In this document: positions 1 to 64,000 of the stretch, one piece after another
How the letters are laid out: each line of letters begins with the position of its first letter
Numbering within the stretch: the first letter of the stretch is position 1
Virus record (IMG/VR): IMGVR_UViG_3300025128_000017
Location: 32,158 to 96,157 of that record
From: a virus
Strand: one strand, 5' to 3'
Length of the DNA stretch: 64,000 nucleotides
Made by a program: the position numbers and the translations under genes
Notes under the pieces: model-generated
Seen by the model: the letters and a program-made list of their open reading frames with translations, nothing else
What the model was told of the DNA's origin: nothing
Database searches by the model: none

Positions 1-159
1 TCCTGTATATACAATTGAGGGTCAGCATAGTAATCCTCATCTGCATTATGTCGTTCTTTCTCTTGCTTCGCAATCGGTCCAGCAATGGTTTTCAACACCT
101 TCGCTATTCCATCATTCCATTCTTGTTTCATTATTTCTTCTTTCATATTTTTTCCTCCT

Positions 160-1005
160 TTATTCACCTCTCCACATGGAGTAAGTACCATCGTCATCCA
201 CTGTGTATGATGTCAGCCCACTCTCTCCCATGTATGTCATCATGTCACTATGCCTTTCCTTCTCTGCCTCAATCTCAGCCTTGCCTTCCTCAGTCTCACT
301 GTATCTCCAACTCTTTATCATGCTCGTATTCATATCCCAATCGAGCATCGTCTTAGTAATACTTCTCGCTACCTTCAATTGAACCGTGTTCTTGTAGAAG
401 TACTGTCCGTATGGCTCTCTCACTGTGCGAACCTTGTCCCCTCTATCCAGCGTGACTGTCCAGTCAGTGTCGGATATCATCTTGTTCAACAAACCTCTCG
501 CATTCTCTTGTAGTTCTTCAGGTGTAATACTGGCATCATAATTCTTCAGTATAGTCAAGAACTCACGGTATGCAACATAGCCTTCTTCGTTCCAATCATC
601 GTTCTCTTTATGCTTTTCCCACAACGCCTTGATGTCAGGCTCACCAAATCTAGGACCAAGCAGGTATTGCCTGAACAATGCCGCTTCCAATCGTTCTACG
701 TCTTGATACTGAGCCTCCGACTCGAACACAGAATTACACTCATCCTTATCAGGGTGCTGAAAATACTCCGGCATCTTAGAGTAATGATTTGCTTCTGCAT
801 TCAGTACTTCAATCAAAGCATGTACTGCTGCATCCATGTCTGTGTACACATAGGTTTTTTCTCTTTCAACAACTATACCATCGTCACAAAAATCATTGGG
901 GTCTGCTGCCAACTCTTCTTTGGTTCTACTTACTAGCATGAACATTATGTCTATCTCTTCCGTACTACCGTCATCATTCATTATTTCTTCTTTCATTTTT
1001 CTCAC
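160..1005 (-). CDS. Acidic hypothetical protein
   Basis: 281-aa ORF in the co-oriented minus-strand gene run; no recognised motif; true start may be the ATGA overlap near 977-980. Confidence 0.7.
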   Translation of the reverse strand: MRKMKEEIMNDDGSTEEIDIMFMLVSRTKEELAADPNDFCDDGIVVEREKTYVYTDMDAAVHALIEVLNAEANHYSKMPEYFQHPDKDECNSVFESEAQYQDVERLEAALFRQYLLGPRFGEPDIKALWEKHKENDDWNEEGYVAYREFLTILKNYDASITPEELQENARGLLNKMISDTDWTVTLDRGDKVRTVREPYGQYFYKNTVQLKVARSITKTMLDWDMNTSMIKSWRYSETEEGKAEIEAEKERHSDMMTYMGESGLTSYTVDDDGTYSMWRGE

Positions 1006-1243
1006 TCTCTTCTTTTCCTTTTATTATCGCTTCTTGTAGTTGCGGAAGAAGCATCTCCGCTTGTTCTAGTGTAAGCCTTACACCATGTCTTGTATGTTGG
1101 GATTCACCAACGGGTCTTTGGACATTCATGATTCTCAAGTCTATCCATTGCCTGTTGTAGTATTCAATTTGGCTTAGGACAACATGTCCTTTACCATTCT
1201 TCCACTTACCTTCAAATGATACATCTCTCCAAATTTCAGTCAT
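974..1243 (-). CDS. PC4/YdbC-like ssDNA-binding protein
   Basis: QIEYYNRQWIDLR...GESQHTRHGVRLTLEQ matches the PC4/Sub1 pattern (F/Y..G..IDIR...GE...KGI.L..EQ). Confidence 0.7.
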   Translation of the reverse strand: MTEIWRDVSFEGKWKNGKGHVVLSQIEYYNRQWIDLRIMNVQRPVGESQHTRHGVRLTLEQAEMLLPQLQEAIIKGKEESEKNERRNNE

Positions 1244-1244
1244 T

Positions 1245-1598
1245 TCATTCTTCCTCCATCTTAATTAATTTTTTATTCTGTTCTTTTAAATACTGTTCTT
1301 CTTCTAATCTATCTAAAGTAAACAACTTACAACTTTTACATGCAAATATTTTACCTAAATTAGTAATCATTGAAGCACTTTTTGTATTTTCCTCACCACA
1401 ACTAGGACATTTAGAATTATCTTCAGTCATCATATAGACTTCAATTAATTCCATCTCACCTCTAAAGTTGCCCTTGAATGTGCTGTACACAATGTCAATA
1501 GTTTCATCTGAACTATACTTCGCATGACCTGCATCTACCATTATATCATCTACACTCATATGGTTTTTACCTTTCTCTTTCATTTCACTTTCACCCAC
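1245..1598 (-). CDS. Zinc-ribbon protein
   Basis: CPSC...CKSC pair; start uncertain. Confidence 0.6.
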   Translation of the reverse strand: MGESEMKEKGKNHMSVDDIMVDAGHAKYSSDETIDIVYSTFKGNFRGEMELIEVYMMTEDNSKCPSCGEENTKSASMITNLGKIFACKSCKLFTLDRLEEEQYLKEQNKKLIKMEEE

Positions 1599-1849
1599 AC
1601 ATCGACATTAGCCTTTCTGTTAATACCATATCTTGAACTATGTAATTTTATTGTATCATCTACTCTAAACTCACTACTTCTTCTTAATATGTGACTAATT
1701 TTAAATTTATTAATTGAATGATTGCTAAGTCTTAACAACTTACCATTCTTCAATGTCGCACCTTCAAAAATTTCTAACACCGTACATGGTGTGTGTTCAT
1801 TCGCATATTTCATTATCGCTTCTTCAGCCCTAGCACATATTTTCTTCAT
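1580..1849 (-). CDS. Small basic hypothetical protein (possible winged helix)
   Basis: ATGA-coupled to upstream gene; basic helix/strand pattern. Confidence 0.55.
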   Translation of the reverse strand: MKKICARAEEAIMKYANEHTPCTVLEIFEGATLKNGKLLRLSNHSINKFKISHILRRSSEFRVDDTIKLHSSRYGINRKANVDVWVKVK

Positions 1850-2346
1850 TCATTTTTCCTCCTTTCTATAATTTCTTTATATTTATCATGTTTAAACTTC
1901 ACTTTGCCACCCTTATGTAGAACTAATTCATCTAAGATACCATCAAACATTTCAGATACATGATTTTCTAATCTCAATTGACGTGTATTCAATATTGATA
2001 AACTTCTCATATATTTCTCACGTTCTTTCTTAACACCTTTCTTAATATGTTTTTCAATGTCTTTTTTCAAATTATCTGAAACAATTTTGATGGTTTGCGT
2101 TATAGCATCATCAGGAACAATAGAATGAACTACGTGTTTTAACTTTTCAAATTCTTCACGCATAAATTCCATATCTAATTCTTCATTGTCCTTTAATACT
2201 TTAGGTGGTTTAAGATAGACATTATTCTTTTTCCTACTGTCTCCTCCAACTCCCTTTTTACATTTGAAACAAAGACCACCCACTGCCTTCATGGAAAACT
2301 TTCTAAATTGTGTACCACATTTAGTACATGTTGCAAACATACTCAT
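1846..2346 (-). CDS. Zn-finger plus coiled-coil protein
   Basis: N-terminal CTKC...CFKC, lysine-rich helical C-terminus. Confidence 0.65.
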   Translation of the reverse strand: MSMFATCTKCGTQFRKFSMKAVGGLCFKCKKGVGGDSRKKNNVYLKPPKVLKDNEELDMEFMREEFEKLKHVVHSIVPDDAITQTIKIVSDNLKKDIEKHIKKGVKKEREKYMRSLSILNTRQLRLENHVSEMFDGILDELVLHKGGKVKFKHDKYKEIIERRKNE

Positions 2347-2483
2347 ATGCTATCCCTCGAACGACTATCATCTTCGTGTACAATTTCTACTGCATCGTAT
2401 TCATTTATATCTTCTAGGGGAATCCATAGTTTCTTTTCGCCCGTTACCTTATGTTTCCACTGATGTGTTTGTCTTCGCCTCAT
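2343..2483 (-). CDS. Small hypothetical protein (46 aa, below ORF-track cutoff)
   Basis: MRRRQTHQWKHK...DSI; ATGA overlaps with both neighbours. Confidence 0.55.
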   Translation of the reverse strand: MRRRQTHQWKHKVTGEKKLWIPLEDINEYDAVEIVHEDDSRSRDSI

Positions 2484-3001
2484 GCGAACCACGCTCCATA
2501 GCCTGTATTGTGTTCACCAAAATCTAAGTTTTCCATAACGCTCGCAGGTAAACTTTCATACGCAGGTGGTAACGTTAACACATCTTCCATGTCCCATAAC
2601 CCTAGTAATGCACCATCGTATGCTATACGTAACAAGTGGGGTGTAGATTTATTAATTCTTAACAAAGGTATAACCCCTCTGTTGACGATATACATTCTAG
2701 CAGGTTCTGTATACATTGAGAAATCAAAAGCAGTCATAAAAGATAACGGTACATCCCACGCTTCTGCTAGTTCTTCACACAACAACAACCGAGTCATACC
2801 ATCTTCAATAGATAAGGCTGAATGGATTTCTAACCATCCAGTATGTGCAATACCAGTATCTTCTACTTTTGATACTACTTTGGTGAACAGTCTTCGCCTA
2901 GCCTCAACATGGTCTGCTACAATGGGGGGTATCAACAATTGCTTACCTATCTTCTCATTAAGTTCATCCAATGTTTTTTGTATTTGTTTTAATAATATCA
3001 T
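2480..3001 (-). CDS. Hypothetical protein
   Basis: Start moved to MILLK (GGAGGTGG RBS, ATGA overlap with upstream stop). Confidence 0.7.
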   Translation of the reverse strand: MILLKQIQKTLDELNEKIGKQLLIPPIVADHVEARRRLFTKVVSKVEDTGIAHTGWLEIHSALSIEDGMTRLLLCEELAEAWDVPLSFMTAFDFSMYTEPARMYIVNRGVIPLLRINKSTPHLLRIAYDGALLGLWDMEDVLTLPPAYESLPASVMENLDFGEHNTGYGAWFA

Positions 3002-3285
3002 ACTTCCACCTCCAAACATGCTCTCAACTTACCTTGCATATTTGGTAATAACTTTTTCAATTCCGCAATGAACTCTTCAACATAACCTCCACCCCAATAG
3101 TAATCACAATGTTTCAAAAGTCGTATGGTATCTTTCAGAAATTTAGGGTTAACCTTGCCACCCATATCAACGGAAGTTAAAAACTCATCGTGTACTATGT
3201 TTGCCATTCTCTTAGGTGTACCATCGTTGGCCGTTAGTTGTAATAACATGAACTTCATTTCTTTTGACAATCTTATCTCGTTCAT
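2998..3285 (-). CDS. Hypothetical protein
   Basis: 95 aa, ATGA coupling, GGGTGA RBS. Confidence 0.65.
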   Translation of the reverse strand: MNEIRLSKEMKFMLLQLTANDGTPKRMANIVHDEFLTSVDMGGKVNPKFLKDTIRLLKHCDYYWGGGYVEEFIAELKKLLPNMQGKLRACLEVEV

Positions 3286-3428
3286 ACTGTCACCCTCGTT
3301 TCTTCTTCACATACATTACAGAAGGGATGTTCCTCACAGTCATCTGTAATCTCCATATCTTGATTCACCCACATCTTGAACTCCAAATCAGTAGAGCCAC
3401 AGTGTTTGCATTCAAACTTGTATGTCAT
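3282..3428 (-). CDS. Small Zn-ribbon protein (48 aa, below track cutoff)
   Basis: MTYKFECKHC...PFCNVCEEETRVTV; ATGA overlaps on both sides. Confidence 0.6.
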   Translation of the reverse strand: MTYKFECKHCGSTDLEFKMWVNQDMEITDDCEEHPFCNVCEEETRVTV

Positions 3429-3946
3429 GCTGTCACCCCCGTCCACCAGTCAGGCGGGCTTGTGTGTCTGTAATGCACACCACCTTTACTGTGTATCTTG
3501 CTGTGATAATAGGCACGATAGGCTTTGACTGCATCATCATCTTTGTACTCATCAGGCATAGCCTGAGCGAATGGTGTCAGTCTGTCTCTATTGAGATGGC
3601 TGAACCCATCAACGTGCATGGCATTCATGTAACAGATAGCATCCTCACAAGCATGTTCTTTGCCGAACCTGTGTCTGTACTCAACACACAGTGCTATCCC
3701 ATGTGATGTCAACCAGTCGAAGTTCTTCCATGAGTCACCAGCCCACACAGTGCATGGGTGATATTTGTACGCACCCTTGTATGGTGTGCCACTCTTGGTC
3801 AATGGCATACGCTCATCTGTGACACCATGCCTACGTAGGGCTGATGCCATCATCTGTGCTGTCTCAACAATCATTTTCGGCACTCTCACACAATCCATCG
3901 CCTGTGCTGCCCTAATTGGGTTTTCGTCTAATACAAATATATTCAT
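3425..3946 (-). CDS. Pyrimidine-dimer DNA glycosylase/endonuclease V-like protein
   Basis: MNIFVLD...KMIVETAQM...HPCTVW...EY..RFGK.H...QAMPDEYK...AYRAYY motifs typical of this viral family. Confidence 0.75.
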   Translation of the reverse strand: MNIFVLDENPIRAAQAMDCVRVPKMIVETAQMMASALRRHGVTDERMPLTKSGTPYKGAYKYHPCTVWAGDSWKNFDWLTSHGIALCVEYRHRFGKEHACEDAICYMNAMHVDGFSHLNRDRLTPFAQAMPDEYKDDDAVKAYRAYYHSKIHSKGGVHYRHTSPPDWWTGVTA

Positions 3947-4230
3947 TTACTCTTCCTCCTCACAAACTTCAACTGTAAAACCACATCCTACACATTCTCC
4001 ATATTGTAAAATCCATTGAAAATAAGTATCACAGTTTGAACATTTTAATAACATTACTCTTCCTCCGCAAAGATACCTGTTGCTTTTTCATAAACAGTAT
4101 AGATGTCGTTATCGGGATAGAGGTGTCTATGTGTTTCTTCTAACCACACAACATATTGAAGGTCTTCTATAAATCTTTTCTCCAATGAGTTAAGTAAATT
4201 TCTTAGTTGTTTTATTGTTCTTGTTGGCAT

Positions 4231-4713
4231 TTATTCTTCCTCCTTACGTACTGCTAATACAATACTTTTGATGTCGCTTATTATTGATGAAACATCTTCA
4301 ATAGATACGAAATTACCGTACACTTGAGCCGCTAACTCTGACATATCTATTTCTGCTGCTACTTCTGCTGAACCAAATTGTGCGTCTACGTCTATCAACT
4401 TCGCTAACTTATCGTAATCAATATCTAATTCATACGCAATGTCGCTACTATTGACATGAGAAGCAACATCTTGTACATCTATCTTGTCTGCTAAGGTGTA
4501 GTAATCGACTTCCATGTGGTCAGCAATCTCACTCTCATTCATTCCACCAGCAATATCAGCAGGGTCAATAGACAGTGCTTCTGCTAATTTATCATAGTCA
4601 ATATCTATCTCATGTGCTATTTCATAGACCACATCTTCAAGTTTATCAATTGGTTCACTCATCTTTTTCATTATTCTTTCATCTATCTTTTTATTTATCC
4701 ATTTCATTATCAT
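4231..4713 (-). CDS. Acidic helical-repeat protein
   Basis: About 9 repeats of 9-11 aa, e.g. IDYDKLA twice, DVQDVASHV, DMSELAAQV. Confidence 0.7.
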   Translation of the reverse strand: MIMKWINKKIDERIMKKMSEPIDKLEDVVYEIAHEIDIDYDKLAEALSIDPADIAGGMNESEIADHMEVDYYTLADKIDVQDVASHVNSSDIAYELDIDYDKLAKLIDVDAQFGSAEVAAEIDMSELAAQVYGNFVSIEDVSSIISDIKSIVLAVRKEEE

Positions 4714-4813
4714 TCTTTTTCATCTCCTTTCTTTACTCTATATTTACCTGCTAGGTAATGTTTATGTCTTGCTTTAAACTTACTAAAATATCTTACTTTT
4801 ACTGCTGTTTTCA

Positions 4814-5362
4814 TTAGTTCATCTCCTTAAACTTATCTGTTTCGTTACCCCAAATTTCCCAACCAGTTCTATTTTCCCTACTGAAAACATCTATCTTCTT
4901 AGAATTAGGATATAATTTATCTATCATTTCATAGGCATAGTTTGGTTTTCTGCTATGTTGTCTTGATTTTTCTTCAAACACTGTTAGTAATTTTCCTCTC
5001 ATATTTTCTGCTATCTTAATCATTTTTGGTTTGTAATACCAAATTAAATATTCATGAGAATATCTAACTGTAAATGCAGGTGCTACACCATTTAATTTAT
5101 TCCAAATAAATATGCAGTGTTTCTTATAACCTCTCTCAAACATATAGTCGTCAACTACTGTAATATATTTATCAATACACCACATAAAAACAGTATTAGT
5201 TTCATTTGCTTTGGGAAATATCTCTTTATCTAGCAACGCAAAAATATCCTCTATTTCCATAGTCACATAATCTAACTTTCTAGTTTGGTTCGGTCTAGTT
5301 TTTCTTAACCCGCCCTTACGTTTCTTCCACGGTGGGTCAATCATCAGAATATCATACTTCAT
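4814..5362 (-). CDS. MT-A70 family N6-adenine methyltransferase
   Basis: DPPW catalytic motif, FMW, IWNK, HSRKP, FSR..R.GW..WGNE. Confidence 0.9.
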   Translation of the reverse strand: MKYDILMIDPPWKKRKGGLRKTRPNQTRKLDYVTMEIEDIFALLDKEIFPKANETNTVFMWCIDKYITVVDDYMFERGYKKHCIFIWNKLNGVAPAFTVRYSHEYLIWYYKPKMIKIAENMRGKLLTVFEEKSRQHSRKPNYAYEMIDKLYPNSKKIDVFSRENRTGWEIWGNETDKFKEMN

Positions 5363-5697
5363 TCTTTCACCTCACAATAGTCTCCTATTTTTCTTTCAAT
5401 CAATTCCTTTACAATGACCCTATCAACATGGGGATAATCTTCCTCAAGTATCTCCCATATCGCAATCAATTCATCAGCCATTGGCTGCAACTGCTTGACT
5501 TCTGCTAGGAGAAGTGGTGCGTCTGCTATGAGTTGTGCATTGGGATGGTCGTTGTCAGTGAAGTAAGATGTCTCAGTCACCAACACCCCGTTTGCATCTA
5601 CAATGTCAAGGTGAGAGCCTTCATCATCGTATGGCTGTCCTTCGGCAGTTCGCCACGGTGCTTCGTTATGTCCTTCGTATTTGTCTGTGTCAATCAT
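5359..5697 (-). CDS. Viral protein of the H.x.PW...NA.LIA.AP.LL family
   Basis: HNEAPW...NAQLIADAPLLLAEVKQL. Confidence 0.6.
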   Translation of the reverse strand: MIDTDKYEGHNEAPWRTAEGQPYDDEGSHLDIVDANGVLVTETSYFTDNDHPNAQLIADAPLLLAEVKQLQPMADELIAIWEILEEDYPHVDRVIVKELIERKIGDYCEVKE

Positions 5698-6107
5698 TCC
5701 TCTTCACTTCCCGCTGGTGTATATCTTCCGCCTATGATATTAATTACTAAGTTCGCTTCTTCAGCAAACCGAATCATTCTTTGTATCTCTTGGTCTAAAG
5801 GTTGTAAGTCAAGCATAGCACCTTCAGGATGATTCGCTTCACTACCTTTAATGAACATCTGATATGAACCATCTGCATACTTGAGTACATCAAATGGTAT
5901 ATACATCAATTCACCTGAAGCAGCCGACTTAAGTATCGCTGGTTGTTCTCTTAACCACAAAGAAACATCGTCAGCAGTACGCATCTTCAAAGCGATACCA
6001 TACTTCCGACCATGTTTAACAGTAGCACTAACACCTTGTATGTGTAGTCTACCTATATCATAGTTACATTTCACTTGCATTCTTTCTTCTTCTTGTTCAT
6101 TCATCAT
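5694..6107 (-). CDS. Hypothetical protein
   Basis: 137 aa; GAGGT RBS; first gene after a promoter copy. Confidence 0.65.
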   Translation of the reverse strand: MMNEQEEERMQVKCNYDIGRLHIQGVSATVKHGRKYGIALKMRTADDVSLWLREQPAILKSAASGELMYIPFDVLKYADGSYQMFIKGSEANHPEGAMLDLQPLDQEIQRMIRFAEEANLVINIIGGRYTPAGSEEE

Positions 6108-6135
6108 TTTTATTACCTCTTTTTATTATTTTAAT

Positions 6136-6153
6136 CTGTTCTTTTATATACTG
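6136..6153 (-). promoter_or_regulatory. Early promoter copy CAGTATATAAAAGAACAG
   Basis: Same core as copies at 12.4, 17.8, 19.6 and 21.0 kb; here followed by a leader with RBS (43 nt TATA to ATG). Confidence 0.8.
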
Positions 6154-6157
6154 TTTT

Positions 6158-7381
6158 TTAAATCCAATCATCCAAACTCCCCTTATCTAAACCTACATCT
6201 TTGTCACGTTCGACAAATTCATCAAAAGTCATTAATTTTTTATCACTAGGTATCACAACCTCTTTTGAACATACAAGATGTTCTTCAAAGTGTAAGAATA
6301 CAAGTGGTCTAACTCTACCGGATATGTCACACTTGTACTGTCTATCTTCCCATCTTTTTCCACCATTTTTTATTCGTAAGTTTTTAGAATTACTACCGTA
6401 CTTGTTTAATTTTATCAGATGTAGTTTACTAATTTCATTGTACGTTTCTAATGGATGGAACATCTCACCAGTTTCTTCACACTTCACTTCACAGTAATCT
6501 TCATAGTTCTCATCATCCAAAGTCATTTCACCTAACCCATACACCATATCTGTGCTACCACATATAGTACAAGGCAACTTAGCATTTGATTTCTTATCAG
6601 TTCTGAACTCGTACTGACCGCAAACATCACACCAGTATAAGACATAACCTTTGATATGAGTGTTAGGTATTGTCTTATGCTTACTTTTCTTGCTAGTAAA
6701 ATAATTCTTACCTACCTGCTTCTTCTTACTTTTCTTCTTACTATTCCTTTCTAACTCAAACTCAAGTTCATCAGGGTCAAATGCTTTTGATGGTGAACTC
6801 CAATCAAATACGGATGCTGAACTAGACAATGTTTGTACCTTATCTTCACCGTGTGGTATTTGACATACTGTGGCTATATATTCTTGTTGTGACTGGGCTT
6901 CTACTGCATGGCTACAATAACTGTCTCGTACCCACTGTATCAACTCACCTGCATCTTTCCATGTTTGATTCTTCTTCTCAATCATAAGGTGGGCTAAGAT
7001 AGCCAACTGAACACCAGTACGACCATGACCACCCATACATTGACAAGAGATAGATTTGATACCCTTGGTCTTTATATCAGCAACAAGTGATACCCAAAAC
7101 TCTCTACCTACATTACTAGGTATGCTGAAGTCAGGCCACTCTAATTCAATAATGTGTGGTGTATCAATTGCTTGTACATGATTAACACAAGTAAATCCGT
7201 CTGGTATAACATCAAACTTACGTGCTGTCCTGATAACACCTTGTGGACCAATGGCTAAATCAGGCCGTGGCTTCATTTGCATCCAACCACCATTACGTGT
7301 ATTACCACCAGCGTATATTCTAATACCATCACTTGTTTCAAACACTAAAGGATTACCTGTGTGACAATTTACTTTACTCAT
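6158..7381 (-). CDS. PTP/dual-specificity-type (Cx5R) phosphatase with C-terminal Zn-ribbon region
   Basis: WPD loop (WPDFSIP), CMGGHGRTG P-loop, AVE..SQ Q-loop; CDVC...CTIC. Confidence 0.85.
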   Translation of the reverse strand: MSKVNCHTGNPLVFETSDGIRIYAGGNTRNGGWMQMKPRPDLAIGPQGVIRTARKFDVIPDGFTCVNHVQAIDTPHIIELEWPDFSIPSNVGREFWVSLVADIKTKGIKSISCQCMGGHGRTGVQLAILAHLMIEKKNQTWKDAGELIQWVRDSYCSHAVEAQSQQEYIATVCQIPHGEDKVQTLSSSASVFDWSSPSKAFDPDELEFELERNSKKKSKKKQVGKNYFTSKKSKHKTIPNTHIKGYVLYWCDVCGQYEFRTDKKSNAKLPCTICGSTDMVYGLGEMTLDDENYEDYCEVKCEETGEMFHPLETYNEISKLHLIKLNKYGSNSKNLRIKNGGKRWEDRQYKCDISGRVRPLVFLHFEEHLVCSKEVVIPSDKKLMTFDEFVERDKDVGLDKGSLDDWI

Positions 7382-9762
7382 TCTAAAACACCTCCTGACA
7401 ATATTCTTGTCACTTGATTAGACCAGTCAACATTAGTGGTAATCATTTTCTTAAGATATTTCTTAAGCATGGCTGATAATGTTTTATACATCGGGTCTGA
7501 TTTAGTGAGACCATTCCAAGCATCAACAAATATTTGTGGCTCAATATCATTGTACTGTTTCTGTTTTATTAGTTGAGCAACACCGTATGCTTGTGGACTA
7601 GACTTGTCATGCTTCAATGCAAAGAATGCCGAAGGTGCGTCTTCTGTAAGTAACATGCTAGTAAACTCATTCCCTATTTCAAGAGACACATTGATTATAT
7701 TTTTATCCATACATGTTTCACAATCTTCATTACCACAAGGTATGAACATATCATCGTTCAAAGTATACTTAGTGTTGTGATGTAACCACTTACTTCCCAA
7801 CGAAAGAGCAGCACTACGTATAGAAGGTTGCATATGTTTAGATGTTATCCAAACTTCCCTGTAATGTGATGGCTTTCTATGCTTTGCTGTATAACTAAAC
7901 AAGGCCAACCAATCATTTTCAGGTTTGGTCGCCACAAATGTTTGCTCAATAAATGTACGTGTCACCTCGTAAGTTTTGAACATTCTACAAAGTGCTTTAT
8001 CTTCATGTCCAAAGTAACCTGTTGTGTCATCTGCATCGTTTAAGGTAGCATAATCAAATGCTGAACCCTCAAGGAACTTATTGTATAAACTACCATTGTT
8101 GTGTGCAAAGTTCTCAGCCATATTGGTATGTTTAACTACATTTTTGATATGAACTTCATCTTGACACGCCAAGAACTTGCGAATAGATTTAGCCAATTCA
8201 GCAGCACCGAATGCACAATCAGCCCATGCTTTACCACCAAATGCACCCGACCAACCTGTTTTGAATTGTTGACCACACCAATTTAACGCTAGTTCCATTT
8301 CTTCATAAGTTAAATCAAAACTTTCCATAGCAAGATAGTAATGTTTACGTTGCTTACTAGGTGTACTTTCATGATTTAGTTCAATCAGTTTTTTAGTACC
8401 TATTGCCGATACAAGCACTGGGGCAAACTCAATCGACATATCTTTCTTCATACCGAAACCATGTCTTAACTCACCAAGACATAAACCAACAGCGGCCTTA
8501 ACTAACCAACCTGAGAAAGCACCTGCTAACATCGAGTTATGTTTAGGATTCATGTTATGACCTGACAACCATTGGTGGAAATAATGTGCAAACCAACCTT
8601 GTTGTCTACGCCACTGTGTTCTACTTCGTTCTAAGCCATTAGCAAAAGCAGTAATATCATCAGATAGATATGGATTGTATGGGTTAGGGTCAATTGGAAG
8701 TCCTTCTTCTTTAGCAACATGTGTAGGGCTACCTTCTACCCACACATCACCAACAGATACATCAGCCACAATGTAAGGTATGTCATGTGCCCTACAATGT
8801 GCATAGACGTGACTACCTAATGAACCATTAGGGTGAGATATAACGAAGTCTTCAGGCATCTTGTCCTTAGTAATGTTGGCCTCTAACCACGCTAGTTCTT
8901 CCAAACCTTCTGTCTTCCATACGTGCTTGACTTCTATCTTACCAACACCATTAGGTACTGCACCCATTTCCATAGAAAGAGTTTCAACTGTTACACCATC
9001 AATTAATCTATTGTATACGAAAGGTGGACCACGAACTGTATGTGCTTCACTACCTCTTAATTGTGTAAATTTAGTTGAACCGTGTGCAAATTTTTCAGTT
9101 AAGTAGTTCATGTCTTTTTCATATACATATTCTAATTCGTATGTGTTTGGCTGATGACCTATTTCCTGAAAATGTTCAGCACAAGTCTTATCGTTTGGAT
9201 TAACTAAGTAACACAAGGTTACACCATCTTTACCAGCAGTAATACCATCATGGTCACGACCAATCCAAGCATAGACATTTGGTGCTAAAACCATACTAGA
9301 TGAAGCAGGGACAAAAGGTTGTAATATCATACAACCATTAGGGTCTGCTTCTTTCATAGTGGTACGTAGTCTACTCCATGAGTCTTCTAAATTATCGATT
9401 GTTACTTCAATAGATTCTAACACACCGTGTCTAGCAAATTCAGGACATGCTCTGAGGAAAGCAACATCGCTACCTATTCTATTAAAAGCACTAAGTACAA
9501 CATCGTATTCATCATCTAATAAGATTAATTCAGTATGTGGTACTTTGTATTTACCTTTACCTGACTTCACTACTTTTATGTAATTCAAAAAGGATTTAGC
9601 CTTCTGTGACTTGACCATAAAAACACGTTCATTGGTAGTAGTTTCTTGTAAAGTCCTACCTGTGTTTTTATCATCTGTCACTACTTCGTTTACTTCTTCA
9701 ACAAGTTGTTTGAACATATCTTCAAAATTCATTTCATCATATTGTTTTTCCATTTCATTCAC
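7378..9762 (-). CDS. PEP-utiliser-type phosphotransferase (ATP-grasp-like + phospho-His swivel + unknown C-terminal domain)
   Basis: GSLGSHVYAHCRAHDIPYIV resembles the GGxxSHxAxxxRxxxIP swivel signature; RACP, LQPFV, ELEY and TQLR resemble ATP-grasp elements. Confidence 0.7.
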   Translation of the reverse strand: MNEMEKQYDEMNFEDMFKQLVEEVNEVVTDDKNTGRTLQETTTNERVFMVKSQKAKSFLNYIKVVKSGKGKYKVPHTELILLDDEYDVVLSAFNRIGSDVAFLRACPEFARHGVLESIEVTIDNLEDSWSRLRTTMKEADPNGCMILQPFVPASSSMVLAPNVYAWIGRDHDGITAGKDGVTLCYLVNPNDKTCAEHFQEIGHQPNTYELEYVYEKDMNYLTEKFAHGSTKFTQLRGSEAHTVRGPPFVYNRLIDGVTVETLSMEMGAVPNGVGKIEVKHVWKTEGLEELAWLEANITKDKMPEDFVISHPNGSLGSHVYAHCRAHDIPYIVADVSVGDVWVEGSPTHVAKEEGLPIDPNPYNPYLSDDITAFANGLERSRTQWRRQQGWFAHYFHQWLSGHNMNPKHNSMLAGAFSGWLVKAAVGLCLGELRHGFGMKKDMSIEFAPVLVSAIGTKKLIELNHESTPSKQRKHYYLAMESFDLTYEEMELALNWCGQQFKTGWSGAFGGKAWADCAFGAAELAKSIRKFLACQDEVHIKNVVKHTNMAENFAHNNGSLYNKFLEGSAFDYATLNDADDTTGYFGHEDKALCRMFKTYEVTRTFIEQTFVATKPENDWLALFSYTAKHRKPSHYREVWITSKHMQPSIRSAALSLGSKWLHHNTKYTLNDDMFIPCGNEDCETCMDKNIINVSLEIGNEFTSMLLTEDAPSAFFALKHDKSSPQAYGVAQLIKQKQYNDIEPQIFVDAWNGLTKSDPMYKTLSAMLKKYLKKMITTNVDWSNQVTRILSGGVLE

Positions 9763-11482
9763 TCTCCACTATATTATCTGCACTATTTATTATTTTCATT
9801 TCATGTGGATGTATTGTTTTAGCATTGTCATCACTGTAACCAGCACCACTACGTCTTTTTAGATAACCTTCTTTGACTAAGTCTACCGCCTCATTAACTT
9901 CACTTGGATTACCAAACAAAAGCATATCTTTTACCTGTACAGCAGTCGGTAAATTTTCAGGGTCTTTATCCCATTTCATACTTAGAATTAAATCTCTTCG
10001 TACTATTCTTACACCTATATCTTCCTTTTCAACGTCAGTAAGAACTTCACTACCTGTTGTTAAATCCCAAGTTCTCTTATGTTTAGCAACACTACCTGTT
10101 GGCATTTTATCTATCAACTGTGGTATAAAAGCCCTCAATCGTGCTGCATGTTCAATATCCTTAAACAAATACGGTATCTCCCAATTGTTGTACCCAAGTA
10201 AAACATAAACTCGCTGTGGTTCTATGGGAGTCCATTGGAACTTAGCAATTTCATGACCATAGGATGACTTCTTGTCATACTTTGTGTATCTCCAACCATC
10301 GCCACATCTGCATATTGATTTGTCTGTGTGTTCTTCCGTTTCACCTGCTACATAACAAACTGAACATGCAGTATCATTTTCATTTCTGTTCTTACTTCGT
10401 GTGTCTTGAATCCAACTTGATACTTCTGTAAGCCAAGACCAGTCAGACCAACCATGTAATGCTCTCCTACCTATACCAGTTTTATTTACTAACCTACGAC
10501 CATCCCAATTTCTCATACGTTGTATTGAACCTTTGATTTCGTTTATCACTACTTCATCAGGTACACTTTGTGCTAGTGAACGTTTGACTCTATTGAATGG
10601 TACTATGCGACTTAGTGCTGTATTTCTAGCAGTTATATTTCTACGCTTAAATTGGTCATGATTCCAACCACTGTGAACAACACGACCCTTACCCCTATAC
10701 CAAATAGTATCCATTTCATCGGAGTCTTTTTCTTCTCTAATCATGTACCAATCAGTTGCAGTTACTTCATTGTGATGGGCACAACTACCATAGTTAGCAT
10801 CATCTCTTGTGTAACCGCACTCACCTTTCGTACGCTCCCATAGAAAACTAGTTGAAGACAAAAGTGCATAGTTGTCACTCATAAGTTCATGACTAATATT
10901 GAATTTGTCTGTACCGAATTTTTCTGCTAGATATAGTAATAGAGGTTTACATTCTTCTCTCATGAGGTATGCAGTGAAATTTGGCAAATTTGTTAAGTCC
11001 CCGTTTGTCAATTGGGGAGAATCACATCTAAAATGACACGCTTTCTTAACCACATCAGGTGCATCATCGTAGTACTCCCATTTGCTGATGCGACTACTAT
11101 TTTTCCAAGCAATTCTGCCTTCATATAGATAAGGAAGAGGTAGTTCATATTTAATAGTAAATACTTCATCATGTCCACATGATTCGACAAGAGGACTGGG
11201 TAAATTACCGTACCCTACCTTACCTGTCATCATAACTGTTGCAATACGTGTATTTTGATTTACCATATCTTTCCAAGTAAGTTGTGCTTGCTCTCCGTGG
11301 TTAGCAAGAGTGTACGCCACTGCTGCATCAATAGGCCAACACTTACTCAATTTATCCTGTATACGACCTAGTGTATTATCTACTAGAATAGGGTCATCTG
11401 TCCATAGTAAAGTTTCTTCTACTACACCTGCCGATACATATCTTTGCCAAGTATTCCAACCTTCTCTTTCTGCTTTACCCAT
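9755..11482 (-). CDS. Hypothetical protein (575 aa, Trp-rich)
   Basis: Long ORF, GGAGG RBS, coupled to the phosphotransferase gene. Confidence 0.8.
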   Translation of the reverse strand: MGKAEREGWNTWQRYVSAGVVEETLLWTDDPILVDNTLGRIQDKLSKCWPIDAAVAYTLANHGEQAQLTWKDMVNQNTRIATVMMTGKVGYGNLPSPLVESCGHDEVFTIKYELPLPYLYEGRIAWKNSSRISKWEYYDDAPDVVKKACHFRCDSPQLTNGDLTNLPNFTAYLMREECKPLLLYLAEKFGTDKFNISHELMSDNYALLSSTSFLWERTKGECGYTRDDANYGSCAHHNEVTATDWYMIREEKDSDEMDTIWYRGKGRVVHSGWNHDQFKRRNITARNTALSRIVPFNRVKRSLAQSVPDEVVINEIKGSIQRMRNWDGRRLVNKTGIGRRALHGWSDWSWLTEVSSWIQDTRSKNRNENDTACSVCYVAGETEEHTDKSICRCGDGWRYTKYDKKSSYGHEIAKFQWTPIEPQRVYVLLGYNNWEIPYLFKDIEHAARLRAFIPQLIDKMPTGSVAKHKRTWDLTTGSEVLTDVEKEDIGVRIVRRDLILSMKWDKDPENLPTAVQVKDMLLFGNPSEVNEAVDLVKEGYLKRRSGAGYSDDNAKTIHPHEMKIINSADNIVESE

Positions 11483-11483
11483 C

Positions 11484-12116
11484 TTAGTTACCTCCTGATG
11501 GTGCGTATGTCATTTCAAAATTCAATTTTGACCAATCGAGAACATACCTTGCTTTCAAAATCTTAGCACTTTGAGCATCTTCTTTCAAATCCCAATCGTT
11601 CTCAAGATATTTCTTATTCGTTACACCATAAAACATACCACGAGGTATACATGCAGGGATTGGTTCTTTAACTGCTTTATCTTTCTGTGGACCATTCTCT
11701 AACGTGTAACTTACTCCAACATTATGTTCCCAAGTAAAACTAATTGGTTTCAATTTAGATACATCAATATCTTTTTGTTTAAACCACCACAACATTTGTT
11801 CTCCATAGGGATGGTTACACAGACCAGACTCAGTCGTTGTGTATACTTTCAAAATATCGCCGTCAGTTGTTTCAGGTTTCATCGCACTACTCAATTGCAA
11901 ATACTCAACAGTATCTTTGTTCCACTTGCGGTCTCCCCAATTGGCAATTGCGAATATTTGTCCTGTCTCTTCGTGTTCCCAACCACCACATCTTTGTCCG
12001 TAGCCACTACCACCACAATAGAATAAACGCACCTTTCCATCAGGACATTCAAATCCCACTTTTTCGCCTTCTACCCATTGACCATTCTCTATCTTATCAC
12101 TTATATCTTCACTCAT
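11484..12116 (-). CDS. Hypothetical protein
   Basis: 210 aa, ATGA overlap with upstream gene. Confidence 0.75.
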   Translation of the reverse strand: MSEDISDKIENGQWVEGEKVGFECPDGKVRLFYCGGSGYGQRCGGWEHEETGQIFAIANWGDRKWNKDTVEYLQLSSAMKPETTDGDILKVYTTTESGLCNHPYGEQMLWWFKQKDIDVSKLKPISFTWEHNVGVSYTLENGPQKDKAVKEPIPACIPRGMFYGVTNKKYLENDWDLKEDAQSAKILKARYVLDWSKLNFEMTYAPSGGN

Positions 12117-12358
12117 TCTTCATTCACTCCTATTACCTCATTCCACATTTCATTTGCTTCAGTTGGTGTTACAACTGTGGTAAATATTGTATCTGATGAT
12201 ACATGTATATCTACATCTATAACCTTTGGATGATTACTTCCCAGTACTCTCATCTGTATAGCAGTTATATCACTATATCTAATGGCAGTAGCATAATCCA
12301 TACCATCTCTTTTTGTTACCACTTCAATCCATTTTTCATTCTTATTGTCATTCAACAT
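12113..12358 (-). CDS. Small beta-rich hypothetical protein
   Basis: Start corrected to the ATG 29 nt after the TATA box. Confidence 0.65.
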   Translation of the reverse strand: MLNDNKNEKWIEVVTKRDGMDYATAIRYSDITAIQMRVLGSNHPKVIDVDIHVSSDTIFTTVVTPTEANEMWNEVIGVNEE

Positions 12359-12370
12359 AGTTTCTTTATG

Positions 12371-12393
12371 TTCTGTTCTTTTATATACTGAAA
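12371..12393 (-). promoter_or_regulatory. Early promoter copy TTTCAGTATATAAAAGAACAGAA
   Basis: TATA starts 12387, ATG at 12358 (29 nt), consistent with a leaderless archaeal transcript. Confidence 0.85.
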
Positions 12394-12546
12394 TTTGTTT
12401 GAACAAAAAAATATAACTCTTATTGTACGTATTACATTATATAAAAGAAATATACACGTAACCCTTCATGATTTTGACTATACGCTACGCTATTATTGAA
12501 TCATAAATTCATTGATATGTACGTGAAAATGGAGACTATCATCTCT

Positions 12547-12564
12547 CAACAGTATATAAAGAAC
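12547..12564 (+). promoter_or_regulatory. Plus-strand promoter variant CAACAGTATATAAAGAAC
   Basis: One-base-shorter copy of the motif; ATG at 12582 is 29 nt from TATA start 12553. Confidence 0.55.
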
Positions 12565-12591
12565 GTGCGTATAGGGTACAAATGCCAAGCC

Positions 12592-12624
12592 AAAAAAAAA
12601 GGCGAGGGCCGTTAAGCCCCCGCC
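12592..12624 (-). terminator. Hairpin plus U9 terminator
   Basis: Minus strand GGCGGGGGC-TTAACG-GCCCTCGCC-TTTTTTTTT downstream of the helicase operon. Confidence 0.8.
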
Positions 12625-12670
12625 AGTTTGTTATGTGTTACGTGCGTGTGTTAATAGATTCCCTTCTTCA

Positions 12671-13003
12671 TTATTTAATCTCCTCCATATATTTCTTTAA
12701 ATTCTTAGGTAAGTATTTGTGTAAACGTTCATTCTGCATGGCTATATATTCATGGTTACTTACCCATATTATACCCATACTTCTTGCTTTACTTTTGTTC
12801 TTTTTCATTATACCAAGTAACCCTTCATGTGGTGGTCTAGGATGTTCATATAAAGCACGACAATGAAAAATAGGTTCTCCCCACCTAGTAAATGCACCTT
12901 TATCAAACCATTTTTTTAAATGCCACATAGATGGTCTTAACATATCATAATCCGGTACACCATTTACTAAACAAAAACCGTGTGTGCTTATACTCTCATT
13001 CAT
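12671..13003 (-). CDS. Hypothetical protein
   Basis: Start set at MNESIST overlapping the helicase stop. Confidence 0.6.
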   Translation of the reverse strand: MNESISTHGFCLVNGVPDYDMLRPSMWHLKKWFDKGAFTRWGEPIFHCRALYEHPRPPHEGLLGIMKKNKSKARSMGIIWVSNHEYIAMQNERLHKYLPKNLKKYMEEIK

Positions 13004-15143
13004 ATTTCTTAGCCCCTTTGTTATTTCCTTTACCTTGTCTGTAATCATCTAGCATAGACGCTGGTACTTGACCTGACTCTACCATACCTTGTAGTATCTG
13101 TTCAACTATCTCACCCCTATTTACTGCTTCTTCAGTACCATTAAGAATGGATGATATGACTCTTCTCTTTTCCTCAACCACACGGTCGAAGTGTTGGTCT
13201 ATTGTTCCATCAACTGTTAGATAGATAGCCCAACAAGTATCACCAGTAGCACCTATCCTTAGCACTCTATCTTCTGCTTGTTCTTCCCAACCTGATACCC
13301 ACTCACGTTCTAAGAATACAACAGTATCAGCGGCAGTAAGAGTAATACCTGCATTGGCAGCAGTTATAGAACAAAACAGTATATCTAAATTACCATCTTG
13401 AAAGTCATCTACAATTTCCTGTCTCTTCTTAGACAATGTATCACCTGTTATCTTTGCTACTCTTTTGATACCCGATGCAACACACTCACTCATGCAATCC
13501 TCCAACACATCTTTGTGGTGCGTATAAACTATGATTGGTTTGTTATTATTATTAGTCCTGTAATCTTCTATGTACTTTACCGCACTGTTTACTTTTAAAT
13601 GTCCACACAGTTTTCTTAAGTCAGTCATCATGTTCAATACAAAACCTCTCGGCATACCTTTGTGTGCTTTATACATATCATATTGTGAAACCCATGACGC
13701 TTGTGTCTCCATGTAATCATCTAACTCATCTTCACTAGGTTGTACAATAAATGACTGTCTTACTTTCTTAGGTAACTGTGGTAAGACTTCTGTTTTTAGT
13801 CTACGTATCATAAAGTCTCTACACATAGCATTTAATTCCTGTGTATTACTTGCACCTTTAGTATACCAAAAACCATGATTATCTTCAGGTCTTCTACCAT
13901 CGCAATATCTTAAAACATAATCTTGCCATCTACCTCTCCAGTCAGCAGGTCTAAGCATTTGTAGTATAGTAAAGAAATCAATAGGTCTGTTAGATATGGG
14001 TGTACCTGACATACATAGTATTGATTCAGCACTACCGCCAACCTTCAAACAAGACATAGTTCTTTTTGCTTTAGGGTTCTTCATGTTATCACATTCATCA
14101 AACACAACAAGATTAAACCCACGTTTGAGTATGTTGCTCTCTTGTTTAGCCATCTTAGCGTAGGTGATTACTGTAAAGTCTACGTCTTCCAGTTCATCAT
14201 CACCCCTTTCAACTACTTGCACCGTTGCATCTTTAACCCAACGTAGTATTTCTTTCTTCCAATTTTGTTCTACGATAAGTGGTACAACAACAAGCACAGG
14301 CCAATGTTCAGGATGAAGTGCTGCATACGCTATGGCTTGTATCGTTTTACCAACACCCATGTCATCAGCAATTAAACAACGACCACCCGATAGTTCAGCA
14401 TATCTCACACCTACATACTGAAAGCCGAACAATTCTAAATCGGGATTAAACTGTACTGCTAGTCTACTCTTCATGTCTTCTAGTGTTTCATCATCTTCTA
14501 AAGATACTGCACCACTAATTGCTATTCTTTCAACCTTGCCTTCTAGGTATGAAGCAACTTGAGGTAACTCTCTGATTGAAGTAGCCATGTTAGCACACTC
14601 ACTATGTTCATCAAGAAGCGAAAGTAATTCCATACATGAACTCAATGGCACTGACCACTCAAGTGATTCAGCCTTCCATCTTCTACCACTCATACCACTT
14701 ACTATACCTCTAGCAACATCATCCTTATTCATTCTCATGTGTATGGCATCCTTAACCATACGCACACCCAAAGGAACTACAACTTTTTCAACACCTTCAG
14801 GTGCATCATATAAATAATCATGTAAGTCATCGCACAAGTAAGATTCTGTTATACCTAAATTGTAATACTCTTTACGCTTGTAAGCATTCTCTAGTAAATC
14901 AATTGCCTTAGCGATTGTAATCTTGTCATCTTTAAGACATCTTACTTTTGCTTCATTATCCCATTGATAATCAGGAAACTCTATTCCATTTTTTAATATC
15001 GTATGTATGTTAGCATGGTATGGATTATTCCTATCCCAATCTGATTCTAAATCTATGGAGATACTAGGGTTATTCCATTTTCTATACATCCTGTTATATC
15101 GTTCTGCTTCTATTGTTCTACGTCTTAATACCCTACGATTCAT
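12996..15143 (-). CDS. SNF2-family ATPase, SMARCAL1/HARP-like
   Basis: ADDMGVGKT, FDECD, SGTP..N, RRLK.EVL..LP.K, GITLTAA, QAEDR..RIG. Confidence 0.9.
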   Translation of the reverse strand: MNRRVLRRRTIEAERYNRMYRKWNNPSISIDLESDWDRNNPYHANIHTILKNGIEFPDYQWDNEAKVRCLKDDKITIAKAIDLLENAYKRKEYYNLGITESYLCDDLHDYLYDAPEGVEKVVVPLGVRMVKDAIHMRMNKDDVARGIVSGMSGRRWKAESLEWSVPLSSCMELLSLLDEHSECANMATSIRELPQVASYLEGKVERIAISGAVSLEDDETLEDMKSRLAVQFNPDLELFGFQYVGVRYAELSGGRCLIADDMGVGKTIQAIAYAALHPEHWPVLVVVPLIVEQNWKKEILRWVKDATVQVVERGDDELEDVDFTVITYAKMAKQESNILKRGFNLVVFDECDNMKNPKAKRTMSCLKVGGSAESILCMSGTPISNRPIDFFTILQMLRPADWRGRWQDYVLRYCDGRRPEDNHGFWYTKGASNTQELNAMCRDFMIRRLKTEVLPQLPKKVRQSFIVQPSEDELDDYMETQASWVSQYDMYKAHKGMPRGFVLNMMTDLRKLCGHLKVNSAVKYIEDYRTNNNNKPIIVYTHHKDVLEDCMSECVASGIKRVAKITGDTLSKKRQEIVDDFQDGNLDILFCSITAANAGITLTAADTVVFLEREWVSGWEEQAEDRVLRIGATGDTCWAIYLTVDGTIDQHFDRVVEEKRRVISSILNGTEEAVNRGEIVEQILQGMVESGQVPASMLDDYRQGKGNNKGAKKYE

Positions 15144-15241
15144 GCTAATCTACTCCTTACACATTCATATACTAGGTTGCCAAGCGACCACAAAAACGCA
15201 ACACCAACAAGAACTATTGGAAATACATCTACTTCACTCAT
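15140..15241 (-). CDS. 33-aa single-TM peptide (below track cutoff)
   Basis: MSEVDVFPIVLVGVAFLWSLGNLVYECVRSRLA; ATGA overlap with the helicase start. Confidence 0.45.
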   Translation of the reverse strand: MSEVDVFPIVLVGVAFLWSLGNLVYECVRSRLA

Positions 15242-15245
15242 ATGA

Positions 15246-15752
15246 TTACCATCCTCTCTCGTTCAAATCGTGTAACTCTTTATCTGTCAGCAGTCTATGT
15301 CCTTTTGCTTCTGCTTGTCTACATGGACGACAAACCTTGTTCACATCATCATCTTGATATCTACCTTCACACTTTTCAGTGTAATGCCAACGGAAATCAC
15401 CTACATTATGTTCAGTATCTATTGGTAGGTCAGTGTAGACGTTACCTGTGTTACGACATTTGTATGTATATATTATACCTGCGACTTTTGGTTTTGTATC
15501 TTTCAAATAACTCGTATGGTATGCGTCCACTTCACATTCTTCTACCCTTCTAATTGCTTCGGCTTTACTTACTGTGGCATTTGGAAACATACTTTCTTTA
15601 CCATACTTAGCATCCACTGTAAAACAATCTTCTTCCCATCTTCTACGTGTCAATAGATACTGTACTCTTATTACTTCATCACCATGTTTACTTTTCTCTT
15701 TCCAATATTTATGGTGTTGAACATACGCATCTACAAATGGTACTGAACTCAT
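15246..15752 (-). CDS. Hypothetical protein
   Basis: 168 aa, Cys cluster near the C-terminus. Confidence 0.7.
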   Translation of the reverse strand: MSSVPFVDAYVQHHKYWKEKSKHGDEVIRVQYLLTRRRWEEDCFTVDAKYGKESMFPNATVSKAEAIRRVEECEVDAYHTSYLKDTKPKVAGIIYTYKCRNTGNVYTDLPIDTEHNVGDFRWHYTEKCEGRYQDDDVNKVCRPCRQAEAKGHRLLTDKELHDLNERGW

Positions 15753-15958
15753 TCTTCTTCCCCCATATCAAACGCTTCAGCGTACATTTCCCTCACTTGC
15801 TCATCAGTTAATTGATTGTATGGAATCCAACCATCACCTGATAGAATAGCCCAAAGAAACTCACGGTCGCCGTAAGTATAAGAGTTTTCTATTAAAGCGA
15901 TGTCTGTCTCTATCAATGCGTTCACCATCATTTCTCTTGTCTTTACTACATCACTCAT
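15749..15958 (-). CDS. Small acidic hypothetical protein
   Basis: ATGA coupling. Confidence 0.65.
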   Translation of the reverse strand: MSDVVKTREMMVNALIETDIALIENSYTYGDREFLWAILSGDGWIPYNQLTDEQVREMYAEAFDMGEEE

Positions 15959-16263
15959 TCTTCCTCGCCTCCTAATTCAGCATCTAACCTAGCCAACTCT
16001 TCACGTAATGCTACTCTTCTTGCTTTCTTCTTACGCAATTCAACTATCGCTTTCATAGCAACAGGGTCATAGTCATCAGTGTTACCTTCAGTCTCAAACC
16101 AATCAAGCAAGTCATCGAACCTCGATATGATTTCAGGTGCATACCAATGTCCAAACATATTCATTGTACCTGACTCCTGTACACTACGGTAATCATCCCA
16201 CATGGCTTTCGTTACGTTTGCTAACATTCTTCTTTGTATTTCATTTTGTGTTAATCCTCTCAT
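15955..16263 (-). CDS. Hypothetical protein (SG..NMF motif, DUF5049-like)
   Basis: YRSVQESGTMNMFG; recalled similarity only. Confidence 0.5.
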   Translation of the reverse strand: MRGLTQNEIQRRMLANVTKAMWDDYRSVQESGTMNMFGHWYAPEIISRFDDLLDWFETEGNTDDYDPVAMKAIVELRKKKARRVALREELARLDAELGGEEE

Positions 16264-17204
16264 TCTTCCTCGCCCCCTAGTATCGCTGACAGTATGTAGT
16301 CAGCCGCTTTCTGTGCATCACCAAACGCTTTGTTCAATGCTTTGTCTTTATCTTTGCAAGCCTTGAGCCATGACTGTAAGTATGCTACGTTGTTAGCATT
16401 CTCTTCGGCCACCAAGTCAGGCTTGAACTCACCACCAAGAGTGAGTGTAACAATCAATGAACCAAGTTCAGCAATCAATTCCTCGTAGGCATACTCCGCC
16501 GAACCAAAGTGAGACTTGAGATTTCTATTTAGTCTTGTTGCATATCCAGTGGAGTGAACTGCCTCATGTATAGCAGTCATCACTTCACCCATGCTGTCAG
16601 TGAATGACTCATGTGGTGGTAGTACAATCTTATCGTGTACTGGTGTATAGTATGCTCTGTCGCCACCTCTTGAGTAATCAAGATTGACTTGCGATGCTAC
16701 GTATTCATCCATGTGTTCCATCATTTCTGACACAGGTACAATCTCTTCAGCATTCTCAACAACGGGTGCTACGTAGTCCTCACATTGTTCAACACAAAAC
16801 ACTTCATAGTATCTAAGTGTACGACCGTAGTGTTCTTCTTCCTCACCCTCATCATTCTTCTTAGTGTACTTAGTAGTATTGAACCACTTGATGCTTACAC
16901 CTGTACCATTCTTCAAGCCTTTGATTGACATTTTCTTAGCCATCAACTGCTTACGTGTAGCAAACCGTAGGTCAGTCCAACCATTAGTCATCGCTTCAAT
17001 CCAAAGCATGACTAGATTACCACCACGATATGATTTCTTAGACACTAGATTGGATGGCATACTACTCTTACCACCCTTCCAATGCTTACGCCAAGCCAAC
17101 TTCTCACCCTGTATCGCACCCTCTAGTTTCTGAAACCACTCATCGTTAGCAGTTTCTCTCTTCATCTTTGCATATTGTTTCTTCTGTTGTATACTCATCG
17201 TCAT
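16260..17204 (-). CDS. ardC: ArdC-like antirestriction protein (ssDNA-binding + zincin-like domain)
   Basis: P.N..S.K.YRG.N, AYY.P..D.I.LP, HEAVHSTG...RLNR, YAYEELIAELGS. Confidence 0.9.
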   Translation of the reverse strand: MTMSIQQKKQYAKMKRETANDEWFQKLEGAIQGEKLAWRKHWKGGKSSMPSNLVSKKSYRGGNLVMLWIEAMTNGWTDLRFATRKQLMAKKMSIKGLKNGTGVSIKWFNTTKYTKKNDEGEEEEHYGRTLRYYEVFCVEQCEDYVAPVVENAEEIVPVSEMMEHMDEYVASQVNLDYSRGGDRAYYTPVHDKIVLPPHESFTDSMGEVMTAIHEAVHSTGYATRLNRNLKSHFGSAEYAYEELIAELGSLIVTLTLGGEFKPDLVAEENANNVAYLQSWLKACKDKDKALNKAFGDAQKAADYILSAILGGEEE

Positions 17205-17205
17205 A

Positions 17206-17424
17206 TTATTTCATCTCCCTTATCTGTTTTGCTATTGATTCTCTCATCGCTTTCTTTTCTTCGTCTGTATGGCCCATGACTATCCATTGAGAACCACACT
17301 GTTCACAAAAGAAATCATTTGCATCTTCATCATAGTCCACAGTTTTCTCACTACATTCTTCTGTTACATTACAATGTAACCAATCTTTCTTCTTTATTTC
17401 CTCTATCGTCATTCTTTTATCCAT
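17206..17424 (-). CDS. Small Cys-rich protein
   Basis: C-x5-C...CEQC. Confidence 0.55.
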   Translation of the reverse strand: MDKRMTIEEIKKKDWLHCNVTEECSEKTVDYDEDANDFFCEQCGSQWIVMGHTDEEKKAMRESIAKQIREMK

Positions 17425-17425
17425 A

Positions 17426-17743
17426 TTATTTCATCTCCTTTGTAGGCCAAGCAATCTTTTGTGCTTGTTCTAATTTTTCTAGTAACTCATCGTAAGTATT
17501 GAACATATTACCATTCTTACCATGTATTTTCAATTGTCTAATCAAGTAATCAATCTGTGCTTTAGCCGCTTGTTGATTCATGAGATATTCATACTTCAAT
17601 TGTGAATCTCTACCCCACTTTTCTATCTTAGCCCTGTCGATTTTATTCCACTTACTCTTACTTCTTATCCTTGCTTCTTCATTAGCAGGTAAATATCTGT
17701 CATCATTCTTACTATTATATTTTCTTCTTCTCATTTTATTCAT
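17426..17743 (-). CDS. Basic hypothetical protein
   Basis: Directly after a promoter copy. Confidence 0.65.
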   Translation of the reverse strand: MNKMRRRKYNSKNDDRYLPANEEARIRSKSKWNKIDRAKIEKWGRDSQLKYEYLMNQQAAKAQIDYLIRQLKIHGKNGNMFNTYDELLEKLEQAQKIAWPTKEMK

Positions 17744-17756
17744 CTCCTTTCTTTAT

Positions 17757-17773
17757 TGTTCTTTTATATACTG
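17757..17773 (-). promoter_or_regulatory. Early promoter copy CAGTATATAAAAGAACA
   Basis: TATA starts 17770, ATG 17743 (27 nt). Confidence 0.8.
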
Positions 17774-17781
17774 TTTTCATT

Positions 17782-18360
17782 TTATATTATCTCCATTATA
17801 TCTTTCATACTCTTTATTACTAATCCTTCTCTAAGCACTAACCAATCACCATCATCAGTCTTAAAACATCTATACCCATCCTTTTTTATGGCGGCCTTAT
17901 CTTTATTCCACAAATCCCAAAACTCTTGGTTAGGTGTAGCATACCATGTTTTGTTCCCTTTCTTATTCTTCTTGTTCGATAGATTAAATGTCAAACCGAA
18001 TGCTTCGTACTTAGTATAGACAGGTCTAGGTTCTTCGTGATGCTCTACTCTTACGTTCAACCATACGCCTGAATCTGCAAGTTCTCTTGCCCTTGCGAAT
18101 GCTTTTTCTGTTGCATCGTCTGCTTTATGTGATAGGTTTTGCACAAAGTATTGGAACTGTGCCGCACCCCTTCCATTATAAACTACTCCTTCATAATACA
18201 ATGTGTAGTATTGTTCTTTCTTACCTGTCCTACAAACGTGTAATGTTATGTCATTGAAATTATTATTACCACCCTTACGTACTATATACAACTCCCTGTA
18301 CCCATAACCATCTTCATCAGTCTTCTCTTCATATTCATATATCTGCTTTGTCTCTGTCAT
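17782..18360 (-). CDS. Hypothetical protein
   Basis: 192 aa, ATGA overlap. Confidence 0.7.
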   Translation of the reverse strand: MTETKQIYEYEEKTDEDGYGYRELYIVRKGGNNNFNDITLHVCRTGKKEQYYTLYYEGVVYNGRGAAQFQYFVQNLSHKADDATEKAFARARELADSGVWLNVRVEHHEEPRPVYTKYEAFGLTFNLSNKKNKKGNKTWYATPNQEFWDLWNKDKAAIKKDGYRCFKTDDGDWLVLREGLVIKSMKDIMEII

Positions 18361-18890
18361 TCATCTTCACCTTCCTCTTCATCATCTAACATCCCAAATA
18401 GGGCATTTCCATACACTTCAGGGTATTTTGGATGTGTGCTATACAACATCACCTTTGATGACCACTCTCCATTGACGAATGATACGATGTCTTTTGTAGA
18501 TATATAATACACATCACCAAAGGGAAAGGATGTATTTGCATATGTATCTTCTAAGTACCATTCCCAATTCTTTTGGAATACACGGAATCCTCTTGGTAAG
18601 TATTCATTCAATCGTGCTTTGGTAGTAACTGATTGCCAACCACCGTCTGATGGCAAGATTCTGTCCTCGTATATGTCTATGATTCTATTACCATGTAGGC
18701 GTATTGTGTAGTATGGAAAGGCATCCGTTTTACTCTTTTCAAAAGAATATGTAAGATTATGATTCCATCCACGCGTTCCTTTAATTTCTTCGGCAGTAGT
18801 GAAGTACAACCGTGTGTTGTTTCCAATAGGCTTACCCTTTTTCTTGTTTCTCGCCGTCTTCATCAATTCTTCTGCTTCATTCCAATTCAT
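18357..18890 (-). CDS. Conserved viral hypothetical protein (GW...TTK.RLN motif)
   Basis: LHGNRI...DGGWQSVTTKARLN. Confidence 0.6.
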   Translation of the reverse strand: MNWNEAEELMKTARNKKKGKPIGNNTRLYFTTAEEIKGTRGWNHNLTYSFEKSKTDAFPYYTIRLHGNRIIDIYEDRILPSDGGWQSVTTKARLNEYLPRGFRVFQKNWEWYLEDTYANTSFPFGDVYYISTKDIVSFVNGEWSSKVMLYSTHPKYPEVYGNALFGMLDDEEEGEDE

Positions 18891-19084
18891 TCTACATCCC
18901 TCGTTAAAACCATGTTCCCATCATCATCATGTTCCCATGTACCTAGTCTTCCGTAGTAATCTGCTATGGCATCTAATGCCTCTCGGTATAATCGGATACT
19001 AGATTTACGTAATGCGTGAGTAAATTCAGAAGCATTAAAGACAATATCTTCGGGAGTTATTATTCTCAACCCTTCATCACTCAT
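18887..19084 (-). CDS. Small hypothetical protein
   Basis: 65 aa; shares a 63-bp block with the upstream gene. Confidence 0.6.
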   Translation of the reverse strand: MSDEGLRIITPEDIVFNASEFTHALRKSSIRLYREALDAIADYYGRLGTWEHDDDGNMVLTRDVE

Positions 19085-19528
19085 TCTGTCACCACCAATG
19101 GGTCGTCTAAAGATTCCATGAGCGTTATCAGTAATTCACGATGAGTACGTATGTCAATCACACCTTTGTGTATCTCACCATTGTCCAAGATGATGTCTAT
19201 ACCAATCTTACCCACTGGTACTGCATCCCTTACAATGAGTATCTTACTACCACTTTCTATTTCTTCCATGATGTTCATTACCAATGGGTCGTCTAAAGAT
19301 TCCATGAGCGTTATCAGTCCGTAGTAATCTGCTATGGCATCTAATGCCTCTCGGTATAATCGGATACTAGATTTACGTAATAATTCACGATGAGCATGTA
19401 TGTCAATCACACCTTGATGTATCTCACCATTGTCCAAGATGATGTCTACACCAACCTTACCATAAGGTACTGCATCCCTTACGATGAGTAACTTACTACC
19501 ATTTTCTATTTCTTCCATAATGTTCATT
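18951..19528. repeat. Tandem 186-bp duplication plus an exact 63-bp block copy
   Basis: 19094-19279 repeated at 19280-19528; 18951-19013 identical to 19319-19381. Confidence 0.9.
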
Positions 19529-19542
19529 TTATTTTCAATCAT
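19081..19542 (-). CDS. Internally duplicated hypothetical protein
   Basis: Start corrected to the ATG 29 nt after TATA; two 62-aa units. Confidence 0.65.
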   Translation of the reverse strand: MIENKMNIMEEIENGSKLLIVRDAVPYGKVGVDIILDNGEIHQGVIDIHAHRELLRKSSIRLYREALDAIADYYGLITLMESLDDPLVMNIMEEIESGSKILIVRDAVPVGKIGIDIILDNGEIHKGVIDIRTHRELLITLMESLDDPLVVTE

Positions 19543-19554
19543 ATCCTTTATTAA

Positions 19555-19577
19555 TTCTGTTCTTTTATATACTGAAA
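19555..19577 (-). promoter_or_regulatory. Early promoter copy
   Basis: TATA starts 19571, ATG 19542 (29 nt). Confidence 0.85.
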
Positions 19578-20064
19578 AGAATTCAAGCCCACTCACTACA
19601 CGCAATCCAACAACAAAAACCCAACAACAACCTATTGCGAGGGTATTATTCTAGTGATTCCAATAATTCGTTTGTACACATGAATAATTCGGACTTTATT
19701 ATTATTCATACCCCCCTACACTCAATATATACTACTATTATTATTATGTATAGATGAATAATAGATTAATTAGAAACATTTGCTGACGTGTATTTGCTTT
19801 TTGCTTATACACATACGTGCGTATATGTATATAGGGATTGAAAATAGTGGCACTGCATACGGGGTTACGTCATGTTCCCCAACAACAACGGTTTGATTGA
19901 TATGATAGTCCTCTCTTTGTGCGTACCGCTCTATCAAAAACCTACATATTATCAGAATATACCCATCCATATGGGTGGCAACCCCGATTTTTAGACGTAT
20001 AACGCACCTTTGTTGATTTTTGACGTAATTAGGCACTATTGCGATAGGGTGCATATCGCAAGCC

Positions 20065-20097
20065 AAAAAAAAAGCCCCACCCCGTGAGGGGTGAGGC
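20065..20097 (-). terminator. Hairpin plus U9 terminator
   Basis: GCCTCACCCC-TCAC-GGGGTGGGGC-TTTTTTTTT. Confidence 0.8.
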
Positions 20098-20107
20098 GTG
20101 TGTTAGG

Positions 20108-20138
20108 CCACACCTATGAGCCGAAGCCCATAGGGTGG
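20108..20138 (-). other. Stable RNA hairpin with C(UUCG)G tetraloop in a 3' UTR
   Basis: CCACCCTATGGGC-TTCG-GCTCATAGGTGTGG. Confidence 0.7.
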
Positions 20139-20170
20139 TTATGCGGTCTGAACTATACGTGAGTACACAT

Positions 20171-21004
20171 TTATTGCATTGTAGACATGGTTTGTACGTA
20201 TGCTTTGACTTTCTCTGTGTCTGCACCATATATCTGAATGCCTTGTTTTACGAGTTCTTCATACCCAAGAGTAGAGGTAGGAGTATCTACAACAGGTGCA
20301 TTCACAGTATTATCTAAGGCACGACCTTCCATGATAAGTCCATGATTACGAGCATAGATGTAGGAAGCAAATCCTTTGCAGTCTTCTGGTGTATCGGCAG
20401 GGATAGGGAAGTTTTGATTGCTTGCCCATCTGATAGCGTCTTTACGAGTACCTTCGGATTCAGCAGTTCTACCTACACCCCAATTGTAAGCCACTTTCAC
20501 ATCAGCCATTTTCTCTTCGTGTGGTCTAGCATTCTTAGGAGTACGTGTGATTGCTCTATATGCAATACCAGCACCGAAAGAAGCACCACTTAGGCCATAT
20601 GCCATTAGGTTAATCTTACGTGGGTTTTGCCCACCTACTTGGTATGGTATATTCATCAATGCACTGGTGGATTTACCACGTAGTGCGGCTGGCCCAACTA
20701 TGCTTACTTCACCTTTAGCAGTACGTATGACACTTGTTGCTTTATCCGCATCCCTAGATAGGTTAGCAGCCCATGTATTTAGGTATACTTGTGCTTGTTC
20801 GTAGGTTATCACAGCAGGGGTAGGTGTTTTACATACCACAGGATAATCGACTGTATCACAATCGAAGTGTTCGTTACGTAGTACTTGACCCGCCTTAAGG
20901 GATGATAACCCCTTCACAAGAGAGCCATATGCACCCTCATAGGAAGACACTTTACCGTCCTCATTCATCTTTACATTCATCTTTTTCTCAGTCTGTTTTG
21001 ACAT
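20171..21004 (-). CDS. Monocistronic early protein, unknown function
   Basis: Own promoter (29 nt to ATG) and terminator; start corrected to MSKQTE. Confidence 0.8.
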   Translation of the reverse strand: MSKQTEKKMNVKMNEDGKVSSYEGAYGSLVKGLSSLKAGQVLRNEHFDCDTVDYPVVCKTPTPAVITYEQAQVYLNTWAANLSRDADKATSVIRTAKGEVSIVGPAALRGKSTSALMNIPYQVGGQNPRKINLMAYGLSGASFGAGIAYRAITRTPKNARPHEEKMADVKVAYNWGVGRTAESEGTRKDAIRWASNQNFPIPADTPEDCKGFASYIYARNHGLIMEGRALDNTVNAPVVDTPTSTLGYEELVKQGIQIYGADTEKVKAYVQTMSTMQ

Positions 21005-21016
21005 GGTAACTTCATA

Positions 21017-21038
21017 TTCTGTTCTTTTATATACTGAA
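21017..21038 (-). promoter_or_regulatory. Early promoter copy
   Basis: TATA starts 21033, ATG 21004 (29 nt). Confidence 0.85.
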
Positions 21039-21093
21039 GTGGATTTTTGATAGGACTTGTCCATTTTTTTTGACTGGTAACGGTACTTTTTTC

Positions 21094-21464
21094 ACGTAAC
21101 CCTACCGTGTGTGTGAGTTTTACCTGTCGGTAACAAGAGGAGGGTATAGTATACCCCTACCATATGGGTGGGAAGTTCCAACATTGGGAGTGGGTTGTTG
21201 GTGTTTGCATCAAGCAAATGCAGCATCACGCTGTTGTTGAAGCGTTGTTGGAAGGTTGGGGGTATCAGGCGACCCACCAACAACAAACCCTCAACACCAA
21301 CAGCGTCACGCTCGGTGGGTTGTTGTTGTTGGCACGTAACCCTAGCATCACGCTGAGTTTAGCGTCACGCTCGCCCCACCAACAACCTTTGATTCCAACG
21401 TAATTAAGCACTTTTAGCGTCACGCTAAGGCGGAGTGATACGTAACCCTAGGCCACGTAACCCT
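21094..21464. repeat. Non-coding array: 5x AGC(G/A)TCACGCT palindrome, 4x ACGTAACCCT, CCAACAAC tracts
   Basis: Palindromes at 21222, 21302, 21344, 21361, 21416; 10-mers at 21094, 21334, 21440, 21455. Confidence 0.8.
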
Positions 21465-21635
21465 CTTTTAGTCACACACAACGCTGTGAAAAAATTTGAC
21501 TGAGGGCGAAAAACATAGCGGAAACGCACTTTTAAAAAAATTTTTTGTAAATTTTTGTTGTTGGGGGTGCGTTGTTGCCCCAAAACATTGTTTCCCGCTA
21601 TGTTAATATCCAAACACTAAGTCGGACAAGACGTT

Positions 21636-22340
21636 ATGAGCAGCGGCTTTGGTAAAAACAGTGATTTTCATTATTTGTCGCCAAATTTTGTGTTAAAGGC
21701 GAAAAGGTCGGGCGAATATTCTACGCCTGACCATGTTTTGTTGGATAATGTTAGGAATAATAGGCCAAATTCAGCAGATGATAGGCTAACGCCGGAAGAA
21801 ATGCAAAGAAAAAAAATAGAAATGGCTATGATGAACAAACCTAACCCGGATATGATGAAAAGTGATGACAAAAAGAAACCTGCGATGGCTCTTGTGATTT
21901 CTGTTGGACCTAAAATGCCAAAAAAACCTACAGACACGGCAACTCCTGACAAAATGAAAAAATATGGTACTATGAAAAAAGCATGGAGTGTTTTAAAAAA
22001 TAACATGGAAGTTGGAATGTGCAAAAATTGTGAAGGTACTGGTAAAATTCCGTTTAGAGCATCGCAAGCAAGAGGAAGGTTTGACCCTAATCCAGAAGCA
22101 GGACAAATAGGAGACCCATGCCCATCATGCGGGGGTGATGGGAGTGCCCCTATAAGTGACCCTGCTTTTACATCAATGCAACAAAAATTAACTGGTGAGC
22201 CTATGAATTTAGCATTTAGATTACTTAAAGAGTCTATTGACCCTAAAAAATTAGCAGAAATGAGAGCAGCAAGAGATGCTGCTAGAAGACAAATGGGTCA
22301 ATCAAATCCCGAAAGAGGCGGAGATGTTGACCCAATTTGA
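21636..22340 (+). CDS. Tagged virion-region protein with DnaJ-type Zn finger
   Basis: AWSVLK and EPMNLAFRLLK tags flank CKNCEGTG...CPSCGGDG. Confidence 0.7.
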   Translation: MSSGFGKNSDFHYLSPNFVLKAKRSGEYSTPDHVLLDNVRNNRPNSADDRLTPEEMQRKKIEMAMMNKPNPDMMKSDDKKKPAMALVISVGPKMPKKPTDTATPDKMKKYGTMKKAWSVLKNNMEVGMCKNCEGTGKIPFRASQARGRFDPNPEAGQIGDPCPSCGGDGSAPISDPAFTSMQQKLTGEPMNLAFRLLKESIDPKKLAEMRAARDAARRQMGQSNPERGGDVDPI

Positions 22341-23322
22341 CATCGCTTGGTCTTTTTTGAAGGCCGATGATGATGCAAAGTTAATGGCTGAAATACAAAG
22401 GCAACTTGCTGAATTTAGAAATAATGAAAATATGAGCAACGATGTATCTGAGCAACCCGCTACAGAACCTCAATCTTTTAATCCAAGTGAAAGAAAACTT
22501 GCTTTTCCTAGAAAACGTAGTAAAAAATATTCTATACCAATAAGACAAGACGAATCGAATGAAGAATTTAAATTAGGACCTTCGTTTAGAGAAAGAACTG
22601 ATGAATCGCAAGGTTCACAAATGCAAATAGAAGAACAAAAACGACAAGCCGTTGAAAGATTAAAAAATAAAATAAAAAGAAAAAATGAAGTTGCAGTAAC
22701 GAGAGGCGGTAGTGGTGTTTACGCTGACGATGAACATGCAGAAACAGTTAGGCAAGATTGGTTAGACTCAATGTCTGATGATGAAAGACAAAGATTTGCA
22801 GAACATGAAGAAGATTTCAACACTTTGGCTATATTGGCAGAAATGAAAAGACAAGGTGCAGTAGACCAAGACGCATTGGGTATGTATGGAGAAAATCTTG
22901 CTAGTGGTGCTATGTTGTTGGCTACTCCTGAGTCACAGCGTGATGAAAATTGGAATAATGCATTGAAAAACCACAAATTGGCTCATGCTGTGCATAATGA
23001 TGAGTTAGACAATTCTTTTGATGGTTATGATAAAGTTTCAGACAATGTTGGTGTGGTTGATAACAACAAAAAAATGGCTGAAAAATTATATGGTTACAAA
23101 GAAGATGTTGACGAAGAAGAAGAAGACGATGGTGATGAATTACTTCCAGATGATTATGTTATGCCCGGTTCGCCAGTTGCTTTACAAAATGAAAAGAAAG
23201 AACAAGAAAATAATACTTTACAAAACGAAATTGCACGTCAAATTGCAGAATACAATAAAAACATGGTTGGTGTTACAAATAAACCACAATATACTGAAGA
23301 AGACTATGAAGCAGGTGATTAA
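22324..23322 (+). CDS. Acidic tagged protein
   Basis: Start MLTQFDIAWSFLKA with GGCGGAG RBS. Confidence 0.75.
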   Translation: MLTQFDIAWSFLKADDDAKLMAEIQRQLAEFRNNENMSNDVSEQPATEPQSFNPSERKLAFPRKRSKKYSIPIRQDESNEEFKLGPSFRERTDESQGSQMQIEEQKRQAVERLKNKIKRKNEVAVTRGGSGVYADDEHAETVRQDWLDSMSDDERQRFAEHEEDFNTLAILAEMKRQGAVDQDALGMYGENLASGAMLLATPESQRDENWNNALKNHKLAHAVHNDELDNSFDGYDKVSDNVGVVDNNKKMAEKLYGYKEDVDEEEEDDGDELLPDDYVMPGSPVALQNEKKEQENNTLQNEIARQIAEYNKNMVGVTNKPQYTEEDYEAGD

Positions 23323-23325
23323 CGC

Positions 23326-23340
23326 CAACAGTATATAAAG
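23326..23340 (+). promoter_or_regulatory. Promoter variant CAACAGTATATAAAG
   Basis: 15/15 identical to the copy at 12547. Confidence 0.5.
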
Positions 23341-23380
23341 CACAAGTTTTATTTACACACTACGTGTAGCATATATACAG

Positions 23381-23584
23381 ATGAGTGCGAGCCAAAGAGC
23401 GTTTGATGATGCTTGGTTGATGTTAAAGTCTCAGCCTGTAGGTTTGTCATTTACTAAATCTCAAAGAGACAAAATTGTTCATACAATTGTTAAGATGATG
23501 CAAAGTGATAACCCTGAAATGATAGAAAAAGCCACAGAATTGTACAGTCTCTACAATAATTCTTTTGATATTACTCTGAATTGA
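23381..23584 (+). CDS. Small tagged protein
   Basis: AFDDAWLMLKS. Confidence 0.7.
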   Translation: MSASQRAFDDAWLMLKSQPVGLSFTKSQRDKIVHTIVKMMQSDNPEMIEKATELYSLYNNSFDITLN

Positions 23585-23903
23585 AACCAGTTGTTGTGCC
23601 AGCGTGTTCTCTAGCGTCCGTAGCGGCTTCTTGTATTTTATTACCTGTGTCGCCTACTTTAGCACCAACTTTTTTCCCTGCTTTTCTGCCAGCCATACCA
23701 CCGACTAGTGAACCAACTCTTGCACCAATTGCTGTTCCAATTCCCGGAACTACACTTCCAATCGCAGCACCAAGTGCAGCACCACCAGCAGCACCTGCCG
23801 CAGTTCCACCAACAGCACCACCACCAGCACCTACTTTTCCTTCAGTGGTTTTAGCATCGCCGTATTTTAAAACAGACCACGCTTCTTCAAATGGGTCGAC
23901 CAT
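23571..23903 (-). CDS. Tagged glycine-zipper protein (opposite strand)
   Basis: PFEEAWSVLKY followed by GxxxG repeats (GAALGAAIGSVVPGIGTAIGARVGSLVGG). Confidence 0.75.
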   Translation of the reverse strand: MVDPFEEAWSVLKYGDAKTTEGKVGAGGGAVGGTAAGAAGGAALGAAIGSVVPGIGTAIGARVGSLVGGMAGRKAGKKVGAKVGDTGNKIQEAATDAREHAGTTTGFNSE

Positions 23904-23930
23904 AATAAGCGGAGGAAGGGGAAGGTAAAA

Positions 23931-24701
23931 ATGCTGTCGCCTTTCGTAAGACCTATCATGTACGTAGGTGTTATACGGAAAGCACCTGTAGATTTCTCAA
24001 CATATCAGCAAGTACAAGACAATGGAAGAACAATTCATACTGCTGATGCTTATGAAGATGGAACTGAAGCAAACGAATACACCTCTCCTAATTATCAATT
24101 AAGAGCAGAAACAGAAGGTTTAGGTGGTAGAAAACCGTTTGCACAAGTTGTTGCAGGAAAAGTAGGTAGAACACCAATAGGTACAGATACAGAAGACCAA
24201 AGTTTTGGAGAACCTACAAACATTAGAGGTAAGGCTACCTTTAGTAGAGTACCTGCAAGAGAAGATTTCAAATTAGATGATGAAGAAGCGGGAAATTTAG
24301 CAGCAGACAATGTTTATGTTGATGAAGCAGATAGAAGACGAGGTATTGGTTCTGACATGTACGATTTAATGGCACATATAGGTGAACGAAAAAATATGAA
24401 TTTAGTTCCATCTGAAAATCAAACCGCTGATGGAAAAAAATTTTGGAGTAAAAGTGGTCAAGAAGGTCAATGGAGGATTAATAGAAGTGAACCTATGAAT
24501 ATAACTTTACAACTACTAAAGGGAAAAAGTTACATTCAAGATAGACCAAAACGACTCGCACAAGCCAAAGTTCAACGTCTTAGCCGAAAAGTTAAGAACG
24601 CACGCACTCAACACAAGTACAAACGTAATTTGGCTCGTGGAGCAATTAGACCAAAAATGAGGACACAAACCGGATTAATTAGAGTAACAAGGAGTAGATG
24701 A
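23931..24701 (+). CDS. GNAT acetyltransferase-domain protein with internal tag and basic tail
   Basis: VYVDEADRRRGIGSDMY (motif A), QTADGKKFW; EPMNITLQLLKG; probable start MYVG at 23958. Confidence 0.7.
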   Translation: MLSPFVRPIMYVGVIRKAPVDFSTYQQVQDNGRTIHTADAYEDGTEANEYTSPNYQLRAETEGLGGRKPFAQVVAGKVGRTPIGTDTEDQSFGEPTNIRGKATFSRVPAREDFKLDDEEAGNLAADNVYVDEADRRRGIGSDMYDLMAHIGERKNMNLVPSENQTADGKKFWSKSGQEGQWRINRSEPMNITLQLLKGKSYIQDRPKRLAQAKVQRLSRKVKNARTQHKYKRNLARGAIRPKMRTQTGLIRVTRSR

Positions 24702-24702
24702 T

Positions 24703-24996
24703 ATGAAACCAATAGACGCAGCATTTTCTTTTTTAAAAGCAGCAGGACCAATGAGACAATTAATGGATAATCCAGCCGACCCACAGAGTGAGTTAGTTGC
24801 TGGTGATGATGAAAAATTACAACAAGCGTATGAAGAAGCACATAAAGAAATAGATGAGCATCATAAAAAGAAGCAGACTGCACAAAAAAGAAGAGATGAA
24901 ATGAATCATCGCAATTCCAAGAAAGATGTTGACAAATTCTATGAAGATAATCACCCTGATTTCTTTAGCAGTTTAACTAAACCTGAATTAGATTAA
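24703..24996 (+). CDS. Small tagged coiled-coil protein
   Basis: PIDAAFSFLKA. Confidence 0.7.
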   Translation: MKPIDAAFSFLKAAGPMRQLMDNPADPQSELVAGDDEKLQQAYEEAHKEIDEHHKKKQTAQKRRDEMNHRNSKKDVDKFYEDNHPDFFSSLTKPELD

Positions 24997-26181
24997 GTGA
25001 TTATGATGAACCCGTTTGACGTTGCTTTTGAATTTATTAAAGCACCTCCACCTGATTTATATTACAATGCTGAAGAAAGTGTACCATACGATAATGACGC
25101 AATGCATAATATAATGGGTACTGCTAAATTACAAGAAGTATTACAAGAAGACCCCGCTGTAATGGTAGATGCACATTTTGGTGCTTTCGATGAAGGTGTT
25201 AGAGGGGCAGATTTAAACCCAAAAGGGATGAATTATGGTATGCCTTATCATAAACTTATTACTAACCAACGAATGAAACCAGAAACAATTAATTTCATAA
25301 GAACTTTAGGAGCATCTGAAACATCTCCAGTTGGGATGAGTGTTGATGCAAAACAAATTTCAAACATAGTACATGACGGAGAAGATTGGATACACAGTAA
25401 AGAAAAAAATAAAGGTCATTGGCAATATTCAATCAAACCTCTTGTGGGTACATCAGAAACTGGAAGAAAACAATTTCCCAATTTTGATTTAGGTGATATG
25501 AGATTTTTAAATGATATGGAAAATATGTCCGATGAAGAAAAATTTCATAGAGATTTTTTCCTATCTGAAAAAGGGCAAGACATGTTTTATAGTGATGATA
25601 ATCATCATAAAGCGAAAAGAGATTCTATAGAATACTCCGTAAATGCACCAGATGAAAATTCTACTGCTGAAGAATTGATGACTTATTATTCTAATACAGG
25701 GGCAAAAGGTGCTGAATGGTATCCACATTTATCTGAAGCAGGAAGAAAATACATAAATAAAAATTTAGGAAAACCGGGATTTGCAAAGCCTATAAAAATC
25801 CTTATAGATAATGCAATGGTGGAAAGAAAGAGAGTTTTAGAGGCAAGGGAAGAGGCAAAGAAGCGAGGTCCTTTAGACGAACAAGGTAGACAAATTTCCG
25901 TTAAAAGCGAACCAATGGATATAGCCTTCCAATTACTGAAAGAACGTAAGTCACCTGAAGCGTTTGCCAACAAAAAGAAATACGATAGTGAATATCAAAA
26001 AACACCAAAGCGTGTAAAATATCGTGAACAACTAAATGCAGAACGTAGAAGAAGAGGAATATATGGCAAAGGTGGAAAAGATGTCAGCCATACACAAGGT
26101 GGAAAATTAACATTAGAAAGTGTTCATGCTAATAGAGCAAGACACTTTAAGAATAAAGGAACGCTTAGGAGAGTGAAATGA
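24997..26181 (+). CDS. Doubly tagged protein with C-terminal HNH-like domain
   Basis: PFDVAFEFIKA, EPMDIAFQLLKE; GKDVSH...NRARH. Confidence 0.65.
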   Translation: MIMMNPFDVAFEFIKAPPPDLYYNAEESVPYDNDAMHNIMGTAKLQEVLQEDPAVMVDAHFGAFDEGVRGADLNPKGMNYGMPYHKLITNQRMKPETINFIRTLGASETSPVGMSVDAKQISNIVHDGEDWIHSKEKNKGHWQYSIKPLVGTSETGRKQFPNFDLGDMRFLNDMENMSDEEKFHRDFFLSEKGQDMFYSDDNHHKAKRDSIEYSVNAPDENSTAEELMTYYSNTGAKGAEWYPHLSEAGRKYINKNLGKPGFAKPIKILIDNAMVERKRVLEAREEAKKRGPLDEQGRQISVKSEPMDIAFQLLKERKSPEAFANKKKYDSEYQKTPKRVKYREQLNAERRRRGIYGKGGKDVSHTQGGKLTLESVHANRARHFKNKGTLRRVK

Positions 26182-26248
26182 AACAAACATTACCTTTGCG
26201 GAGAATAAAAACAAGTAGTAGGTTTAATTGGTGGAAGTGTGACTTAAT

Positions 26249-26431
26249 ATGAGTTGTGAATGTGGTCATTGTGTAGGTATGGATGGAGCATGGGATATGC
26301 TTGAAAAAAAATTATGTCCTGCTGGTAAAGCGGCTGCAAAAAGAAAGTTCAAAGTTTATCCATCTGCATATGCTAATGGTTGGGCTGTACAATATTGTCG
26401 TGGTAAGTTTAAGGGGAAGAAAAAGAAATGA
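26249..26431 (+). CDS. Small basic tagged protein (PSAYA motif)
   Basis: AWDMLEKK then KVYPSAYANGWAVQYC. Confidence 0.7.
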   Translation: MSCECGHCVGMDGAWDMLEKKLCPAGKAAAKRKFKVYPSAYANGWAVQYCRGKFKGKKKK

Positions 26432-26640
26432 ATCATATTGCTAATGTGAAAGCATGGAATCTTCTCAAAGGGAAAGAGGATGCACCAAATTATCGGAAAG
26501 CCACAGGACCAAAAAAATGTGGTAATTGTAAAGCATGGGATTCTTCAAAAACAAATGACCCAATGACAGGGTATTGTGAAATGTATGATTTTACTTGTAG
26601 AGCAGACCATACTTGTGATGCATGGGTGAGTAAAAAATGA
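26428..26640 (+). CDS. Tagged 4-Cys HiPIP-like protein
   Basis: AWNLLKG; Y...CGNC...GYC...CDAW spacing. Confidence 0.55.
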   Translation: MNHIANVKAWNLLKGKEDAPNYRKATGPKKCGNCKAWDSSKTNDPMTGYCEMYDFTCRADHTCDAWVSKK

Positions 26641-26945
26641 CACGATGTACTTGTTATGATACTCTCGTAGTTAAAAACCTGAATCGTTGGTTTAAAGAAA
26701 AATGGGTAGATGTTTCAAGAAAAGACAAGGATGGCAAGCATCCACCGTGTGGGAGAAGTAAAGCAAAACTTTCAGGTAAAGGCTATCCAAAGTGTAGACC
26801 TTCTGTAAAAGTTTCAAGCGATACACCAAAAACTTCTGGTTCAATGAGTAGTGGACAAAAACAAGCAGCAACTAAAAGAAAAAGAGCCAAAAAACAAGGT
26901 GTTGGCGGAAAACCTACTATAGTAAAGATGGTTGGGGTGATATAA
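26637..26945 (+). CDS. Basic protein (L.RWFKE.WVD...CGR...YPKCRP family)
   Basis: Motif recalled from marine dsDNA viruses. Confidence 0.65.
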   Translation: MTRCTCYDTLVVKNLNRWFKEKWVDVSRKDKDGKHPPCGRSKAKLSGKGYPKCRPSVKVSSDTPKTSGSMSSGQKQAATKRKRAKKQGVGGKPTIVKMVGVI

Positions 26946-27298
26946 TGGAGCACGAGCCTTGTAATTGTTGCACACCTTTCCAACAAGCAACAGTCGCTTT
27001 GATGGATAATGTTTTTGAAAAGGCTAAAAAGAAATCTAAACCATTTCACGGTTACAATCCAAACAGACATAGCAGAAGTGGTGGTCTAAATGCAAAAGGT
27101 CGTGCAAAGTTCAAAAGAGAGACAGGTGCAAATCTTAAAAGACCTGTTACAAAGAAACCAAGTTCTCTAAAACCCGGTAGTAAAGCGGCAAAAAGAAGAA
27201 AGTCTTTCTGTGCAAGAATGGGTGGAAGTAAAGGTCCAACGAGCAAGGGTGGGAAACTTACCCCGAAAGGTGCAGCGTTGAAAAGATGGAATTGTTGA
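26945..27298 (+). CDS. Basic protein (GGL..KGR...RRKSFCARM...W.C, DUF6321-like)
   Basis: Motif recognition; GGTGA RBS. Confidence 0.65.
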   Translation: MEHEPCNCCTPFQQATVALMDNVFEKAKKKSKPFHGYNPNRHSRSGGLNAKGRAKFKRETGANLKRPVTKKPSSLKPGSKAAKRRKSFCARMGGSKGPTSKGGKLTPKGAALKRWNC

Positions 27299-27447
27299 TT
27301 ATTCCAATTATTCATTATTCTATCTATAATAAAGAATAATAATATATATTGTGTATAGAAAGAATAATGAAACATTAGAAACATTAGTTGTTAATTTTCA
27401 AAACCCTTATTATGTCAACCTCTGTGGCCTTTAACAAGGTCATTACT

Positions 27448-28080
27448 ATGGTAGGAGCGAACCACGATAATCACGAGATGAGATTGACAGGACTTATTCT
27501 TGCACAATCTGCACTAATTGGTGCGGCAGTAGGAATATTTGACGCAGGTATTTGGTTGCCAGCAGGAACAACAGAAAACCATTGGGTAAACGGAATGACA
27601 TACTCAATGGGTGCTTTAGCAGTGCAAATTCTAGCATACTATTTGTTTAAAATGTTCTTTGAACAGCAAATGCAAGAAAAAGTTAGAATTTCTGAAATGC
27701 AAAGGCAAAGAGATAGTAGATATAGAGAAATGCAATACAGCCATGACCAGCGTAGACAGGATATGGAATTGAGAATGCAAGAAATGCAATTAGAAAAAGA
27801 AATTATGTGGATGCAACAAAATCCCGGTAAAGCATTTCCACAGTTTATGGATAAAACATCAAAATATAATTCTAGTAATGTTAGTGGTTTAGGGGTTGAC
27901 TATAGTAGTTCTGCAAAACCACCGCAACATATGGCAGACGTAAGTAATTCTGCTTTAACTTTAGGTATGTCAGGTAACAATCTAAAAAGTGATGTTACAC
28001 CACCAAGAAACATGGATGAAGATGGATATAGATTAAAAGCCGATGGAACTATAGACAAAAGATTCAAGAAAAAAAGGTGA
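27448..28080 (+). CDS. Two-TM membrane protein with Q/M/R-rich coiled coil
   Basis: Two hydrophobic segments, then a coiled coil and disordered tail. Confidence 0.7.
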   Translation: MVGANHDNHEMRLTGLILAQSALIGAAVGIFDAGIWLPAGTTENHWVNGMTYSMGALAVQILAYYLFKMFFEQQMQEKVRISEMQRQRDSRYREMQYSHDQRRQDMELRMQEMQLEKEIMWMQQNPGKAFPQFMDKTSKYNSSNVSGLGVDYSSSAKPPQHMADVSNSALTLGMSGNNLKSDVTPPRNMDEDGYRLKADGTIDKRFKKKR

Positions 28081-28083
28081 TGT

Positions 28084-28350
28084 GTGAAAACGATGGGGCG
28101 TATCTTCAAGACACCAAAAGACGATTCAGTTGAAGAAACACTGAGAGCCATGCACTTGGCTAACACTGTTGATAATACCTATGAGTGGGGTGTTGGATGG
28201 TTACGAACTGTTATCTTTTCAGCAATAACTGCTCTGATTATTAGTTACGTTGAATCAGTTTCTGATTTTAGATTGTGGGGTTGGACTGTTGAATGGTCTT
28301 ATGAACAGGCTAGAGATTTAGCAGACTGGCTTTATGCTAAAATTGATTGA
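28084..28350 (+). CDS. Small membrane protein
   Basis: VGWLRTVIFSAITALIISYV TM segment. Confidence 0.7.
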   Translation: MKTMGRIFKTPKDDSVEETLRAMHLANTVDNTYEWGVGWLRTVIFSAITALIISYVESVSDFRLWGWTVEWSYEQARDLADWLYAKID

Positions 28351-28362
28351 GGTGTATAAATT

Positions 28363-29076
28363 ATGATGACGGGTGGTAGCGTATTAGTAGGTGCTGCCTT
28401 ATACGGTCAAGCGTTATATAATTCTTGGAAACCTAGAAGAGTAGGAATATATGGTACTAGTATGGTTGGTAAAACTACCTTAGATAGATATATGACAACA
28501 CCGGGTGAAATGGAAGAAATTCCTGTAGATGAAAGAACTGACCATTTTAAATTAATAACTAGATATATATTACCTAAACCTACAAGAAAACGAATTAGTT
28601 ATTCCGGTGAAAAAAGAGTTGTTTATTCTTCTGATGTAGGAGGACATGATAGATTTTGGAATCTTTGGATAGATGATATGGTTGCAAGACAAGTTGAATG
28701 CGTTGTATACATGTTTGATGATAGGGCTTTTGCAGGTGGTCCTGATGGTATAGACCAATTAGCCGGATTCAAGTTTTTAGTTGATGCTTTGATAAATCGT
28801 AATTATAGGTATAGAACTCTTAAAAGTAGATTAAAGGGTAAAAGATACGCTCCTAGATTACTTATGTTAGTAGCAAATAAGGCTGATAGATTCTTTGATA
28901 AAAGTGCAGCAGATTTATGGTCACAAGGAAGAATAGGTGAACATAAAATATTTGACCCGTTTAGAGATGAGTTGATTAGATTGCAAAAAGCAAACCTACC
29001 AACAAAACGTGCTTTCATGGCAACTAGGGTAGGTTGGAACGTAGAGCCAACAATGGTAGATTTATTGACTACATGA
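28363..29076 (+). CDS. Ras/Arf-like small GTPase
   Basis: G1 GTSMVGKT, G3 DVGG(H)..F...W, G4 NKAD, G5-like MAT; hydrophobic N-terminus. Confidence 0.85.
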   Translation: MMTGGSVLVGAALYGQALYNSWKPRRVGIYGTSMVGKTTLDRYMTTPGEMEEIPVDERTDHFKLITRYILPKPTRKRISYSGEKRVVYSSDVGGHDRFWNLWIDDMVARQVECVVYMFDDRAFAGGPDGIDQLAGFKFLVDALINRNYRYRTLKSRLKGKRYAPRLLMLVANKADRFFDKSAADLWSQGRIGEHKIFDPFRDELIRLQKANLPTKRAFMATRVGWNVEPTMVDLLTT

Positions 29077-29105
29077 GTGACCTTTTTTATGTGTAACGGT
29101 GTCGG

Positions 29106-29294
29106 ATGTATATGGCGAGAGGTGCGACGAGTACTGTTTTAGTTCCAATTGGTGGAGCAAGTAAGTCACTTAGGACTACTGTGCCTATGTGGATTATTAA
29201 ACAATTTAACCTCGATGCTGGCAGTAAACTTAATTGGAGAATAGACATCGAAGGCGACGAGATGCTCATCAAAGTGTCTCCTGTGGAGAAGTGA
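29106..29294 (+). CDS. AbrB/SpoVT-like DNA-binding protein
   Basis: SLRTTVP..I..QFNL.AG.KL.W. Confidence 0.75.
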   Translation: MYMARGATSTVLVPIGGASKSLRTTVPMWIIKQFNLDAGSKLNWRIDIEGDEMLIKVSPVEK

Positions 29295-29298
29295 AAAA

Positions 29299-30330
29299 AT
29301 GGTTTTAGATATACCGGATAACATGTATCGAACACTTACCAACACACCATTACAAACACATTCTTTGTCATCGTTGAATGAGGCTGCTATGATGGCGATG
29401 GCTCAACAAGGCAATCCTCAATTTAATCAAGGAGCAATCATGGAACAAGCCACTGCACAACAACACATGCAGCAATACGGTACACAATTAAATCTTCAAG
29501 TTCCTAAAGTTAATTTTTATCCTTCTAATAATCCTGACCCACGAAAAGCAAGAAGAAAGGATATTAAACAAGCATATAAACTATTATCTCCGACAAAACG
29601 TTCTATATTCGACCCTAGAAGATGGGTAGGTAGTAAATATAGATATAATAAAGATACAGGAGTTTGTTGTATTGATGGTTGTAATGTTAAAGAATTAATA
29701 CAACATGACAATCTGTATGCTAGAATTAGTGATGAAGAAACAGGTGTAAGTCTGTGGGAACTTTACTGGACAAACCCTATCACTTCACAACCTGAAGCAT
29801 TTATTGCAAGAACCGGGGTTACTAGTGGTCGTAGATTACAAGCAACTTATTGTCCTGAACATCTACATCTTTATCATTTACTTTGTAAATGGGAAACAGA
29901 ACAAGATAAAGAAGATGAATTAAAACCATCTTATTTTAAAGATAAAGTAAACAAGGGTGTAAGTTTAGTTACTGTACCTGTTACTGCCATGCAAAGTAAA
30001 GAAACACAAATGCCTGAGTTAGTACAAAAATATGAAAACTTCTTTAAAGAAATAGAAAAAGACTCTAATAGAACTAAAGGGATTAATGTTTGGCACGTAC
30101 CAAATCCAGAAACTGGATTAAATGATATTACTATGATACAGTTTGACATGAGAATGTTCCAAAAAGAAGAAGTGCAACAACAAATTGCTGCTCAACAAGC
30201 ATTTCAAACAGTTTTAAACCAACAGGCTCAAGTTCTTAACCCCGCCACGGTAGTGCAACCACCACCTGTAACACCAGCACCGGCGGTAATACCAGTAACA
30301 GAAATACAACAAAATGAGGTGACACAATAA
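29299..30330 (+). CDS. Q-rich protein with Cys/His motifs
   Basis: CCIDGC...YCPEH; Q/P-rich ends. Confidence 0.7.
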   Translation: MVLDIPDNMYRTLTNTPLQTHSLSSLNEAAMMAMAQQGNPQFNQGAIMEQATAQQHMQQYGTQLNLQVPKVNFYPSNNPDPRKARRKDIKQAYKLLSPTKRSIFDPRRWVGSKYRYNKDTGVCCIDGCNVKELIQHDNLYARISDEETGVSLWELYWTNPITSQPEAFIARTGVTSGRRLQATYCPEHLHLYHLLCKWETEQDKEDELKPSYFKDKVNKGVSLVTVPVTAMQSKETQMPELVQKYENFFKEIEKDSNRTKGINVWHVPNPETGLNDITMIQFDMRMFQKEEVQQQIAAQQAFQTVLNQQAQVLNPATVVQPPPVTPAPAVIPVTEIQQNEVTQ

Positions 30331-30953
30331 TGGGATTATTTTCTACAACACCAGCAAGCAACAATTCATCATTTAGTTTAGGAGCACCTGTAATGAATAC
30401 TGCACCTCCTACACAACAAGGTTATCAGAATTCTTACGGTGCATCACCATTGACTGCTGGCATATTAGGTGGTGCTGGTATAACTCCGCAACAGTATGGG
30501 ATGCCCGTTGCCCCACCTTCTGAAACAGATGTTTTAGCAGCCATGTTAACAACTTTACAACCGATAGATAGATTTATTGTCAGTCAAAATATGCCTGTAT
30601 TCATAGAAATGCTTTCTAACATAACCACATTTTCTCTTCTGAATGTGTTAAAAAATGCTACTTTTAAACTAGATGAAGAGGGTAACATGTCATTAGATGT
30701 TATGTCTTTACCTAGTGATTTACAGACATTAAGTGCAGAAAATATTGTTGCACAACTAAATAGTTTACAAAACACATCCATGCAATCCATCCAATCTGCT
30801 GAACAACAAAGGATGCAAATAAAAGCAATGGCTGACCAATCGTTATTACAAGGTGCTCTTGGTGCAGCAATGCAACCCGGCGTTATGGAAAATGTTGGAC
30901 AGGCTGCTGGTGGATTTTTCAATAGAGCATTATTTGGAGGTACAATGAAATGA
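30330..30953 (+). CDS. Hypothetical protein (low-complexity ends, helical core)
   Basis: TAATG coupling, GAGGTGA RBS. Confidence 0.7.
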   Translation: MGLFSTTPASNNSSFSLGAPVMNTAPPTQQGYQNSYGASPLTAGILGGAGITPQQYGMPVAPPSETDVLAAMLTTLQPIDRFIVSQNMPVFIEMLSNITTFSLLNVLKNATFKLDEEGNMSLDVMSLPSDLQTLSAENIVAQLNSLQNTSMQSIQSAEQQRMQIKAMADQSLLQGALGAAMQPGVMENVGQAAGGFFNRALFGGTMK

Positions 30954-31195
30954 TAAATGGAGGAAGTATAACACCTAAGCCAGTTGCCGATATGACGTTA
31001 CAATTTTTTAATCCTAGACATAGCACAATTGTCGATATGATTATGATACAATTAATTGCAGCCATCATTACTAGTTTGATTATTTTAATATACAAAGGAA
31101 ATGAAATTTCACAAAATGATGCTACACTTTTCTTAGTTGGAATCTTTGCATCTTTCATTTTATTAACTACAGTGTATTCACGTATAACGAGATGA
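30950..31195 (+). CDS. Small two-TM membrane protein (holin-like topology)
   Basis: Two TM helices, basic C-terminus. Confidence 0.6.
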   Translation: MINGGSITPKPVADMTLQFFNPRHSTIVDMIMIQLIAAIITSLIILIYKGNEISQNDATLFLVGIFASFILLTTVYSRITR

Positions 31196-31249
31196 TGATA
31201 GTCTCTTTTTCTAACAAACTTAATTTGCTACGCATGTAGTCGACACATC

Positions 31250-31936
31250 GTGACCGAGCGTGAGCAAGTGACAAAAAGGTCCTGTGCCTTTTGTCAACAT
31301 CCTGATAGGAATGACTTGGAAGACATGATAAGGAACGGAGAAACTTCCATAAAAACTCTCGACAAAGACATGGGTTGGAGAGCCAATACAGCAGACCGTC
31401 ATTTTAGAAATCATATGGGAGAATATCACATGGCTGCTAATCCTAGTTGTGTAATTTGCACACATCCTGAAAGAGCAGAATTTGAAAATAGGTTTTTTAC
31501 AGATGGTTCTCAATCTGATATAATAGCCAAAGAATTAGATGTTGCTGAAAATACTGTTTACCATCATATGAAACATCACTTTCAACCTTTAGTACAAAGG
31601 TCTGCTGCTACTGAAGTTGTAGTAAAAGTAGGACATGAAGTGAATGTGTTGAGAAATAATGTAGAAAAACTCAATAATAGATTAAATGATTTCTTAGATG
31701 AATCTACAGGTTATGAAGATGGTTTTGTTCGAGATGCAGTTACATTACATAAAGAAGTTAGAGAAAGCATAAAAGATTTAGTCAAGTTCAATGAAGCATG
31801 GGGTACAACCGCAGAAGGTACTCAAGTCAATCAAACAATCAATATATTGAAAGTTGAATTGGCTAAAGAAAGTCCCGATACTTGGAAACGTATCAAGGCT
31901 GAATTATTACAAAACGGAGAGATTGAAATTGAATAA
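31250..31936 (+). CDS. Tandem Zn/HTH protein, candidate terminase small subunit
   Basis: Two CxxCxHP.R...H...H units plus coiled coil and QVNQTINI tail. Confidence 0.5.
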   Translation: MTEREQVTKRSCAFCQHPDRNDLEDMIRNGETSIKTLDKDMGWRANTADRHFRNHMGEYHMAANPSCVICTHPERAEFENRFFTDGSQSDIIAKELDVAENTVYHHMKHHFQPLVQRSAATEVVVKVGHEVNVLRNNVEKLNNRLNDFLDESTGYEDGFVRDAVTLHKEVRESIKDLVKFNEAWGTTAEGTQVNQTINILKVELAKESPDTWKRIKAELLQNGEIEIE

Positions 31937-32345
31937 TCAATTAGTTTCTGTTAGTGATTTGATGCAAATTACTCATCCGGGTCATAGATTTTTAATTTCC
32001 GATTATGATATTAAAGAAAACGATTTACCTATGTTTTTAGATTATTGCGTTGTTGTTTATGGGCGTTTTAAACACTACGCTGAAAATAATAATAATCTAC
32101 AAATTTCAGATAAAAGTTTGTATGACATTATGCAAGACTTGAAAAAAATGAGAGAAACGGATGAACCTTCTGAAATACATATACTCAGACAATCATTAAA
32201 AGGCGGTCTAATGGAATTTAGAAAAATTTGTAAATCGATGAGTGCTTGTTTTTCTTCTCCTTTGGTTGTTAAATCGTTCTATGATGCTTTAGGTGATAGA
32301 TTAACAGAACAAATTGTAATTTATGCGGGGATTGAATATGAGTAA
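31929..32345 (+). CDS. Hypothetical protein
   Basis: Helical ORF; start (TTG) uncertain. Confidence 0.6.
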   Translation: MNNQLVSVSDLMQITHPGHRFLISDYDIKENDLPMFLDYCVVVYGRFKHYAENNNNLQISDKSLYDIMQDLKKMRETDEPSEIHILRQSLKGGLMEFRKICKSMSACFSSPLVVKSFYDALGDRLTEQIVIYAGIEYE

Positions 32346-33603
32346 AATACTTGTAAAATCTAGTAGCGGTATCATGGGTGGTAGTGATACTAGAATTTAC
32401 AACCCTAGAAGCGAATCATCACATATGTATCGCAATAATCATGAAGAAGAAGATAAGTACGGTAGAGAATCTTCGGAAGCAAGAGATGAAAGATATGATA
32501 GAAAATTACGTATTAAAGAGAAAAAAGATAAAGAAAAAAATAAAATAAAACATATAAAAATGTCTGCTGAAGATTTAATCGGTTTAAAAGATGAAAAAGA
32601 AGAAGCAGAAGAAGGTGACAAGTTTGACACTGACCGTGAATTAAGTGCTCAAACTGGACCTGCTGGTAATATGGGTTTCTTGACAAGCCTAGCAGCCCAA
32701 GCAAAAGGACCGGGTGCTGCGGGAGGCAATGCTTTTGCCATGGGTGAACCGATGGAAATAGCATATCAATTATTAAAATCGAAAGAACTTAGTGAAAAAA
32801 CTAAAAAGAAGAAAAGAGAAAGAAGGAGAACCAAAGAAAAAAGACAAAAGTGGAGACCTTCTACTGGACAATTCAAAACACCACCGGGCGGCTCTTTAGG
32901 ACCAAAAGGTGCTACTGGTAGAAGGGCAAAAGGTCAAATGCGTTCTGTAAAAAGAGGTAAGTTGAGAGGTTTGATGCATGCCCCATTATCTGTTGAAATG
33001 GAACATCGTGGTGTTGCTACTAAACAACCTAAATCTAAAGATGTGCCTAAATATAAAGAATTTTTAGGTCAACAAGAAAGTCGTAAAAGAGCAGGAAATG
33101 TACGTTCTCCCACTTCGCAACAATCAAGAAGCGGTGCTCGTAGTTATTATGCTGGAAAAACAGGCGGTGGTAGATTGCAAGGTATGTCAGCACCAAAGCC
33201 TCGTTTGAAACCTCATCGTTTACCACCGATTACACCACCTAGTACTCTAAAAGTTCCTCATTTAAATCAACCACAAATGTCAGGTCCGGGTGCTACTGGT
33301 TATATGCCGATGCAAAAACCTATTTCACCAACACCTATGCCAATGGATGCAATGTCTCAACCGTCAATGATGGTGGCAAAAGGTGCTTTTGGTTTAACAA
33401 CAATAGAATTAGGCAAGATATTAAGAATTGCTGAAAGAACATTAAGGGCTAAAGAAAAGAAAAAGAAAAGTACAGGTAATGCAGAAACAATCGACGCTGA
33501 CCAAACGCCAACAGGTCAGACAACAAAACCTCAAGGTGGTACTGAAGACCATAGAATGGAAAATATAGGAGGGGTAAAAGGTCTTAGAGGTAATACACAA
33601 TGA
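32338..33603 (+). CDS. Low-complexity basic protein with internal tag
   Basis: ILVKSS, GEPMEIAYQLLKS, MVAKG. Confidence 0.7.
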   Translation: MSKILVKSSSGIMGGSDTRIYNPRSESSHMYRNNHEEEDKYGRESSEARDERYDRKLRIKEKKDKEKNKIKHIKMSAEDLIGLKDEKEEAEEGDKFDTDRELSAQTGPAGNMGFLTSLAAQAKGPGAAGGNAFAMGEPMEIAYQLLKSKELSEKTKKKKRERRRTKEKRQKWRPSTGQFKTPPGGSLGPKGATGRRAKGQMRSVKRGKLRGLMHAPLSVEMEHRGVATKQPKSKDVPKYKEFLGQQESRKRAGNVRSPTSQQSRSGARSYYAGKTGGGRLQGMSAPKPRLKPHRLPPITPPSTLKVPHLNQPQMSGPGATGYMPMQKPISPTPMPMDAMSQPSMMVAKGAFGLTTIELGKILRIAERTLRAKEKKKKSTGNAETIDADQTPTGQTTKPQGGTEDHRMENIGGVKGLRGNTQ

Positions 33604-36218
33604 AACCCATATTTTCTTCAGGCGTTTATTTTCCTACTTATATTATAGGTGAACCTATACAGAAAGGTAATGGTATTCATTTAGTACACAACGGGAGAAC
33701 TACTGAACACAGATGGTATCCTGAAGAAGCATTAAATGATAATCCTGACAAATGGGAAGGTATGGATGCTCCCCCTTTTGCTCACTCAGGACATGTAGAC
33801 CATGAACAATCTGGACATTCAGGTGTTGGTCATTTATATGATATGGAAATGAAACCCGGCACATTTGGTGGTCTTATGTGGGATGATGGTCATGGGGTGC
33901 ATTTTCATGGGATTGATGCAGTCATAAATCAACTTGGGTTACATTTACAAAAAATGAGTAAACAATATCCCGGTGCAGGGTTCAATCCACTGGATGCCCA
34001 AAAAATAGTTCAAGAAGGTATAGATTTAGATAATGAAAGAAATGGTTGGGACTTACCAAATGTTGAAAGTAAAGAATGGAGAAAAAATGTTACAGGTCAT
34101 TATGATAAAGATGATGATAGAGGCCATCGAGCACAAGATGGTAGATTAGTAACCAGTACTACTAACATGCATGGGAAAAATCATGCTTTTGGAATTTATC
34201 TTGAATCGCTATCTAATCCAGCATATCGTGGTATAGCAGATAGTTTAAAGAAATATCATTTAGATTTAGGTAGTAGTAGGACACATGCACATTCAAATAC
34301 TAGAAATTTAAGATTTTTAAAAGTACCACACATAACTGCTGAAACAAGCACTTATGCTAAATCAGCAGATGGTAGATTAGTACCTAGAGCGATACAAACT
34401 GCTAGAGATAGAGATAGCCATCAGCAAGGTGTAGAAAAAACTCCTCTTGACCCTTATGCAATAAAACAATTTAAAGATATAACTCAAAATAATGCTATTT
34501 TTAAAGATGTTACATCTTATGGTATTATTCCAGAATTAGCAAATGATTATTTTTTACGTAAAAAGAAACCACAATATGGTAGAGGTGGTAGAAAACCACA
34601 TGGTCAAGATGATTCTGGTCTTTCAATAGGTAAAGCAAAAGAAGGTATAAACAGAATATTACACCCTGACCATCAAAAAGAACCTGATATGAATCATATA
34701 CCACATGAAGGTGAAATAAAAAGTGTAGATATGAATGACCCTCGATGGAATAGTGTAATGTGGACAGATTTTAAAACTGGTAAAACACATCCTTTAAGTG
34801 AAATTTTTAAAACAAATAATAGAGCACCCGCAGAAGGAAGAAATACGCAATTATTTGATGATTTTATACATGATATGGCTATGTATCCATTTTTTGAAAA
34901 AATGTTTGGTGACAATACCGATAGTAACATACGTGTGAAAGAAGATGGTACTGTAACAGGTTCTTTACATAAAAAATTAGATAGATATTACGAAAATAAA
35001 TATCAAGGCGGGTTTAGAAAACGAAATGGTGAGATTTTATCTCATGATGATTTACAAAGTTTGATGTCTCATAGTGATACCCATTCCACTAAAATAAAAA
35101 ACCAAATTGGTGGTGGTGACTCTTTACATACAAAAGCAGTTCGTAACTATGCAACTATTTTAAGTTCCGGTTTAAATGCAAATCGTAAATCAGGAGGTCC
35201 AACTTCTATTCATGCTTTAGATATGTTAAGTGGTGAAGAATTACAGGCCGCAGGTTTCAAACCCGGTGATTTGACTGGTCATGAAAATATTTCACAAGTG
35301 AGAAACATTGCAAATGCTCTTTCTACAATGATGTTAGAAAGTCATGGTTTAGAAAAACACATTGCTTTTCCTGCAAGTGCTATGGAATTATTTACGAGAA
35401 ATGAGAGTAATCAAAGTAATAACTTGAGAGCACAAGGTCATGATGTAGAAAGTATACCTGAACATGCACAAAAGAACTTTGTTGGGTCAGTTCCAAAAAT
35501 TTCTTCAGGATTTTCACGACCCACTGCTGCACCACCTGTAGTTGCTCCACCTCCACCTCCACCTGTCGTAACTCCACCTGTCGTAACTCCACCTCCACCT
35601 GTAGTTGCTCCGCCGGGCGGTGTTGCAGGTCAACCGCCTGTTTTACCTAGTGGTCAAATGACTTTGAATGAATTTCCTAGTAATCCTCCTATCAAAGCAC
35701 CTACTGCTGAAATAATAGCAAATAATAAAGTAGGTGTTAGACCTAGTTTACCACCTCCTAATTTCCGTTCTTTACTTCCCGGTCCTGTAGCAGCAAGACA
35801 ACAAGCATCGCAAACTCCTGAAGGTACAGAACAAGCCATGAGAAATATTGCTAATAATCCAAACTTAAGAATTACTGAAGAACAAAGACAAAGAGCACAA
35901 AGTGCTTTTGCAGACCCCCAACAATCATTACTCACTGATTTTCAAAAAGCGGAAAAATTAATTAAAATGATGGAAAAATTACAATTAACCGATGCTTTTG
36001 CTGATGAAAATGTGTTGAAACATGTACCTAATAATAACTTGAATAAATCTTCAAGTATTGATGTTAAGTTTATGGCTGAAAGATTAAACGTGACATCTCA
36101 AGATGTTAGAACTATTTTACATGCAAAGGGTGATTGGGAAAGAATTCATAAGACGTATGGGTACAGTGATACAATAATCAAAGCGGTCAAAGTATCTTTC
36201 AGTGGGGGATTAAAATGA
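33600..36218 (+). CDS. Large His/Pro-rich putative virion protein
   Basis: 872 aa; GEPIQKG near N-terminus, PPVV repeats, FQKAE before the C-terminal domain. Confidence 0.75.
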   Translation: MKPIFSSGVYFPTYIIGEPIQKGNGIHLVHNGRTTEHRWYPEEALNDNPDKWEGMDAPPFAHSGHVDHEQSGHSGVGHLYDMEMKPGTFGGLMWDDGHGVHFHGIDAVINQLGLHLQKMSKQYPGAGFNPLDAQKIVQEGIDLDNERNGWDLPNVESKEWRKNVTGHYDKDDDRGHRAQDGRLVTSTTNMHGKNHAFGIYLESLSNPAYRGIADSLKKYHLDLGSSRTHAHSNTRNLRFLKVPHITAETSTYAKSADGRLVPRAIQTARDRDSHQQGVEKTPLDPYAIKQFKDITQNNAIFKDVTSYGIIPELANDYFLRKKKPQYGRGGRKPHGQDDSGLSIGKAKEGINRILHPDHQKEPDMNHIPHEGEIKSVDMNDPRWNSVMWTDFKTGKTHPLSEIFKTNNRAPAEGRNTQLFDDFIHDMAMYPFFEKMFGDNTDSNIRVKEDGTVTGSLHKKLDRYYENKYQGGFRKRNGEILSHDDLQSLMSHSDTHSTKIKNQIGGGDSLHTKAVRNYATILSSGLNANRKSGGPTSIHALDMLSGEELQAAGFKPGDLTGHENISQVRNIANALSTMMLESHGLEKHIAFPASAMELFTRNESNQSNNLRAQGHDVESIPEHAQKNFVGSVPKISSGFSRPTAAPPVVAPPPPPPVVTPPVVTPPPPVVAPPGGVAGQPPVLPSGQMTLNEFPSNPPIKAPTAEIIANNKVGVRPSLPPPNFRSLLPGPVAARQQASQTPEGTEQAMRNIANNPNLRITEEQRQRAQSAFADPQQSLLTDFQKAEKLIKMMEKLQLTDAFADENVLKHVPNNNLNKSSSIDVKFMAERLNVTSQDVRTILHAKGDWERIHKTYGYSDTIIKAVKVSFSGGLK

Positions 36219-36844
36219 GTTATGTCGGAATAAAAAAATCATACGTTGGTATAATTAAACAACAGAGCAATGCTACACCAGCCGTTGCTAGTAATATTTC
36301 ACCACCGCCTGAAAGTGGTGGTACACAAATTGGTGTAGGGAATGTTTTTACTACTGTAGATGGTAAAAAAAGAAATCTTTTTGAATTAGATGAAGAAGGA
36401 AAAAGAGTGTATAATCCTTTACAAGTAGGTATAGGTCTTGCTGGTAGAGCAGCAGGTGCAGGGTTAGGTGCTTGGAATGCGGCAAGAACTTTATCTGAAA
36501 GTCAAGGTGGTGACATGATTTCTGATTTAGGAAGGGCTGGTGTTGCTGGACAACAAACTATGAATCTTGGTACGGCTGCTACTAATGTAGCGATGGATAC
36601 GCCGGGTAAAATTGCAGGTGTGCCGAAAACAATCAGAAATTATGTAAATGCTGGTAAAAGCACAACTACTGGTTTTGAAGAACCTGAAGAACCTGAATTT
36701 CATATGGGTTATCCTGTTAATGACGATAAGGTTGCAGTACAAGATAGTTCTATGCAAGTATCAGGTCCAGCAAAAGCACAAAATCCGGTCAAAGTTGTTA
36801 CTCCTGAACGAGCAAAATTTACAGGTGAAGAAATAAATCAGTGA
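36215..36844 (+). CDS. Gly/Ala-rich putative virion protein
   Basis: Duplicated N-terminal SYVGIKK/SYVGIIK; glycine-zipper-like segment. Confidence 0.7.
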   Translation: MSYVGIKKSYVGIIKQQSNATPAVASNISPPPESGGTQIGVGNVFTTVDGKKRNLFELDEEGKRVYNPLQVGIGLAGRAAGAGLGAWNAARTLSESQGGDMISDLGRAGVAGQQTMNLGTAATNVAMDTPGKIAGVPKTIRNYVNAGKSTTTGFEEPEEPEFHMGYPVNDDKVAVQDSSMQVSGPAKAQNPVKVVTPERAKFTGEEINQ

Positions 36845-38334
36845 TTAATATGATTGAAGATAATGAAGACATGAAATCATTCATTATTGAAATGGATAGA
36901 AAAATGGCTAAAAAGTCATTTCATTACTTTTTTACAGAATGTTTAGAGTTTCTTTACAATCATCATCATAAATCATGGGAAACAGGTTTAACTGAACATT
37001 CTTATTATTGTGTAAAAGCATCAAGAGACCACGGTAAGTCTGTATTTTTTATGTCATATGCATTATGGTTAGCAGCATTTAACAAGAAAACTCACATCAT
37101 GATATTTTCTCACTCTCTTGAACAGACACTTGAACATATGAGATTTATTAGAAATCTAATAGATAATACTCCAGTACTACATCATTTGAAGCCAGCCGGA
37201 AAACAACCGTGGGCAAAGTCTTACTTCGAGTTTACAAATGGTAGTCGTTTGATGGCAAAATCGGTTGGTGGGGCTACTCGTGGTTTCCACCCTGATGTTG
37301 TTGTGTGTGACGATATTCTTTGGGGTACTAGTGGAACTGAACTTCAAAGAACTGCTGATTGGTTTTACGGTGTACTTCTTCCAGTTCTTCACCATAGTAG
37401 TAAATTAATGATGGTTGGTACACCATTTAGTTACAATGACTTATATGCGGAATTAGAACAAAAAGAAACATTTAGAGTTGAAACTTATCCTGCAATTGAT
37501 TCTGAAGGAGTTGCATTATGGCCTGAACGTTGGGATATGGCGGCTTTAGAACAAAGAAGGCTTTCAATGCCCGCTATACAATTTTCTCGTGAATATCTTT
37601 GTGAGCCAATTCATGATGTTGCTAGTATGTTTCCTATGGATATATTAGAGGGTGCTAGAGATACAAATTTAGTTTTATTAGATAGAGCAGAAACAAACTA
37701 CAACGAGGAAGGTGAACCGGATGGTGTTTTCGGTCAACACTTCATAGGTCATGACCCTGCTATATCTTCTGATAAAAATGCTGACTTTACTGCGATGACT
37801 GTAATGAGACAAAAACCGAATGAACCTTTCAAAGAAATAATCCATGTTGTACACGAAAGAGGGATGAGTACAATGGCTCAGAAAAGAATGATGGTCATGT
37901 TAAATAGTCGTTTTAGCCCTGATTTGATTGAACTTGAAGGTAACAATTTCCAAAGAATGCTAGAAGCGGAAATGAGAGAAATGGCAGCAGACATGCCTAT
38001 TCGAGTATTTATGACTACAAGAACTAAAAAAGAATCTCTGTTTATGAGCCTTCTTCTTGCTTTTGAACAAGGACATATCAAATTACCATATGGAGATGAA
38101 AGAAGTAGGACATATACACATAAATTGGAACAAGAATTAAATCGCTTTGGTATGCAGAAAAATGGTAAATTAGAAAGCGTGGGAGTACACGATGACTTAG
38201 CAATGAGCCTTGCTTTGGCTAATTGGGCCACAAAAGAATTTAAGGGAAGTGTTATGCTACTAGATGATGTCATGCCGGCGTTTGATTCGTGGTTTGACAG
38301 CGGGAAAAGAAATAACGATTGGGTGATACCTTGA
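36841..38334 (+). CDS. terL: Terminase large subunit
   Basis: SRDHGKS Walker A, RG...VVCDD Walker B, VGTP, GHDPA nuclease, HDDLAMSLALA. Confidence 0.95.
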   Translation: MINMIEDNEDMKSFIIEMDRKMAKKSFHYFFTECLEFLYNHHHKSWETGLTEHSYYCVKASRDHGKSVFFMSYALWLAAFNKKTHIMIFSHSLEQTLEHMRFIRNLIDNTPVLHHLKPAGKQPWAKSYFEFTNGSRLMAKSVGGATRGFHPDVVVCDDILWGTSGTELQRTADWFYGVLLPVLHHSSKLMMVGTPFSYNDLYAELEQKETFRVETYPAIDSEGVALWPERWDMAALEQRRLSMPAIQFSREYLCEPIHDVASMFPMDILEGARDTNLVLLDRAETNYNEEGEPDGVFGQHFIGHDPAISSDKNADFTAMTVMRQKPNEPFKEIIHVVHERGMSTMAQKRMMVMLNSRFSPDLIELEGNNFQRMLEAEMREMAADMPIRVFMTTRTKKESLFMSLLLAFEQGHIKLPYGDERSRTYTHKLEQELNRFGMQKNGKLESVGVHDDLAMSLALANWATKEFKGSVMLLDDVMPAFDSWFDSGKRNNDWVIP

Positions 38335-38358
38335 ATGACACGATAATAAAAGAAGAAA

Positions 38359-39528
38359 ATGAAAATAGAAGTAGGTGGTCTTAGTATGCAGATGTTTGCA
38401 GATAACGGCGAAGGGTGGTTTGAAACACACTTAGGTTGTACAGCATCTGATTTTGTTGGTAGATTAAAAAAAGCAAGAAGGCATAATAAACATTCAAAAG
38501 AAGAAATCGATGGTATGATAAACGATGTTAGAATGTTAAAAGCATTGGAAGTAAGAGGTACATTAGAATCTGTTTCATGGTGCGAAGGTTATGAAAATGT
38601 TATACATAAATTTGGATTGAGTGATAGAGATTTAAAATCACTTAGAAAATTTGGCGATACAAGAAAGGCTAGTTTAATTCGTGCATGTAATCAATGGCAA
38701 GAAGCAGATGAATTACTTTCTAAACTCGATGAACATGTAGAAGTTTGGGGTAAAGAAGAAGAAATGGCTTGGGTGCAAGCGATGAATATCAGAAAAGATG
38801 CTAAAAAATTATGGAAAACTACATTGCATCAAATGGATAAGTTAACTGAAAAAGAAACAGATGCTTTGATAAAAAGTGCGGAGTTACTCACAGAAAGAGG
38901 TTCAATGTCAGGTAGAGGACTTTTTGAAAATTTATCTGATGCTAAAATATTACACAAAAGTATGACACCAATGAAATTATCAAAACTAATCAGTGTTTAT
39001 GGTGAAGAAGTTGACATAATTGCAGGAGGTAAAAGAGGAACTTTTGTCAAAATGGATAAGTCAGGTTTAATATTGAAAGACCCGTATGCATATGCGGCAG
39101 GATTTTTAGATGCTGATGGTTATATTTCTATAACTAAAAGAGGAGAGCCAAGAGCAGGATTTGTTGCTACAGGTTCAAGAGGTAAAATTCATTGCGAGCA
39201 GTTACAAAAAACATTAGGTTGTGGTGTTTTACAACTAGACCAAAAAATATACAAAGATAGTCAAAGAAGTCAGCATCGTTTACAATTTTATTCTAAAAGT
39301 GACATTCGTAAATTATTAACTCAAATACTCCCACATTTAAAAATGAAAGATTTACAAGCCAAAGCGGTACTTGCTTTTATCGATGAAACTGATAGTGTGA
39401 GAAAAGAAGAGTTACAAAAATTAGTTAAATACAGCAATTGGAGTGATGATACTATTAAGGCAAGTGACCTTTTAACAGAATGGGGTGTCGCTTCTGACGA
39501 TATCGCCAAGTGGAAGGAGGGATTATAG
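38359..39528 (+). CDS. LAGLIDADG-domain protein with long N-terminal extension
   Basis: YAAGFLDADGYISIT...LPHL..K..QA. Confidence 0.8.
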   Translation: MKIEVGGLSMQMFADNGEGWFETHLGCTASDFVGRLKKARRHNKHSKEEIDGMINDVRMLKALEVRGTLESVSWCEGYENVIHKFGLSDRDLKSLRKFGDTRKASLIRACNQWQEADELLSKLDEHVEVWGKEEEMAWVQAMNIRKDAKKLWKTTLHQMDKLTEKETDALIKSAELLTERGSMSGRGLFENLSDAKILHKSMTPMKLSKLISVYGEEVDIIAGGKRGTFVKMDKSGLILKDPYAYAAGFLDADGYISITKRGEPRAGFVATGSRGKIHCEQLQKTLGCGVLQLDQKIYKDSQRSQHRLQFYSKSDIRKLLTQILPHLKMKDLQAKAVLAFIDETDSVRKEELQKLVKYSNWSDDTIKASDLLTEWGVASDDIAKWKEGL

Positions 39529-41246
39529 TGGCCGAAGAAGAAAAAGGTGTGATTGGTAGATTTATTGAAAGGTTAACTGGGAGTAATCGTAGAAGAACTA
39601 CTCCTCAACCGCAAATGCCACTTTATACTACTGGGATACAAGAACCTGTTTTAGCACAAGGTATTACTATACCTGCACTTTTTGCAGTTTCTCATGAAAA
39701 TTTAATTCTTCGTACTGTTATATCTAAACTAGGTCAAGAAATTTTTAGAAGAGGCTATTATTGGGAAAAGAATTTTCAATTTAAATGCACACAATGTCAA
39801 GAAGAATATACACAAGAAGTAGAGGCGTGTGTTCAATGTGGTGGAGAAGTAGTACCACCAAATGTAGATGAGGTAATCTACGCTAAATGGTTATTAAAAC
39901 AAGAAAATTCAATGGAACAATCTTTCATACAAATTTTACATGAAATTGAAAGAGATTTGAATGTAGTTGATGATGCTTTCCTAATACTGATAAAAGAATA
40001 CTATGTTGACCCTAAAACTTCTGAAATAGGTTTTTACAGAGTAAAAGAAGTAATGAGAGGAGACCCAATCTTTATGAGAATTGTTGCAGATAAAAGAGGT
40101 GTTAGAGGTGGAAGGTACAAAGTATGTCCAATTCATCGTGACCAAATATCTTATCCGGGTGAAGATGAACCTTGTACTGTGTGTGGTAATACTAAACAAG
40201 ATGCTCATTATGTTAATATGGCGGGAAGCGGAAAAACGCAGTATTATTTAGAAGGAGAAGTTATTCATATTAGTAAATATAATCCAAGTAAATTGTATGG
40301 TCGAAGTCCGGTGAACACTTTGTGGAGACAGGCAATGACTCTTACTGCAATGGATAATTATATGTATACAGCATACCAAAAAAGAAGAAGTCCAAAAGGT
40401 ATAATTTCCGTCACTACTGATAATTTAGAATCAATGAAATCTTTTTGGAAAACAGTTGATGAGAAAATGGAAAGAGACCCACATTACATTCCTAAAGTTG
40501 GTATTGAAAGTCAAACTGGTAGAGGTGGAGTTCAATGGATTAAGTTCATGGATACTCTTGAAGAAATGCAGTATATTGCGGTGAGAGATGAAATAAGAAA
40601 TCGCATTGCTGCATATTTCGGAGTTAGTAGCATTTTCATGATAGATAATGGTAAAAGTGGTGGTTTGAATAACGAAGGTATGCAAATACTTGTTACCAAT
40701 AGAGCAGTTGAATTTGGTCAGAAAGTTTACACAGATGTTTTATTTCCACGAATGTTAAAACAAATGAATGTTCATGATTGGAAACTAACATTATATCCAA
40801 ATGAAGAAGAAGATGAAATCACTAGACTTAGAAGAGATGAGATGGAAGTTAATCTTGCACAAAGAATGGTTATGCTTGGTTATCAACCTGAATTGATGGA
40901 AGATGGTGATAGAGATATTAGATTTACATACAAGAAAATACCACCGCCTGAAGGTGGAAATCCAGCAATGCCACCTGCACCGGGAGGAGCAATGCCACCG
41001 GGAGGAGCAATGCCACCGGGAGTACCGCCGGGAGGAGGAATGGCAGGTATGATAGTCCCTCCATCACAACCCGGAGGTGAAGGTGTTGGATTGAGAACTC
41101 CAAGTAGTCCAGCAAGGCCACAAGCAAGAACTAGTGGTGGCATCGGCTCTCCTATTTCTAGTGTTCAACAAAGAGGTCCACAACCTACTCTTGCTGAGAA
41201 GAATCAGAAGGGTTTACAAGATTCTAGGCGGATTAAAGGGGCTTAG
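39528..41246 (+). CDS. Portal protein with two Zn-ribbon insertions
   Basis: After terL; EVIHI...LYGRSP, I..YFGVS; GTG start with GGAGG RBS. Confidence 0.9.
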   Translation: MAEEEKGVIGRFIERLTGSNRRRTTPQPQMPLYTTGIQEPVLAQGITIPALFAVSHENLILRTVISKLGQEIFRRGYYWEKNFQFKCTQCQEEYTQEVEACVQCGGEVVPPNVDEVIYAKWLLKQENSMEQSFIQILHEIERDLNVVDDAFLILIKEYYVDPKTSEIGFYRVKEVMRGDPIFMRIVADKRGVRGGRYKVCPIHRDQISYPGEDEPCTVCGNTKQDAHYVNMAGSGKTQYYLEGEVIHISKYNPSKLYGRSPVNTLWRQAMTLTAMDNYMYTAYQKRRSPKGIISVTTDNLESMKSFWKTVDEKMERDPHYIPKVGIESQTGRGGVQWIKFMDTLEEMQYIAVRDEIRNRIAAYFGVSSIFMIDNGKSGGLNNEGMQILVTNRAVEFGQKVYTDVLFPRMLKQMNVHDWKLTLYPNEEEDEITRLRRDEMEVNLAQRMVMLGYQPELMEDGDRDIRFTYKKIPPPEGGNPAMPPAPGGAMPPGGAMPPGVPPGGGMAGMIVPPSQPGGEGVGLRTPSSPARPQARTSGGIGSPISSVQQRGPQPTLAEKNQKGLQDSRRIKGA

Positions 41247-41288
41247 TTAAAATAACAGGTATACACTCGACGTGCATAGGTGAGACAA

Positions 41289-41645
41289 GTGGACTTACAA
41301 AAAATGGATTCAATGGTTAGAAAAATGGGTGTGCATCAGCAAGCATTTACCAGTGCGGTAGAAGAAGGCGATGAGGTGCAAGCAAGAGCACATTTATCTG
41401 AAATTATTAAGTTTGCAAATTATTTAGATAACGATTTAACAGATATAGTTAGAAAGAGTGAAAATCTAATTGATTTGACTGGCACTGCACAATTTGTTGG
41501 TGGTGTTCCACTTGCTAAATTTAATGAAACTGGTAGTAAATTTGATGCTTCACAACGTGGTGATGTGCTAAAGGGTTACATGCCACCTGCACGAACACAT
41601 GGTGCAATAAAAAAAGTTACAGGAACATTTGGTCGCCGTGTATAG
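41289..41645 (+). CDS. Head-region hypothetical protein
   Basis: GGTGA RBS then GTG; VRKSE site. Confidence 0.7.
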   Translation: MDLQKMDSMVRKMGVHQQAFTSAVEEGDEVQARAHLSEIIKFANYLDNDLTDIVRKSENLIDLTGTAQFVGGVPLAKFNETGSKFDASQRGDVLKGYMPPARTHGAIKKVTGTFGRRV

Positions 41646-41657
41646 ATAGGTGATTAA

Positions 41658-41978
41658 ATGGCAGATAACGATGTTACTGAAAAATTAATGAATACTTTGA
41701 TTACAAAAATGGAATCAATGGACAATGAAATTATAAATTTAAGAAAAATGATTAATTCTCCACAAGCAATACTGAAAAAAGCAGGGTTTGTACCAGTACG
41801 TACACCTTTTTCTGAAGATGTAGAAACTGATGCTTTTAGAGCAGATACTTTTACTAAATCTGACATACCTGATTCTGCTAACCCTGATTCTTATACAAAT
41901 GAAGAAATTCACGACATGACATGGGCCGATATACACGAAATGGCCGAACAACATAGAGAAGTAAAGGAGTTGTATTAA
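41658..41978 (+). CDS. Scaffold-like small protein
   Basis: Coiled coil, LKKAG/FTKSD, C-terminal MTWADIHEMA resembling the scaffold end. Confidence 0.65.
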   Translation: MADNDVTEKLMNTLITKMESMDNEIINLRKMINSPQAILKKAGFVPVRTPFSEDVETDAFRADTFTKSDIPDSANPDSYTNEEIHDMTWADIHEMAEQHREVKELY

Positions 41979-42418
41979 TGAAACCTCGATATGAACCAGT
42001 AGCAAAAGAAGTAAAAGACATGATGACGAAAGCGGAACTTTTGGTTAAAAGGTTAGATGTTTTAGAAAAAGCAGAAAAATGCCCTACATGTGGAATGATG
42101 AAAGCAAATTGTTTACAAAAAACTGGTTGTGGAGTGAAAAAATACGGTGATATGAAAAAAAGCACAGTTCATTTAGAAACATCTCATTCTACACAACCTA
42201 TGGGTCAAGAATTCCACATAGTATCCGGTGAATCTGCAAGAAATGCATTCTATGGAACTAACAATGCTCTTTTAGATTCTGAAGTTGTAAAAAACTCAGG
42301 TGCAATAAATGAAACACCTAATCTTGAAACTTTGAATAAAAAACTTAATCCTCATGATTTAAACATCAAATTAGATGACATGGGTGGAAAATCTCCTACT
42401 GGCTCTGATTTGGAGTGA
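41978..42418 (+). CDS. Head-region protein with many xxK[ASTY] sites
   Basis: LEKA, MMKA, LQKT, MKKS; CPTC. Confidence 0.7.
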   Translation: MKPRYEPVAKEVKDMMTKAELLVKRLDVLEKAEKCPTCGMMKANCLQKTGCGVKKYGDMKKSTVHLETSHSTQPMGQEFHIVSGESARNAFYGTNNALLDSEVVKNSGAINETPNLETLNKKLNPHDLNIKLDDMGGKSPTGSDLE

Positions 42419-42423
42419 ATTTT

Positions 42424-42555
42424 ATGGGAATAGTGAAAATTATAAATAAAGCGATACCTATACATGATTGTAAAGTCTGTGGGGGTAATGTTACAATTGG
42501 TTGTCAAAAATATGATGATATGCCTTTTTATAAATGCCCTGACAATGTAAATTAA
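42424..42555 (+). CDS. 43-aa Cys-rich protein (below track cutoff)
   Basis: MGIVKIINKA...CKVC...C...C; GGAGTGA RBS. Confidence 0.55.
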   Translation: MGIVKIINKAIPIHDCKVCGGNVTIGCQKYDDMPFYKCPDNVN

Positions 42556-42578
42556 AATGGGGTTAAGGAGATGATTTT

Positions 42579-45500
42579 GTGCAAGAAAATGACATCGAGA
42601 TTTACTTAAGGCACAGAAATGATTTTTTAAAAAGTATTTTACAGTATGAAGACTATGACGATGAATTACTTTCTTTATCAAATACTATTATCAATCTCCA
42701 AAACAAAAACATATCTTTCACTAAGTCGTGGATAGATGAATATTGTCTTAAAATGGCGAGTGAAATAAGACCTGATTATATCATTAAAGAAAAAATTAAT
42801 CTTGAAAACTTACCAATAGATAATATCAGTATCAAGGATTTGGTGAATAGTAATCCTAATTTATCTAATAACGAAATACTTGCAAAATTAAAAGAAATGA
42901 GAAGTCAACGAAATCCTCCGTTTAAAACGAATTTTGATGATGATGATATTTTGATGCGTATTAACGATATTCGTTTTAAAAAATCAAAATTAAATCCAAC
43001 ACAATGGATAGAACAAGGGAATCCTCCTCCTACTAAAAGAGTTGTAAATGAAGTTAGTAGAGAAGAAGATTATGGTAGAATGAAAGGTAATGTAAAAGGG
43101 AGACAGTCTGCTGCCGATGAAGCCAATTTTCGTAATATTGATGAATATTTATTAGATGAAGGAAGAAGTTTAAGCGAAAGTGCTTCTTTATGGCCTACTA
43201 CGAAATCCGGTATAAGTCATTTTTTCGATAACAATAATCCTATGGTAGAACAACATCCAGTTAATGGTTTACCAAGACATTTAGATACTTCTATTAGATA
43301 CGTTTTAAGTGGTGAAGCAGATAAAGTGAAAAAAGCGGTAGAAGAACATTATGAGCACCATAAAAAATCTAAAAATCCGGTTGTGAGTGGAGTTGTGAAA
43401 CCAACTGGTTTAGGTACAAACATAAAAAATGTAAATACTGATGAAGATAAAGTACAAAAAAATGAAATTTACCATCCATTTATAGGTGAGACTAGTCAAA
43501 ACGGGGGATTAAATGGTTCACAATTACATGCTAAATCTTTAGAACAATTCAAAATGAATAACTTAGATACTGAATTTGATGGTAGAGAGTTAGATAATTT
43601 ATTTGAAGGGACTAAAAAAGTAAGTGAAATGAGTGATGATGAGATATTGAAAACTCATCTTATGACTTGGGCTGAAAAATCTAAAAGTAAAGATTTTATT
43701 AAACCTGATAAAACATACAAAGAATATTTGGCGGCTCAAGGTTTGGGTGAAAGTGAAATTACTAAAAAAGTTGAAGATGAACTAAGACAAGATTATGTTG
43801 CGAATGGGAAACAATGGCCTGAAGATGTTAAAGAACAAATTGCTATAGTTCAAAATCGTCTTGGTGAAATGCATGGTGATAATCATTATCATGGTGTTGG
43901 TTTTCTTACACATGCATTAGGTATAGAATTTTTATCACCACAAGATAGAACTACTGTTTTTAATCATTTGATGGAACATGGTACTGATAATGCTGATAAG
44001 CAAGTTATACAACTTTCTGACGGTAAATTAAATATGAGTTATTTGAAAACTCAAATGATGAGCCGTGTAATACCAGCATTAAATCATTCACAAAGAGCAC
44101 CAAATTTTGCTGGCCCTAATCTTTCTGCTAAATTTGAAGATGAAAAATTAAAATTTAAAGATAAATCGAGAACATTAGGTTTTGCAAATCATCTTTTAGA
44201 TAATTTAATTTTTACTCACGATGATGCACGTCATCCTAATTATGACGAGTTTAACAAAGGTGTAATGTCACAATATTTAATGGATGAACTAGGTCATGAT
44301 ATTTGCCGACAAGATGCTGAAAACGCACTTACAGGTGATAATAATCTTTCTTTATCTGATTTATTAGAGCATCATGGGATAAATGGTTATTATCAAAATG
44401 GTAAAATGAAAAAATTCACTACTGAAAACAGTTTTAATCAAAAATACAAAGATGGTAGAAATCTTGATGGTGAAACTTGGGGGCAAGTTGCTTTAAGAGA
44501 AAAAAGAGCCGCTGTAGAAAATAATGCTATCAAATGGCCTTCTTTAAGTAAAACGGGTATTGAGTTCGGTAATTTAAATAAAAAGCACATTAAAGAAATT
44601 TTAAATTGGGCAGATTATTATAGAAAATTAGATAAAACACCAGCAGAAATGAATTTAAGTGAAAAAACAGGTAAAGCATCACCTTTATGGTCAGCATATA
44701 CAAATTGGGCTGAAGGGAAAAAAGCACCTCATAGAAATCTTAATGAAAATGCACATGCAAACGAAGTGATGGAAAGAAGTGGAAATAAATGGAAATGGAA
44801 TGATATGGTTAATTTTCTCGGTTTCAACGAAAAGACAAATGAGGATGGTAGTATTACTTATAGTGAAAGGGGAAAACATGACATGTTACCTTTGCGAAAT
44901 ACACCATATTTTACTAACAAAGAAATGCAAGCAGTAAAAGAACATTATGAACATAGTAGAAGTTTATCTAATAAATCTAAAAATATTAGAAATATTTCAA
45001 AACCTTTTAGGATAGGCTCTAATGGTATTAGAAAAGAAGATTTACCTAAATCTGAAGATGGAATAACGGAATACGGTGTAGATAAAGGATTCTTAACAAG
45101 TGAAAAAGATGAAAATAAACTTGAAGGTTTAGGTAGAATGTTTCATGACATTTACGATACAAGGGGTGGACATGGTATATCTGATACTCAGTTCTTATCT
45201 ATTTTACATGACCATCATGCACACTATGTAAATAAAAACGCTAAAGTCGGTGAAGTATATTCAAAATCTATTTTTGGTGAGAAAAGACGACAAAGTTTAG
45301 ACGATATTAATGAACAAGGTAAATCTCAATCATTTAGTAGTACTTTATCCCCTTTGATGCACAATGAAAAAATAACAGGTTTAATTAGTTTTTTACTACC
45401 TAGTAATTTACCAGCAGGTGCAAGAATACATAAAGGGGTAAAAGACATAATGAGTTTACACGGTTCAAGTTCTATTAGAACTCGAAAAGATGAAAATGGT

Positions 45501-48500
45501 AATGTAACATTATCACCCGGTTTAAATGATAAAAATGATACTGACCGTATATCGGCTAGACATCCTGATGTAATCAATCAAGGTAAAAGAAGAGATAAAT
45601 TTGGCGACATAGATGGTGGAGATGCATATTTTATTAATACACATGGTAAAAATCCACATGTTTTACACGACCCCTACGTTGTTAGTAATCGAGTCAATTC
45701 TTTCATTTCAGATGGTAAAATTAACAATCTATCGAAAATAAAACAAATATTAGGCATGAGCCATGCTATGAGTCATAGAGGTAGTGATATTGTATCAGAT
45801 ATAAGGCAAAAAAATGATATTGGTGATTTTTGGGGTTTTGATTTTGGTTTACATAATAATGGGAAACCTAATACATTCCTTAAGAGTAAAGATATTTTAA
45901 GCCCTGAAAATATTAAAAAATTAAAAATAAATACAGATATTGACGAGTCACAATTAAGAGAATTACTTGCTTTGTCAACTAAAGTTGGGAGAAAAGAGTT
46001 TGCAGATGAGATACATGATTTTACACAATCACCGATAAATAATCAAGAAATACAACAAGGTACTGTTGAAGACATAGGTTCTCTTTTAGAACAATTAAAA
46101 GGAGAAAAATTAGAATTAGAAACTAGAAGAGATTCAGCAGGTCTATCATATGAGAAATTTGGCTCAACACAACAAGATTATGATAAAGGTCCATTAAATG
46201 ATTTTAGTAGAACTTCTGCTATCTATAAGCCGTTAAATACTAGTGAAAAAAATAGATTAAAAGAGTTAGATGAAGAAATAAATCATGTACAAAATCAACT
46301 AAACGTGATAGAAGATAAGCATTATTCTAATAGTTTCAGTGCAGAAAAAAATCGTTTTGACCACGAAGAAGAAGGGAGAGTAAGAGATGAACATGCTAAA
46401 TTGGATTTTGCTAAAGAACATTTGTTACCTAAAGTGCTTGAAAATTTTCCAGATGCTTTTAATGCAGATGTAGTAGGGGCACACCAAGTCAAAATTAACA
46501 TGGCACAATTATTGCACGATGCAGAAATTGGATTGTTAACTGTACCTCATAAAGTGCATAATTTGAAAAGTTATGGTAGTGTAATAGGTGAAAGTGAATC
46601 GCAGACTATGCAACAACTTAGTAAAACAGGTAAAGGTCATCATGACGATATACAGAAAATAATGAGTCAACATGGAGTTGGTTTGAATGATTTTGGTAAC
46701 GATGAATATGGTAATTCTAATTTAACTGCACAAAATTTAGTAGAAAAACTTGGTTTAGAACTTAATCCAGATAATTTAATGTATGCTCAACAATTAATAA
46801 ACAGTCATATTGGTAAAAATAATAAAGTTATGACTTTAGGACAATTGCTTAGTAAGCATCCAAATCTTTCAAAAATACCCAAATTAGATGAAAATGGGGA
46901 ACAAATGATAGATGAAAATGGGGAACAAATCTATGAAGATACTTGGGATAAAACTAATAATTCTAAAGAACGTCAAGAACTACTTGCAAGTCATTATAGA
47001 AAAGCATCGCAAGCCGTACCGCCTACTTTAGAAAAAATACCTAAAAGAGATGAATTTGGTAATTTAGTAAAAGATGAAGAAGGTAACATGGTGTTTGATA
47101 TGCAACCTAAAAAAATATCAAGAGGTAAACTAGCAACAGGTGGCTCTTTTGATTTACATCCAAATCCTACTAAAGTAAGAAACGAGCATTATAGAACTCA
47201 TCCAATATATAATCACATAAGAGATATACATAAAAAAATGAATATTTCTCCAAAGAGTGCACAATTTGATTCATTAAAAAATGATTACGGTTTAGTCTAT
47301 GAAAAGAACGGTGAAATAGGAAGTGGTATGAATGTAGGGAAAAAACAGCATAAAGACAATTTACATAACATGTTAGACAGTGTTATAGTTTATGATGCTG
47401 ATTATGATGAAAAACTAGCCAACCCGACTGATGAAAAAACAATAACTAGACCAAGTTTTTCACAAGGTGAAGTAGAAATACATCCACATCATGAACAGAA
47501 AGGTAGAACCTTATCTACAGTATATACTGGTGGCGGTATTGCTCCAATAGCAAGTACTATGACAAACTCACAAGCAAATTTCGCATTTAATTTCACCAAA
47601 GGAGGAAATATAAACATAGGGAATTATGCTACACCTCGTGCTCATGTTCCGCCACCTGCTGGTGTTTACCCATATATATTAGGGGAAGAACAACATCAAA
47701 TGAATACAAATGTCGTTTTAGGAGACCAAACATCGGCTCAAATACATGAAAATCCTCAAACGTCTTCTCAAAGTGACGAACTTGTTTATGCTGATATATC
47801 TCATGTGGCTAAAGCCGAATTGCCTATAGAAATGCCTTTAATAGAACCTTTACATAAAATATTCAAAATTACCGATATTGAACAATTAAGAGGATTTACT
47901 GGTGAATGGGTGGCTTCTATACAAGAAGATGGTAAAAGATTGAAAGTAAAAAGAACAGGAAACAGAATTACTTTAACTGATGGAAATGCACAAAGAGTAG
48001 ATAGTTATAGTGAAATGGATAAGTATTTTAGAAAAATTACTAGTAAAAATTATGTTATAGATGTCATTATGAATGACGAAGGTATTTTCATCAGTGACGT
48101 AATGCATTACGATGGGACAGATGTGACCGATTTAGATACTAGAGATAGAATGAAACTACTTAGAGGTCAGTTTGAAAGTCATAATTTTATTCATGTGCTT
48201 GGTCCTTCAACTTTAAAAATTACAGACGAAGATGGTCTTGAAAATGCAGTGAAAGATTTACTATCTGATAATAAAGATAAAAAGATATTACTAAGAGATG
48301 CTAAATCTACATATATGAAAGGAGAAGAAAAACATCCGAAATGGATTATGATGACTAAGTCATACGATGATTATCATATTCCTTTTGATATGGAAATTGA
48401 AAATGAACAGTTCATATTACATTTTGCTGACGACATTGTGAAATATGATATTTTAGATGACGGGGTATTACTAGACGTTTTGAATCCTAAAAGTATGTTA

Positions 48501-49010
48501 GGGGAATTGTATGATGATAATTATCCATTAACATTAGCCAAAAGTTTAGAAAAATATTGGCAACCTGCGTTTCGTCAAATGTGGAAAGCAGAAAAAAAGA
48601 AACGCCTTACATCTAAAGTTGATATGAATATGCCGAGTAAACCTAACGATAAAAAAATTGAAGTTGAAAGTGCAGGTATTATTGATGCTGATGATGAATC
48701 TAGGATAATGAAACCAAAAAGAGAGCAGATGTTAAAAACATTAGAATTGATAGCAAGGGCATTAGACGTTTTAGAAAAAGGGCACAGTAATATGGCTGGT
48801 AGAGGGCTAGGGATTGACGTAGGGGCACAGATAGAAAGTCCTCGTGGTCCTACTCGTTTAACGTCTGAAGAAAGTATGCCTGACTGGGATATGAAAGAAA
48901 GACCCACTGAAGATATGGAAAAACCTGAAAAATATCCCGGTAGAGACAAAAAAATGAAGATTTCTGAAGAAAATCATGAAGAAATAGAAGAAGACTTAGA
49001 CACTTATTGA
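42579..49010 (+). CDS. Giant head-region protein with degenerate ATP-dependent DNA ligase domain
   Basis: EWVASIQEDGKR, SDVMHYDG.D...L..RDR..LL, S.Y..G...KW. Confidence 0.75.
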   Translation: MQENDIEIYLRHRNDFLKSILQYEDYDDELLSLSNTIINLQNKNISFTKSWIDEYCLKMASEIRPDYIIKEKINLENLPIDNISIKDLVNSNPNLSNNEILAKLKEMRSQRNPPFKTNFDDDDILMRINDIRFKKSKLNPTQWIEQGNPPPTKRVVNEVSREEDYGRMKGNVKGRQSAADEANFRNIDEYLLDEGRSLSESASLWPTTKSGISHFFDNNNPMVEQHPVNGLPRHLDTSIRYVLSGEADKVKKAVEEHYEHHKKSKNPVVSGVVKPTGLGTNIKNVNTDEDKVQKNEIYHPFIGETSQNGGLNGSQLHAKSLEQFKMNNLDTEFDGRELDNLFEGTKKVSEMSDDEILKTHLMTWAEKSKSKDFIKPDKTYKEYLAAQGLGESEITKKVEDELRQDYVANGKQWPEDVKEQIAIVQNRLGEMHGDNHYHGVGFLTHALGIEFLSPQDRTTVFNHLMEHGTDNADKQVIQLSDGKLNMSYLKTQMMSRVIPALNHSQRAPNFAGPNLSAKFEDEKLKFKDKSRTLGFANHLLDNLIFTHDDARHPNYDEFNKGVMSQYLMDELGHDICRQDAENALTGDNNLSLSDLLEHHGINGYYQNGKMKKFTTENSFNQKYKDGRNLDGETWGQVALREKRAAVENNAIKWPSLSKTGIEFGNLNKKHIKEILNWADYYRKLDKTPAEMNLSEKTGKASPLWSAYTNWAEGKKAPHRNLNENAHANEVMERSGNKWKWNDMVNFLGFNEKTNEDGSITYSERGKHDMLPLRNTPYFTNKEMQAVKEHYEHSRSLSNKSKNIRNISKPFRIGSNGIRKEDLPKSEDGITEYGVDKGFLTSEKDENKLEGLGRMFHDIYDTRGGHGISDTQFLSILHDHHAHYVNKNAKVGEVYSKSIFGEKRRQSLDDINEQGKSQSFSSTLSPLMHNEKITGLISFLLPSNLPAGARIHKGVKDIMSLHGSSSIRTRKDENGNVTLSPGLNDKNDTDRISARHPDVINQGKRRDKFGDIDGGDAYFINTHGKNPHVLHDPYVVSNRVNSFISDGKINNLSKIKQILGMSHAMSHRGSDIVSDIRQKNDIGDFWGFDFGLHNNGKPNTFLKSKDILSPENIKKLKINTDIDESQLRELLALSTKVGRKEFADEIHDFTQSPINNQEIQQGTVEDIGSLLEQLKGEKLELETRRDSAGLSYEKFGSTQQDYDKGPLNDFSRTSAIYKPLNTSEKNRLKELDEEINHVQNQLNVIEDKHYSNSFSAEKNRFDHEEEGRVRDEHAKLDFAKEHLLPKVLENFPDAFNADVVGAHQVKINMAQLLHDAEIGLLTVPHKVHNLKSYGSVIGESESQTMQQLSKTGKGHHDDIQKIMSQHGVGLNDFGNDEYGNSNLTAQNLVEKLGLELNPDNLMYAQQLINSHIGKNNKVMTLGQLLSKHPNLSKIPKLDENGEQMIDENGEQIYEDTWDKTNNSKERQELLASHYRKASQAVPPTLEKIPKRDEFGNLVKDEEGNMVFDMQPKKISRGKLATGGSFDLHPNPTKVRNEHYRTHPIYNHIRDIHKKMNISPKSAQFDSLKNDYGLVYEKNGEIGSGMNVGKKQHKDNLHNMLDSVIVYDADYDEKLANPTDEKTITRPSFSQGEVEIHPHHEQKGRTLSTVYTGGGIAPIASTMTNSQANFAFNFTKGGNINIGNYATPRAHVPPPAGVYPYILGEEQHQMNTNVVLGDQTSAQIHENPQTSSQSDELVYADISHVAKAELPIEMPLIEPLHKIFKITDIEQLRGFTGEWVASIQEDGKRLKVKRTGNRITLTDGNAQRVDSYSEMDKYFRKITSKNYVIDVIMNDEGIFISDVMHYDGTDVTDLDTRDRMKLLRGQFESHNFIHVLGPSTLKITDEDGLENAVKDLLSDNKDKKILLRDAKSTYMKGEEKHPKWIMMTKSYDDYHIPFDMEIENEQFILHFADDIVKYDILDDGVLLDVLNPKSMLGELYDDNYPLTLAKSLEKYWQPAFRQMWKAEKKKRLTSKVDMNMPSKPNDKKIEVESAGIIDADDESRIMKPKREQMLKTLELIARALDVLEKGHSNMAGRGLGIDVGAQIESPRGPTRLTSEESMPDWDMKERPTEDMEKPEKYPGRDKKMKISEENHEEIEEDLDTY

Positions 49011-49053
49011 ACCGTTTCATATAAGTATCATAACAAACCAAACAGGAATTAGT

Positions 49054-50409
49054 GTGCAGCCGAGACTCCAGTACAAACCTTCTGATGAACCTATCAGTTT
49101 GCTTAAAGCAGGGAATGAACTCATTGTTGCAGGATATGCCAGTGTTGAACTGGTAGACAAGCAAGGGGACTTAATAACACAGGGAGCGTTAAAAGACGGA
49201 TTTACAAAATTCATGCAAAATCCATCATATAGAAACGTACAGTTAGCACATTCAAATATACAAGTAGGAGATGTCATTCCAAATTATACGGATAGCGAAG
49301 GGAGGTTGTGGAAAAGCGAAGTTGACGATGTCGGAATGTTTGTTGTAATAAAACTACGTGACGACATTGAAAAAGCCAAAGAAGTCGCTGCCGAAATACG
49401 AAAAGGTGCTTTACGTGGCTTTAGTATCGGTGGACAGGCATTCAAGAGAGTCAGAAAATCAGACCCTAAACATGGCGATTATCAAGAAATCAGTAAACTC
49501 GAACTCCATGAAATCACAATTTGTGAAAAAGGAATAAACCCGGAAGCAACATTCAGAATATTAAAGGAAGATAAACAAGAAGAAAAAAACAAGGTGAATA
49601 AAATGACAGAAGATGATACAATGAACCAGATGACCGACGTGCTCTCTCGATTAGAGTCACGTCTTGACTCAATGGAAAAAGGAGAAAAACCTGCTTTCCT
49701 TGAAGATAAAAAAGATGAAAGCAAGGATGAAAAAGCAGAATCGAAAGATGATAAGAAAAAATCTGATACAGAATATTCTGATGTTATTACATCCGACTAC
49801 CTAAACTGGATGGAAGATACTCTAAAGAGTGCAGGAGTAGACACAATGGCTGCTCGTGCTCACTTTGATGGTGATTCAGTTGCAAAACAAAACATGGGTT
49901 CAACGCCCGGTGAATTACAAGGTAGTGACGTAACTAATGGTGGACAAGCACCTCTACGTCAACAAGAAGGAGGAAATCCATCTACAGGAGCAATCCCTAA
50001 ACTCAACAGCGGTGGAGATGTAAAGAAATCAGATTTCTTGAATCCTACAGATTTAGATGCATCTGATGTAGAAGCAGCATATGAAGTTTACAAAGCAGCG
50101 GCTCTTGAACAAGAATTCCGCAGCAGTTTGGAAAACGATTTTGCTACAAGATACCAATCAGAACGTGCAGAAGAAATAGCAAAAGCAGAAGCAGCATCTT
50201 ACGATGCTCGTGGTCCTTTAGATGCTATTACAAAAGCAATTGCTGAACTATCAGAAAGAATTGATAGTATTGGTACACCAGCAGAAGTAGGAGAAACACT
50301 ACAAAAATCTGCTGCACCACAACATGAAGTTCCATCAACTTCTGACCTAGCACAAATGTCTTGGGATGAAGTACATCAACTCGCAGGTCGAGTCTTTGAG
50401 GGAGAGTGA
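49054..50409 (+). CDS. Prohead protease fused to scaffold
   Basis: AGYASVE.VDKQGD, H, GFSIGG, EIT.C..G.NP.A. Confidence 0.92.
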   Translation: MQPRLQYKPSDEPISLLKAGNELIVAGYASVELVDKQGDLITQGALKDGFTKFMQNPSYRNVQLAHSNIQVGDVIPNYTDSEGRLWKSEVDDVGMFVVIKLRDDIEKAKEVAAEIRKGALRGFSIGGQAFKRVRKSDPKHGDYQEISKLELHEITICEKGINPEATFRILKEDKQEEKNKVNKMTEDDTMNQMTDVLSRLESRLDSMEKGEKPAFLEDKKDESKDEKAESKDDKKKSDTEYSDVITSDYLNWMEDTLKSAGVDTMAARAHFDGDSVAKQNMGSTPGELQGSDVTNGGQAPLRQQEGGNPSTGAIPKLNSGGDVKKSDFLNPTDLDASDVEAAYEVYKAAALEQEFRSSLENDFATRYQSERAEEIAKAEAASYDARGPLDAITKAIAELSERIDSIGTPAEVGETLQKSAAPQHEVPSTSDLAQMSWDEVHQLAGRVFEGE

Positions 50410-50414
50410 ATAAA

Positions 50415-51593
50415 ATGGCAAGAAATTACGTAAGAACAATAACTGATATGGAAAGATACTATTATGGAGCAGGTAACGCAATGGGTTACTCATACTCCGG
50501 TAGCGAATTACTGAAGGCTGACAGCCCAATGTTGTCCACAACTGCTGGTACATACCAAGCAATTTATGGACGCAAAGTGTGGTCACAATTGAACCAAGAG
50601 TTCAACGCTTTCTCAATTCTACCAAAGAAACCTTGGGATAGGTCAGGATGGCGTGTTATAACTGGCAAGCCTTCAGATGCTACCACTGGTTCATTACTTG
50701 GTGGAGTTGCAGAAAACGCAACATTACCTGACACACAAAGGCCAACATTCCAGCACATAGCAGCAAAACCAAAGACAATCGCTCATACATTCGATATGTC
50801 TGAAACTGCTATCTTCCTTGCTGACAAGGATGACGGAATGGGAGATATACGCTCAGTTCTTAAAGAAGAAATGGGTAAACATCACGCAGAATCTATTAAC
50901 AAAATGTTGTTAGACAAAGTAGACAATACAGCAGGTAACAATTTTGAGTCACTTGACAGAATTACAGCAGCACATAATGATGACGCTAATTCAAAAACCG
51001 GATTAGATGCAGACCATAATGTTCTTTCAGCAACCAGTAACTTAGATATATACAGTATTGGTAGAGAAGCAAATAGGTCTTGGGCTAATGCTGAAATGAG
51101 TAACAATATTGTTAGCGATACAGCAACTGACAGAGTTCTATCACTAGATGTCTTGGATGATATATTCCAAAGACTTTGGGTACGTGGTGGAAATCCAAAA
51201 GTTATACTAACTGGATATGATACATTGATGAGATTACAACAACTATTACAATCTCAACAAAGATTCATGGAAGAGAAGAGAGTTACACCTACTTACAATG
51301 GAGTAAAGGGTGTACCCGGTATCGAGGCTGGATTCATCGTAGCAACATACAACGGTGTCCCAATCATCCCATCTAAAGATGTGGCAAAAGACACAATTGC
51401 TAGAATGTATTTACTAGATACAGATTACCTACACTTCAGTACAGCAATACCAACACAATACTTTGAGTCTGGTATAGAGACAGGAGACCCATTCGCAATA
51501 AACAGACTAGGACAGGAAGGACTTTACCGAACAATGGGTGAAATTTGGACGACTTTCTTTGGAGCACAAGGACAGGTGAGAGACCTTAAGTAA
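50415..51593 (+). CDS. Major capsid protein (HK97 fold)
   Basis: Position after protease; GGVAENA.LP, YNGVPIIPSKDV, YRTMGE. Confidence 0.92.
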   Translation: MARNYVRTITDMERYYYGAGNAMGYSYSGSELLKADSPMLSTTAGTYQAIYGRKVWSQLNQEFNAFSILPKKPWDRSGWRVITGKPSDATTGSLLGGVAENATLPDTQRPTFQHIAAKPKTIAHTFDMSETAIFLADKDDGMGDIRSVLKEEMGKHHAESINKMLLDKVDNTAGNNFESLDRITAAHNDDANSKTGLDADHNVLSATSNLDIYSIGREANRSWANAEMSNNIVSDTATDRVLSLDVLDDIFQRLWVRGGNPKVILTGYDTLMRLQQLLQSQQRFMEEKRVTPTYNGVKGVPGIEAGFIVATYNGVPIIPSKDVAKDTIARMYLLDTDYLHFSTAIPTQYFESGIETGDPFAINRLGQEGLYRTMGEIWTTFFGAQGQVRDLK

Positions 51594-51625
51594 GGTTTTT
51601 GTGGAGATTAATGGAGGAATAAATT

Positions 51626-52111
51626 ATGGTAGCAACAACAACAATAACTGAAAAAGGATTAAGCATAAAAGTAGCAGACAGCGACTTCACATTGGTGGAC
51701 ATACTGGCTGATATAGACATGAGAACTGGTACACCAGTAGACGAGACTGGCTGGCTAAATGGAAACAGCGGAGGTTCATACCCCGGTACATTAGCAGGTT
51801 TCAATGCAAAGAATGCAGATGGAAACGCAGTAGGCAGTTTGAGAATGGTAACATTCACTTGTAACGTCGTACAAGCGGCAACAGTAGAACCTCTACTGTT
51901 CTCTGCCGGAGCATCAAAGATTCTAGGAATCGTAGGATATGCCTCAGCAACCGCTGCTAAGGACATAACTGTAACAATGACCAACACTGGACTTGTAGGA
52001 GCAGACGATGCAACAGCACCACTAGCAACAGGTGGTTCACTACCTTGTCTAATCATAGACTCTGAAGGTGCAAACCAAGTAGTACAAGTAACGGTGCTAT
52101 TATTGAACTGA
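51626..52111 (+). CDS. Putative capsid decoration protein
   Basis: Beta-rich, directly after MCP with strong GGAGG RBS. Confidence 0.55.
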   Translation: MVATTTITEKGLSIKVADSDFTLVDILADIDMRTGTPVDETGWLNGNSGGSYPGTLAGFNAKNADGNAVGSLRMVTFTCNVVQAATVEPLLFSAGASKILGIVGYASATAAKDITVTMTNTGLVGADDATAPLATGGSLPCLIIDSEGANQVVQVTVLLLN

Positions 52112-52122
52112 GATGATTCTTC

Positions 52123-52500
52123 ATGCCACAAGTAAAATACATAGGAAAATACCACAGCAGTCCTCCACCGAGAGGATTGACATACACAGTGTATCGTGGT
52201 ATATCTTACCAAGTTAGCCAAAAGTGGGTTGACGAGTTTGGTAGTAGTTTAAATGAAAACTACGTAATTACAGGTGCAGAAGCAAAGACCGTTGATAAAT
52301 TAAATGATGGAATACCTGACTCCGGTTGGAGAATAGGAGACATTAAGAAATGGTTGAAAGCAGAAGGAGTTTCTTTCGGTGCTGGTTACAGGACAAAAGG
52401 TGCATTATTGGGTTTAGTTGAGGAACATCTAAATCCAGCACCACCTGTGGTCGAAACAGAAGAAACCACTGAAGTGGTAGAAGAACAAACAATGGAGTGA
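52123..52500 (+). CDS. HeH/Rho-N-like domain virion protein
   Basis: WRIGDIKKWLKAEGV...TKGALLGLV. Confidence 0.55.
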   Translation: MPQVKYIGKYHSSPPPRGLTYTVYRGISYQVSQKWVDEFGSSLNENYVITGAEAKTVDKLNDGIPDSGWRIGDIKKWLKAEGVSFGAGYRTKGALLGLVEEHLNPAPPVVETEETTEVVEEQTME

Positions 52501-52506
52501 TAAATT

Positions 52507-52773
52507 ATGGCAATAACAGTAACAATTGATGATAGACCAGCAGTATTAGGAAACATGTACATGGTAACAGGAACATATACAATAAGTGGCGGTGTAGCAA
52601 CAGGTGCAGTAGACCTAAGCAGTCAACTAAGTAGTATCTTATCCGTCACCGTTAATCCATCAGCAGCAGATATGTGTCATGCACATTTTGCTAACAGTGG
52701 AGATACAACTTTCGATATAGTGCATGCAGGTAACAACAAAAGTGGTAGATTTACAGCAATAGGACAACGCTAA
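52507..52773 (+). CDS. Small beta-rich structural protein
   Basis: Composition and position. Confidence 0.55.
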   Translation: MAITVTIDDRPAVLGNMYMVTGTYTISGGVATGAVDLSSQLSSILSVTVNPSAADMCHAHFANSGDTTFDIVHAGNNKSGRFTAIGQR

Positions 52774-52786
52774 GGCGGTGTTTTAG

Positions 52787-52999
52787 ATGGCAGTTAGTCC
52801 TAAAATACAAGTAATTGGACCTTTCTCGCCAGCGGATTTTTCGCCAAATAATCTTGGTGCATACAATACCGCTGGTAGTGTGAGTAAAGCAATGACAGAT
52901 GCGGCAGCATCTACACCCGGCTCTACATTAGTAGCAGTAGAACCGATTACTGTTTTAGGTAACGTATATCTAATATTATCTTTAACAGGCAACGCATGA
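52787..52999 (+). CDS. Small structural protein
   Basis: GGCGGTG RBS, co-oriented. Confidence 0.5.
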   Translation: MAVSPKIQVIGPFSPADFSPNNLGAYNTAGSVSKAMTDAAASTPGSTLVAVEPITVLGNVYLILSLTGNA

Positions 53000-53014
53000 G
53001 AGTGAGGGATATGA

Positions 53015-53314
53015 ATGGGTTTCGATGTTAGAACATTAGAAATTGACGATATATCGAGAGCACAGAAACAAAACGTTAGAGTTGATACCGCTTATGATAG
53101 CGGTTCAGTTTTTGATGAGGCAAATCCATTAAAGGGAGTCACAAGAAATCAGCGAGCGAGAACAGAAAATGTTGGCGATGTTTTGAATATAGGTGCAGGG
53201 ACTAGATGTACATACTGTGGTATGCTTCATTTTATGTGGAGAGCAGATTGTGGGGCTTGTGGCAAACCGATGGAATTTAACAAAGGGCATAGAGATGAGG
53301 TGAATAGATTATGA
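53015..53314 (+). CDS. Zn-ribbon protein
   Basis: CTYC...CGAC. Confidence 0.65.
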   Translation: MGFDVRTLEIDDISRAQKQNVRVDTAYDSGSVFDEANPLKGVTRNQRARTENVGDVLNIGAGTRCTYCGMLHFMWRADCGACGKPMEFNKGHRDEVNRL

Positions 53315-54042
53315 ATGATATATTTGATTTAACTTGGGATTTTATGAAAGCAAGAAAACAAAGAGATTATTATAAACACCAAAAAATAGCCATGCCACCG
53401 GGTATGAAATTGATGGACCACAAAGGTAAATCACATGGAACATTAGGTAAAAAACATGTTGGTAAAGATAGTTTGTCTTTATCACAATATATAAATTCTT
53501 TAGCACATAGAATGCATGGTAGTAAAGATGCAGATACTAAGAATAAATTGGTGAGTAGTATGATGTTAAACGCTGTTAGCCCAGAAAATCCATATAATTT
53601 AAAATTCCTTGCAGACCATTCAAGACTAGGTAACAAAATGGCTATGAATCCATTAGCAGTTAATAATGACGGTCATCACGTTTCAGGACCTAATGGAGAC
53701 CATGCACATCATGACAAATTTACTGATATGTATCCGCAACATCATTTTAATGAGGATGGGCAAGCAGCACAAATGAAGCAGAAACCATCTCATGAACCTC
53801 AACCTGAACCTCAACCTGAACCTATGCCTGAGCCTATGGCTCAACCCATGAGTCATTCAGAAATGGTTCGACAAGCGATAGATGCAGTAGGACCTGACCA
53901 TCAAAAAATAATGGAATATATTGGTAATATGTCAGCACAACCTCAATCTCAACCTGAACCTATGCCCGAACCTATGCCTGAACCTAGACCTCAAGTTGGA
54001 GTTACGGGGCAAACCAGTCTCCAAGATTTTGGGTTTAATTAA
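53311..54042 (+). CDS. Tagged His/Pro-rich protein
   Basis: IFDLTWDFMKA; PEPQ/PEPM repeats. Confidence 0.7.
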   Translation: MNDIFDLTWDFMKARKQRDYYKHQKIAMPPGMKLMDHKGKSHGTLGKKHVGKDSLSLSQYINSLAHRMHGSKDADTKNKLVSSMMLNAVSPENPYNLKFLADHSRLGNKMAMNPLAVNNDGHHVSGPNGDHAHHDKFTDMYPQHHFNEDGQAAQMKQKPSHEPQPEPQPEPMPEPMAQPMSHSEMVRQAIDAVGPDHQKIMEYIGNMSAQPQSQPEPMPEPMPEPRPQVGVTGQTSLQDFGFN

Positions 54043-54057
54043 AAGTGAGTTGTATGT

Positions 54058-55623
54058 ATGCCCCAAGTATTCAATCCCGGTGAAGGCGAAACAAGACCCT
54101 TAGACCCTGATGCTATAGTATATACTACTGCACAAAAAGTAGCAGATTTGTTAGATATAGGCCCACAAGAAGCGGTGTTGATGTCTGCTAATGCAGAAGC
54201 AAATGCGGTTCTTGTTACAGGTTCTGATTACAGAGCCATAGGTTTTAGTGTAGGAGATACAATACTTATCTACAGTGATGCTGACCCTATGGGTTTAGAA
54301 CGTGTAATTACTGGTATAACTACATCAACAGGTGGTGTGAAACTAGCATTTTCGTCTGCAATTAATCCCGGTTTGTATGAAACAACAGATAACGGTTATG
54401 TGCAGAATCAAGCATCTTTTTCCGATGGTAGAACAAGAGGTCTTACTAAAACAAAAGTAGAGACTATCATAAAACGTATGCAAGACAAGATAGATAATGA
54501 AACTCATAATGCTTGGAGACCCTACCTTGTTAGTGCAGAATATATTAATTTCGATACATACAAACCTTACAGGCGTAGATACTATACAGATTACGTAGGA
54601 ACGACTCCTCTGCTTTTTAGAAATGTTCAACAAATATTGAGGCTTGAACTATGGCAAGGAGATGACTATAGAGAAATTGGTGCGGCAGAAGCACGTATAC
54701 ATATCCCTGACAGCGTACAAGCACTTTCTGGTTCTATTGTTATGTCTCCGGGTAATGGTAGTGCTGCTACACTAACTATAGGTACTGGTACTAATCAATG
54801 GAGAAGTGCTTTTGACAAAATTACTAGTGCACAAAATCTTGCAGACTTAATTAACAAAGAAAATAGAGTAAGTAAGGCTGCTATTGATTTTAGTCCTGCT
54901 TTTACACTTGAAGGTAATACCGCTAATGTTGCACTTCATAACGAATTTTATGCTTCAGCCAATTCTGATTATGGTACAGGTATAGTCAAAGTTACTAGCA
55001 TGAGAGGTACAAAAGGCGGAGAAACTTGTAGTATAGTAACTACTAATTCCAACATAAGCATTAATCAAACTACACAGGCTAATGCTACATTTAGTAGTCT
55101 TAATAGTACAACTATTACAGTAGATAGTACTAATGGTTTTGTTGATGCTGGAGTTGTTGTTGATGCTAGTGGGGATGTTTTCAGTTACACAGGAAAAACA
55201 TCGACAACTTTTACAGGATGTACAATTGTAGTTGGTAGTGATTTATCCGCTATTGGTGGTGCTCTTACTCAACATTCTTTAGTTGTAGATTTACAAGGCG
55301 GGAGTTCTAGTGGAGACCAAGGTAGGTTGAGAGATTGGTGGCTTGACCACGAAATGGGTATAATTTACTTCAACAATTCATATCCATTCTTTGAGTGGAA
55401 TGCAATTAAAACTTCTTACATCTATGGTGAAAGATATCTTGAACAGGCTATTGAAGATGCTTGTACAAAATTAGTTGCTATTGATTTATTGATGAGTGAT
55501 GATAGGAGTATACTCATACCCGAAGGTTCGCAGAATGTTGATTTAGCATCTAAAATACAACTATATAGAGCAGATGTAGATAGAACTATGGCTCGATATA
55601 AAGAGGTGGTTCTCTTTGGTTAA
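54058..55623 (+). CDS. Head-tail adaptor/neck protein with inserted beta domains
   Basis: YTT..KVA.LL N-terminus, IEDACTKLVAIDL C-terminus; position. Confidence 0.65.
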   Translation: MPQVFNPGEGETRPLDPDAIVYTTAQKVADLLDIGPQEAVLMSANAEANAVLVTGSDYRAIGFSVGDTILIYSDADPMGLERVITGITTSTGGVKLAFSSAINPGLYETTDNGYVQNQASFSDGRTRGLTKTKVETIIKRMQDKIDNETHNAWRPYLVSAEYINFDTYKPYRRRYYTDYVGTTPLLFRNVQQILRLELWQGDDYREIGAAEARIHIPDSVQALSGSIVMSPGNGSAATLTIGTGTNQWRSAFDKITSAQNLADLINKENRVSKAAIDFSPAFTLEGNTANVALHNEFYASANSDYGTGIVKVTSMRGTKGGETCSIVTTNSNISINQTTQANATFSSLNSTTITVDSTNGFVDAGVVVDASGDVFSYTGKTSTTFTGCTIVVGSDLSAIGGALTQHSLVVDLQGGSSSGDQGRLRDWWLDHEMGIIYFNNSYPFFEWNAIKTSYIYGERYLEQAIEDACTKLVAIDLLMSDDRSILIPEGSQNVDLASKIQLYRADVDRTMARYKEVVLFG

Positions 55624-55948
55624 GAGAGAAACTTTGCTCGGTAAAGAGAGTAGAGAGGAATTTGAACGTTCTCTTATTGCAGATTTTACTAAAGATAAGA
55701 AGTTTCAAAAAGAATTGAATGAAGGTTTTACACAATACCCACCTAGTCTTAGAGAAATGAAAGTTTCACAAGAAAAATATAATGACATACTGAGTGAAGA
55801 AGATATCGAACAAGTGGTTGATAAAAGAATGCTAACTGAATCACCCTTATTGAAAGAATATAAATTAAAAAAATCCGGTAAAAATATCATACCTGATTTA
55901 TATGAATACCATGTAGAAGTTAACAAAGTGATAAAGGTGAGGAAGTAA
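55616..55948 (+). CDS. Neck-region hypothetical protein
   Basis: Coupled ORF. Confidence 0.6.
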   Translation: MVKRETLLGKESREEFERSLIADFTKDKKFQKELNEGFTQYPPSLREMKVSQEKYNDILSEEDIEQVVDKRMLTESPLLKEYKLKKSGKNIIPDLYEYHVEVNKVIKVRK

Positions 55949-56397
55949 TGGTTGCAACATTCAAAGAAGGTCTCGATGTTGTAATTGATACGTTCAAGGA
56001 TAACTGGAATAGGGCTAACACAGAAAATATCAAACCTATAATTATAGATATTGCAGAAACTTCTCCAGAAAGAGGTAAGCGTATAAATTTACAAAACAGT
56101 GATTATGTCTTAGTATTTGAGACTGCACATAACGAAGAAATACCTGATATTCTTTATGATTTTGTAACCACTAGAATAAATATTACAGTTGACATTAGAA
56201 CTTCAAAAAGCAGAAAGAGACTTCAGCAAATGGAGAATGAAATTAGGAGGTGTACCCATCTAAATCGCAAAGGAGATGGGGTTAACTTCGATAGGTTAGT
56301 ATATAAAACCCGTACAGACCTGTCTGACCGGAGCAAGATGTTGTTCCGAATGACCTTTCAAATTGAGGTCGTAGTCTTTGCAGAACAAATACCATGA
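55948..56397 (+). CDS. Putative tail terminator
   Basis: 149 aa immediately before tail tube; ITVDIRT...ENEIRR pattern. Confidence 0.6.
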   Translation: MVATFKEGLDVVIDTFKDNWNRANTENIKPIIIDIAETSPERGKRINLQNSDYVLVFETAHNEEIPDILYDFVTTRINITVDIRTSKSRKRLQQMENEIRRCTHLNRKGDGVNFDRLVYKTRTDLSDRSKMLFRMTFQIEVVVFAEQIP

Positions 56398-56408
56398 GGT
56401 GAAAAATT

Positions 56409-58394
56409 ATGCCATCAACAGTCTATAAAGGTGATTTATCAGAAATTTCTTTCGGTCACGAAAGTGGTATGAAATTAACTCATGACTATTCTTCAAGTTT
56501 TATATTTACTGCGAAAGCAAGTGGAACTTGGGCTTCAGATGAAACGAGTATAATAGAATTTAGTGGAGGTGCTGCTAACACACCTTGTAATGGTGGTATT
56601 TTAGAATATCCTATAGGTATGTTAGTAGGTGCAAAACTTTGTTTTCACGGTATGACTCAAACTAGTGGAAATAGATTTTATGCAGATGATAATGCATCGA
56701 ATGGTTCTATCTTCACAATAGTAAAACACGCTGTTGTTGGCAGTAAAACACAACTGACTATTCATCCTAGATTAACAACTAAACATGATAATGATTGTCC
56801 ATCTGCTTCTACTGCTGAAATTATAGAAATTTTACCTTATACTGCACCAAGTATGGATGTAGCAATGACATATGCTGCAAATGCAAATGCTTCTGCCGAA
56901 AGAGTGTTAACTGACCAGTTTGTTGGAATAATGAATGTAATAGCATTACCTGAAACTAAAGTTGATTTGAAAAGATATCATGTAGTTGGTCTTGGAAGAG
57001 ATGTTGCTGTACAAGTTCCGGGTAGATTCACCAATGTAGGGGGGTCTTTTGAACACAATTTACATAATTCTCGATGGTTGTACTACGCATTAGGTAACGA
57101 AGTAGTAAATATTACTGGTCATGCTGGTGGTGCTGCTTTTGCCTTAAACGGTGCTGTTGAAGCGGGTGCTAGTAGAATAATATATAGTAGCGATGATAGT
57201 AATGCACCTACTATTAGTGGTAATATAGTTGCAGGAGATTACGTAGTTATTGTAGCAACTTCTGATGATGATATTGACATTAATAGTTATAGAGAAGAAA
57301 CTACAAATGGTATATTCCCAACTGTAGGTGCATCTAATATAATCACAAAGGCTCGACCTGAAGAAGTGAGAAGAATTGTAGCGATTCATGATACAGGTGG
57401 TGCAGGTACTATTTGGCTAGATGGCCCATTAAATTTTTCACATCCTACAGGTCGTACTCTTCAATTTATAAAATATCTTGCTGACAATTCTACTAGTTCT
57501 CCTCATAGAGAATCTAATGGTAATCTACAAAATCCAGTTTCAAAATTAATATTTTCTAAATCTCATCTCCCTTCTTTTTCATTAGAAACTAGCATAAGAA
57601 GAAGAGATATAGATAGTTCAGCAGTAATTGAAGCAACTGATGGTGGTGCAACAGATTCTAAACAACTTACTCGTGTATTTCGTGGTTGTAAAGTAAAAGA
57701 TTTTGTTCTTACTGCTGATAACGATGCTGCTCTTAGGATGACAGTTAACTTTGATGCTGCTCTTTGTTATACTGATACTGGTAGATTAGAAGGTAGTAAT
57801 GCAGGAGATAGATACGATATTCATCGTTTATTTGAAGAAACTGCTGAAACTGATATTAAAAGAAAGAAATCCGGTATTGAAAAAGGTACTCAAAAACCAT
57901 TCATGTTTTACAACGGTACAATAAAAGTAGCCGGACAAACATTAGGTCAAGTCATATCTTTTACCTTAAATGCAAAAACTGGAGTAGAACAGCATTATGT
58001 AATTAATGGTTCAAATATAGCAGATTCTGCAACAGACCAAGTTCCGTTTGCTGGTTCAAGAAATCCTTCACTTTCAATTGAAGGTAAAACTGAATACGAA
58101 CTTGATATGGAAATTGTTGTAGACGACCCTGTATTCTATCATAATATGAGGAGAGCAGTACATAACTTTGATGAAACTACTACAGACACTACTGATGCAG
58201 ATATGATACAATTATCTTTCCTTAAACAAGGTACTGGTGCTACAAGAGAAAGTATAGACATAGTTACTGACGATTACTATATTGTAGAAGCACCACTTCC
58301 AATACCTGAAGATAAAGGTGCTATCAGAGCCACATTAAAAATCATGCCTAAAAACATTAGAGTTTTAGCAACTGACACGGTACTACATTCTTAG
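56409..58394 (+). CDS. Major tail tube protein with inserted domains
   Basis: GGSFE...LYYALG, LPSFSLE, RVF.GCKV..F.L tube-like motifs; precedes chaperones. Confidence 0.7.
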   Translation: MPSTVYKGDLSEISFGHESGMKLTHDYSSSFIFTAKASGTWASDETSIIEFSGGAANTPCNGGILEYPIGMLVGAKLCFHGMTQTSGNRFYADDNASNGSIFTIVKHAVVGSKTQLTIHPRLTTKHDNDCPSASTAEIIEILPYTAPSMDVAMTYAANANASAERVLTDQFVGIMNVIALPETKVDLKRYHVVGLGRDVAVQVPGRFTNVGGSFEHNLHNSRWLYYALGNEVVNITGHAGGAAFALNGAVEAGASRIIYSSDDSNAPTISGNIVAGDYVVIVATSDDDIDINSYREETTNGIFPTVGASNIITKARPEEVRRIVAIHDTGGAGTIWLDGPLNFSHPTGRTLQFIKYLADNSTSSPHRESNGNLQNPVSKLIFSKSHLPSFSLETSIRRRDIDSSAVIEATDGGATDSKQLTRVFRGCKVKDFVLTADNDAALRMTVNFDAALCYTDTGRLEGSNAGDRYDIHRLFEETAETDIKRKKSGIEKGTQKPFMFYNGTIKVAGQTLGQVISFTLNAKTGVEQHYVINGSNIADSATDQVPFAGSRNPSLSIEGKTEYELDMEIVVDDPVFYHNMRRAVHNFDETTTDTTDADMIQLSFLKQGTGATRESIDIVTDDYYIVEAPLPIPEDKGAIRATLKIMPKNIRVLATDTVLHS

Positions 58395-58402
58395 GTGATA
58401 AT

Positions 58403-58939
58403 ATGTTAACGGCTATACAAAAAGTAAGATATTATCGAAAACACGGCAAACGTGCTTACATAAATTGGATTCATAAAAATGACTATTCAACTGTCGATTT
58501 GACTAAAAATAAATTTAATTTCTTAATGTCACAACCTAGTAGAAAATCAATTGATAGAGAATTATTTCTTATGTTGACTGCACCTGCTTGGGTCACAGCG
58601 GCAGAAGATGTTCTTTCAGAAGAAGTAGAAGAAGTAGAAGAAGTCATAGATTCACCTTTTTCTGTAGATATCGATTATAATTCTATGACAATACGTGAAC
58701 TGCAAGATATATGCAGAGAACGTGGACTAACAATTCGAGGTACAAAAGCCCAAGTCGTTCTTAGACTAAAGAGAGATGATGAAGGTATTACCGAAGAAAC
58801 ACAACCACATGATGAAACCGAAGCCCCCTCGGAAGAGGCTGTTGAGGAATCATCGGATGCCCCCGCTGAAGCGGCTGTAAACGAGGAAGTGAACAATAAT
58901 GATAGTGGACAAGAACCAAATATTGACGAAGAAGAATAA
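58403..58939 (+). CDS. SAP-domain protein
   Basis: YNSMTIRELQDICRERGLTIRGTKAQVVLRL. Confidence 0.8.
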   Translation: MLTAIQKVRYYRKHGKRAYINWIHKNDYSTVDLTKNKFNFLMSQPSRKSIDRELFLMLTAPAWVTAAEDVLSEEVEEVEEVIDSPFSVDIDYNSMTIRELQDICRERGLTIRGTKAQVVLRLKRDDEGITEETQPHDETEAPSEEAVEESSDAPAEAAVNEEVNNNDSGQEPNIDEEE

Positions 58940-59261
58940 TGAAAAACACGAAATAAAAGTAGACCCTAATAACCCAGATGCCATAATGGAGATTTGGATA
59001 AGAGAAATTACTTTTTTAGATGTACAGCGAGCAGCACAAGAAATGTTCGATATGACGGGTGGTGAAGTCACTTTAAACTTAGAATCATATTGGAGATATG
59101 CTTTTGCAAACTGGATAGTAGAAACCAATCCTTCTCTCACTCCTCAAGAAATGACGCAACTAACGACTTATGTTGGTGAGCAAATAGCATCAGTTTTACC
59201 TAGACCTGAAGAATTAGCCGAGGCAATGCAAGGGGGGTTTACCAAAGCGAACAACGAATGA
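58899..59261 (+). CDS. Tail assembly chaperone (G-like)
   Basis: Size and position between tube and tape measure. Confidence 0.6.
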   Translation: MIVDKNQILTKKNNEKHEIKVDPNNPDAIMEIWIREITFLDVQRAAQEMFDMTGGEVTLNLESYWRYAFANWIVETNPSLTPQEMTQLTTYVGEQIASVLPRPEELAEAMQGGFTKANNE

Positions 59262-59533
59262 TTCAGAAGTTTCTAAAGAAAAAAGTTATAGAAACATCTG
59301 ATGATTTACGTTTACAAACTGAGTTGTTCGCATATAGAGTAGCCAAACATTATAACATATCATTAATGGAAGTGAATCAAATGGATATTAAAACATTCCA
59401 ACAATCTTTATCTTGGGCTTTGGCGGTTGACGATGAACAAGAAAAAGAAAGTGAAAGAGCAAGAGTATCTTCACAAAATGACAATGAAACTATTAGCCTC
59501 GACTACGGCTTCTTGAACGAGGAGGAGTTCTAA
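59258..59533 (+). CDS. Tail assembly chaperone (T-like, -1 frame)
   Basis: VA.HY.IS..EV..M pattern; -1 frame relative to upstream ORF. Confidence 0.55.
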   Translation: MIQKFLKKKVIETSDDLRLQTELFAYRVAKHYNISLMEVNQMDIKTFQQSLSWALAVDDEQEKESERARVSSQNDNETISLDYGFLNEEEF

Positions 59534-60237
59534 TGTCTTCGTTAGTTTCTATGATGAGTGCGTTAGGCGGCGTTGCACGAATGTCTGCAACGGTAATGAA
59601 AACTGTATCACAAATAGGTAGTGGTGTACAGAATATTGGTCAGTTTTTTGCAGATGCATTTAACAAAGCGGGTAAAGCAATACATGACGTGTATAAAAAA
59701 CTCGCAGGATGGTATGATGAATACATCAAACCTAAATTTGATTGGTTATCAGACAAAGCAAGTTCGATAATAAATCTATTTCTTAAAATGGGCGATAAGA
59801 TTTCTACTGTATGGAACGATATAATTAACAAAATAAGCGACATTTACAATAATAGAATAAGACCTTTATTTGATTTTAATTTATTTAGTACTTTAGAAGG
59901 TTATTTTGAAAATTTTAAAGCATTGTTTGATTTTGATTTGTTTGCCACTATGAGAGGTTATTTTGATAATTTTAAAAATGATGTTGAGTCCGGTATAGAA
60001 AAATTAGAAAGTAGAATAAAAGATTCTATAATCTATAAAGTGGGTTCAGGTGTAGCAAATTTTGCTGGTGACGCTCGTGATGCTGCTAGTGATGTTGCTA
60101 GTGATGCCGTTGGTGCTACAAAGCAACAACTAGGTATAAACGTAAATGTTACTGGTTTGGCTGGTGACTTAGCAGATGCTATTAGTAAAACTATTGAAAA
60201 AGAAGTGGAAAGAAAAGTTAGTTTTAGAGGAAGATGA
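59533..60237 (+). CDS. Short tape-measure-like protein
   Basis: Amphipathic W/F-spaced helices, 18-aa repeats, INVNV C-terminus; position. Confidence 0.6.
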   Translation: MSSLVSMMSALGGVARMSATVMKTVSQIGSGVQNIGQFFADAFNKAGKAIHDVYKKLAGWYDEYIKPKFDWLSDKASSIINLFLKMGDKISTVWNDIINKISDIYNNRIRPLFDFNLFSTLEGYFENFKALFDFDLFATMRGYFDNFKNDVESGIEKLESRIKDSIIYKVGSGVANFAGDARDAASDVASDAVGATKQQLGINVNVTGLAGDLADAISKTIEKEVERKVSFRGR

Positions 60238-60242
60238 TATAA

Positions 60243-61490
60243 ATGGTTGCAGCAGGTACTCCTATTCGTTTAATTCATGAAAATGGAGATTTTACTGAAT
60301 TGGATGCTACCAGCATAACTCTTGAAACCATCAGAAAAGCAGGAAGTAGTTCCATACCTTTTGGTGGTGGAGGTAGATATAATCTTGATTTGAATTTGCA
60401 AAATGCTGAGATTATGATAGATGGAATTTTTGTAGATGATAATATTGAAACAGCAGGTATAGGTGCTAGTGCAAAAATAAATTGTATGATTAATAATAGT
60501 GTTAGTAACTTTGCATTTACTGTGTCTAGTGTATGGGTGAAAACTAACGATTTAAACAACTTACTAGGTAGTGTAGTTAGTAGTTTTGATAGTGATGAAA
60601 TAATAGCATCGAACAGGTGTCTCATCACGTTAAAAGATGCTTCCGGTAATCCAAAATATATACCTCTTGTTAGAGTGGCTGACAATGCTAGTGGCACTTT
60701 TGCAACAGTTGCAACTACTGACGATGATACTAATATAACAGATTTAGGTACTAAAAAATTTATTAAGATAATTACTAATGTGAGTGGTAATAATGCCGTA
60801 AGAGGAGCATCTTTAGCAATTGCAATACAGGCTTTCATTAATGCTGAATATTCTTCTTCTTTTACCACTGAATTACTCGATGAGACACGGTTTGGTGAAA
60901 CTAGACAAAATGTTATAGTTAAAATTACTCAAGTGCTAGGTGGTCAAATTGGTAATAACAACACACCTATTTTCACTCCAAGAACAGGTACTACCACATC
61001 TACAAAAAAACCTCAAATGACTATATTTAGAGGTGGTGTTAATAGCATTAAAAAATCAGCAGGTGATAAAGTACAAGACTTGTACGGTATCATAAACAAC
61101 TCAAGAAGAACTGGTGGTTTGAGAGGAAATAAAGATTTTAGTATTAGAAATTTCAGAATGTATAAAATGAATGGAGAAAATGATGGTTTCGTAAGACCGA
61201 CAGATAATAGTGGAGATTACATAGTAGGTATACAGATACCATTTAATTCAATGGTAAATGTAGGCAATGAAACTTATGTTGCAAGAAATTTTCATATGCC
61301 TACTGGTCGCAATAAATCACCGGAAAATAAAGGTGCTACAGCGGCTATGGCCGTTGGTACAGAATTTTCAGAAACAGATAAATCAACAGGTATACAAGGT
61401 TTTGTCAAAAAACTTTCAATAGATTATGATGCTGGTGAAACTGTATATAGATTTAAAATGGTATTTTTACCAGTCGATTGGATGTTTTAA
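60243..61490 (+). CDS. Putative distal tail/baseplate hub protein
   Basis: Follows TMP; C-terminal G.VKKLSI.YDAGE.VY.F.M.F. Confidence 0.55.
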   Translation: MVAAGTPIRLIHENGDFTELDATSITLETIRKAGSSSIPFGGGGRYNLDLNLQNAEIMIDGIFVDDNIETAGIGASAKINCMINNSVSNFAFTVSSVWVKTNDLNNLLGSVVSSFDSDEIIASNRCLITLKDASGNPKYIPLVRVADNASGTFATVATTDDDTNITDLGTKKFIKIITNVSGNNAVRGASLAIAIQAFINAEYSSSFTTELLDETRFGETRQNVIVKITQVLGGQIGNNNTPIFTPRTGTTTSTKKPQMTIFRGGVNSIKKSAGDKVQDLYGIINNSRRTGGLRGNKDFSIRNFRMYKMNGENDGFVRPTDNSGDYIVGIQIPFNSMVNVGNETYVARNFHMPTGRNKSPENKGATAAMAVGTEFSETDKSTGIQGFVKKLSIDYDAGETVYRFKMVFLPVDWMF

Positions 61491-61491
61491 G

Positions 61492-64000
61492 ATGCCTGTT
61501 ATTTCTACTACTAATCATGCTTTCTTTTTTGATGGTGTGACTGATAGTATAATAATACCACAAGGCAATTCTAGTACAGATAATACTAGCAGAGGTTTAT
61601 TTAATTCTAATCCTAATTCCGGTTCAGATAACATATTAAGTTTAACAGATGAAATTACTATAGAGGCTTGGGTTGTACCTGATTGCGGTGGAGTAATAGT
61701 AGAAAAAGAAAATTGTTTTAGTTTATCTTTAGGAAATGTAGACACACCCGGCCCTGCTATTTTCAATCTAAATTTACTTGATACTGAAAAAAATGAAATA
61801 GAAACAATTCAATTAACTACTGCTTATTTGACTAGTAATGGGTATGACGGTACTATATTTCCACCTTCTACATTTACAGGTATACACGATTCATATAATA
61901 GATTTAACAGCAGTTATGATGATGCCACAACATTGAATATTAATCATAGACCATTAATACATGTTATTGCTACTTTCAACTCAAAGAAAGTTCAACTTTA
62001 CATAAATGGTATATTGATGGCAGAACAAACCTTGTATAATGATAATTATATTTTGTTGAAAAACAACAATCCTATATTTGTTGGTGGGAAAGGAGGAAAG
62101 TTTAGAGGGATAATGGAAGCAATACATCTTTGTGCTTCTTTCACAAACGATATGGTGCAAGGTGAAGTCCCTACCGTTAAAGATGATACATTATTACTTT
62201 ATAGATTTGAAGAACCAATTGCACCCATAGAATCTGTATATCCACTTAATTCTAGTACATCAGCAGATTCTACAACTATACGTCTTTCTCCTGCAAATGC
62301 AGCATCATTGGCTACCGAACTTACAGGTTCATCACAAACATCGGGTACTATAGATTTCACAATATCTCCTTATAGTAGCGGTAATTATACAATTACACAA
62401 AGCACGAAAACTGCTACTACTTCTCATTCAGTACCACATGTTCCTTACAATTTGTTACTAAATCCTAACGGTATAAATTTAGATACTTTGAAACCTAGTC
62501 AAAAACCTCCTGAAAGAGTTAGATTAGAAAGTATAAATATTGATACCGGGGTATTAACAATATCTAGTATCCATCTTGATTTTGCTACTAACTCGAATGG
62601 AAAAAGAGGTCTTTTACATACATATAATGAATTGGATAAACCTAAATTTATTGTTTTAGGTGCTGATTTATTAATTGATAGTGGTACTAGTCGACCTTAT
62701 CAACCCCCTCACTTTTCTTCACAAGCCATAGATAGAACTGGGCAGATGGTGATAGACGAAAGTAATTTAGAAAATCATGGATTTGTATTTTCGTCTAACA
62801 TGGCAACTACTGTAAATGATACAGACAATCCTTTTGCTGCATTGTGGCCTACTACTTTAGATGAAGGATATCAAATAGGACATAGCGGTAGGCATACAAA
62901 AAATCATGTTAAGGGTCATACTTTTTTACGAATGTTACCAAGAGCAGAAAGAGAAATAATCGATTTAAAGGGTGGAGGTCAAGTTGATTTAGTAGATGTG
63001 GTTTATGATAATACAAGAGAAGGTATTAAAGACCAAATTCCAGTAAATAGTGAAGTTGATGTCTACAGAGATGCAGGTACTTATGGTATAAAAAACATCA
63101 TCAATTCTTCTACAGTTACTGCTGTTTACAATGATTTCCAAGATGTTACTGTATCGGATGGTAAAGAAAAATTAATTGCTTTAGGTGGTACAACATTTGA
63201 TTACAGACCTTTTATGTTAAAGGGTCAAGTACCTACATATGGTACTACACCTGATGCTAATACAAGAAAGCATCATCTTCGCCCTAGTAAAGAAAGTAGA
63301 GTTGCTTTATTACATATACCTATATTGAGAAGTACGTATAATCATGCACCTTTTATTGAAGTCCATTATAATGCTATAGATTTAACAGGAGCATCGATGA
63401 ATAGTTACGATGGAAGTACAAGAGTAAATACTGCTCAACCTTTACTAATGGTGGAAAAGACTGTACCTGCTTCTAATACTGCTTTTATCAATGGTGATAG
63501 TACAGCATATCTATATGACATTATTGTTAGTCAAATAAGTTCTTTAGGTAGTTTAACACTTTATTCGCCCGGCGGTTATGTTGAGTTTGACAGTTTAGAA
63601 AGTGAAAATGTCTTTGCCGTTAACGAGTTAGTTGGAGATAATAGTGAAGGATATGATGCTGATGATGATTTAGATGAAAGTTATACACCTGCAAACTTTA
63701 CTCCTTATGCACAAGGTTTGGTAGGTAATTCGCCACCTAAAATTGTTTTAGAATCATCTAGTCAAAATGAATCTCATCCTTCTATTTTCAATAAAGTTTA
63801 TTTTCCTAAAATTGAAACTAGCAAAAATTTGACAACATCTAGTAACATAACTAGAATAGAGCCTGAAGTAAACGTTGGAAGTCCTTCAGACGGTCAATTT
63901 GATACAGGGGTATCAGGAGTATCTTCATCTATACATGAGTTCTTTGATGTTATTGATAATATTATAGATGTAGAGAATCCATCTTTAGCAGACATGGCGT
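61492..64000 (+). CDS. LamG-domain tail tip/adhesin, 3' truncated by the window edge
   Basis: Read by eye: MPVISTTNHAFFFDG...TIEAWV...HVIATF...QLYING...FRG.ME...LLYRFEE; absent from the ORF track, presumably because it has no stop in the window. Confidence 0.75.
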   Translation, partial: MPVISTTNHAFFFDGVTDSIIIPQGNSSTDNTSRGLFNSNPNSGSDNILSLTDEITIEAWVVPDCGGVIVEKENCFSLSLGNVDTPGPAIFNLNLLDTEKNEIETIQLTTAYLTSNGYDGTIFPPSTFTGIHDSYNRFNSSYDDATTLNINHRPLIHVIATFNSKKVQLYINGILMAEQTLYNDNYILLKNNNPIFVGGKGGKFRGIMEAIHLCASFTNDMVQGEVPTVKDDTLLLYRFEEPIAPIESVYPLNSSTSADSTTIRLSPANAASLATELTGSSQTSGTIDFTISPYSSGNYTITQSTKTATTSHSVPHVPYNLLLNPNGINLDTLKPSQKPPERVRLESINIDTGVLTISSIHLDFATNSNGKRGLLHTYNELDKPKFIVLGADLLIDSGTSRPYQPPHFSSQAIDRTGQMVIDESNLENHGFVFSSNMATTVNDTDNPFAALWPTTLDEGYQIGHSGRHTKNHVKGHTFLRMLPRAEREIIDLKGGGQVDLVDVVYDNTREGIKDQIPVNSEVDVYRDAGTYGIKNIINSSTVTAVYNDFQDVTVSDGKEKLIALGGTTFDYRPFMLKGQVPTYGTTPDANTRKHHLRPSKESRVALLHIPILRSTYNHAPFIEVHYNAIDLTGASMNSYDGSTRVNTAQPLLMVEKTVPASNTAFINGDSTAYLYDIIVSQISSLGSLTLYSPGGYVEFDSLESENVFAVNELVGDNSEGYDADDDLDESYTPANFTPYAQGLVGNSPPKIVLESSSQNESHPSIFNKVYFPKIETSKNLTTSSNITRIEPEVNVGSPSDGQFDTGVSGVSSSIHEFFDVIDNIIDVENPSLADMA

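What the first reader, a model, noticed from the sequence alone, without database searches (positions are those of the whole stretch)
6158..12393. Five-gene early operon with a dikinase-like writer and a PTP-like eraser
Seen: one promoter (12387) precedes genes of 81, 210, 575, 794 and 407 aa, ending at the next promoter. The 794-aa protein has ATP-grasp-like motifs, a phospho-His swivel signature (His codon 8809-8811) and a novel C-terminal domain (GGKAW...HNNG...NKF). It is ATGA-coupled to a phosphatase with WPD and CMGGHGR (7019-7039). Known: ATP-grasp plus swivel plus substrate domain is the architecture of PEP synthase, glucan-water dikinase and rifampin phosphotransferase. Inference: a viral reversible phosphorylation system acting on an unknown substrate (host protein, defence nucleotide or glycan), with the 575- and 210-aa proteins as partners.
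Basis: partly seen in the sequence, partly recalled or inferred. Interest (0 to 1): 0.82.

Follow-up and report, generated by a model that had tools for sequence, protein, structure and literature searches.

The report
Viral dikinase-like enzyme with obligate phosphatase partner
A marine virus carries an unannotated enzyme built like pyruvate-phosphate dikinase or rifampin phosphotransferase (ATP-grasp, phospho-histidine swivel, new helical substrate domain), always encoded next to a cysteine phosphatase; the pair recurs in about a hundred unrelated viral contigs, so it is a widespread viral phosphorylation module whose target is unknown.

Summary

**The 407-aa protein.** It is a Cys-phosphatase with WPD, CX5R-T and a Q-loop (profile against classical PTPs, E 4.6e-6), followed by a zinc-ribbon tail.

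**New here.**
- The kinase family has about 1,100 clusters at 50% identity. It has no Pfam, PHROG, NCBIfam or PADLOC model and is virtually virus-only.
- A phosphatase homologue lies beside the kinase in 99 of 104 viral loci. The other five loci are cut by contig ends.
- No other neighbour is conserved family-wide.
It is adjacent in most loci of the clade and fused to the kinase in two distant members.

The substrate remains unidentified, and "writer/eraser" is still an inference. No description was found in the searched papers.

The parts
12372..12390 (-). 19-nt promoter-like motif CAGTATATAAAAGAACAGA at the head of the unit
   Evidence: Six copies in the window, all on the minus strand, 0.03 expected. 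A strong terminator-like hairpin lies just upstream at 12624-12601.
12113..12358 (-). 81-aa gene, lineage-specific, function unknown
   Evidence: ORF. A homologue was found only in L002.
11484..12116 (-). 210-aa gene, lineage-specific, function unknown
   Evidence: Homologues only in L002 and L030. No family hit.
9755..11482 (-). 575-aa gene, conserved only in the magrovirus-like clade, no recognisable family; W/R/G-rich invariant positions
   Evidence: Present in 31 of 45 close loci, upstream or downstream of the pair. Alignment A2. No PDB, Pfam or Atlas lead.
7378..9762 (-). 794-aa dikinase-like phosphotransferase (whole gene)
9028..9615 (-). ATP-grasp nucleotide-binding domain (about residues 50-245) with invariant K54, R104, Q148, D172-G-x-T175, E209/E211, Q234/R236
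   Evidence: Foldseek and VIA matches to ATP-grasp enzymes. Invariant columns. Same motif order as a bona fide PPDK_N protein.
8698..9015 (-). Swivel (mobile) domain, about residues 250-355; catalytic His318 at 8809-8811 in G-S-L-G-S-H..R..I-P-Y
   Evidence: His invariant in A1 and A6. The VIA alignments extend through the swivel domains of PPDK and RPH. 17 of 47 members give weak PF00391 hits. hhalign puts H318 on the T-S-H of a canonical swivel.
8038..8697 (-). Conserved helical acceptor-domain core (about residues 356-575) with invariant R386, H396, E431, R433, R472, W504, G509-G510, N547, H554-N555, K562
   Evidence: Conserved out to the most distant relatives. Modelled alone at pLDDT 84.5. 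No convincing fold match.
7381..8037 (-). Clade-specific C-terminal extension (residues 576-794) with a H661/C676/C681/C684 zinc-knuckle-like cluster (Cys codons 7711-7737)
   Evidence: Invariant within A1. Absent from the 569-aa podovirus homologue.
6158..7381 (-). 407-aa Cys-phosphatase (whole gene), ATGA-coupled to the kinase
6842..7381 (-). PTP-like catalytic domain (residues 1-180): WPD 7130-7138, C115-X5-R121-T122 7016-7039, Q165/Q166 6884-6889
   Evidence: Profile A4 against PDB: PTPRO/CRYP-2 at E 4.6e-6, aligned across the WPD loop, P-loop and Q-loop. Invariant columns.
6257..6634 (-). Zinc-ribbon-like region of the phosphatase (CxxC at 251 and 271, further Cys at 297, 301, 351)
   Evidence: The same profile region (positions about 200-350) is also matched in many distant phosphatases.
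6135..6153 (-). Next copy of the promoter-like motif, 5 nt after the phosphatase stop codon
5694..6107 (-). 137-aa gene: small domain with H-x-Q...N-R-x-Y-G...S-x-A...Y signature and an acidic EEE tail; the best-supported third component
   Evidence: Follows the phosphatase in 34 of 41 close loci. Related domain next to the kinase in distant loci L075, L098 and L110. Fused to the kinase C-terminus in P0160 and P0167.

Best explanation
The 794-aa protein belongs to a large, uncharacterised, essentially virus-restricted branch of the phospho-histidine 'swivel' phosphotransferases (the PPDK, PEP synthase, rifampin phosphotransferase and glucan-water-dikinase superfamily). The inferred mechanism has three steps. 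The minimal ATP-grasp domain binds ATP and passes the beta-gamma pyrophosphoryl group to His318 on the swivel domain, releasing AMP. The gamma-phosphate is then lost, probably to water as Pi. The swivel carries the beta-phosphate to a new all-helical domain, where a conserved Arg/His/Glu/Asn/Lys cluster holds an acceptor that becomes phosphorylated. The translationally coupled 407-aa protein is a Cys-based phosphatase (Cys115 nucleophile, Asp84 general acid, Arg121 and Thr122 in the P-loop, Gln165 for hydrolysis) with a zinc-ribbon tail. The two genes form an obligate, self-contained two-gene module, so they most likely act on the same acceptor or on consecutive intermediates. A small H-x-Q/N-R-x-Y-G domain protein (the 137-aa gene) is an accessory that touches the kinase, as an adaptor or a phospho-acceptor. 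The acceptor is not pyruvate or PEP. My ranking for it: nucleic acid or nucleotide about 35%, protein about 30%, glycan or small molecule about 25%. What is shown: the folds, the motifs, their conservation, the gene linkage and the fusion. What is inferred: catalysis, the fate of the gamma-phosphate, the shared substrate and the biological role (host takeover or counter-defence early in infection).
Against: No member reaches a Pfam gathering score for PPDK_N or PEP-utilizers, and sequence searches of the PDB find nothing for the kinase. The assignment therefore rests on a predicted structure plus motif logic. No residue-level superposition on PPDK or RPH could be made. A kinase strictly paired with a phosphatase on one substrate looks futile unless the two act on different positions or at different times. 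Nothing here identifies the acceptor. The 137-aa-type domain is detectable in only a minority of distant loci, so it cannot be shown to be universal.
Confidence: 0.72

Rival explanations
1. Nucleic-acid end-healing module, working like T4 polynucleotide kinase-phosphatase but built from other folds. The dikinase phosphorylates 5'-OH ends, and the Cys-phosphatase removes 3'- or 2',3'-cyclic phosphates from RNA or DNA cut by host defence nucleases. A host or viral ligase then seals the break. This is a specific version of the main explanation in which the two enzymes act on different positions.
For: It is the one well-known viral case in which a kinase and a phosphatase are always coupled (established knowledge of T4 Pnkp). 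The module is self-contained with no third universal partner, which fits a universal substrate. There are zinc ribbons on the phosphatase and a zinc knuckle on the kinase. The pair sits among DNA-metabolism and anti-restriction genes here, in phage J26 and in the podovirus.
Against: No Cys-phosphatase is known to me as a 3'-phosphatase of nucleic acids, and no swivel dikinase is known to act on polynucleotides. No ligase is conserved nearby. No nucleic-acid-binding fold was identified in any component.
Confidence: 0.2
2. Protein writer/eraser pair. The kinase phosphorylates a host or viral protein (possibly the 137-aa-type domain itself, on its invariant Tyr, Ser or His), and the PTP-like enzyme reverses it. 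This would give the virus a switch or timer, or disarm host proteins as the T7 kinase does.
For: The nearest solved relatives of the phosphatase are classical phosphotyrosine phosphatases, including the Q-loop. The 137-aa-type domain keeps invariant Y36, Y69, S61 and mostly H22, and is adjacent or fused to the kinase. Precedents: Enzyme I passes phosphate from a swivel His to HPr (established knowledge). A PPDK-derived regulatory kinase, VadK, has been reported (PMC13400623). Broad protein phosphorylation by T7 kinase disarms defences (PMC13645617).
Against: Known ATP-grasp/swivel dikinases phosphorylate small molecules or glucans. The phosphatase lacks the N-terminal part of classical PTPs that forms the pTyr pocket (domain about 180 aa). 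The candidate acceptor domain is not detectable in most distant loci.
Confidence: 0.2
3. Sequential metabolite pathway (counter-defence or salvage). The phosphatase and the AMP-releasing phosphotransferase act one after the other on a small molecule or glycan. Examples are the plant glucan-water dikinase with the SEX4/LSF2 glucan phosphatases, or the phage NARP1-AP pathway, where a phosphatase prepares the substrate of a pyrophosphokinase.
For: GWD/PWD with SEX4/LSF2 is the only known natural pairing of a swivel dikinase with a DSP-type phosphatase (established knowledge). The NARP1-AP precedent is in bioRxiv 10.64898/2026.01.28.702374. All characterised ATP-grasp/swivel enzymes use small-molecule or glucan hydroxyls.
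Against: No carbohydrate-binding module or nucleotide-salvage gene is linked. The virus has no ThyA/ThyX-type hydroxymethylase, so thymidine-type DNA hypermodification is not supported. The phosphatase zinc ribbons are unexplained.
Confidence: 0.18
4. A true pyruvate phosphate dikinase or PEP synthase acting as an auxiliary metabolic gene, as the analogous gene of Vibrio phage J26 was annotated.
For: PPDK is among the best structural matches. The J26 paper calls its gene a PPDK (PMC12038007).
Against: The PEP/pyruvate-binding TIM barrel is absent. The C-terminal 440 residues are all-helical in two independent models and match no barrel. The J26 protein also lacks a PEP-utilizers_C hit. Strict pairing with a phosphatase has no place in that role.
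Confidence: 0.03
5. An ATP-grasp ligase (RimK- or LysX-like) that adds residues to the acidic C-terminal tail of the 137-aa protein; not a kinase.
For: RimK with S6 is the top Foldseek row, and LysX/ArgX also appear. The 137-aa protein ends in EEE in most close relatives.
Against: These rows are tied with all other ATP-grasp enzymes and lie below RPH and PPDK in Z. Ligases have no swivel His domain, whereas the His here is invariant. The acidic tail is not kept in distant or fused versions.
Confidence: 0.05

Closest known systems
Pyruvate phosphate dikinase / PEP synthase
   Different: The ATP-grasp lacks the helical insert (44 against about 135 residues between the first two motifs). The acceptor domain is a helical bundle with no TIM barrel. 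No Pfam threshold is reached. It is always paired with a phosphatase.
Rifampin phosphotransferase (RPH-Lm, 5hv1/5hv2)
   Different: RPH has the order ATP-grasp, rifampin-binding domain, His domain; here the His domain is in the middle. The helical domain modelled alone does not retrieve RPH.
Glucan-water dikinase with SEX4/LSF2 glucan phosphatases (plants)
   Same: The only known system in which a swivel dikinase and a Cys-based DSP-type phosphatase work on the same substrate in a phosphorylation and dephosphorylation cycle.
   Different: No carbohydrate-binding module was found, the domain order differs, and the context is viral. The resemblance is functional analogy recalled from knowledge and was not tested.
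Vibrio phage vB_VneS_J26 'PPDK' (WYC17966) plus 'protein-tyrosine phosphatase' (WYC17968)
   Same: An ATP-grasp/swivel enzyme without a PEP-binding domain lies one gene away from a PTP that is 27% identical to the 407-aa protein's catalytic domain (E 4e-8). It is a cultured phage, so it is experimentally tractable.
   Different: Its kinase is a canonical PPDK_N/PEP-utilizers protein that aligns with this family only at the swivel motif. Its neighbours are unrelated to the 137- and 575-aa genes. It was published as a carbon-metabolism AMG.
T4 polynucleotide kinase-phosphatase
   Same: A viral kinase and phosphatase that are obligatorily coupled and self-contained.
   Different: It uses a P-loop kinase and a HAD phosphatase fused in one chain. 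There is no fold relationship.
Classical and dual-specificity protein tyrosine phosphatases (PTPRO, PTP-SAK, Tc-R-P families)
   Same: WPD-type Asp, C-X5-R-T P-loop and Q-loop Gln. Relatives score on PF00102, PF22784 and PF22785.
   Different: The catalytic domain is only about 180 aa, with a distinct conserved N-terminus (C6-H7, G25-G26-x-x-R29) and a zinc-ribbon tail. This protein itself stays below the Pfam threshold (18 against 20.9 bits).

Membership tests
Swivel phospho-His phosphotransferases (PPDK/PEPS/RPH/GWD superfamily) | ATP-grasp nucleotide-binding domain | tested here: met
Swivel phospho-His phosphotransferases (PPDK/PEPS/RPH/GWD superfamily) | Mobile domain carrying the catalytic His in a G-G-x-T/S-S-H...R...P motif | tested here: met
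   G-S-L-G-S-H318...R324...I-P-Y; the His is invariant in A1 and A6. The structural alignment runs through the PPDK and RPH swivel domains. hhalign places H318 on the canonical T-S-H.
Swivel phospho-His phosphotransferases (PPDK/PEPS/RPH/GWD superfamily) | Scores above the Pfam gathering thresholds of PF01326 (PPDK_N) and PF00391 (PEP-utilizers) | tested here: not met
   No hit for this protein. Only sub-threshold PF00391 hits in 17 of 47 relatives, best E 0.0088. It is therefore a very divergent branch, not a member of the curated families.
Swivel phospho-His phosphotransferases (PPDK/PEPS/RPH/GWD superfamily) | ATP converted to AMP, with the beta-phosphate passing via phospho-His to the acceptor | not testable with these tools
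   Needs a biochemical assay.
PPDK / PEP synthase proper | C-terminal PEP/pyruvate-binding TIM barrel (PF02896) | tested here: not met
   Residues 356-794 are all-helical in both models. No Pfam hit.
Rifampin phosphotransferase | Domain order ATP-grasp, rifampin-binding domain, C-terminal His domain | tested here: not met
   The His domain lies at residues 250-355, between the ATP-grasp and the helical domain.
Rifampin phosphotransferase | Acceptor domain homologous to the RPH rifampin-binding domain | tested here: inconclusive
Glucan-water dikinase | N-terminal carbohydrate-binding modules with the nucleotide-binding domain at the C-terminus | tested here: not met
   The ATP-grasp is N-terminal and no CBM family was hit.
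Cys-based protein tyrosine phosphatase superfamily | C-X5-R-(S/T) P-loop | tested here: met
   C115-M-G-G-H-G-R121-T122, invariant in 36 sequences.
Cys-based protein tyrosine phosphatase superfamily | General-acid Asp on a loop about 30 residues upstream (WPD) | tested here: met
   W82-P83-D84, with P83 and D84 invariant, aligned to the WPD of PTPRO/CRYP-2.
Cys-based protein tyrosine phosphatase superfamily | Q-loop glutamine of classical PTPs | tested here: met
   Q165 is invariant and aligns with the Q-loop in the profile alignment.
Cys-based protein tyrosine phosphatase superfamily | Pfam PF00102 gathering score | tested here: not met
   18.0 bits against a cut-off of 20.9 for this protein. 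Several homologues carry a precomputed PF00102 hit, and the family profile reaches E 4.6e-6 against solved PTPs.
Cys-based protein tyrosine phosphatase superfamily | Phosphotyrosine-recognition loop (KNRY) that sets pocket depth | not tested
   The alignment to PTPs starts after that region.
ATP-grasp ligases (RimK/LysX type) | Acyl-phosphate ligase with no phospho-His carrier domain, producing ADP | tested here: not met
   An invariant swivel His domain is present. The reaction product is not testable here.
Single transcription unit (operon) | Same strand, overlapping or abutting genes, one promoter motif at the head, none inside | tested here: met
   Transcription itself was not observed, because no RNA run holds the stretch.

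The most novel reading that the evidence does not exclude
A previously unrecognised, self-contained viral enzyme pair spread across many unrelated tailed viruses of bacteria and probably archaea. A swivel-His dikinase with a new acceptor-binding fold and its dedicated Cys-phosphatase would together chemically edit a universal host or viral macromolecule (RNA or DNA ends, or a conserved protein) as a general host-takeover or counter-defence strategy. A new small H-x-Q/N-R-x-Y-G domain would serve as adaptor or phospho-carrier. That would be a new substrate class for dikinase chemistry and a new kind of viral weapon.
Probability: 0.35. Interest if true: 0.88.

Novelty: new variant of a known kind. 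Interest (0 to 1): 0.72.

Why it matters
Swivel-His dikinases are few, and each known one has a distinctive substrate: pyruvate, starch, rifampin or phenols. This work adds a branch of about 1,100 sequence clusters that no database names. It is confined to viruses, has a new acceptor domain, and is almost invariably linked to a phosphatase. That pattern signals a conserved but unknown step of infection. The catalytic residues are clear (H318 in the kinase, C115 in the phosphatase), so the open question of what is phosphorylated becomes directly testable with labelled ATP and a trapping mutant. The result also corrects a published reading: the analogous gene of Vibrio phage J26 lacks a PEP-binding domain and is unlikely to be a carbon-metabolism PPDK.

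Tried and rejected
- **Complex prediction.** Kinase plus 137-aa protein gave no verdict (runs 0.00, 0.73, 0.00), so it is no evidence either way.
- **Database blanks for the kinase.** Sequence searches against the PDB found nothing useful, as a single sequence or as a profile. The same holds for PHROGs, NCBIfam and PADLOC.
- **Phage-record blanks.** megablast and tblastn of the region and the kinase against 50,697 phage records gave no match. Only a distant family member found four metagenomic podoviruses.
- **ESM Atlas.** Only chance-level leads for the 575-aa protein (calpain at 0.84) and nothing for the kinase C-terminal domain.
- **137- and 575-aa proteins.** No PDB or Pfam lead. A search for longer fused forms of the 137-aa family in the large database found none. 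The two fusions came from scanning the kinase family itself.
- **Long kinase forms.** The N-terminal extensions of the 1,100-1,400-aa forms have no Pfam domain.
- **Phage J26 neighbours.** The genes annotated CsrA, membrane protein and PDC are not related to the 137- or 575-aa genes.
- **DNA-hypermodification idea.** The virus has no ThyA or ThyX homologue.
- **Bacterial and archaeal genomes.** The scan found one hit, on a 30-kb MAG contig. The scan uses two peptide patterns, so absence is weak evidence.
- **Expression.** No RNA holder is listed for the stretch, so expression and transcript ends could not be examined. Read laying was not used, because only assembled contigs of DNA runs were on offer.
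- **Literature.** Searches found no description of this family.

Full report
**1. Observation.**
The five minus-strand ORFs, their sizes and their junctions are as described.
- The 794-aa and 407-aa genes share an ATGA overlap, preceded by AGGAGG.
- The 81/210 junction is also an ATGA overlap, and 210/575 are 1 nt apart.
- 575/794 overlap by 8 nt if GTG 9762 is used, or are 1 nt apart if ATG 9753 is used.
- The 19-nt motif CAGTATATAAAAGAACAGA stands at 12372-12390 and 6135-6153, with no copy between. It occurs six times in the window, always on the minus strand, against 0.03 expected.
- A strong hairpin plus T-run (12624-12601) closes the preceding unit.
- His318 is codon 8809-8811 and C115-R121 is 7019-7039. 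All quoted motifs are present.

**2. The kinase.**
Sequence methods see nothing: Pfam, PHROGs, NCBIfam and the PDB by sequence are all blank.

The big databases do hold relatives. There are 75 close relatives. With a profile, there are 1,103 clusters at 50% identity, of which 956 fall below 1e-10. None tested carries a Pfam domain.

An AlphaFold model built from 47 sequences is confident (pLDDT 86.7, pTM 0.79). Foldseek lists ATP-grasp enzymes at probability 1.0, and also aligns rifampin phosphotransferase and PPDK over their full length.

VIA-align ranks the matches as follows:
- The Foldseek-independent scan agrees.

The invariant residues are K54, R104, Q148, D172-G-x-T175, E209/E211, Q234/R236 and G-S-x-x-S-H318...R324. 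They stay invariant in 30 relatives of only about 20% identity.

The motifs come in the same order as those of a phage protein that is an unquestioned PPDK_N/PEP-utilizers member: V-R-S, I-Q-L-M-V, G-E-D-V-V-A-G, D-I-E-F, L-Q-T-R and G-G-F-T-S-H. hhalign puts H318 on that protein's catalytic His. 17 of 47 members give sub-threshold hits to the PEP-utilizers mobile domain.

**3. The acceptor domain.**
Residues 356-794 are all-helical. I modelled them alone from 32 sequences (pLDDT 84.5). The searches found:
- Foldseek: nothing (TM at most 0.18).

This is below the noise level the tool itself states for helical proteins.

The part conserved across the whole family is residues about 356-575. It carries R386, H396, E431, R433, R472, W504, G509-G510, N547, H554-N555 and K562.

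Residues 576-794, with a His/Cys3 cluster, are specific to the clade of this virus.

There is no PEP-binding TIM barrel, so this is not a PPDK or a PEP synthase.

**4. The phosphatase.**
The single sequence is just below the Pfam threshold for Y_phosphatase. A profile of 36 homologues hits classical PTPs in the PDB (PTPRO/CRYP-2, E 4.6e-6). The alignment runs through the WPD loop, the C-X5-R-T P-loop and the Q-loop.

P83, D84, C115, G117-G123 and Q165 are invariant. The C-terminal half carries CxxC pairs. That region is matched again in many distant phosphatases.

**5. Linkage.**
This is the main new result.
- In 45 viral contigs encoding close relatives (27-67% identity), the phosphatase lies directly downstream in all 41 that have DNA there. 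The stop and start codons usually abut or overlap.
- In 59 further loci found with a profile of distant members, a phosphatase homologue is adjacent in 58. It is downstream in 54, upstream in three, and divergent in one. The remaining locus ends at the contig edge.
- All-against-all clustering of every ORF in the 104 loci finds the kinase in 104 and the phosphatase in 99. No other protein is shared between the two sets.
- Contigs range from 16 kb to 448 kb. They include a complete 41-kb freshwater podovirus in GenBank, in which both genes are demonstrably homologous (hhalign 99.2% and 97.1%).
- Six loci of the second set lie on contigs already in the first set, so distinct contigs number roughly 95.
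- The bacterial and archaeal genome scan returned only one 30-kb MAG contig.

**6.
- The 81- and 210-aa genes occur only in the closest one or two relatives.
- The 575-aa gene occurs in 31 of 45 close loci, on either side of the pair, and nowhere outside the clade. Its invariant positions are mostly G, W and R, which does not look catalytic.
- The 137-aa gene lies just beyond the next promoter-like motif. It follows the phosphatase in 34 of 41 close loci.
- Its signature is H-x-Q...N-R-x-Y-G...S-x-A...Y. The signature reappears next to the kinase in three distant loci. It is fused to the kinase C-terminus in two distant family members (P0160 and P0167). That fusion is Rosetta-stone evidence for a physical link.

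**7. Context.**
The record is a 96-kb virus, estimated 88% complete.
- It encodes terminase, portal and protease.
- It encodes a family B polymerase, an RFC-like clamp loader, an ERCC4/HhH nuclease and a Cpn60/TCP1 chaperonin.
- That gene set is the one reported for magroviruses of Marine Group II archaea (PMC10160649, PMC11706807).
- One related contig is filed in NCBI under an archaeal MAG.
- The host assignment is an inference and was not tested by phylogeny.

Around the pair lie an SNF2 helicase, an MT-A70 methylase, a DenV-like glycosylase and an ArdC-like anti-restriction protein. This points to an early, host-directed region. The stretch is present in marine metagenomes from many studies.

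**8. Mechanism.**
I commit to dikinase chemistry. ATP donates its pyrophosphoryl group to His318, AMP leaves, the gamma-phosphate is shed, and the beta-phosphate goes to an acceptor held by the helical domain. The phosphatase uses the standard Cys115 thiophosphate cycle.

The strict, self-contained pairing means one shared substrate or pathway. Whether the pair writes and erases the same group, acts on two positions (as T4 Pnkp does), or acts in sequence (as in NARP1-AP) cannot be decided here.

My acceptor ranking:
- Nucleic acid or nucleotide, about 35%: zinc ribbons, DNA-metabolism neighbourhoods in three unrelated viruses, and the universality of the substrate.
- Protein, about 30%: classical-PTP features, and invariant Tyr and Ser in the linked small domain.
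- Glycan or small molecule, about 25%: every characterised relative, and the plant dikinase/phosphatase cycle.

**9. Comparison and novelty.**
The chassis is known. Three things are new:
- a very large divergent viral branch;
- a new acceptor domain;
- an obligate phosphatase partner, plus a recurrent small accessory domain.

The only published mention I found of anything similar is the J26 phage paper. It reads its canonical-type version as a PPDK for carbon metabolism (PMC12038007). That protein has no PEP-binding domain, and its phosphatase is related to this one, so that reading is doubtful.

**10. Limits.**
- The fold assignment rests on predicted structures.
- No residue-level superposition could be made.
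- The complex prediction gave no verdict.
- No RNA data are available.

Noticed in passing
window 1277-1295, 6135-6153, 12372-12390, 17755-17773, 19556-19574, 21018-21036 (all minus strand): A near-invariant 19-nt motif CAGTATATAAAAGAACAGA heads successive minus-strand units. There is no conserved -35-like element upstream, and start codons lie 2-40 nt downstream. It could be an archaeal TATA-type promoter or the promoter of a virus-specific transcription factor.
   Followed up: partly
window 16260-17204 (-): ArdC-like anti-restriction protein (ArdcN plus a zincin-like MPTase-PolyVal domain) in the same early region.
   Followed up: no
window 3425-3946 (-) and 4814-5362 (-): A DenV-like pyrimidine-dimer DNA glycosylase and an MT-A70 adenine methyltransferase lie downstream of the module.
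   Followed up: no
L049 13793-15286, 17380-18081; L050 2095-4443, 7797-8729 (rest of the 96-kb record): Cpn60/TCP1 chaperonin, ERCC4+HhH nuclease, family B DNA polymerase and RFC-like clamp loader. This is a magrovirus-like gene set that suggests an archaeal (Marine Group II) host.
   Followed up: partly
window 42579-49010 (+) and L049 6112-12747 (+): Two giant ORFs (2,143 and 2,211 aa). The first has no PHROG match; the second was not searched.
   Followed up: no
window 38359-39528 (+): A 389-aa ORF with an HNH endonuclease domain sits between the large terminase and the portal gene.
   Followed up: no
L074 and L089 (same 108.6-kb contig IMGVR_UViG_3300005077_000007): One viral contig carries two diverged kinase genes about 8 kb apart, each with its own phosphatase gene, one pair co-directional and one divergent.
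   Followed up: no
L075 3983-4873 and 6739-7212: A distant locus has two copies of the 137-aa-type domain. One is just upstream of the kinase and one lies between the kinase and the phosphatase.
   Followed up: partly
L047 14495-16570 (Vibrio phage vB_VneS_J26, PP534163): The protein published as a pyruvate phosphate dikinase has PPDK_N and the swivel domain but no PEP-utilizers_C domain, and it lies one gene from a PTP-SAK-type phosphatase. The neighbour annotated as 'pyruvate decarboxylase' has no Pfam hit. The AMG annotations look unsafe.
   Followed up: partly
PHROG phrog_17568: The PHROG that matches the phosphatase domain (E 5e-17) is labelled 'thymidylate synthase'. That label does not fit a CX5R phosphatase and looks like a mislabel.
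   Followed up: no

Follow-up and report, generated by a model that had tools for sequence, protein, structure and literature searches.

An 11-residue helical tag on unrelated late proteins of a marine archaeal virus: a candidate label for loading into the head and cutting

About a dozen otherwise unrelated late proteins of a group A magrovirus, an ocean archaeal virus with a 96-kb genome, have in common an 11-residue helix that ends in Leu-Lys. The Leu-Lys end of this helix recurs at the presumed trim sites of the capsid protein and the prohead protease, which makes a "load into the head, cut here" label its most likely role. Sequence comparison and analogy with the capsid-targeting sequence (CTS) of T4 make it somewhat better than an even chance that the tag is a docking helix ending in a cut site for the prohead protease. 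In marine archaea, magroviruses rank among the most abundant viruses, and most of their genes lack an assigned function; to our knowledge, none has been cultivated. No description of the tag was found in the literature searched, and the founding magrovirus paper does not contain the words "motif", "polyprotein" or "internal". What is new here is that the hydrophobic-Leu-Lys end of the tag matches, at the level of sequence, three sites in the virus's own head proteins.

The window, the whole stretch of DNA that was analysed, is 64,000 nucleotides long. All 13 motif copies proposed in the initial annotation were recovered where it had placed them, their translations were checked, and all lie in late-arm genes. 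The copies were scored with a profile made from the regular-expression hits, which separates 10 strong copies (13-18 bits) from 3 weak ones (3.8-6.5 bits). They are given below with one possible further weak copy.

22197..22232, plus strand: internal tag, E-P-M form, in a 234-aa Zn-finger-like protein (gene 21636-22340); 14.8 bits, translation checked
22333..22365, plus strand: N-terminal tag of an acidic 348-aa protein (gene 22276-23322); 18.3 bits
23396..23431, plus strand: N-terminal tag of a 67-aa protein (gene 23381-23584); 16.3 bits
23862..23897, minus strand: N-terminal tag of a glycine-zipper protein (gene 23571-23903); 16.4 bits
24489..24524, plus strand: internal tag of a 256-aa protein (gene 23931-24701); 13.2 bits
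24706..24741, plus strand: N-terminal tag of a 97-aa protein (gene 24703-24996); 16.2 bits
25009..25044, plus strand: N-terminal tag of a 394-aa protein (gene 24997-26181); 14.8 bits
25909..25944, plus strand: internal tag of the same 394-aa protein, heading a basic HNH-like module; 18.1 bits
32746..32781, plus strand: internal tag of a 426-aa protein (gene 32323-33603); 15.3 bits
53317..53352, plus strand: N-terminal tag of a 243-aa protein (gene 53311-54042); 15.4 bits
21981..21998, plus strand: weak short form, core only, inside gene 21636-22340; core pattern match, 3.8 bits
26279..26302, plus strand: weak degenerate copy in a 60-aa Cys-rich basic protein (gene 26249-26431); 6.5 bits
26452..26472, plus strand: weak short form near the N-terminus of a 70-aa protein (gene 26428-26640); 5.0 bits
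31871..31903, plus strand: possible further weak copy near the C-terminus of an HTH protein (gene 31250-31936); core pattern only

Two genes in the window carry two copies each. When the profile was run over all six frames of the 96-kb genome, the best match outside the listed copies scored 8 bits. The degenerate copy at 26279 has one additional residue ahead of the Lys, the core of the 26452 copy is also kept at 55037 of the complete relative G004, and the core match at 31871 could be due to chance. Chance as the origin of the tag copies was ruled out by a shuffle test. The 116-protein set was shuffled 2000 times. The full pattern, observed 9 times, occurred in the shuffles on average 0.04 times with a maximum of 2, and the six-residue core, observed 15 times, occurred 3.4 ± 1.8 times with a maximum of 10. 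The tag had also been said to be absent from the early arm, and the minus (early) arm, about 40 kb long, has no strong copy.

The tag occurs in only a single clade of magroviruses. In related loci, 170 tagged frames reduce to 119 unique ORFs and these to 47 unrelated payload clusters, so that the expected picture of a late-gene tag on variable payloads is borne out as modular and family-wide. The tag is N-terminal in 61 cases, internal in 75 and C-terminal in 7, with up to four copies per ORF. Several modules may be divided within one frame by the same short site: the 960-aa frame at L084:7433-10312 has four tags, and the polyproteins of other relatives have two or three.

The possibility was considered that this conservation serves translation, as an in-frame restart with a ribosome-binding site and ATG, or DNA, as a recombination joint for the shuffling of cassettes. 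The Met of the internal form is indeed ATG in all 49 copies compared, and identical 18-mers recur among the copies of one genome, which could favour module exchange as a by-product. However, nearly all conserved residues show variation in the third codon position, the place of the Met is taken by Phe or Ile in the N-terminal form, and C-terminal copies cannot be starts. Nor is a Shine-Dalgarno sequence kept, because GGC and AGC are as frequent as GGT and GGA in the codon that precedes the Glu. A role at the nucleic acid level is thus regarded as extremely unlikely, and the internal-start reading was rejected on the codon evidence of the 49 internal copies. The tag had been described as conserved as protein and not as DNA; in these 49 copies, which come from relatives, synonymous codons vary freely at the conserved residues, and therefore selection acts on the peptide.

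As a peptide, the tag combines a helix cap (Asn/Asp/Glu-Pro) with a hydrophobic face formed by Phe/Met, Ala, Trp/Phe and Leu; it ends in Leu-Lys, and this Lys is the best conserved position. The helical hydrophobic moment was above the shuffle mean in 11 of 12 copies. In an AF2 model of an internal tag with its HNH-like module, the tag (residues 15-25) forms a helix; a Ser-Pro break and a beta-beta-alpha fold come next. The tag travels with the module downstream of it, the sequence after it being conserved and the sequence before it variable; in the 394-aa protein, conservation across 40 related loci is limited to the part from the internal tag (25909) onward. Pieces that follow internal tags have a pI of 10.7-12.0, compared with 5.2-6.3 for the pieces before them. 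Examples are the 59-aa tail of the 256-aa protein (pI 12.0) and the 274 residues that follow the tag of the 426-aa protein (pI 11.2). This acidic-tag-basic layout looks like that of processed pro-proteins.

The head module supplies the enzyme that would do such processing and its presumed substrates.

49054..50409, plus strand: prohead protease (Peptidase S78) with a helical, scaffold-like C-terminal half; PF04586, E 3.3e-9; phrog_80
49087..49113, plus strand: tag-like site before the protease domain, residues 12-20, Lys18; conserved in 59 relatives
49537..49569, plus strand: tag-like site at the end of the protease domain, residues 162-172, Lys171; tag core match
50406..51593, plus strand: HK97-fold major capsid protein; phrog_24667, E 1e-61; PF17236; PDB 6j3q
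50502..50522, plus strand: predicted capsid maturation site, Leu-Leu-Lys37 followed by Ala-Asp; 124 homologues

The protease matched PF04586 with 37.5 bits against a cut-off of 21, and a PDB sequence search with the protease profile gave no match. Its gene adjoins that of the HK97-fold capsid protein, whose start lies 4 bases before the protease stop. The AF2 model of the protease-scaffold (mean pLDDT 48.6) was too poor for placing the tag-like sites and was used only for its long C-terminal helices.

The hydrophobic-Leu-Lys end of the tag recurs at capsid residue 37 and at protease residues 18 and 171. The capsid site is the boundary of a 37-residue N-terminal piece, and in 124 diverse homologues (30-55% identity) the segment ahead of it varies in length and sequence. 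At the site itself, P1 is Lys in 72% and Arg in 13% of these homologues (85% together), P3 is hydrophobic in 74%, P2' is Asp in 77% and P4' is Pro in 70%. In 59 relatives, the Lys18 site is kept as hydrophobic-x-hydrophobic-[LV]-K-[AGS] while the residues before it vary, and the Lys171 site is nearly invariant and is followed by a variable linker. The latter falls inside the Pfam S78 match and aligns with the Met-Lys-Ser stretch that ends the HK97 gp4 domain. The residues most common after the tag Lys (Glu 25%, Ala 20%, Gly 12%) are those that follow the three head-protein sites. The tag also resembles the conserved Pro-Ala-Asn-Pro-x-Ala stretch that ends S78 domains, but is off by one residue, and this resemblance is given no weight.

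Capsid and protease sites were also compared within viruses. This virus has Leu-Lys at the capsid site and both protease sites, HVTV-1 and HCTV-1 have Ser-Lys-Ala at both capsid and protease sites, and vir519 has Asn at P1 in both; HVTV-1 is the nearest cultivated relative. The resemblance is not strict, P2 in L158 being Ala at the capsid site and Leu at the protease site. Further scans gave 11 distant loci, L158 among them, in which the P2 match was not always kept; the L167 pair, with Arg at P1, and more distant pairs were uninformative. The capsid and protease Lys sites could instead be conserved for structural reasons, which would count against cutting at the tag.

The claim that the tag is clipped after its Lys receives some indirect support: by sequence, its last three residues match the capsid propeptide boundary and both S78 domain ends, and by analogy HK97, the type S78 system, cuts after Lys103. 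Other observations sit less well with loading and cutting. The initial annotation had placed the tag at N-termini or between domains. This is largely so, but not exclusively, as in some relatives the tag lies 3-5 residues from the C-terminus, where cutting after the Lys would gain nothing. Eleven conserved residues exceed the usual recognition length of a protease, for which a stable helix would also be an unusual substrate. A 2143-aa protein encoded between the portal and protease genes is likely packaged and has no tag.

These points bear on the possibility that the tag is purely a docking label for the shell interior, scaffold or portal that is never cut, much like the cargo peptide of an encapsulin on its shell, the Leu-Lys match being coincidental. 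Cutting would be pointless at the extreme C-termini, and 11 conserved residues in a helix suit a groove-binding peptide. In HK97, moreover, the inner surface of the capsomer is lined by a short amphipathic helix of the scaffold, which lies immediately upstream of the cut site (PMC10275583). However, docking without cutting would not call for the Lys to be the best conserved position, nor for tags exactly at module boundaries and as many as four in one polyprotein, when one is enough for docking. The pro-protein-like layout and the identical ending at the three head-protein sites also argue against it, and it is judged unlikely. When the protease-scaffold and the capsid protein were co-folded with a 40-residue segment carrying the tag, the score was 0.00, which points neither way; the three-chain design also departs from the calibration of the tool.

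The location of the tags raises a further question, that of the partner that reads them. Nine tags are clustered 23-27 kb upstream of the head genes, outside the head module, which speaks against loading and cutting, and most adjoin a block of membrane-protein and GTPase genes. The reader could be a partner other than the capsid, such as the virus thermosome or a host factor, or the tag could direct proteins to a membrane or a virus factory. All 7 tag-bearing records that were checked have a thermosome gene (PF00118), and none of 3 tagless relatives does. However, the tagless records are 31-83% complete, and the co-occurrence is confounded by clade because all tag-bearing records form one group. 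We know of no chaperonin that reads a sequence tag, and the idea that the tag recruits clients to the virus's own thermosome (a group II chaperonin) is considered very unlikely. Among 185,579 species genomes, the exact internal tag pattern was found in only two MAG contigs, one a mis-binned virus contig and the other carrying an isolated short frame. The pattern is thus in no host genome searched, which counts against a host factor; mimicry of a host peptide was rejected on the same search. A non-capsid partner of any kind would explain neither why the capsid protein and protease have matching Lys sites nor why a tagged gene lies inside the head-tail block, and is taken to be quite improbable. 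That gene, encoding the 243-aa protein, follows the capsid gene at a distance of 1.7 kb both in this virus and in relatives, which supports a link to the head, and its tag is kept in the orthologues found in L013-L015.

In the preferred reading, loading followed by cutting, the tag would be an autonomous amphipathic helix that serves as a portable address and processing signal for proteins bound for the assembling head. Its longer helical part would attach cargo to the shell interior or the protease-scaffold, and cutting would follow once the cargo is enclosed. The S78 protease, fused to its scaffold-like domain, is predicted to recognise the tag and cut after the Lys. Cutting would remove N-terminal tags and split acidic-tag-basic precursors and multi-tag polyproteins into separate internal proteins. 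The released pieces would include basic, probably DNA-binding ones, and the glycine-zipper protein, putatively membrane-active, may leave with the DNA.

The closest parallel is the T4 CTS, which is present on internal proteins IPII and IPIII and in the Alt propeptide and is removed by gp21 (Mullaney and Black 1996; PMC9958956). The protease gp21 activates itself by N-terminal self-cleavage, and the CTS can load foreign proteins (PMC9958956). Both signals are short peptides of roughly 10 residues common to otherwise unrelated proteins, which in T4 are non-essential. The motif at the end of the CTS is cut by the prohead protease of the phage, and trimming of the capsid protein and of the protease itself uses the same motif; the counterpart here would be hydrophobic-Leu-Lys at the capsid site and both protease-domain ends, with cuts predicted from the HK97 precedent. 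In contrast to T4, the host is an archaeon, the tag is also internal (up to four per polyprotein) and C-terminal, it is found on 47 or more payload families, and its loading and cutting are read from sequence. The comparison drawn initially with T4 therefore stands as an analogy and not as membership, the protease being Peptidase S78 (PF04586) with Lys at P1 and not of the gp21 family with Glu.

In HK97, the S78 protease gp4 cuts the capsid protein gp5 at K103/S104 (PMC10275583). The magrovirus shares with it the Pfam S78 protease, the capsid fold, a Lys at the propeptide/N-arm boundary and an alignable protease-domain end. However, HK97 has a 103-residue scaffold domain on its capsid protein and no known set of tagged cargo, whereas the magrovirus has its scaffold-like part joined to the protease and a predicted capsid propeptide of 37 residues. 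Head proteins of the giant phages phiKZ, 201phi2-1 and SPN3US are cleaved after A-x-E by the prohead protease (PMC5694885, PMC10052503). As proposed here, many head-internal or ejected proteins lose propeptides at one shared motif, although that motif is three residues long and was found by mass spectrometry, whereas the magrovirus signal is a helix of 11 residues. Encapsulin cargo-loading peptides are likewise short and portable, occur on unrelated cargo at either end, and serve an HK97-fold shell (predicted here). These peptides are not cut and their consensus differs from the magrovirus tag.

If the tag loads and is cut, a label readable in the sequence by itself would mark virion cargo among orphan proteins. 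Such cargo would likely consist of effectors that are injected, core proteins that condense DNA and pilot proteins active on membranes. The "load and clip" principle of T4 and the giant phages would extend to archaeal viruses with an HK97-type protease, with Lys in place of Glu, and this magrovirus branch of the S78 family would have a concrete predicted cut site. If it can bring arbitrary proteins into an HK97-fold shell, a tag this short and portable would also be usable as a tool. Were the thermosome the reader, this would be the first sequence-coded chaperonin address, by which changeable proteins are routed to the virus's private folding machine and perhaps handed over to the head afterwards.

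The payload labels first assigned fared unevenly. The GNAT label was weak, below the cut-off; the HNH-like label comes from the beta-beta-alpha model and the motif, and the Zn finger and Fe-S-like labels come from inspection. A Pfam scan of 48 tagged proteins matched only DUF5872, Gly-zipper, HD_4 and HSA, with one member each. The glycine zipper was confirmed (Pfam Gly-zipper_Omp, E 7e-6), and relative L081 keeps this gene together with its tag.

All 13 tag copies listed in the initial annotation were present. By profile score, ten held as strong copies (13-18 bits) and the remaining three are weak (3.8-6.5 bits). The tag profile was built from regex hits and scanned against six frames of the whole genome, where no match above 8 bits was found beyond the listed copies. 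In the 116 proteins, each shuffled 2000 times, the full tag pattern was observed 9 times compared with a mean of 0.04 in the shuffles, and the six-residue core 15 times compared with 3.4. The head of the late arm, at 22.2-26.5 kb, holds nine copies; a further copy is at 32.7 kb and another at 53.3 kb, a short distance downstream of the capsid gene. The early arm, from which the tag had been said to be absent, indeed contains no strong copy.

The window makes up the final 64 kb of one virus record, 96,157 bp in length. The early arm is on the minus strand, ends at 21064 and encodes an SNF2 helicase and an ArdC-like protein; a thermosome gene is also located in this arm, farther upstream in the genome and outside the window. 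SNF2 together with a thermosome marks group A magroviruses, which infect marine group II archaea (PMC5434244). The window encodes tail genes as well as the following.

Genes of the window referred to in the text
36841-38334, large terminase
39510-41246, portal
42579-49010, 2143-aa protein, between the portal and protease genes
49054-50409, Peptidase S78 prohead protease, C-terminal half helical and scaffold-like
50406-51593, HK97-fold capsid protein

Over 590 close relatives of the capsid protein are found in IMG/VR; the nearest from cultivated viruses, at 32-34% identity, come from HVTV-1, HCTV-1 and HCTV-5 of Haloarcula. The 2143-aa protein carries no tag and gave only a weak, sub-threshold match to DNA ligase. 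Its place in HVTV-1 is occupied by three genes encoding a 1048-aa protein, a "head assembly" protein and a 1313-aa protein with a zeta-toxin domain. Between the terminase and portal genes, at 38359-39528, lies an ORF of 389 aa that may encode a homing endonuclease; its LAGLIDADG match is weak (E 0.002, below the cut-off).

A new element is that the ending of the tag appears again in the virus's own head proteins. The first 18 residues of the protease end in Leu-Leu-Lys, followed by Ala-Gly, and the catalytic domain, whose start is conserved, comes directly after. The tag core is also matched by protease residues 162-172 at the end of the catalytic domain (Thr-Phe-x-Ile-Leu-Lys-Glu), which are followed by a variable acidic linker and then the scaffold-like helices. 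In the capsid protein, Leu-Leu-Lys37 is followed by Ala-Asp-Ser-Pro. In an alignment of this region from 124 capsid homologues (30-55% identity), the part preceding the site varies in length and sequence, while the site is conserved: the residues flanking the predicted cut are Lys (72%) or Arg (13%) at P1, hydrophobic at P3 (74%), Ala, Thr or Ser at P1', Asp at P2' (77%) and Pro at P4' (70%). The commonest residues after the tag Lys, Glu, Ala and Gly, are those that follow the three head-protein sites.

Both the protease and the capsid protein belong to the HK97-type maturation system. HK97 is the type system for S78 proteases, and its capsid protein is cut at K103/S104 (PMC10275583). The magrovirus stretch aligns without gaps to the end of the protease domain of HK97, which has a Lys there too. 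The related protease of T4 activates itself by removal of its own N-terminal residues (PMC9958956). The capsid and protease sites are alike within one virus: Leu-Lys is found at all three sites here, Ser-Lys-Ala at both sites in HVTV-1 and HCTV-1, and Asn in place of Lys at both in the methanogen virus vir519. However, the likeness is not strict, since in one related locus (L158) P2 is Ala at one site and Leu at the other. In HVTV-1 (L153; 11313-12545, 17868-19781 and 19797-21170), Ser-Lys-Ala-Asp occurs only at the aligned protease and capsid-protein sites; in gp114, its "head assembly" protein, Leu-Ser-Lys-Ala-Pro is found near residue 228.

The most economical explanation, held with moderate confidence, is one of docking, co-enclosure, clipping and module separation. 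We infer that the tag would be a docking helix ending in the site at which the S78 prohead protease of the virus itself cuts, and that the prohead would enclose the tagged proteins together with the protease-scaffold. Cuts are predicted behind the tag Lys, capsid Lys37 and protease Lys18 and Lys171. N-terminal tags would be clipped off and fused modules parted inside the head, steps that are predicted because of the site matches and the HK97 precedent. In function, the tag would be closest to the T4 capsid-targeting sequence and the head-protein propeptides of giant phages. It is not a member of either system, as those have another protease family, another P1 residue and hosts from another domain, and its internal and C-terminal use and multi-tag polyproteins go beyond both.

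The related loci fetched around homologues contained 170 frames with a tag copy of at least 10 bits, representing 119 unique ORFs in 47 clusters with no other similarity between clusters. In these relatives, 61 copies are located no more than 25 residues from the start and 75 at internal positions; a further 7 are 3-5 residues away from the C-terminus. The tag had been placed at N-termini or between domains; both positions were confirmed, and the C-terminal copies add a third. These C-terminal copies favor a docking label that is never cut, an alternative considered unlikely. A 960-aa ORF (L084:7433-10312) has four copies, each at a domain boundary. The N-terminal form reads Met, Asn/Lys/Asp, Pro, Phe, Asp, x, Ala, Trp, x, Leu/Val/Phe, Leu, Lys, and the internal form hydrophobic, x, x, Gly/Ser, then E-P-M-D-I-A-F-Q-L-L-K.

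The proposal that the tag is conserved as protein rather than DNA was borne out. The third codon position is variable at nearly all conserved residues, and no Shine-Dalgarno sequence is kept in the codons preceding the internal Met, which indicates that selection acts on the peptide. The codon data argue against conservation for a nucleic-acid-level role, which is highly improbable, and leave internal restarts at the tag Met unsupported. The 394-aa protein of gene 24997-26181 has two tags. Among twelve homologues of its C-terminal module, the sequence is unrelated before the tag and conserved from the tag onward; the tag is part of the downstream module. In an AF2 model of this module the tag is a helix (residues 15-25, pLDDT 60-70) followed by a Ser-Pro break, and the beta-beta-alpha unit at the end fits an HNH-like nuclease.

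The pieces following internal tags in the window are strongly basic (59 aa, pI 12.0; 79 aa, pI 10.7; 274 aa, pI 11.2), and those preceding them are acidic to neutral. This layout resembles that of pro-proteins whose basic part is freed by cutting. Almost no payload was recognized by Pfam. Other payloads include small Cys-rich basic proteins and a Pfam glycine-zipper protein, which could be membrane-active. The glycine-zipper gene (23571-23928 region) is on the minus strand within the plus-strand late arm, an arrangement shared by the related locus L081, and is overlapped by a 115-aa plus-strand frame that is probably spurious. After the tag cluster, 26249-27298 encodes a run of small, very basic proteins, only some with a weak tag, including matches to DUF5872 (E 7e-12) and DUF6321 (E 1e-16) as well as a Cys-rich protein of 60 aa. 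These proteins are candidates for DNA condensation in the core.

The degenerate DNA pattern of the core gave 13 forward matches, compared with 0 for the control, in one complete relative of 115 kb, where they are clustered in the way seen here. The pattern was clearly in excess in at least four of five further records, G008 being equivocal, and no higher than the control in HVTV-1 and three more distant relatives. IMG/VR contained the exact internal form in 30 stretches, and 185,579 species genomes had it in just two contigs, one of them a mis-binned magrovirus contig. By these counts, the tag in this form is restricted to a single magrovirus clade and does not derive from a host protein. All seven tag-bearing records checked, this virus (G000:C1:13808-15229) and six related ones, have a thermosome gene (PF00118, E 1e-121 to 1e-131), and none of three tagless records does, as might be expected if the reader of the tag had no relation to the head. 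However, the tag-bearing records all belong to one clade and the tagless records are incomplete, and this possibility is more doubtful than that of an uncut label.

An 8-kb locus labelled Maricaulis sp. MAG (L122, NZMJ01000140.1) has eleven genes syntenic with 27.4-36 kb of the window, including the GTPase block, at 28-74% identity, and is a magrovirus contig wrongly binned in a bacterial MAG. The 8-kb locus L121, from a Bacteroidota MAG (JAUXED010000011.1), has no similarity to this virus beyond the exact 30-base internal-tag pattern, which lies at 2043-2072 in a 31-aa frame. Chance alone would be expected to yield about 0.07 matches of this kind across the collection.

Follow-up and report, generated by a model that had tools for sequence, protein, structure and literature searches.

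Internal x-E-P-M sites of a magrovirus as probable protein-level address tags at module junctions

Tag copies and the ORFs that carry them

Four open reading frames (ORFs) of this marine archaeal virus contain an internal tag that begins x-E-P-M and whose DNA resembles a ribosome-binding site (RBS) followed by a four-base spacer and an ATG, which raises the question of whether these sites are starts of separately translated genes or part of a protein motif. We addressed it in the window, i.e. the whole stretch of 64,000 nucleotides analysed here, and in about 20 related IMG/VR contigs, which together gave a sample of 63 non-redundant internal tags. The four sites have exactly the coordinates and codons given in the original prediction, and the three starts to which it compared them (26936/26945, 41649/41658 and 58394/58403) are real GGTGA-N4-ATG sequences at ORF starts (Table 1). 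The RBS-like spelling itself is only partly borne out: GGTGA is present at two of the four tags, whereas AGTGA provides a match of only 4 nt to a Shine-Dalgarno (SD) sequence and AGCGA provides none.

A position matrix scan detected 11 tag copies in the window, far beyond chance and every one on a real ORF. They are found on unrelated ORFs of the late arm, at 21.6-33 kb and 53.3 kb, with hundreds more in relatives, and in the whole 96,157-base virus record the four sites are the only copies of the internal class. The tag has a consensus of about 10 residues, P-hydrophobic-[D/N/E]-x-A-[F/W/Y]-x-L-L-K, and forms an amphipathic helix; ORF G residues 306-315, which correspond to tag 3, are predicted to be helical in an AF2 model, at low confidence. 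All four internal tags are in frame within ORFs A, E, G and K, with 144-306 open codons upstream, and each would form the junction between an upstream module and a basic C-terminal payload of a single translation product. For module G1 of ORF G, no relative was detected in any locus fetched, and K2 is basic and looks mostly disordered. Based on the comparisons below, we consider it probable that the x-E-P-M sites are magrovirus address tags that function at the protein level at module junctions, as a docking or processing signal resembling the capsid-targeting sequence (CTS) of phage T4.

Table 1. Coordinates of tags, tag-bearing ORFs and sites used for comparison in the window.
Feature	Coordinates (strand)	Sequence	Context
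ORF A	21636..22340 (+)		short leader, first tag, DnaJ-type CxxCxGxG zinc-finger module, tag 1, tail
ORF A first tag	21972-21998 (+)	M-K-K-A-W-S-V-L-K	
Internal tag 1	22194..22229 (+)	G-E-P-M-N-L-A-F-R-L-L-K; GGTGA-gcct-ATG	ORF A, before 37-residue C-terminal tail
ORF E	23931..24701 (+)		module E1 (weak GNAT-like match), tag 2, basic tail E2 (24522-24701)
Internal tag 2	24486..24521 (+)	S-E-P-M-N-I-T-L-Q-L-L-K; AGTGA-acct-ATG	ORF E, before basic E2 tail
ORF F N-terminal tag	24703..24738 (+)	M-K-P-I-D-A-A-F-S-F-L-K	AGGAG 8 nt upstream; example of true-start format
ORF G	24997..26181 (+)		N-terminal tag, module G1, tag 3, phrog_6437 tail (G2, 25942-26181)
ORF G N-terminal tag	25006-25041 (+)	M-N-P-F-D-V-A-F-E-F-I-K	ATG 25006 is the likely start of ORF G
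Internal tag 3	25906..25941 (+)	S-E-P-M-D-I-A-F-Q-L-L-K; AGCGA-acca-ATG	ORF G, before basic phrog_6437 tail
ORF K	32323..33603 (+)		conserved K1 (140 aa), tag 4, K2
Internal tag 4	32743..32778 (+)	G-E-P-M-E-I-A-Y-Q-L-L-K; GGTGA-accg-ATG	K1/K2 junction of ORF K
Further N-terminal tags	22324-22362; 23381-23428; 53311-53349		
Further N-terminal tag	23865-23903 (-)		
Genuine start	26936..26947 (+)	GGTGA-N4-ATG	ORF 26945-27298
Starts of same geometry	41649-41660; 58394-58405	GGTGA-N4-ATG	
In-frame ORF-internal sites	5904-5915; 16578-16589	GGTGANNNNATG	inside minus-strand ORFs, the second an ArdC-like gene
Nested start candidate	49592..49605 (+)	AGGTGA, 5 nt, ATG (M184)	in frame in protease-scaffold ORF 49054-50409
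Protease N-terminal motif	49087..49107 (+)	E-P-I-S-L-L-K	L17 and K18 invariant, flanks variable
Protease/scaffold junction	49558-49572 (+)	I-L-K-E-D	invariant
Major capsid protein, residues 30-35	50502..50519 (+)	S-E-L-L-K-A	

Tag codons and start sites

One explanation, which we regard as highly improbable, is that the Gly-Glu codons represent a conserved SD sequence and that the tag Met initiates a separately translated payload. It draws on the geometry that two of the four window tags share with three real starts, on the strong preference for Met at position 1 of internal tags (56/63) and on the use of SD-led starts by this virus, which seems to include one nested start in the scaffold gene. 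However, the 63 internal tags open with AGCGA in 16, GGCGA in 12, GGTGA in 11, GGAGA in 6 and AGTGA in 5 cases. Counting 31 exact P-M-D-I-A-F-Q-L-L-K sites as an independent sample, we found AGCGA nine times, GGCGA seven times and GGTGA five times, and among [GS]-E junctions preceding the orthologous G2 tail (35 loci) GGTGA accounts for 3/24. The Gly codons of internal tags show no enrichment of GGT (11/31 versus a background of 50%; binomial p = 0.15); as the peptide dictates Gly-Glu and GGT accounts for ~50% of Gly codons, finding it in two of two Gly-type tags of the window has p = 0.25. The orthologues of tag 4 read GGTGAACCG, GGCGAGCCA or GGAGAACCA, with GGT, GGC or GGA for Gly, and GGC is present in the closest relatives of both window Gly-type tags (L001 for tag 1, L042 for tag 4). 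The original prediction had proposed conservation of GGT-GAx at synonymous sites as a check; it is absent, and orthologues use GGC, GGA, AGC, AGT or TCT. Homologues keeping G/S-E-P-M with codons that destroy GGTGA is also the first half of what that prediction had named as speaking against its cassettes with their own RBS or separate translation. Conserved SD-led starts at the tags are largely refuted by these synonymous-site data.

The sites also differ from genuine starts in other respects. SD matches of at least 4 nt precede 24/24 N-terminal-tag starts and matches of at least 5 nt precede 58% of them, compared to 43% and 21% of internal tag ATGs (Fisher test for N-terminal versus internal tags, p = 2e-7) and 27% and 6% of random internal ATGs; Ser-type internal tags never reach a 5-nt match (0/23). 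The ATG also appears dispensable: 7/63 internal tags have I, F or L at position 1 (ATA, ATC, TTC, TTT or CTC) with the payload retained, and the tag 4 orthologues in L007 and L008 read S-E-L-I. The comparison indicates that relatives need neither the SD-like spelling nor the ATG, and that the latter encodes a Met that the helix uses as its first hydrophobic residue. The frequency of Met at this position in internal tags contrasts with 6/33 in N-terminal tags. Met also occupies position 1 in tags whose start lies three codons upstream.

Furthermore, the upstream frame is always open, with at least 60 open codons before every internal tag, and K1, E1 and A1 are conserved as protein, showing that the ORFs with internal tags are read through from upstream starts. 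Comparison of split and fused versions, likewise suggested by the original prediction, confirmed that payloads exist in both forms but placed the stand-alone starts upstream of the tag and not at its Met: these genes have their start codon 3-7 codons ahead of tag position 1 (M-N/K/R-P-hydrophobic), preceded in turn by the SD, and in L150 the start is at -3 although the tag has Met at position 1. No gene begins at the tag Met in 35 G2 loci or at 31 exact-tag sites, whereas 8/72 database homologues of the G2 tail start exactly there (seven on contigs <1 kb, one on an 8.6-kb contig). The protease-scaffold gene illustrates how a nested start behaves under the same analysis. Upstream of M184, 27/27 orthologues use GTG for Val, versus a background of 17%, and the ATG is kept in 26/28, which argues that M184 is likely a real nested scaffold start. 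Since GTG is kept at this synonymous site, a real internal start is detectable by the synonymous-site test, for which the scaffold gene serves as a positive control.

It is also conceivable, albeit unlikely, that in this virus alone the chance GGTGA sequences ahead of the ATGs at 22203 and 32752 cause some unselected translation of the payloads, as their geometry is identical to that of genuine starts of the same arm and the sequence presents no obstacle to ribosome binding. Yet the spelling is unconserved even in the closest relatives, the product would lose the Pro kept by all tags, and ordinary enzymes, too, contain similar GGTGA-N4-ATG sites in frame (e.g. 16578-16589). Overall, GGTGANNNNATG occurs 12 times in the window versus 2.4 expected, and five of these occurrences are not ORF starts, comprising two tags, two minus-strand in-frame ORF-internal sites and one antisense site. 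Hardly plausible, in our view, is the idea that G-E-P-M is the translated relic of an RBS, spacer and ATG after stop loss ahead of stand-alone cassettes. GGT-GAx-xxx-ATG does encode G-[D/E]-x-M, and split and fused payloads would suit this scenario, but the cassettes have the format SD, 5-9 nt, ATG-AAx-CCx-hydrophobic, and the internal M-N-P (or M-N/K-P) expected from read-through fusion of a stand-alone gene was seen in 0/63 internal tags. Moreover, the commonest spellings, AGCGA and GGCGA, are one transition apart and not derived from GGTGA, and Pro at -1 already belongs to N-terminal tags. That N-terminal and internal tags have this Pro in common agrees with the caveat of the original prediction that E-P could be part of the protein motif. 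Of the two further motifs cited there, G-E-P-I-Q-K-G at 33648 is unconserved in orthologues, whereas the x-L-L-K at the protease N-terminus is conserved. Taken together, codon usage across the relatives shows that GGTGA at the tags is simply the Gly(GGT)-Glu(GAR) spelling; the tags look like an RBS because Gly-Glu can be spelled GGT-GAx. Relatives keep the peptide and not the GGTGA spelling, and we therefore conclude that the tags are protein-level junctions and not hidden gene starts.

Portable modules and the prohead protease

Of the original interpretation, the fused-genes half holds, in that portable payloads are fused in frame, whereas cassettes arriving with an RBS of their own, or payloads translated separately from the tag Met, find no support. 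The E2 tail is a stand-alone gene of 68-85 aa in at least 10 related contigs (L125-L131, L133, L134, L007, L010), whereas the window, L132 and L124 (which is on one contig with L001) have it as a fusion downstream of unrelated modules. Similarly, the G2 tail (phrog_6437) stands alone in other marine phages and is fused in 34/35 magrovirus-like loci, and about 15 loci retain K1-tag-K2 as a fusion. In stand-alone payloads, a short leader ending V-L-V-K directly precedes the conserved domain. In relatives (L013, L014, L004, L019, L007), ORFs of 562-976 aa contain 3-5 tags each, and single ORFs combine several unrelated modules that are separate genes elsewhere, as in a polyprotein. The L009 orthologue of the ORF A tail (A2) has no tag at the junction, and the tag is therefore not obligatory.

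The shuffling of modules between L013 and L019 also fits a DNA-level role, in which the tag would mainly provide shared nucleotide homology for in-frame module swapping. At synonymous codons, tags have an identity of 0.64 within and 0.49 between contigs versus 0.38 expected, rare C-ending codons are common to tags, and identical 36-nt tags adjoin unrelated flanks. Nevertheless, we consider this improbable as the main function: the four window tags differ freely at synonymous sites (0.50 for window pairs) but retain the peptide, no such role applies to N-terminal tags, 36 nucleotides are short for homologous recombination, and swapping could accompany a protein function, to which it would be secondary. 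The shared C-ending codons are consistent with internal tags being a lineage of their own, propagated by copying or gene conversion during module shuffling, and such codon sharing may point to a founder lineage as the reason for their excess of Met.

Returning to the protein-level address tag, we infer by analogy with the T4 CTS that it may dock each module in the assembling head and would probably also mark a cut by the prohead protease, which matches Pfam Peptidase_S78 (HK97 type). The most likely cut would be after the invariant Lys; alternatively, cleavage just before G/S would leave the same 3-residue lead as in N-terminal tags. Such a cut would separate acidic carrier modules from the payloads, which are basic and probably associated with DNA. 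Motifs of the form x-L-L-K are conserved at the protease N-terminus, the protease/scaffold junction and the N-arm of the capsid protein, whose K-A-D is shared with the capsid protein of halovirus HVTV-1. Given how short L-L-K is, its occurrence in the capsid protein and the protease might be coincidental. Possibly, though we hold this with some doubt, the tag is a docking helix without proteolysis, so that multi-tag proteins stay intact and their tags serve as internal linear motifs for binding one shared partner (capsid interior, scaffold, portal or chaperonin). All support for a protein-level motif fits this equally well, and conservation of the K1-tag-K2 fusion indicates that a tag can persist stably inside a protein. 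In contrast, tag position 9 is Lys in 105/109 relaxed matches and Arg in none, with K:R about 1:1 in these genomes, suggesting a specificity pocket; elsewhere, the payloads in question function as small proteins of their own; and x-L-L-K occupies the protease/scaffold junction and the N-terminus of the protease, positions at which T4 and HK97-type systems normally process themselves (PMC9958956).

Comparison with known systems

In T4, the CTS is present on internal proteins and is removed by the gp21 prohead protease, the N-terminus of which is self-cleaved (PMC9958956). Both tags are peptides of roughly 10 residues common to unrelated, dispensable and often basic head-module proteins, with a fixed short end motif that is also found in the capsid protein and at the protease N-terminus, and here, too, a short peptide is shared by unrelated proteins encoded near head genes. 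However, homology of the tag to the T4 CTS or of the protease to the gp21 family was not found: the magrovirus tag is unrelated in sequence and ends L-L-K instead of L/I-x-E, and the protease is an S78 enzyme fused to the scaffold. In addition, the putative targeting tag belongs to an archaeal virus of an uncultured host and, unlike the T4 CTS, is also internal, with up to 4-5 copies per ORF. In phiKZ- and SPN3US-like jumbo phages, one prohead protease cuts many packaged or ejected proteins at a short consensus, and some head proteins are cut internally into several mature pieces (PMC5694885, PMC10052503), as is predicted here. Their motif is a 3-residue cleavage consensus without a conserved helix, and their proteins are not assembled from cassettes that have been shuffled and linked through a conserved 12-residue junction.

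Nested in-frame genes are represented by lambda C/Nu3 and herpesvirus UL26/UL26.5. This arrangement, which the original prediction had proposed for the tags, seems to apply to the protease-scaffold gene, with an SD conserved at synonymous sites before M184, but not to the tags, where the SD is unconserved, the ATG appears dispensable and stand-alone starts lie elsewhere. Finally, although this is a dsDNA tailed virus in which only accessory proteins are so built and the same modules also exist as separate genes, its long ORFs resemble RNA-virus polyproteins, which a virus-encoded protease processes at conserved junctions, in that unrelated modules are separated by a recurring junction peptide, at which cleavage is predicted.

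Tags in the window and in related viruses

A position matrix run over the window found 11 tags, which are listed in the table together with the other features discussed here. The four internal x-E-P-M sites proved exact in the coordinates and codons originally reported for them and lie in frame, deep within their ORFs; the three starts of GGTGA geometry with which they had been compared are genuine starts. At 12 matches vs 2.4 expected, GGTGANNNNATG is over-represented in the window, but five of these lie away from ORF starts. Other strings were rejected as tags, namely G-E-P-I-Q-K-G at 33648, which is unconserved, and the E-P-M strings of the tagged ORF 53311-54042, which belong to its P-E-P-M and Q-P-E-P low-complexity repeats. 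Two CxxCxGxG motifs of the DnaJ zinc-finger type, with weak Pfam and anti-TRAP matches, lie between the two tags of ORF A (21990-22190).

Features of the window discussed in the text
Feature	Position	Remarks
ORF A	21636-22340	internal tag in frame (tag 1, 22194)
ORF E	23931-24701	internal tag in frame (tag 2, 24486)
ORF G	24997-26181	internal tag in frame (tag 3, 25906)
ORF K	32323-33603	internal tag in frame (tag 4, 32743)
Six tags at or near N-termini	22336, 23402, 24712, 25015, 53323; 23891 (minus strand)	
One further tag	21972	about 30 residues into conserved part of ORF A
Remaining four of the 11 tags	22194, 24486, 25906, 32743	the internal tags
Large terminase	36841-38334	late arm
Portal	39510-41246	late arm
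2143-aa protein		late arm
S78 HK97-type prohead protease and scaffold-like domain	49054-50409	one fused ORF; late arm
Candidate nested start of scaffold protein	49592-49605	AGGTGA, 5 nt, ATG (M184); in ORF 49054-50409
Major capsid protein	50415-51593	late arm
SNF2 helicase		early arm

The window takes up bases 32158-96157 of a 96,157-base IMG/VR virus record. The major capsid protein is 32-34% identical to the capsid proteins of the haloviruses HVTV-1 and HCTV, in agreement with the group A magroviruses of Marine Group II archaea (PMC5434244). A megablast search of cultured phages with 24 kb gave zero matches, and a scan of HVTV-1 (50-100 kb) found no tag, so the related haloviruses do not generally share it. 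Profile searches of solved structures returned one weak match (6j3q) for the capsid protein and none for the protease, and an AF2 model of the capsid protein, built on a shallow alignment of 51 sequences, was unusable (mean pLDDT 45). ORF 38359-39528, between the large terminase and portal genes, has a weak LAGLIDADG-like match and may encode a homing endonuclease.

An IMG/VR search with ORF G recovered 40 loci, matching only the last ~90 residues of the query. About 20 magrovirus-like loci contain a long open ORF with two to five copies of G/S-E-P-M-D-I-A-F-Q-L-L-K. Each such multi-tag ORF strings together acidic modules of 90-370 aa and closes with the basic G2 tail (the part of ORF G after its tag); the order of modules varies between viruses. 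With redundancy removed, the window and these ~20 loci supplied 63 internal tags, all preceded by 60 or more open codons.

Codon spelling and SD content of internal tags

The original prediction had read the GGTGA-N4-ATG at internal tags as an RBS with a start codon, or as the mark of cassettes fused together with their own RBS. Such a reading needs GGT-GAx to be conserved at synonymous sites, and it is not kept, relatives being spelled with GGC, GGA or AGC. Among the 63 internal tags, the most common first five bases were AGCGA (16), GGCGA (12), GGTGA (11), GGAGA (6) and AGTGA (5). GGT served as the Gly codon in 11 of 31 cases, against its share of roughly one half among the Gly codons of these genomes (p = 0.15), and GGC and AGC were over-used in its place. 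Two further samples, chosen regardless of the codons of the first five bases, gave GGTGA at 5/31 exact P-M-D-I-A-F-Q-L-L-K sites and at 3/24 junctions preceding the orthologous G2 tail (35 loci). Orthologues of tag 4 carry GGTGAACCG in the window and the related IMG/VR locus L041, GGCGAGCCA in L042 and GGAGAACCA in L002-L004, while L007 and L008 encode S-E-L-I and lack the ATG; the Gly codon of tag 1 is GGC in L001. Judged by codon use, the RBS-plus-ATG appearance is a by-product of spelling Gly-Glu-x-Met and not a conserved signal.

Three groups of ATGs were scored alike for SD content, with a single function spanning positions -16 to -3. All 24 true starts of N-terminal-tag genes had a match of at least 4 nt, and 58% one of at least 5 nt; the corresponding values were 43% and 21% for internal tag ATGs (n = 56) and 27% and 6% for random internal in-frame ATGs (n = 3360). 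N-terminal and internal tags thus differed in SD content (Fisher p = 2e-7). All 5-nt matches at internal tags came from the Gly-Glu codons, and none of the 23 Ser-type internal tags had one.

The fused protease-scaffold ORF served as a control. Here K/E-V-x-x-M lies in a variable linker directly after the invariant I-L-K-E-D that closes the protease domain; GTG encodes its Val in 27/27 orthologues vs 17% background, AGGTGA or GGAAGTGA stands five bases 5' of the ATG, and the ATG is retained in 26/28. The site is probably a nested in-frame start for the scaffold protein, under selection as judged by these codons. Lambda C/Nu3 is a known case of a nested in-frame start, and the likeness to it lies in the SD signature of the scaffold gene of this virus. 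Since the scaffold start shows GTG conservation, the test is able to detect a nested start, and synonymous-site SD conservation is usable for this purpose in these genomes; the tags lack the signature seen in the protease-scaffold ORF.

Fused and stand-alone modules

Split versions of the fused modules do exist. The E2 tail (the part of ORF E after its tag) is fused behind a full tag in three places: L132, L124 (on the same contig as L001) and the window itself. As a gene of its own, of 68-85 aa, it occurs in L125-L131, L133, L134, L007 and L010, where it begins with a full N-terminal tag or else with a short leader whose final V-L-V-K abuts the conserved domain. The basic G2 tail (25942-26181), which follows tag 3, is PHROG 6437, found in other marine phages, including Synechococcus phages, as a tag-less 81-aa gene; this payload is therefore common to an archaeal virus and cyanophages. 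Stand-alone relatives occur in Synechococcus phages S-CBP2, S-CBS2 and S-CRES1. A large protein database also contains versions of the G2 tail that carry an M-K/N/R-P-hydrophobic tag at the N-terminus. For ORF K there is no split version: its tag with the flanking modules K1 and K2 is retained in ~15 loci. As far as gene arrangement can tell, the fused-genes half of the original prediction is right, and it is the RBS-plus-ATG half that fell with the unconserved spelling.

A DUF5872 protein, stand-alone in the window (26637-26945), is fused to the PHROG 6437 tail in L183, L200, L203 and L205 through a minimal junction, P-T-I-V-K then G-V-A-V-L-K-A, a shortened tag.

The first-module tag of L150 reads M-K-P-M-D-I-A-F-Q-L-L-K, with GAGGTG seven bases 5' of the first ATG, so that the start lies three codons ahead of the tag Met even where that Met is present. 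Because M-N/K-P at -3 to -1 was absent from internal tags (0/63), these do not derive from stand-alone genes read through together with their RBS. Eight database entries start exactly at the tag Met, seven of them on contigs <1 kb, and none of the loci examined held a stand-alone ORF terminating exactly at a fused-module end before G/S-E-P-M.

Internal tags have rare C-ending codons in common (AGC, GGC, GAC, GCC, TTC, CTC), and their synonymous codon identity is 0.64 within and 0.49 between contigs, with 0.38 expected; together these point to descent from one lineage that copying or conversion has spread, which can explain the prevalence of Met without initiation. Tags identical over 36 nt inside one ORF, between unrelated flanks (loci L002-L019; e.g. 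L013:4813-4848 and L013:6007-6042), suggest that the junctions have undergone gene conversion or the copying of cassettes. At several module ends of L014:3994-6363 and L004:3385-6312 the shared junction is longer, with about N-E-E-T-G-F-T-R before S-E-P-M, so the duplicated unit reaches ~9 residues upstream of the tag in some viruses.

A possible role in the virus head

Conservation of the tag begins at -3 (G/S), with -6 weakly hydrophobic. Counting from the residue after Pro, conserved positions 1, 4, 5 and 8 share one helix face as read from the sequence, and a low-confidence, single-sequence AF2 model of ORF G (mean pLDDT 42) places a helix exactly on tag 3 (residues 306-315). At position 1 the preference is for Met in internal and for Phe/Ile in N-terminal tags; at position 5 it is for Phe and Trp, respectively. 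The last residue is Lys in 105/109 relaxed matches and Arg in none (window and L001-L211), in genomes with a K:R ratio of ~1:1.

The tag would dock each module inside the procapsid and be cleaved by a Lys-directed HK97-type prohead protease; alternatively, a cut directly before G/S would leave a three-residue lead x-x-P as in N-terminal tags. We favour docking with Lys-directed cleavage because x-L-L-K also occurs at the protease N-terminus (L17 and K18 invariant, flanks variable), at the protease/scaffold junction and at capsid protein residues 32-34, where K-A-D is common to HVTV-1. Docking without cleavage seems to us the less likely, though a fair, alternative. On a bolder reading, which takes in docking and Lys-directed cleavage and which we place somewhat short of even, the ORFs would be polyproteins that supply part of the magrovirus head cargo: unrelated acidic modules and a basic DNA-binding tail would be linked by a 12-residue helix ending in Leu-Leu-Lys, docked and Lys-cut, the DNA-similar junction being the splice point for shuffling cassettes between viruses.

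Tags and polyproteins go unmentioned in the magrovirus paper (PMC5434244), and a literature search combining magrovirus with polyprotein, targeting sequence or propeptide found nothing relevant. This analysis contributes tests of codon use and SD content, a nested-start control, a survey of split and fused versions, and the separation of an N-terminal from an internal tag format. It settles how the genomes of this abundant group of marine archaeal viruses should be annotated: a long multi-tag ORF is to be entered as one fusion protein carrying junction tags and not broken up at internal ATGs. If the tag proves to signal docking and cleavage, it could serve as a portable tag for loading the capsid of an archaeal virus and would exemplify polyprotein logic in a tailed dsDNA virus; the head-cargo reading, if true, would amount to a polyprotein-plus-address-tag strategy undescribed for any such virus. 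The nearest parallel is the capsid targeting sequence of T4. This N-terminal peptide of ~10 residues carries unrelated proteins into the scaffold core, after which the prohead protease cleaves it off; the protease trims the capsid protein too, as well as its own N-terminus (PMC9958956).

Follow-up and report, generated by a model that had tools for sequence, protein, structure and literature searches.

In this study, a seven-gene cassette built around an Arf-like small GTPase was located in an abundant ocean virus, a tailed, group-A-like magrovirus whose hosts are Marine Group II archaea. The cassette is real and undescribed in the literature searched, and the magrovirus publications covered by that search nowhere mention a GTPase. 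It is very probably a membrane-acting Arf-like switch. The five-gene core, which comprises a 2-TM protein, a 1-TM protein, the GTPase, a zinc-type protein and a Q-rich protein, is inherited together as a block across five magrovirus-related lineages, whatever its neighbours.

Viral setting and layout of the cassette

The DNA analysed here (the window) comprises 64,000 nt of a genome record of 96,157 bp. Magroviruses have been characterized by a halovirus-like HK97 capsid (~33% identity), a genome of roughly 90-100 kb and a head-tail module, and those of group A also carry an SNF2 helicase and a thermosome (PMC5434244). The present genome agrees with this description in capsid identity, genome size, head-tail module and SNF2 helicase. 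Its capsid protein shares 32-34% identity with those of HCTV-5, HVTV-1 and HCTV-1, the terminase, portal, protease, capsid and tail tube genes are all present, and an SNF2 helicase is encoded. The host archaeon is uncultivated.

The cassette spans positions 27448-31195 and consists of seven tightly packed ORFs on the + strand in the order A-B-C-D-E-F-G, all of them present where the first-pass annotation had placed them. The features are as follows:

AT-rich spacer, 27299..27411, no strand: upstream of gene A, with TATA-like runs
Gene A, 27448..28080, + strand: predicted 2-TM hairpin with a coiled-coil-like cytoplasmic stalk rich in Arg, Gln and Glu, and a short conserved motif at the C-terminus
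Gene B, 28084..28350, + strand: 88-aa predicted single-pass membrane protein
Gene C, 28363..29076, + strand: 237-aa very divergent Arf/Sar-like small GTPase
Gene D, 29106..29294, + strand: 62-aa SpoVT/AbrB (MazE-type) domain protein, with a sub-threshold PF04014 match
Gene E, 29299..30330, + strand: 343-aa zinc-type Cys/His protein with Q-rich ends
Gene F, 30330..30953, + strand: 207-aa acidic Q/N-rich helical protein
Gene G, 30950..31195, + strand: 81-aa predicted 2-TM protein of holin-like size

The ORF of gene A is open from TTG 27388, with ATG 27412 and ATG 27448 as possible starts. The spacer may contain the cassette promoter; similar AT-rich spacers were found in some relatives and not in all, and a shared 10-mer was not enriched in the window. 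Median gaps between adjacent cassette genes in the relatives were -4 to +28 nt. All seven genes are under purifying selection, with median dN/dS values of 0.06-0.33 (A, 0.095; B, 0.17; C, 0.12; E, 0.058; F, 0.16; G, 0.11), and the cassette is therefore far beyond chance. It lies on the late strand, which is common to all structural genes, and not in the early region. Moreover, three of its seven genes encode membrane proteins, and no other part of this strand in the 96-kb genome has a comparable cluster of them.

The module had been described as free of the cargo tag, a shared helix ending in Leu-Lys with 12 known copies in the window. Scoring with a position-specific scoring matrix (PSSM) bore this out: the module proteins peaked at 1.6, whereas real tags withheld from training reached 6.0 or more, and the tag-like helix of protein E scored -3.4 (best homologue, 4.4). 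Judged by these scores, the module proteins are not virion cargo. The reported lack of an endolysin was likewise confirmed, since none was detected with Pfam in any late ORF scanned. Holin and lysin families gave no match to the module proteins in Pfam, PHROGs and NCBIfam or to the other late ORFs in Pfam, and no module protein matched the PVAP, ArvB or ArvC families.

The GTPase and its partner proteins

The G1 (GTSMVGKT), G3 (DVGGH) and G4 (NKAD) motifs of the gene C product are intact and are accompanied by a G5-like ATR/SAK element. These motifs occur in canonical order and are conserved across the five lineages, with NKxD in nearly every copy. By both motifs and the six-stranded G-domain fold, the protein belongs to the Ras-superfamily small GTPases (TRAFAC class). 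Its switch II is of the Arf/Sar type, in which a conserved Trp comes after DxGG(Q/H). The window copy has His directly behind DxGG, as does Sar1, and the relatives have Gln or Glu there; because this putative catalytic residue varies (Gln, Glu, His), hydrolysis may be unconventional.

The AF2 model of the GTPase (pLDDT 90.0, pTM 0.86) gave at least 500 Foldseek matches in the PDB, of which the top ones were all small GTPases (E about 1e-8). Structural alignment with VIA-align yielded Z scores of 17.6/17.4 for Arf6, 17.1 for Sar1, 16.5 for SR-beta and 14.6 for the mimivirus Rab. Furthermore, the best PDB match of the family profile was GerdArfR1 (E 1.5e-7), followed by Arl8 (E 6e-5). Sequence and model together suggest that the protein is a genuine, very divergent member of the Arf/Sar1/SR-beta branch, for which the small margin of 1-2 Z units over Rab and Rag proteins is a lean rather than proof.

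The extent of the divergence is evident from the family searches. The GTPase matched no model in Pfam (E <=0.1), PHROG or NCBIfam, and PF00025 (Arf) found nothing in the genome at E <=0.01, though it was found in 13 control genomes. In addition, a search of 1.84 billion representative proteins with the viral profile retrieved no GTPase of cellular origin at E <1e-3. Among the viral structures of BFVD, the sole structural neighbours were the Ras, Rab and Ran proteins of giant eukaryotic viruses, in keeping with the earlier remark that a GTPase within a membrane-protein module is unusual for a tailed archaeal virus.

The GTPase is basic (pI 9.7) and contains two basic insertions, both conserved (about residues 46-73 and 143-165). 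A hydrophobic, Gly/Ala-rich helix is predicted at residues 4-22, before a basic KPRR stretch, and is aligned with the N-terminal helix of GerdArfR1 in the profile match. The first-pass annotation was correct in reporting intact G1, G3 and G4 motifs and a hydrophobic N-terminus, but the helix, with a maximal hydropathy of 1.04, falls below the TM threshold and is only weakly amphipathic (hydrophobic moment 0.08-0.24), its hydrophobicity being uniform.

The membrane topologies first assigned to A (two TM segments), B (one) and G (two) were reproduced by Kyte-Doolittle analysis with a 19-aa window. Protein A has one strong segment (1.93). Of 72 homologues, 55 show a weaker second one (about 1.2-1.4), after which comes a helical stretch of ~55 residues rich in Arg, Gln and Glu; homologues of A were detected in three further lineages, g3, g4 and g5 (HMM, E 2e-5 to 8e-12). 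Protein B shows a single TM segment in 78 of 79 homologues at a threshold of 1.2, and its N-terminal segment of ~35 residues is more conserved than the TM helix, with 23 invariant columns in the family alignment. HMM matches to B were weak (g3, 0.003; g5, 2.6e-4), and a protein with the size, topology and position of B is present in g2 and g4. Protein G, which has a short basic C-terminus, scores high in both segments (2.55 and 2.11), and 77 of 80 homologues likewise show two TM segments. It occurs in three of the five lineages, with HMM matches in g3 (5e-10) and g5 (9e-8) and none in g2 or g4, and no holin family in Pfam or PHROG matched it.

Protein E gave HMM matches in g3 (6e-46), g4 (3e-45), g5 (1e-36) and g2 (0.002; hhalign, 3e-4). 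Its sequence begins with a Q-rich region, continues through a conserved basic helix, a Cys/His core and another conserved domain, and ends in a tail rich in Q and P. C123, G127, C185 and H188 are invariant across two lineages; the invariant Cys, Cys and Cys-x-x-His of the core mark E as a zinc-type protein, with no match in Pfam, PHROG, PDB or phage records. The product had been called one of two Q/P-rich proteins, which holds for its tail but misses the zinc-type core. In the other, protein F (pI 4.4), the N-terminus and a helical domain are conserved; the protein also contains a low-complexity region rich in Q, N and G, and its C-terminus is Gly-rich. HMM or hhalign searches detected it in g3 (2e-24), g5 (7e-5) and g2 (3e-4); known-family searches, Pfam and PHROG included, gave nothing apart from a single weak defence-family match at about chance level.

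The AbrB-like assignment of protein D is tentative: the window copy scored 23.1 bits, below the PF04014 cut-off of 24.7 (E 7e-5), although 10 of 13 family members match at E <=0.01 (best, 7e-6). The protein had no sequence match in the PDB. Gene D was found in 72 of 80 close loci and is missing from the other four lineages; it is lineage-specific and lies outside the conserved core.

Inheritance and proposed function

The module stood up to a synteny check in relatives. Its order is kept in all 80 of the 80 close loci, and the five-gene core A-B-C-E-F recurs in the four further lineages. As G and the AbrB-like protein are missing from at least two lineages, the core mechanism cannot depend on them.

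The most likely function, which we put forward tentatively, is that of a GTPase switch which is recruited to the membrane and serves late membrane remodelling or egress. The lysis, budding or assembly-site anchoring proposed by the first-pass annotation is likewise inferred from context and analogy. In the late phase of infection, A and B would be seated in the cytoplasmic membrane of the host and would recruit or activate the GTPase, in parallel to the action of Sec12 on Sar1; the GTPase may dock on the conserved N-terminal segment that B exposes to the cytoplasm or on the motif at the C-terminus of A. On binding GTP it would expose its hydrophobic N-terminal helix, and the two basic insertions would then keep it on the anionic membrane. 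In this GTP-bound state it would engage E, possibly a zinc-finger GAP or effector comparable to ArfGAP, Sec23 or ArvC, and F, a putative multimerising, low-complexity effector. Together, these proteins would deform or weaken the membrane locally, and in the window lineage the 2-TM protein G might contribute a holin-like pore or control of timing. Tailed virions would in this way be released at a set time from a host without a murein wall to digest. The link to membrane proteins, the identity of the GTPase, inheritance as a block, the lack of the cargo tag and the failure to find other lysis genes among the late ORFs scanned argue for egress. Against it stand the sub-TM helix of low moment, the lack of holin, endolysin, PVAP, ArvB and ArvC matches and the variable catalytic residue.

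The genomic positions of the cassette bear on a second explanation, in which the GTPase, anchored through A and B, marks a membrane site for procapsid, terminase or tail assembly and E and F serve as adaptors or scaffolds. In phage T4, prohead assembly begins at the membrane (gp20 with gp40), to which such a platform may be likened. The cassette lies directly upstream of an HTH protein, tagged proteins and the large terminase in the window lineage and g3, and in g2 the major capsid gene and the tail genes flank it; since it is inside or beside the morphogenetic block in these three lineages, an assembly role fits equally well, and the strand shared with all structural genes is also consistent with it. 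The location between cargo and packaging genes noted in the first-pass annotation is thus true of the window lineage and one other, but not of the rest. In another lineage the cassette follows a thermosome gene and in yet another it adjoins glycosyltransferases and a serine recombinase, in neither case structural genes, so that the internal order is fixed while the neighbours change. Furthermore, the GTPase is missing from related haloviruses that share this capsid type, and the module proteins lack the cargo tag. We regard an assembly or packaging platform as unlikely, though with vesicle budding it is a main rival of egress.

A 110-kb magrovirus-related element, one of the four further lineages, also argues against assembly and at the same time introduces vesicle budding. 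Besides the cassette, it encodes a family-B polymerase, but its record, which is 79% complete, contains no match to a major capsid, portal, S78 protease or Terminase_6C; the same head-tail searches give matches in three other lineages. A viral counterpart of ArvA or COPII logic might bud vesicles that carry virus DNA or capsid-less relatives between cells, act as decoys or shed receptors. The Arf/Sar-type GTPase beside a zinc protein, as in ArvA/ArvC (PMC10927574), and the lineage flanked by glycosyltransferases and a recombinase are also consistent with budding in place of lysis. However, neither ArvB (DUF2073) nor ArvC (DUF2072) was matched, the profile search reached no cellular GTPase, most carriers are ordinary tailed viruses that need no envelope, and the record of the capsid-less element is incomplete. 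Budding is a distinctly unlikely explanation. In its boldest form, which we consider a long shot, the five-gene core would be a self-sufficient, virus-owned budding or scission machine on an Arf/Sar-type switch, with its own membrane receptors and zinc-finger regulator, as a counterpart of COPII/ArvA logic. Tailed magroviruses would then open or shed host membrane at release, and large elements without detected capsid genes would travel in vesicles.

Superinfection-exclusion factors are often small membrane proteins. Host take-over, superinfection exclusion or counter-defence, whereby the GTPase and its membrane partners would alter the host envelope or transport or block the entry of competing viruses, is nevertheless very improbable, because the small membrane proteins of the cassette and the glycosyltransferases beside it in one lineage, which could modify the surface, are outweighed by its place on the late, structural-gene strand, by the lack of any defence-system match except the chance-level one of F and by the deep conservation of a core block where exclusion genes usually turn over fast. 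With late membrane remodelling or egress as the preferred function, the cassette is a candidate for how magroviruses act on, or leave through, the host membrane.

Comparison with known systems

No egress machinery has yet been characterised for tailed archaeal viruses (PMC10791045). Like the holin-endolysin(-spanin) cassettes of phages, the magrovirus cassette is compact, late, rich in small membrane proteins and found at varied positions in related genomes, and protein G resembles class-II holins in size and topology. Unlike them, it contains neither an endolysin nor a holin family match, G is missing from two lineages, and the GTPase has no counterpart in known lysis cassettes. Virus-encoded small GTPases also include the Ras, Rab and Ran proteins of giant eukaryotic viruses (mimivirus Rab, PDB 5XC5). 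Those are recent captures of host Rab, Ras and Ran genes in viruses of eukaryotes, whereas the magrovirus GTPase is of the Arf/Sar type, belongs to an archaeal tailed virus, shows no recognisable donor among cellular genes and is part of a fixed membrane cassette.

In archaea, the Arf-like GTPase ArvA and a zinc-ribbon partner drive vesicle formation, as described for the ArvA-ArvB-ArvC operon of Haloferax volcanii, which acts on the cytoplasmic membrane (PMC10927574). The viral GTPase, which is likened to ArvA by description, is similarly an Arf-like protein with a predicted N-terminal helix and an adjacent zinc-type gene. However, the viral cassette has integral membrane partners that are absent from the Arv operon, DUF2073 and DUF2072 had no Pfam match in the nine proteins scanned (E <=0.1), and protein E belongs to an unnamed zinc-type family other than that of ArvC.

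The Arf family itself (Arf1/Arf6, Arl8, Sar1 and the Asgard archaeal ArfR, with the GerdArfR1 structures PDB 8OUN/8OUM; bioRxiv 10.1101/2024.02.28.582541) shares with the viral GTPase the fold, the best structure and profile matches, the switch II and an N-terminal helix. In contrast to this family, the viral protein has no Pfam Arf match, shows 14-18% identity, contains the two basic insertions and is about 50 residues longer, and its helix is Gly/Ala-rich and weakly amphipathic. Moreover, it comes from a tailed virus, its membrane-protein neighbours are fixed, and no cellular relative is detectable by sequence.

SR-beta also falls in the Arf/Sar-related clade (Z 16.5). Its N-terminal hydrophobic helix anchors it in the membrane, where it tethers its partner in a GTP-dependent manner. 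The viral protein differs from it in a helix below the TM threshold, in having no SR-alpha-like partner and in an unrelated biological context. By analogy, SR-beta is the closest counterpart for a GTPase that is anchored rather than cycling.

Gene content and genomic setting of the cassette

This genome shows the published hallmarks of magroviruses, a group of tailed viruses that has been attributed to Marine Group II archaea, and it has the SNF2 helicase that typifies group A (PMC5434244). The record spans 96,157 bp, and its capsid protein was 32-34% identical to those of the haloviruses HCTV-5, HVTV-1 and HCTV-1. ORF calling on the window placed seven ORFs in a row on the + strand (27388-31195), which are listed as follows.

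Genes of the cassette
27448-28080 (open from 27388), + strand: gene A, 210-230 aa, two-TM coiled-coil protein
28084-28350, + strand: gene B, 88 aa, one-TM protein
28363-29076, + strand: gene C, 237 aa, GTPase
29106-29294, + strand: gene D, 62 aa, AbrB-like protein
29299-30330, + strand: gene E, 343 aa, putative zinc-type protein
30330-30953, + strand: gene F, 207 aa, Q-rich protein
30950-31195, + strand: gene G, 81 aa, two-TM protein

Upstream of the cassette, the opposite strand encodes the SNF2 helicase and an ArdC-like protein. Downstream lie the T4-type large terminase, a LAGLIDADG gene, the portal, the S78 prohead protease, the HK97-type capsid protein and the tail tube. Several features were also recorded around these genes: an anti-restriction type protein with ArdC-N and zincin-like MPTase-PolyVal domains in the early region (16260-17204, - strand); the LAGLIDADG-type homing endonuclease gene (38359-39528; weak, E 0.002), flanked by the large terminase and the portal; and a protein with a SAP DNA-binding domain among the tail genes (58403-58939; E 4.7e-11). 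The first-pass annotation had seen no endolysin in the window, and the Pfam scan of the late ORFs likewise revealed no conventional lysis genes.

All seven ORFs are real genes, because their median pairwise dN/dS values ranged from 0.06 to 0.33. Adjacent cassette genes in relatives were separated by median gaps of -4 to +28 nt. Hydropathy analysis indicated membrane segments that are conserved within each family: a strong and a weaker segment in A, with a long Arg/Gln/Glu-rich helix behind them; a single segment in B; and two strong segments in G. After a variable low-complexity linker, A closes with a short and highly conserved Lys-Lys-Asp-Gly-Thr-Pro-Asp-x-Arg-Tyr ending (window 27950-28080) that may serve as a docking peptide. 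D probably has a SpoVT/AbrB (MazE-type) domain; the copy in the window was sub-threshold, and 10 of 13 homologues matched. The core of E, which is Q-rich at both ends, has invariant Cys, Cys and Cys-x-x-His positions across lineages, and these positions identify it, on sequence grounds, as a predicted zinc-type protein. More than 1000 homologues of E were found, every one unnamed. F is acidic and consists of a conserved N-terminus, a Q/N low-complexity region and a conserved helical domain. The Met-Gly-(Leu/Trp)-Phe start of F (window 30330-30345; homologues L088, L170 and L168) is conserved in four lineages and superficially resembles an N-myristoylation start; to our knowledge, archaea do not use this modification.

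Database searches gave little further information on these proteins. No holin, lysin, defence or Arv-partner family matched the cassette proteins in Pfam, PHROG, NCBIfam or PADLOC, and PADLOC returned nothing credible as a defence system. E and F yielded only chance-level scores (at most 0.83) against the ESM Atlas, the profiles of E, F and D found nothing below E 0.2 among PDB sequences, and tblastn with the GTPase, E and F gave no match in 50,697 GenBank phage records.

The cargo tag, a shared helix ending in Leu-Lys on other proteins of the window, had been reported missing from the cassette proteins, and this was borne out with a matrix built from 12 tag copies in the window: the best site in the cassette scored 1.6, versus at least 6.0 for real tags left out of training. 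E was considered as a tag carrier and rejected, since its tag-like basic helix scored -3.4. This helix (residues ~88-104; window 29560-29610) is strongly conserved, ends in Leu-Leu-x-Pro-x-Lys and was kept in each of the five lineages, where it may have a separate role in binding or processing. Two regulatory signals were also rejected, namely an oligo-T terminator after G, seen in no more than 23 of the 66 distinct spacers, and a shared promoter 10-mer upstream of A, which was not enriched (16 copies in the window, 17 expected).

An Arf/Sar-type GTPase encoded by gene C

As a single sequence, protein C had no match in Pfam, PHROGs or PDB sequences, and the only hint was to TIGR00231 at 12 bits. 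More than 500 close homologues were found in marine metagenomes, some of them named 'GTPase SAR1 family protein' by IMG. An exhaustive search of 1.84 billion representative proteins with the C profile recovered only 82 clusters; many were fragments and the others were only divergent full-length members of the family itself, in a library without names. No canonical cellular GTPase appeared in that search at E <1e-3. The divergent GTPases P0159 and P0158, used as queries for related loci, gave no hits, and the aligned distant members offered no searchable conserved stretch.

A shallow alignment yielded only a poor structure model of C (pLDDT 60.8), which was replaced by one from a diverse alignment, to which members at 25-58% identity had been added (pLDDT 90.0, pTM 0.86). 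Foldseek with this model returned small GTPases only. Moreover, a Foldseek-independent structure search ranked Arf6 (Z 17.6/17.4), Sar1 (17.1) and SR-beta (16.5) first, followed by a Rag-like Asgard protein (15.9) and Arl2 (15.7), with Rab and Ras at 15.3 or less. The family profile matched the Asgard protein GerdArfR1 best (E 1.5e-7), with the N-terminal helix within the alignment; Arl8 and Arl10 (~1e-4) came next, and then Rab33 and KRas. The structure of GerdArfR1 is PDB 8OUN (10.1101/2024.02.28.582541). The Pfam Arf model did not match C, which therefore falls outside the curated Arf family and is filed as a new, very divergent family in the Arf/Sar/SR-beta branch.

The G1, G3, G4 and G5 motifs were kept in all five lineages. 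The residue following DxGG is His in the window, as it is in Sar1, and Gln or Glu in relatives. Two basic insertions are conserved in the family, and the pI is 9.7. At the N-terminus, residues 4-22 form a helix that is rich in Gly, Ala, Leu and Val, is followed by basic residues, and is weakly amphipathic and under the TM threshold; it might anchor the protein in the plane of the membrane, pair with the TM segment of a partner, or act as an Arf-type switch helix. One database ORF of 303 aa joins B and the GTPase. A B-GTPase fusion or read-through product was ruled out, since the two genes share a frame at just 32 of the 68 distinct junctions; a search for longer fused forms came up empty, and the joined ORF is incidental.

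A mobile five-gene core in five lineages

The gene order described by the first-pass annotation recurred in relatives. Among 80 IMG/VR loci with GTPases 69-99% identical to that of the window, the order A-B-C-(D)-E-F-G-H-(I)-J-K never varied. All 80 loci had C, E, F, G, H and J, 79 had A and B, and 72 had D; C was the best-conserved gene. Protein H (31250-31936), immediately 3' of the cassette and also kept in lineage g3, has two Cys-x-x-Cys...His-Pro pairs and a sub-threshold helix-turn-helix (HTH_20/GerE-type), and could be the small subunit of the terminase or regulate late genes.

The core A-B-C-E-F was also found in four further lineages (g2-g5), in the following settings.

Settings of the cassette in the further lineages
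g2: GTPase 31% identical to the window; capsid gene and three small genes on one side, tail genes on the other; without D and G
g3: GTPase 37% identical to the window; same location as in the window; G present, D absent
g4: GTPase 35% identical to the window; immediately downstream of a thermosome gene
g5: GTPase 37% identical to the window; behind two glycosyltransferases and an extra membrane protein; serine recombinase near

That A, E, F and G are homologous between lineages was supported by HMM or profile-profile E values of 1e-46 to 3e-4 (controls at least 4e-3). B was weakly detectable, yet its size, topology and place were retained. Since the core is kept in five lineages with differing contexts, the unit is a mobile five-gene block, and G and D are lineage-specific add-ons. 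Lineage g5 has one additional gene ahead of the GTPase and a G-like gene behind F. At its locus L191:1822-10532 (metagenome contig MDSV01000266.1, 80,994 bp), the two glycosyltransferases ahead of the cassette are a double GT4/GT1 and a GT2 enzyme, the extra membrane protein has 2-3 TM segments, and the additional gene (250-260 aa) sits between B and the GTPase. In g4, a SWIB domain protein is encoded downstream of the cassette (L165:14386-14679).

Searches for the capsid, portal and S78 protease were positive in complete or near-complete records of g1 (the window's own lineage), g2 and g3. The g4 record G001 (L168, 110,123 bp, 79% complete) comes from a magrovirus-related element with genes for a family-B DNA polymerase and a thermosome besides the GTPase cassette (L168:6832-10274); searches of it for the magrovirus capsid and portal proteins and for Pfam Phage_portal, Peptidase_S78 and Terminase_6C were all negative. 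It thus resembles the 'group D' elements, in which no morphogenetic block was found (PMC5434244), although at 79% completeness such a block was possibly missed at an end. Should this absence be confirmed, the cassette would be independent of head-tail assembly.

A scan of genome contigs for the cassette detected only three short contigs (L161, L162 and L163; 8-16 kb), binned to MAGs labelled Maricaulis, Promethearchaeati and Parvibaculum. This placement is almost certainly binning contamination by magrovirus DNA, and the three contigs in unrelated MAGs provide no host evidence.

Possible function and relation to known GTPases

In the cassette, which lies on the late strand, an Arf/Sar-type G domain is consistently inherited together with the membrane proteins A and B, the zinc protein E and the Q-rich protein F. 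The first-pass annotation had proposed an egress or membrane-remodelling module, and egress is the purpose that we tentatively prefer. In such a mechanism, A and B would recruit or activate the GTPase on the cytoplasmic membrane, where its GTP form would stay through the N-terminal helix and basic patches. E might be a regulator or effector of the zinc-finger kind and F an effector that multimerises, and the outcome would be local deformation or rupture of the membrane and virion release from a host without a murein wall. Among the alternatives, a membrane assembly platform is the least unlikely use of these proteins, and vesicle budding is somewhat more doubtful. Manipulation of the host or of a competitor is improbable, and the remaining probability goes to something else.

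Magroviruses are among the most abundant viruses of the surface ocean. How tailed archaeal viruses exit from the host is an acknowledged open question, and their egress machinery is described as completely uncharacterised (PMC10791045). A conserved virus-encoded Arf/Sar-type GTPase wired to membrane proteins offers a concrete set of proteins for tests, even with an uncultivated host. The magrovirus papers searched did not mention any GTPase, and broader literature searches found no Arf-like GTPase of an archaeal virus. The only viral structural neighbours of C in BFVD were Ras, Rab and Ran proteins of giant viruses, and a tailed virus of prokaryotes now joins the giant viruses of eukaryotes among the viruses that encode small GTPases. 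Furthermore, the Arf/Sar clade gains a deeply divergent branch outside eukaryotes and Asgard archaea, which bears on the age of membrane-directed GTPase switches.
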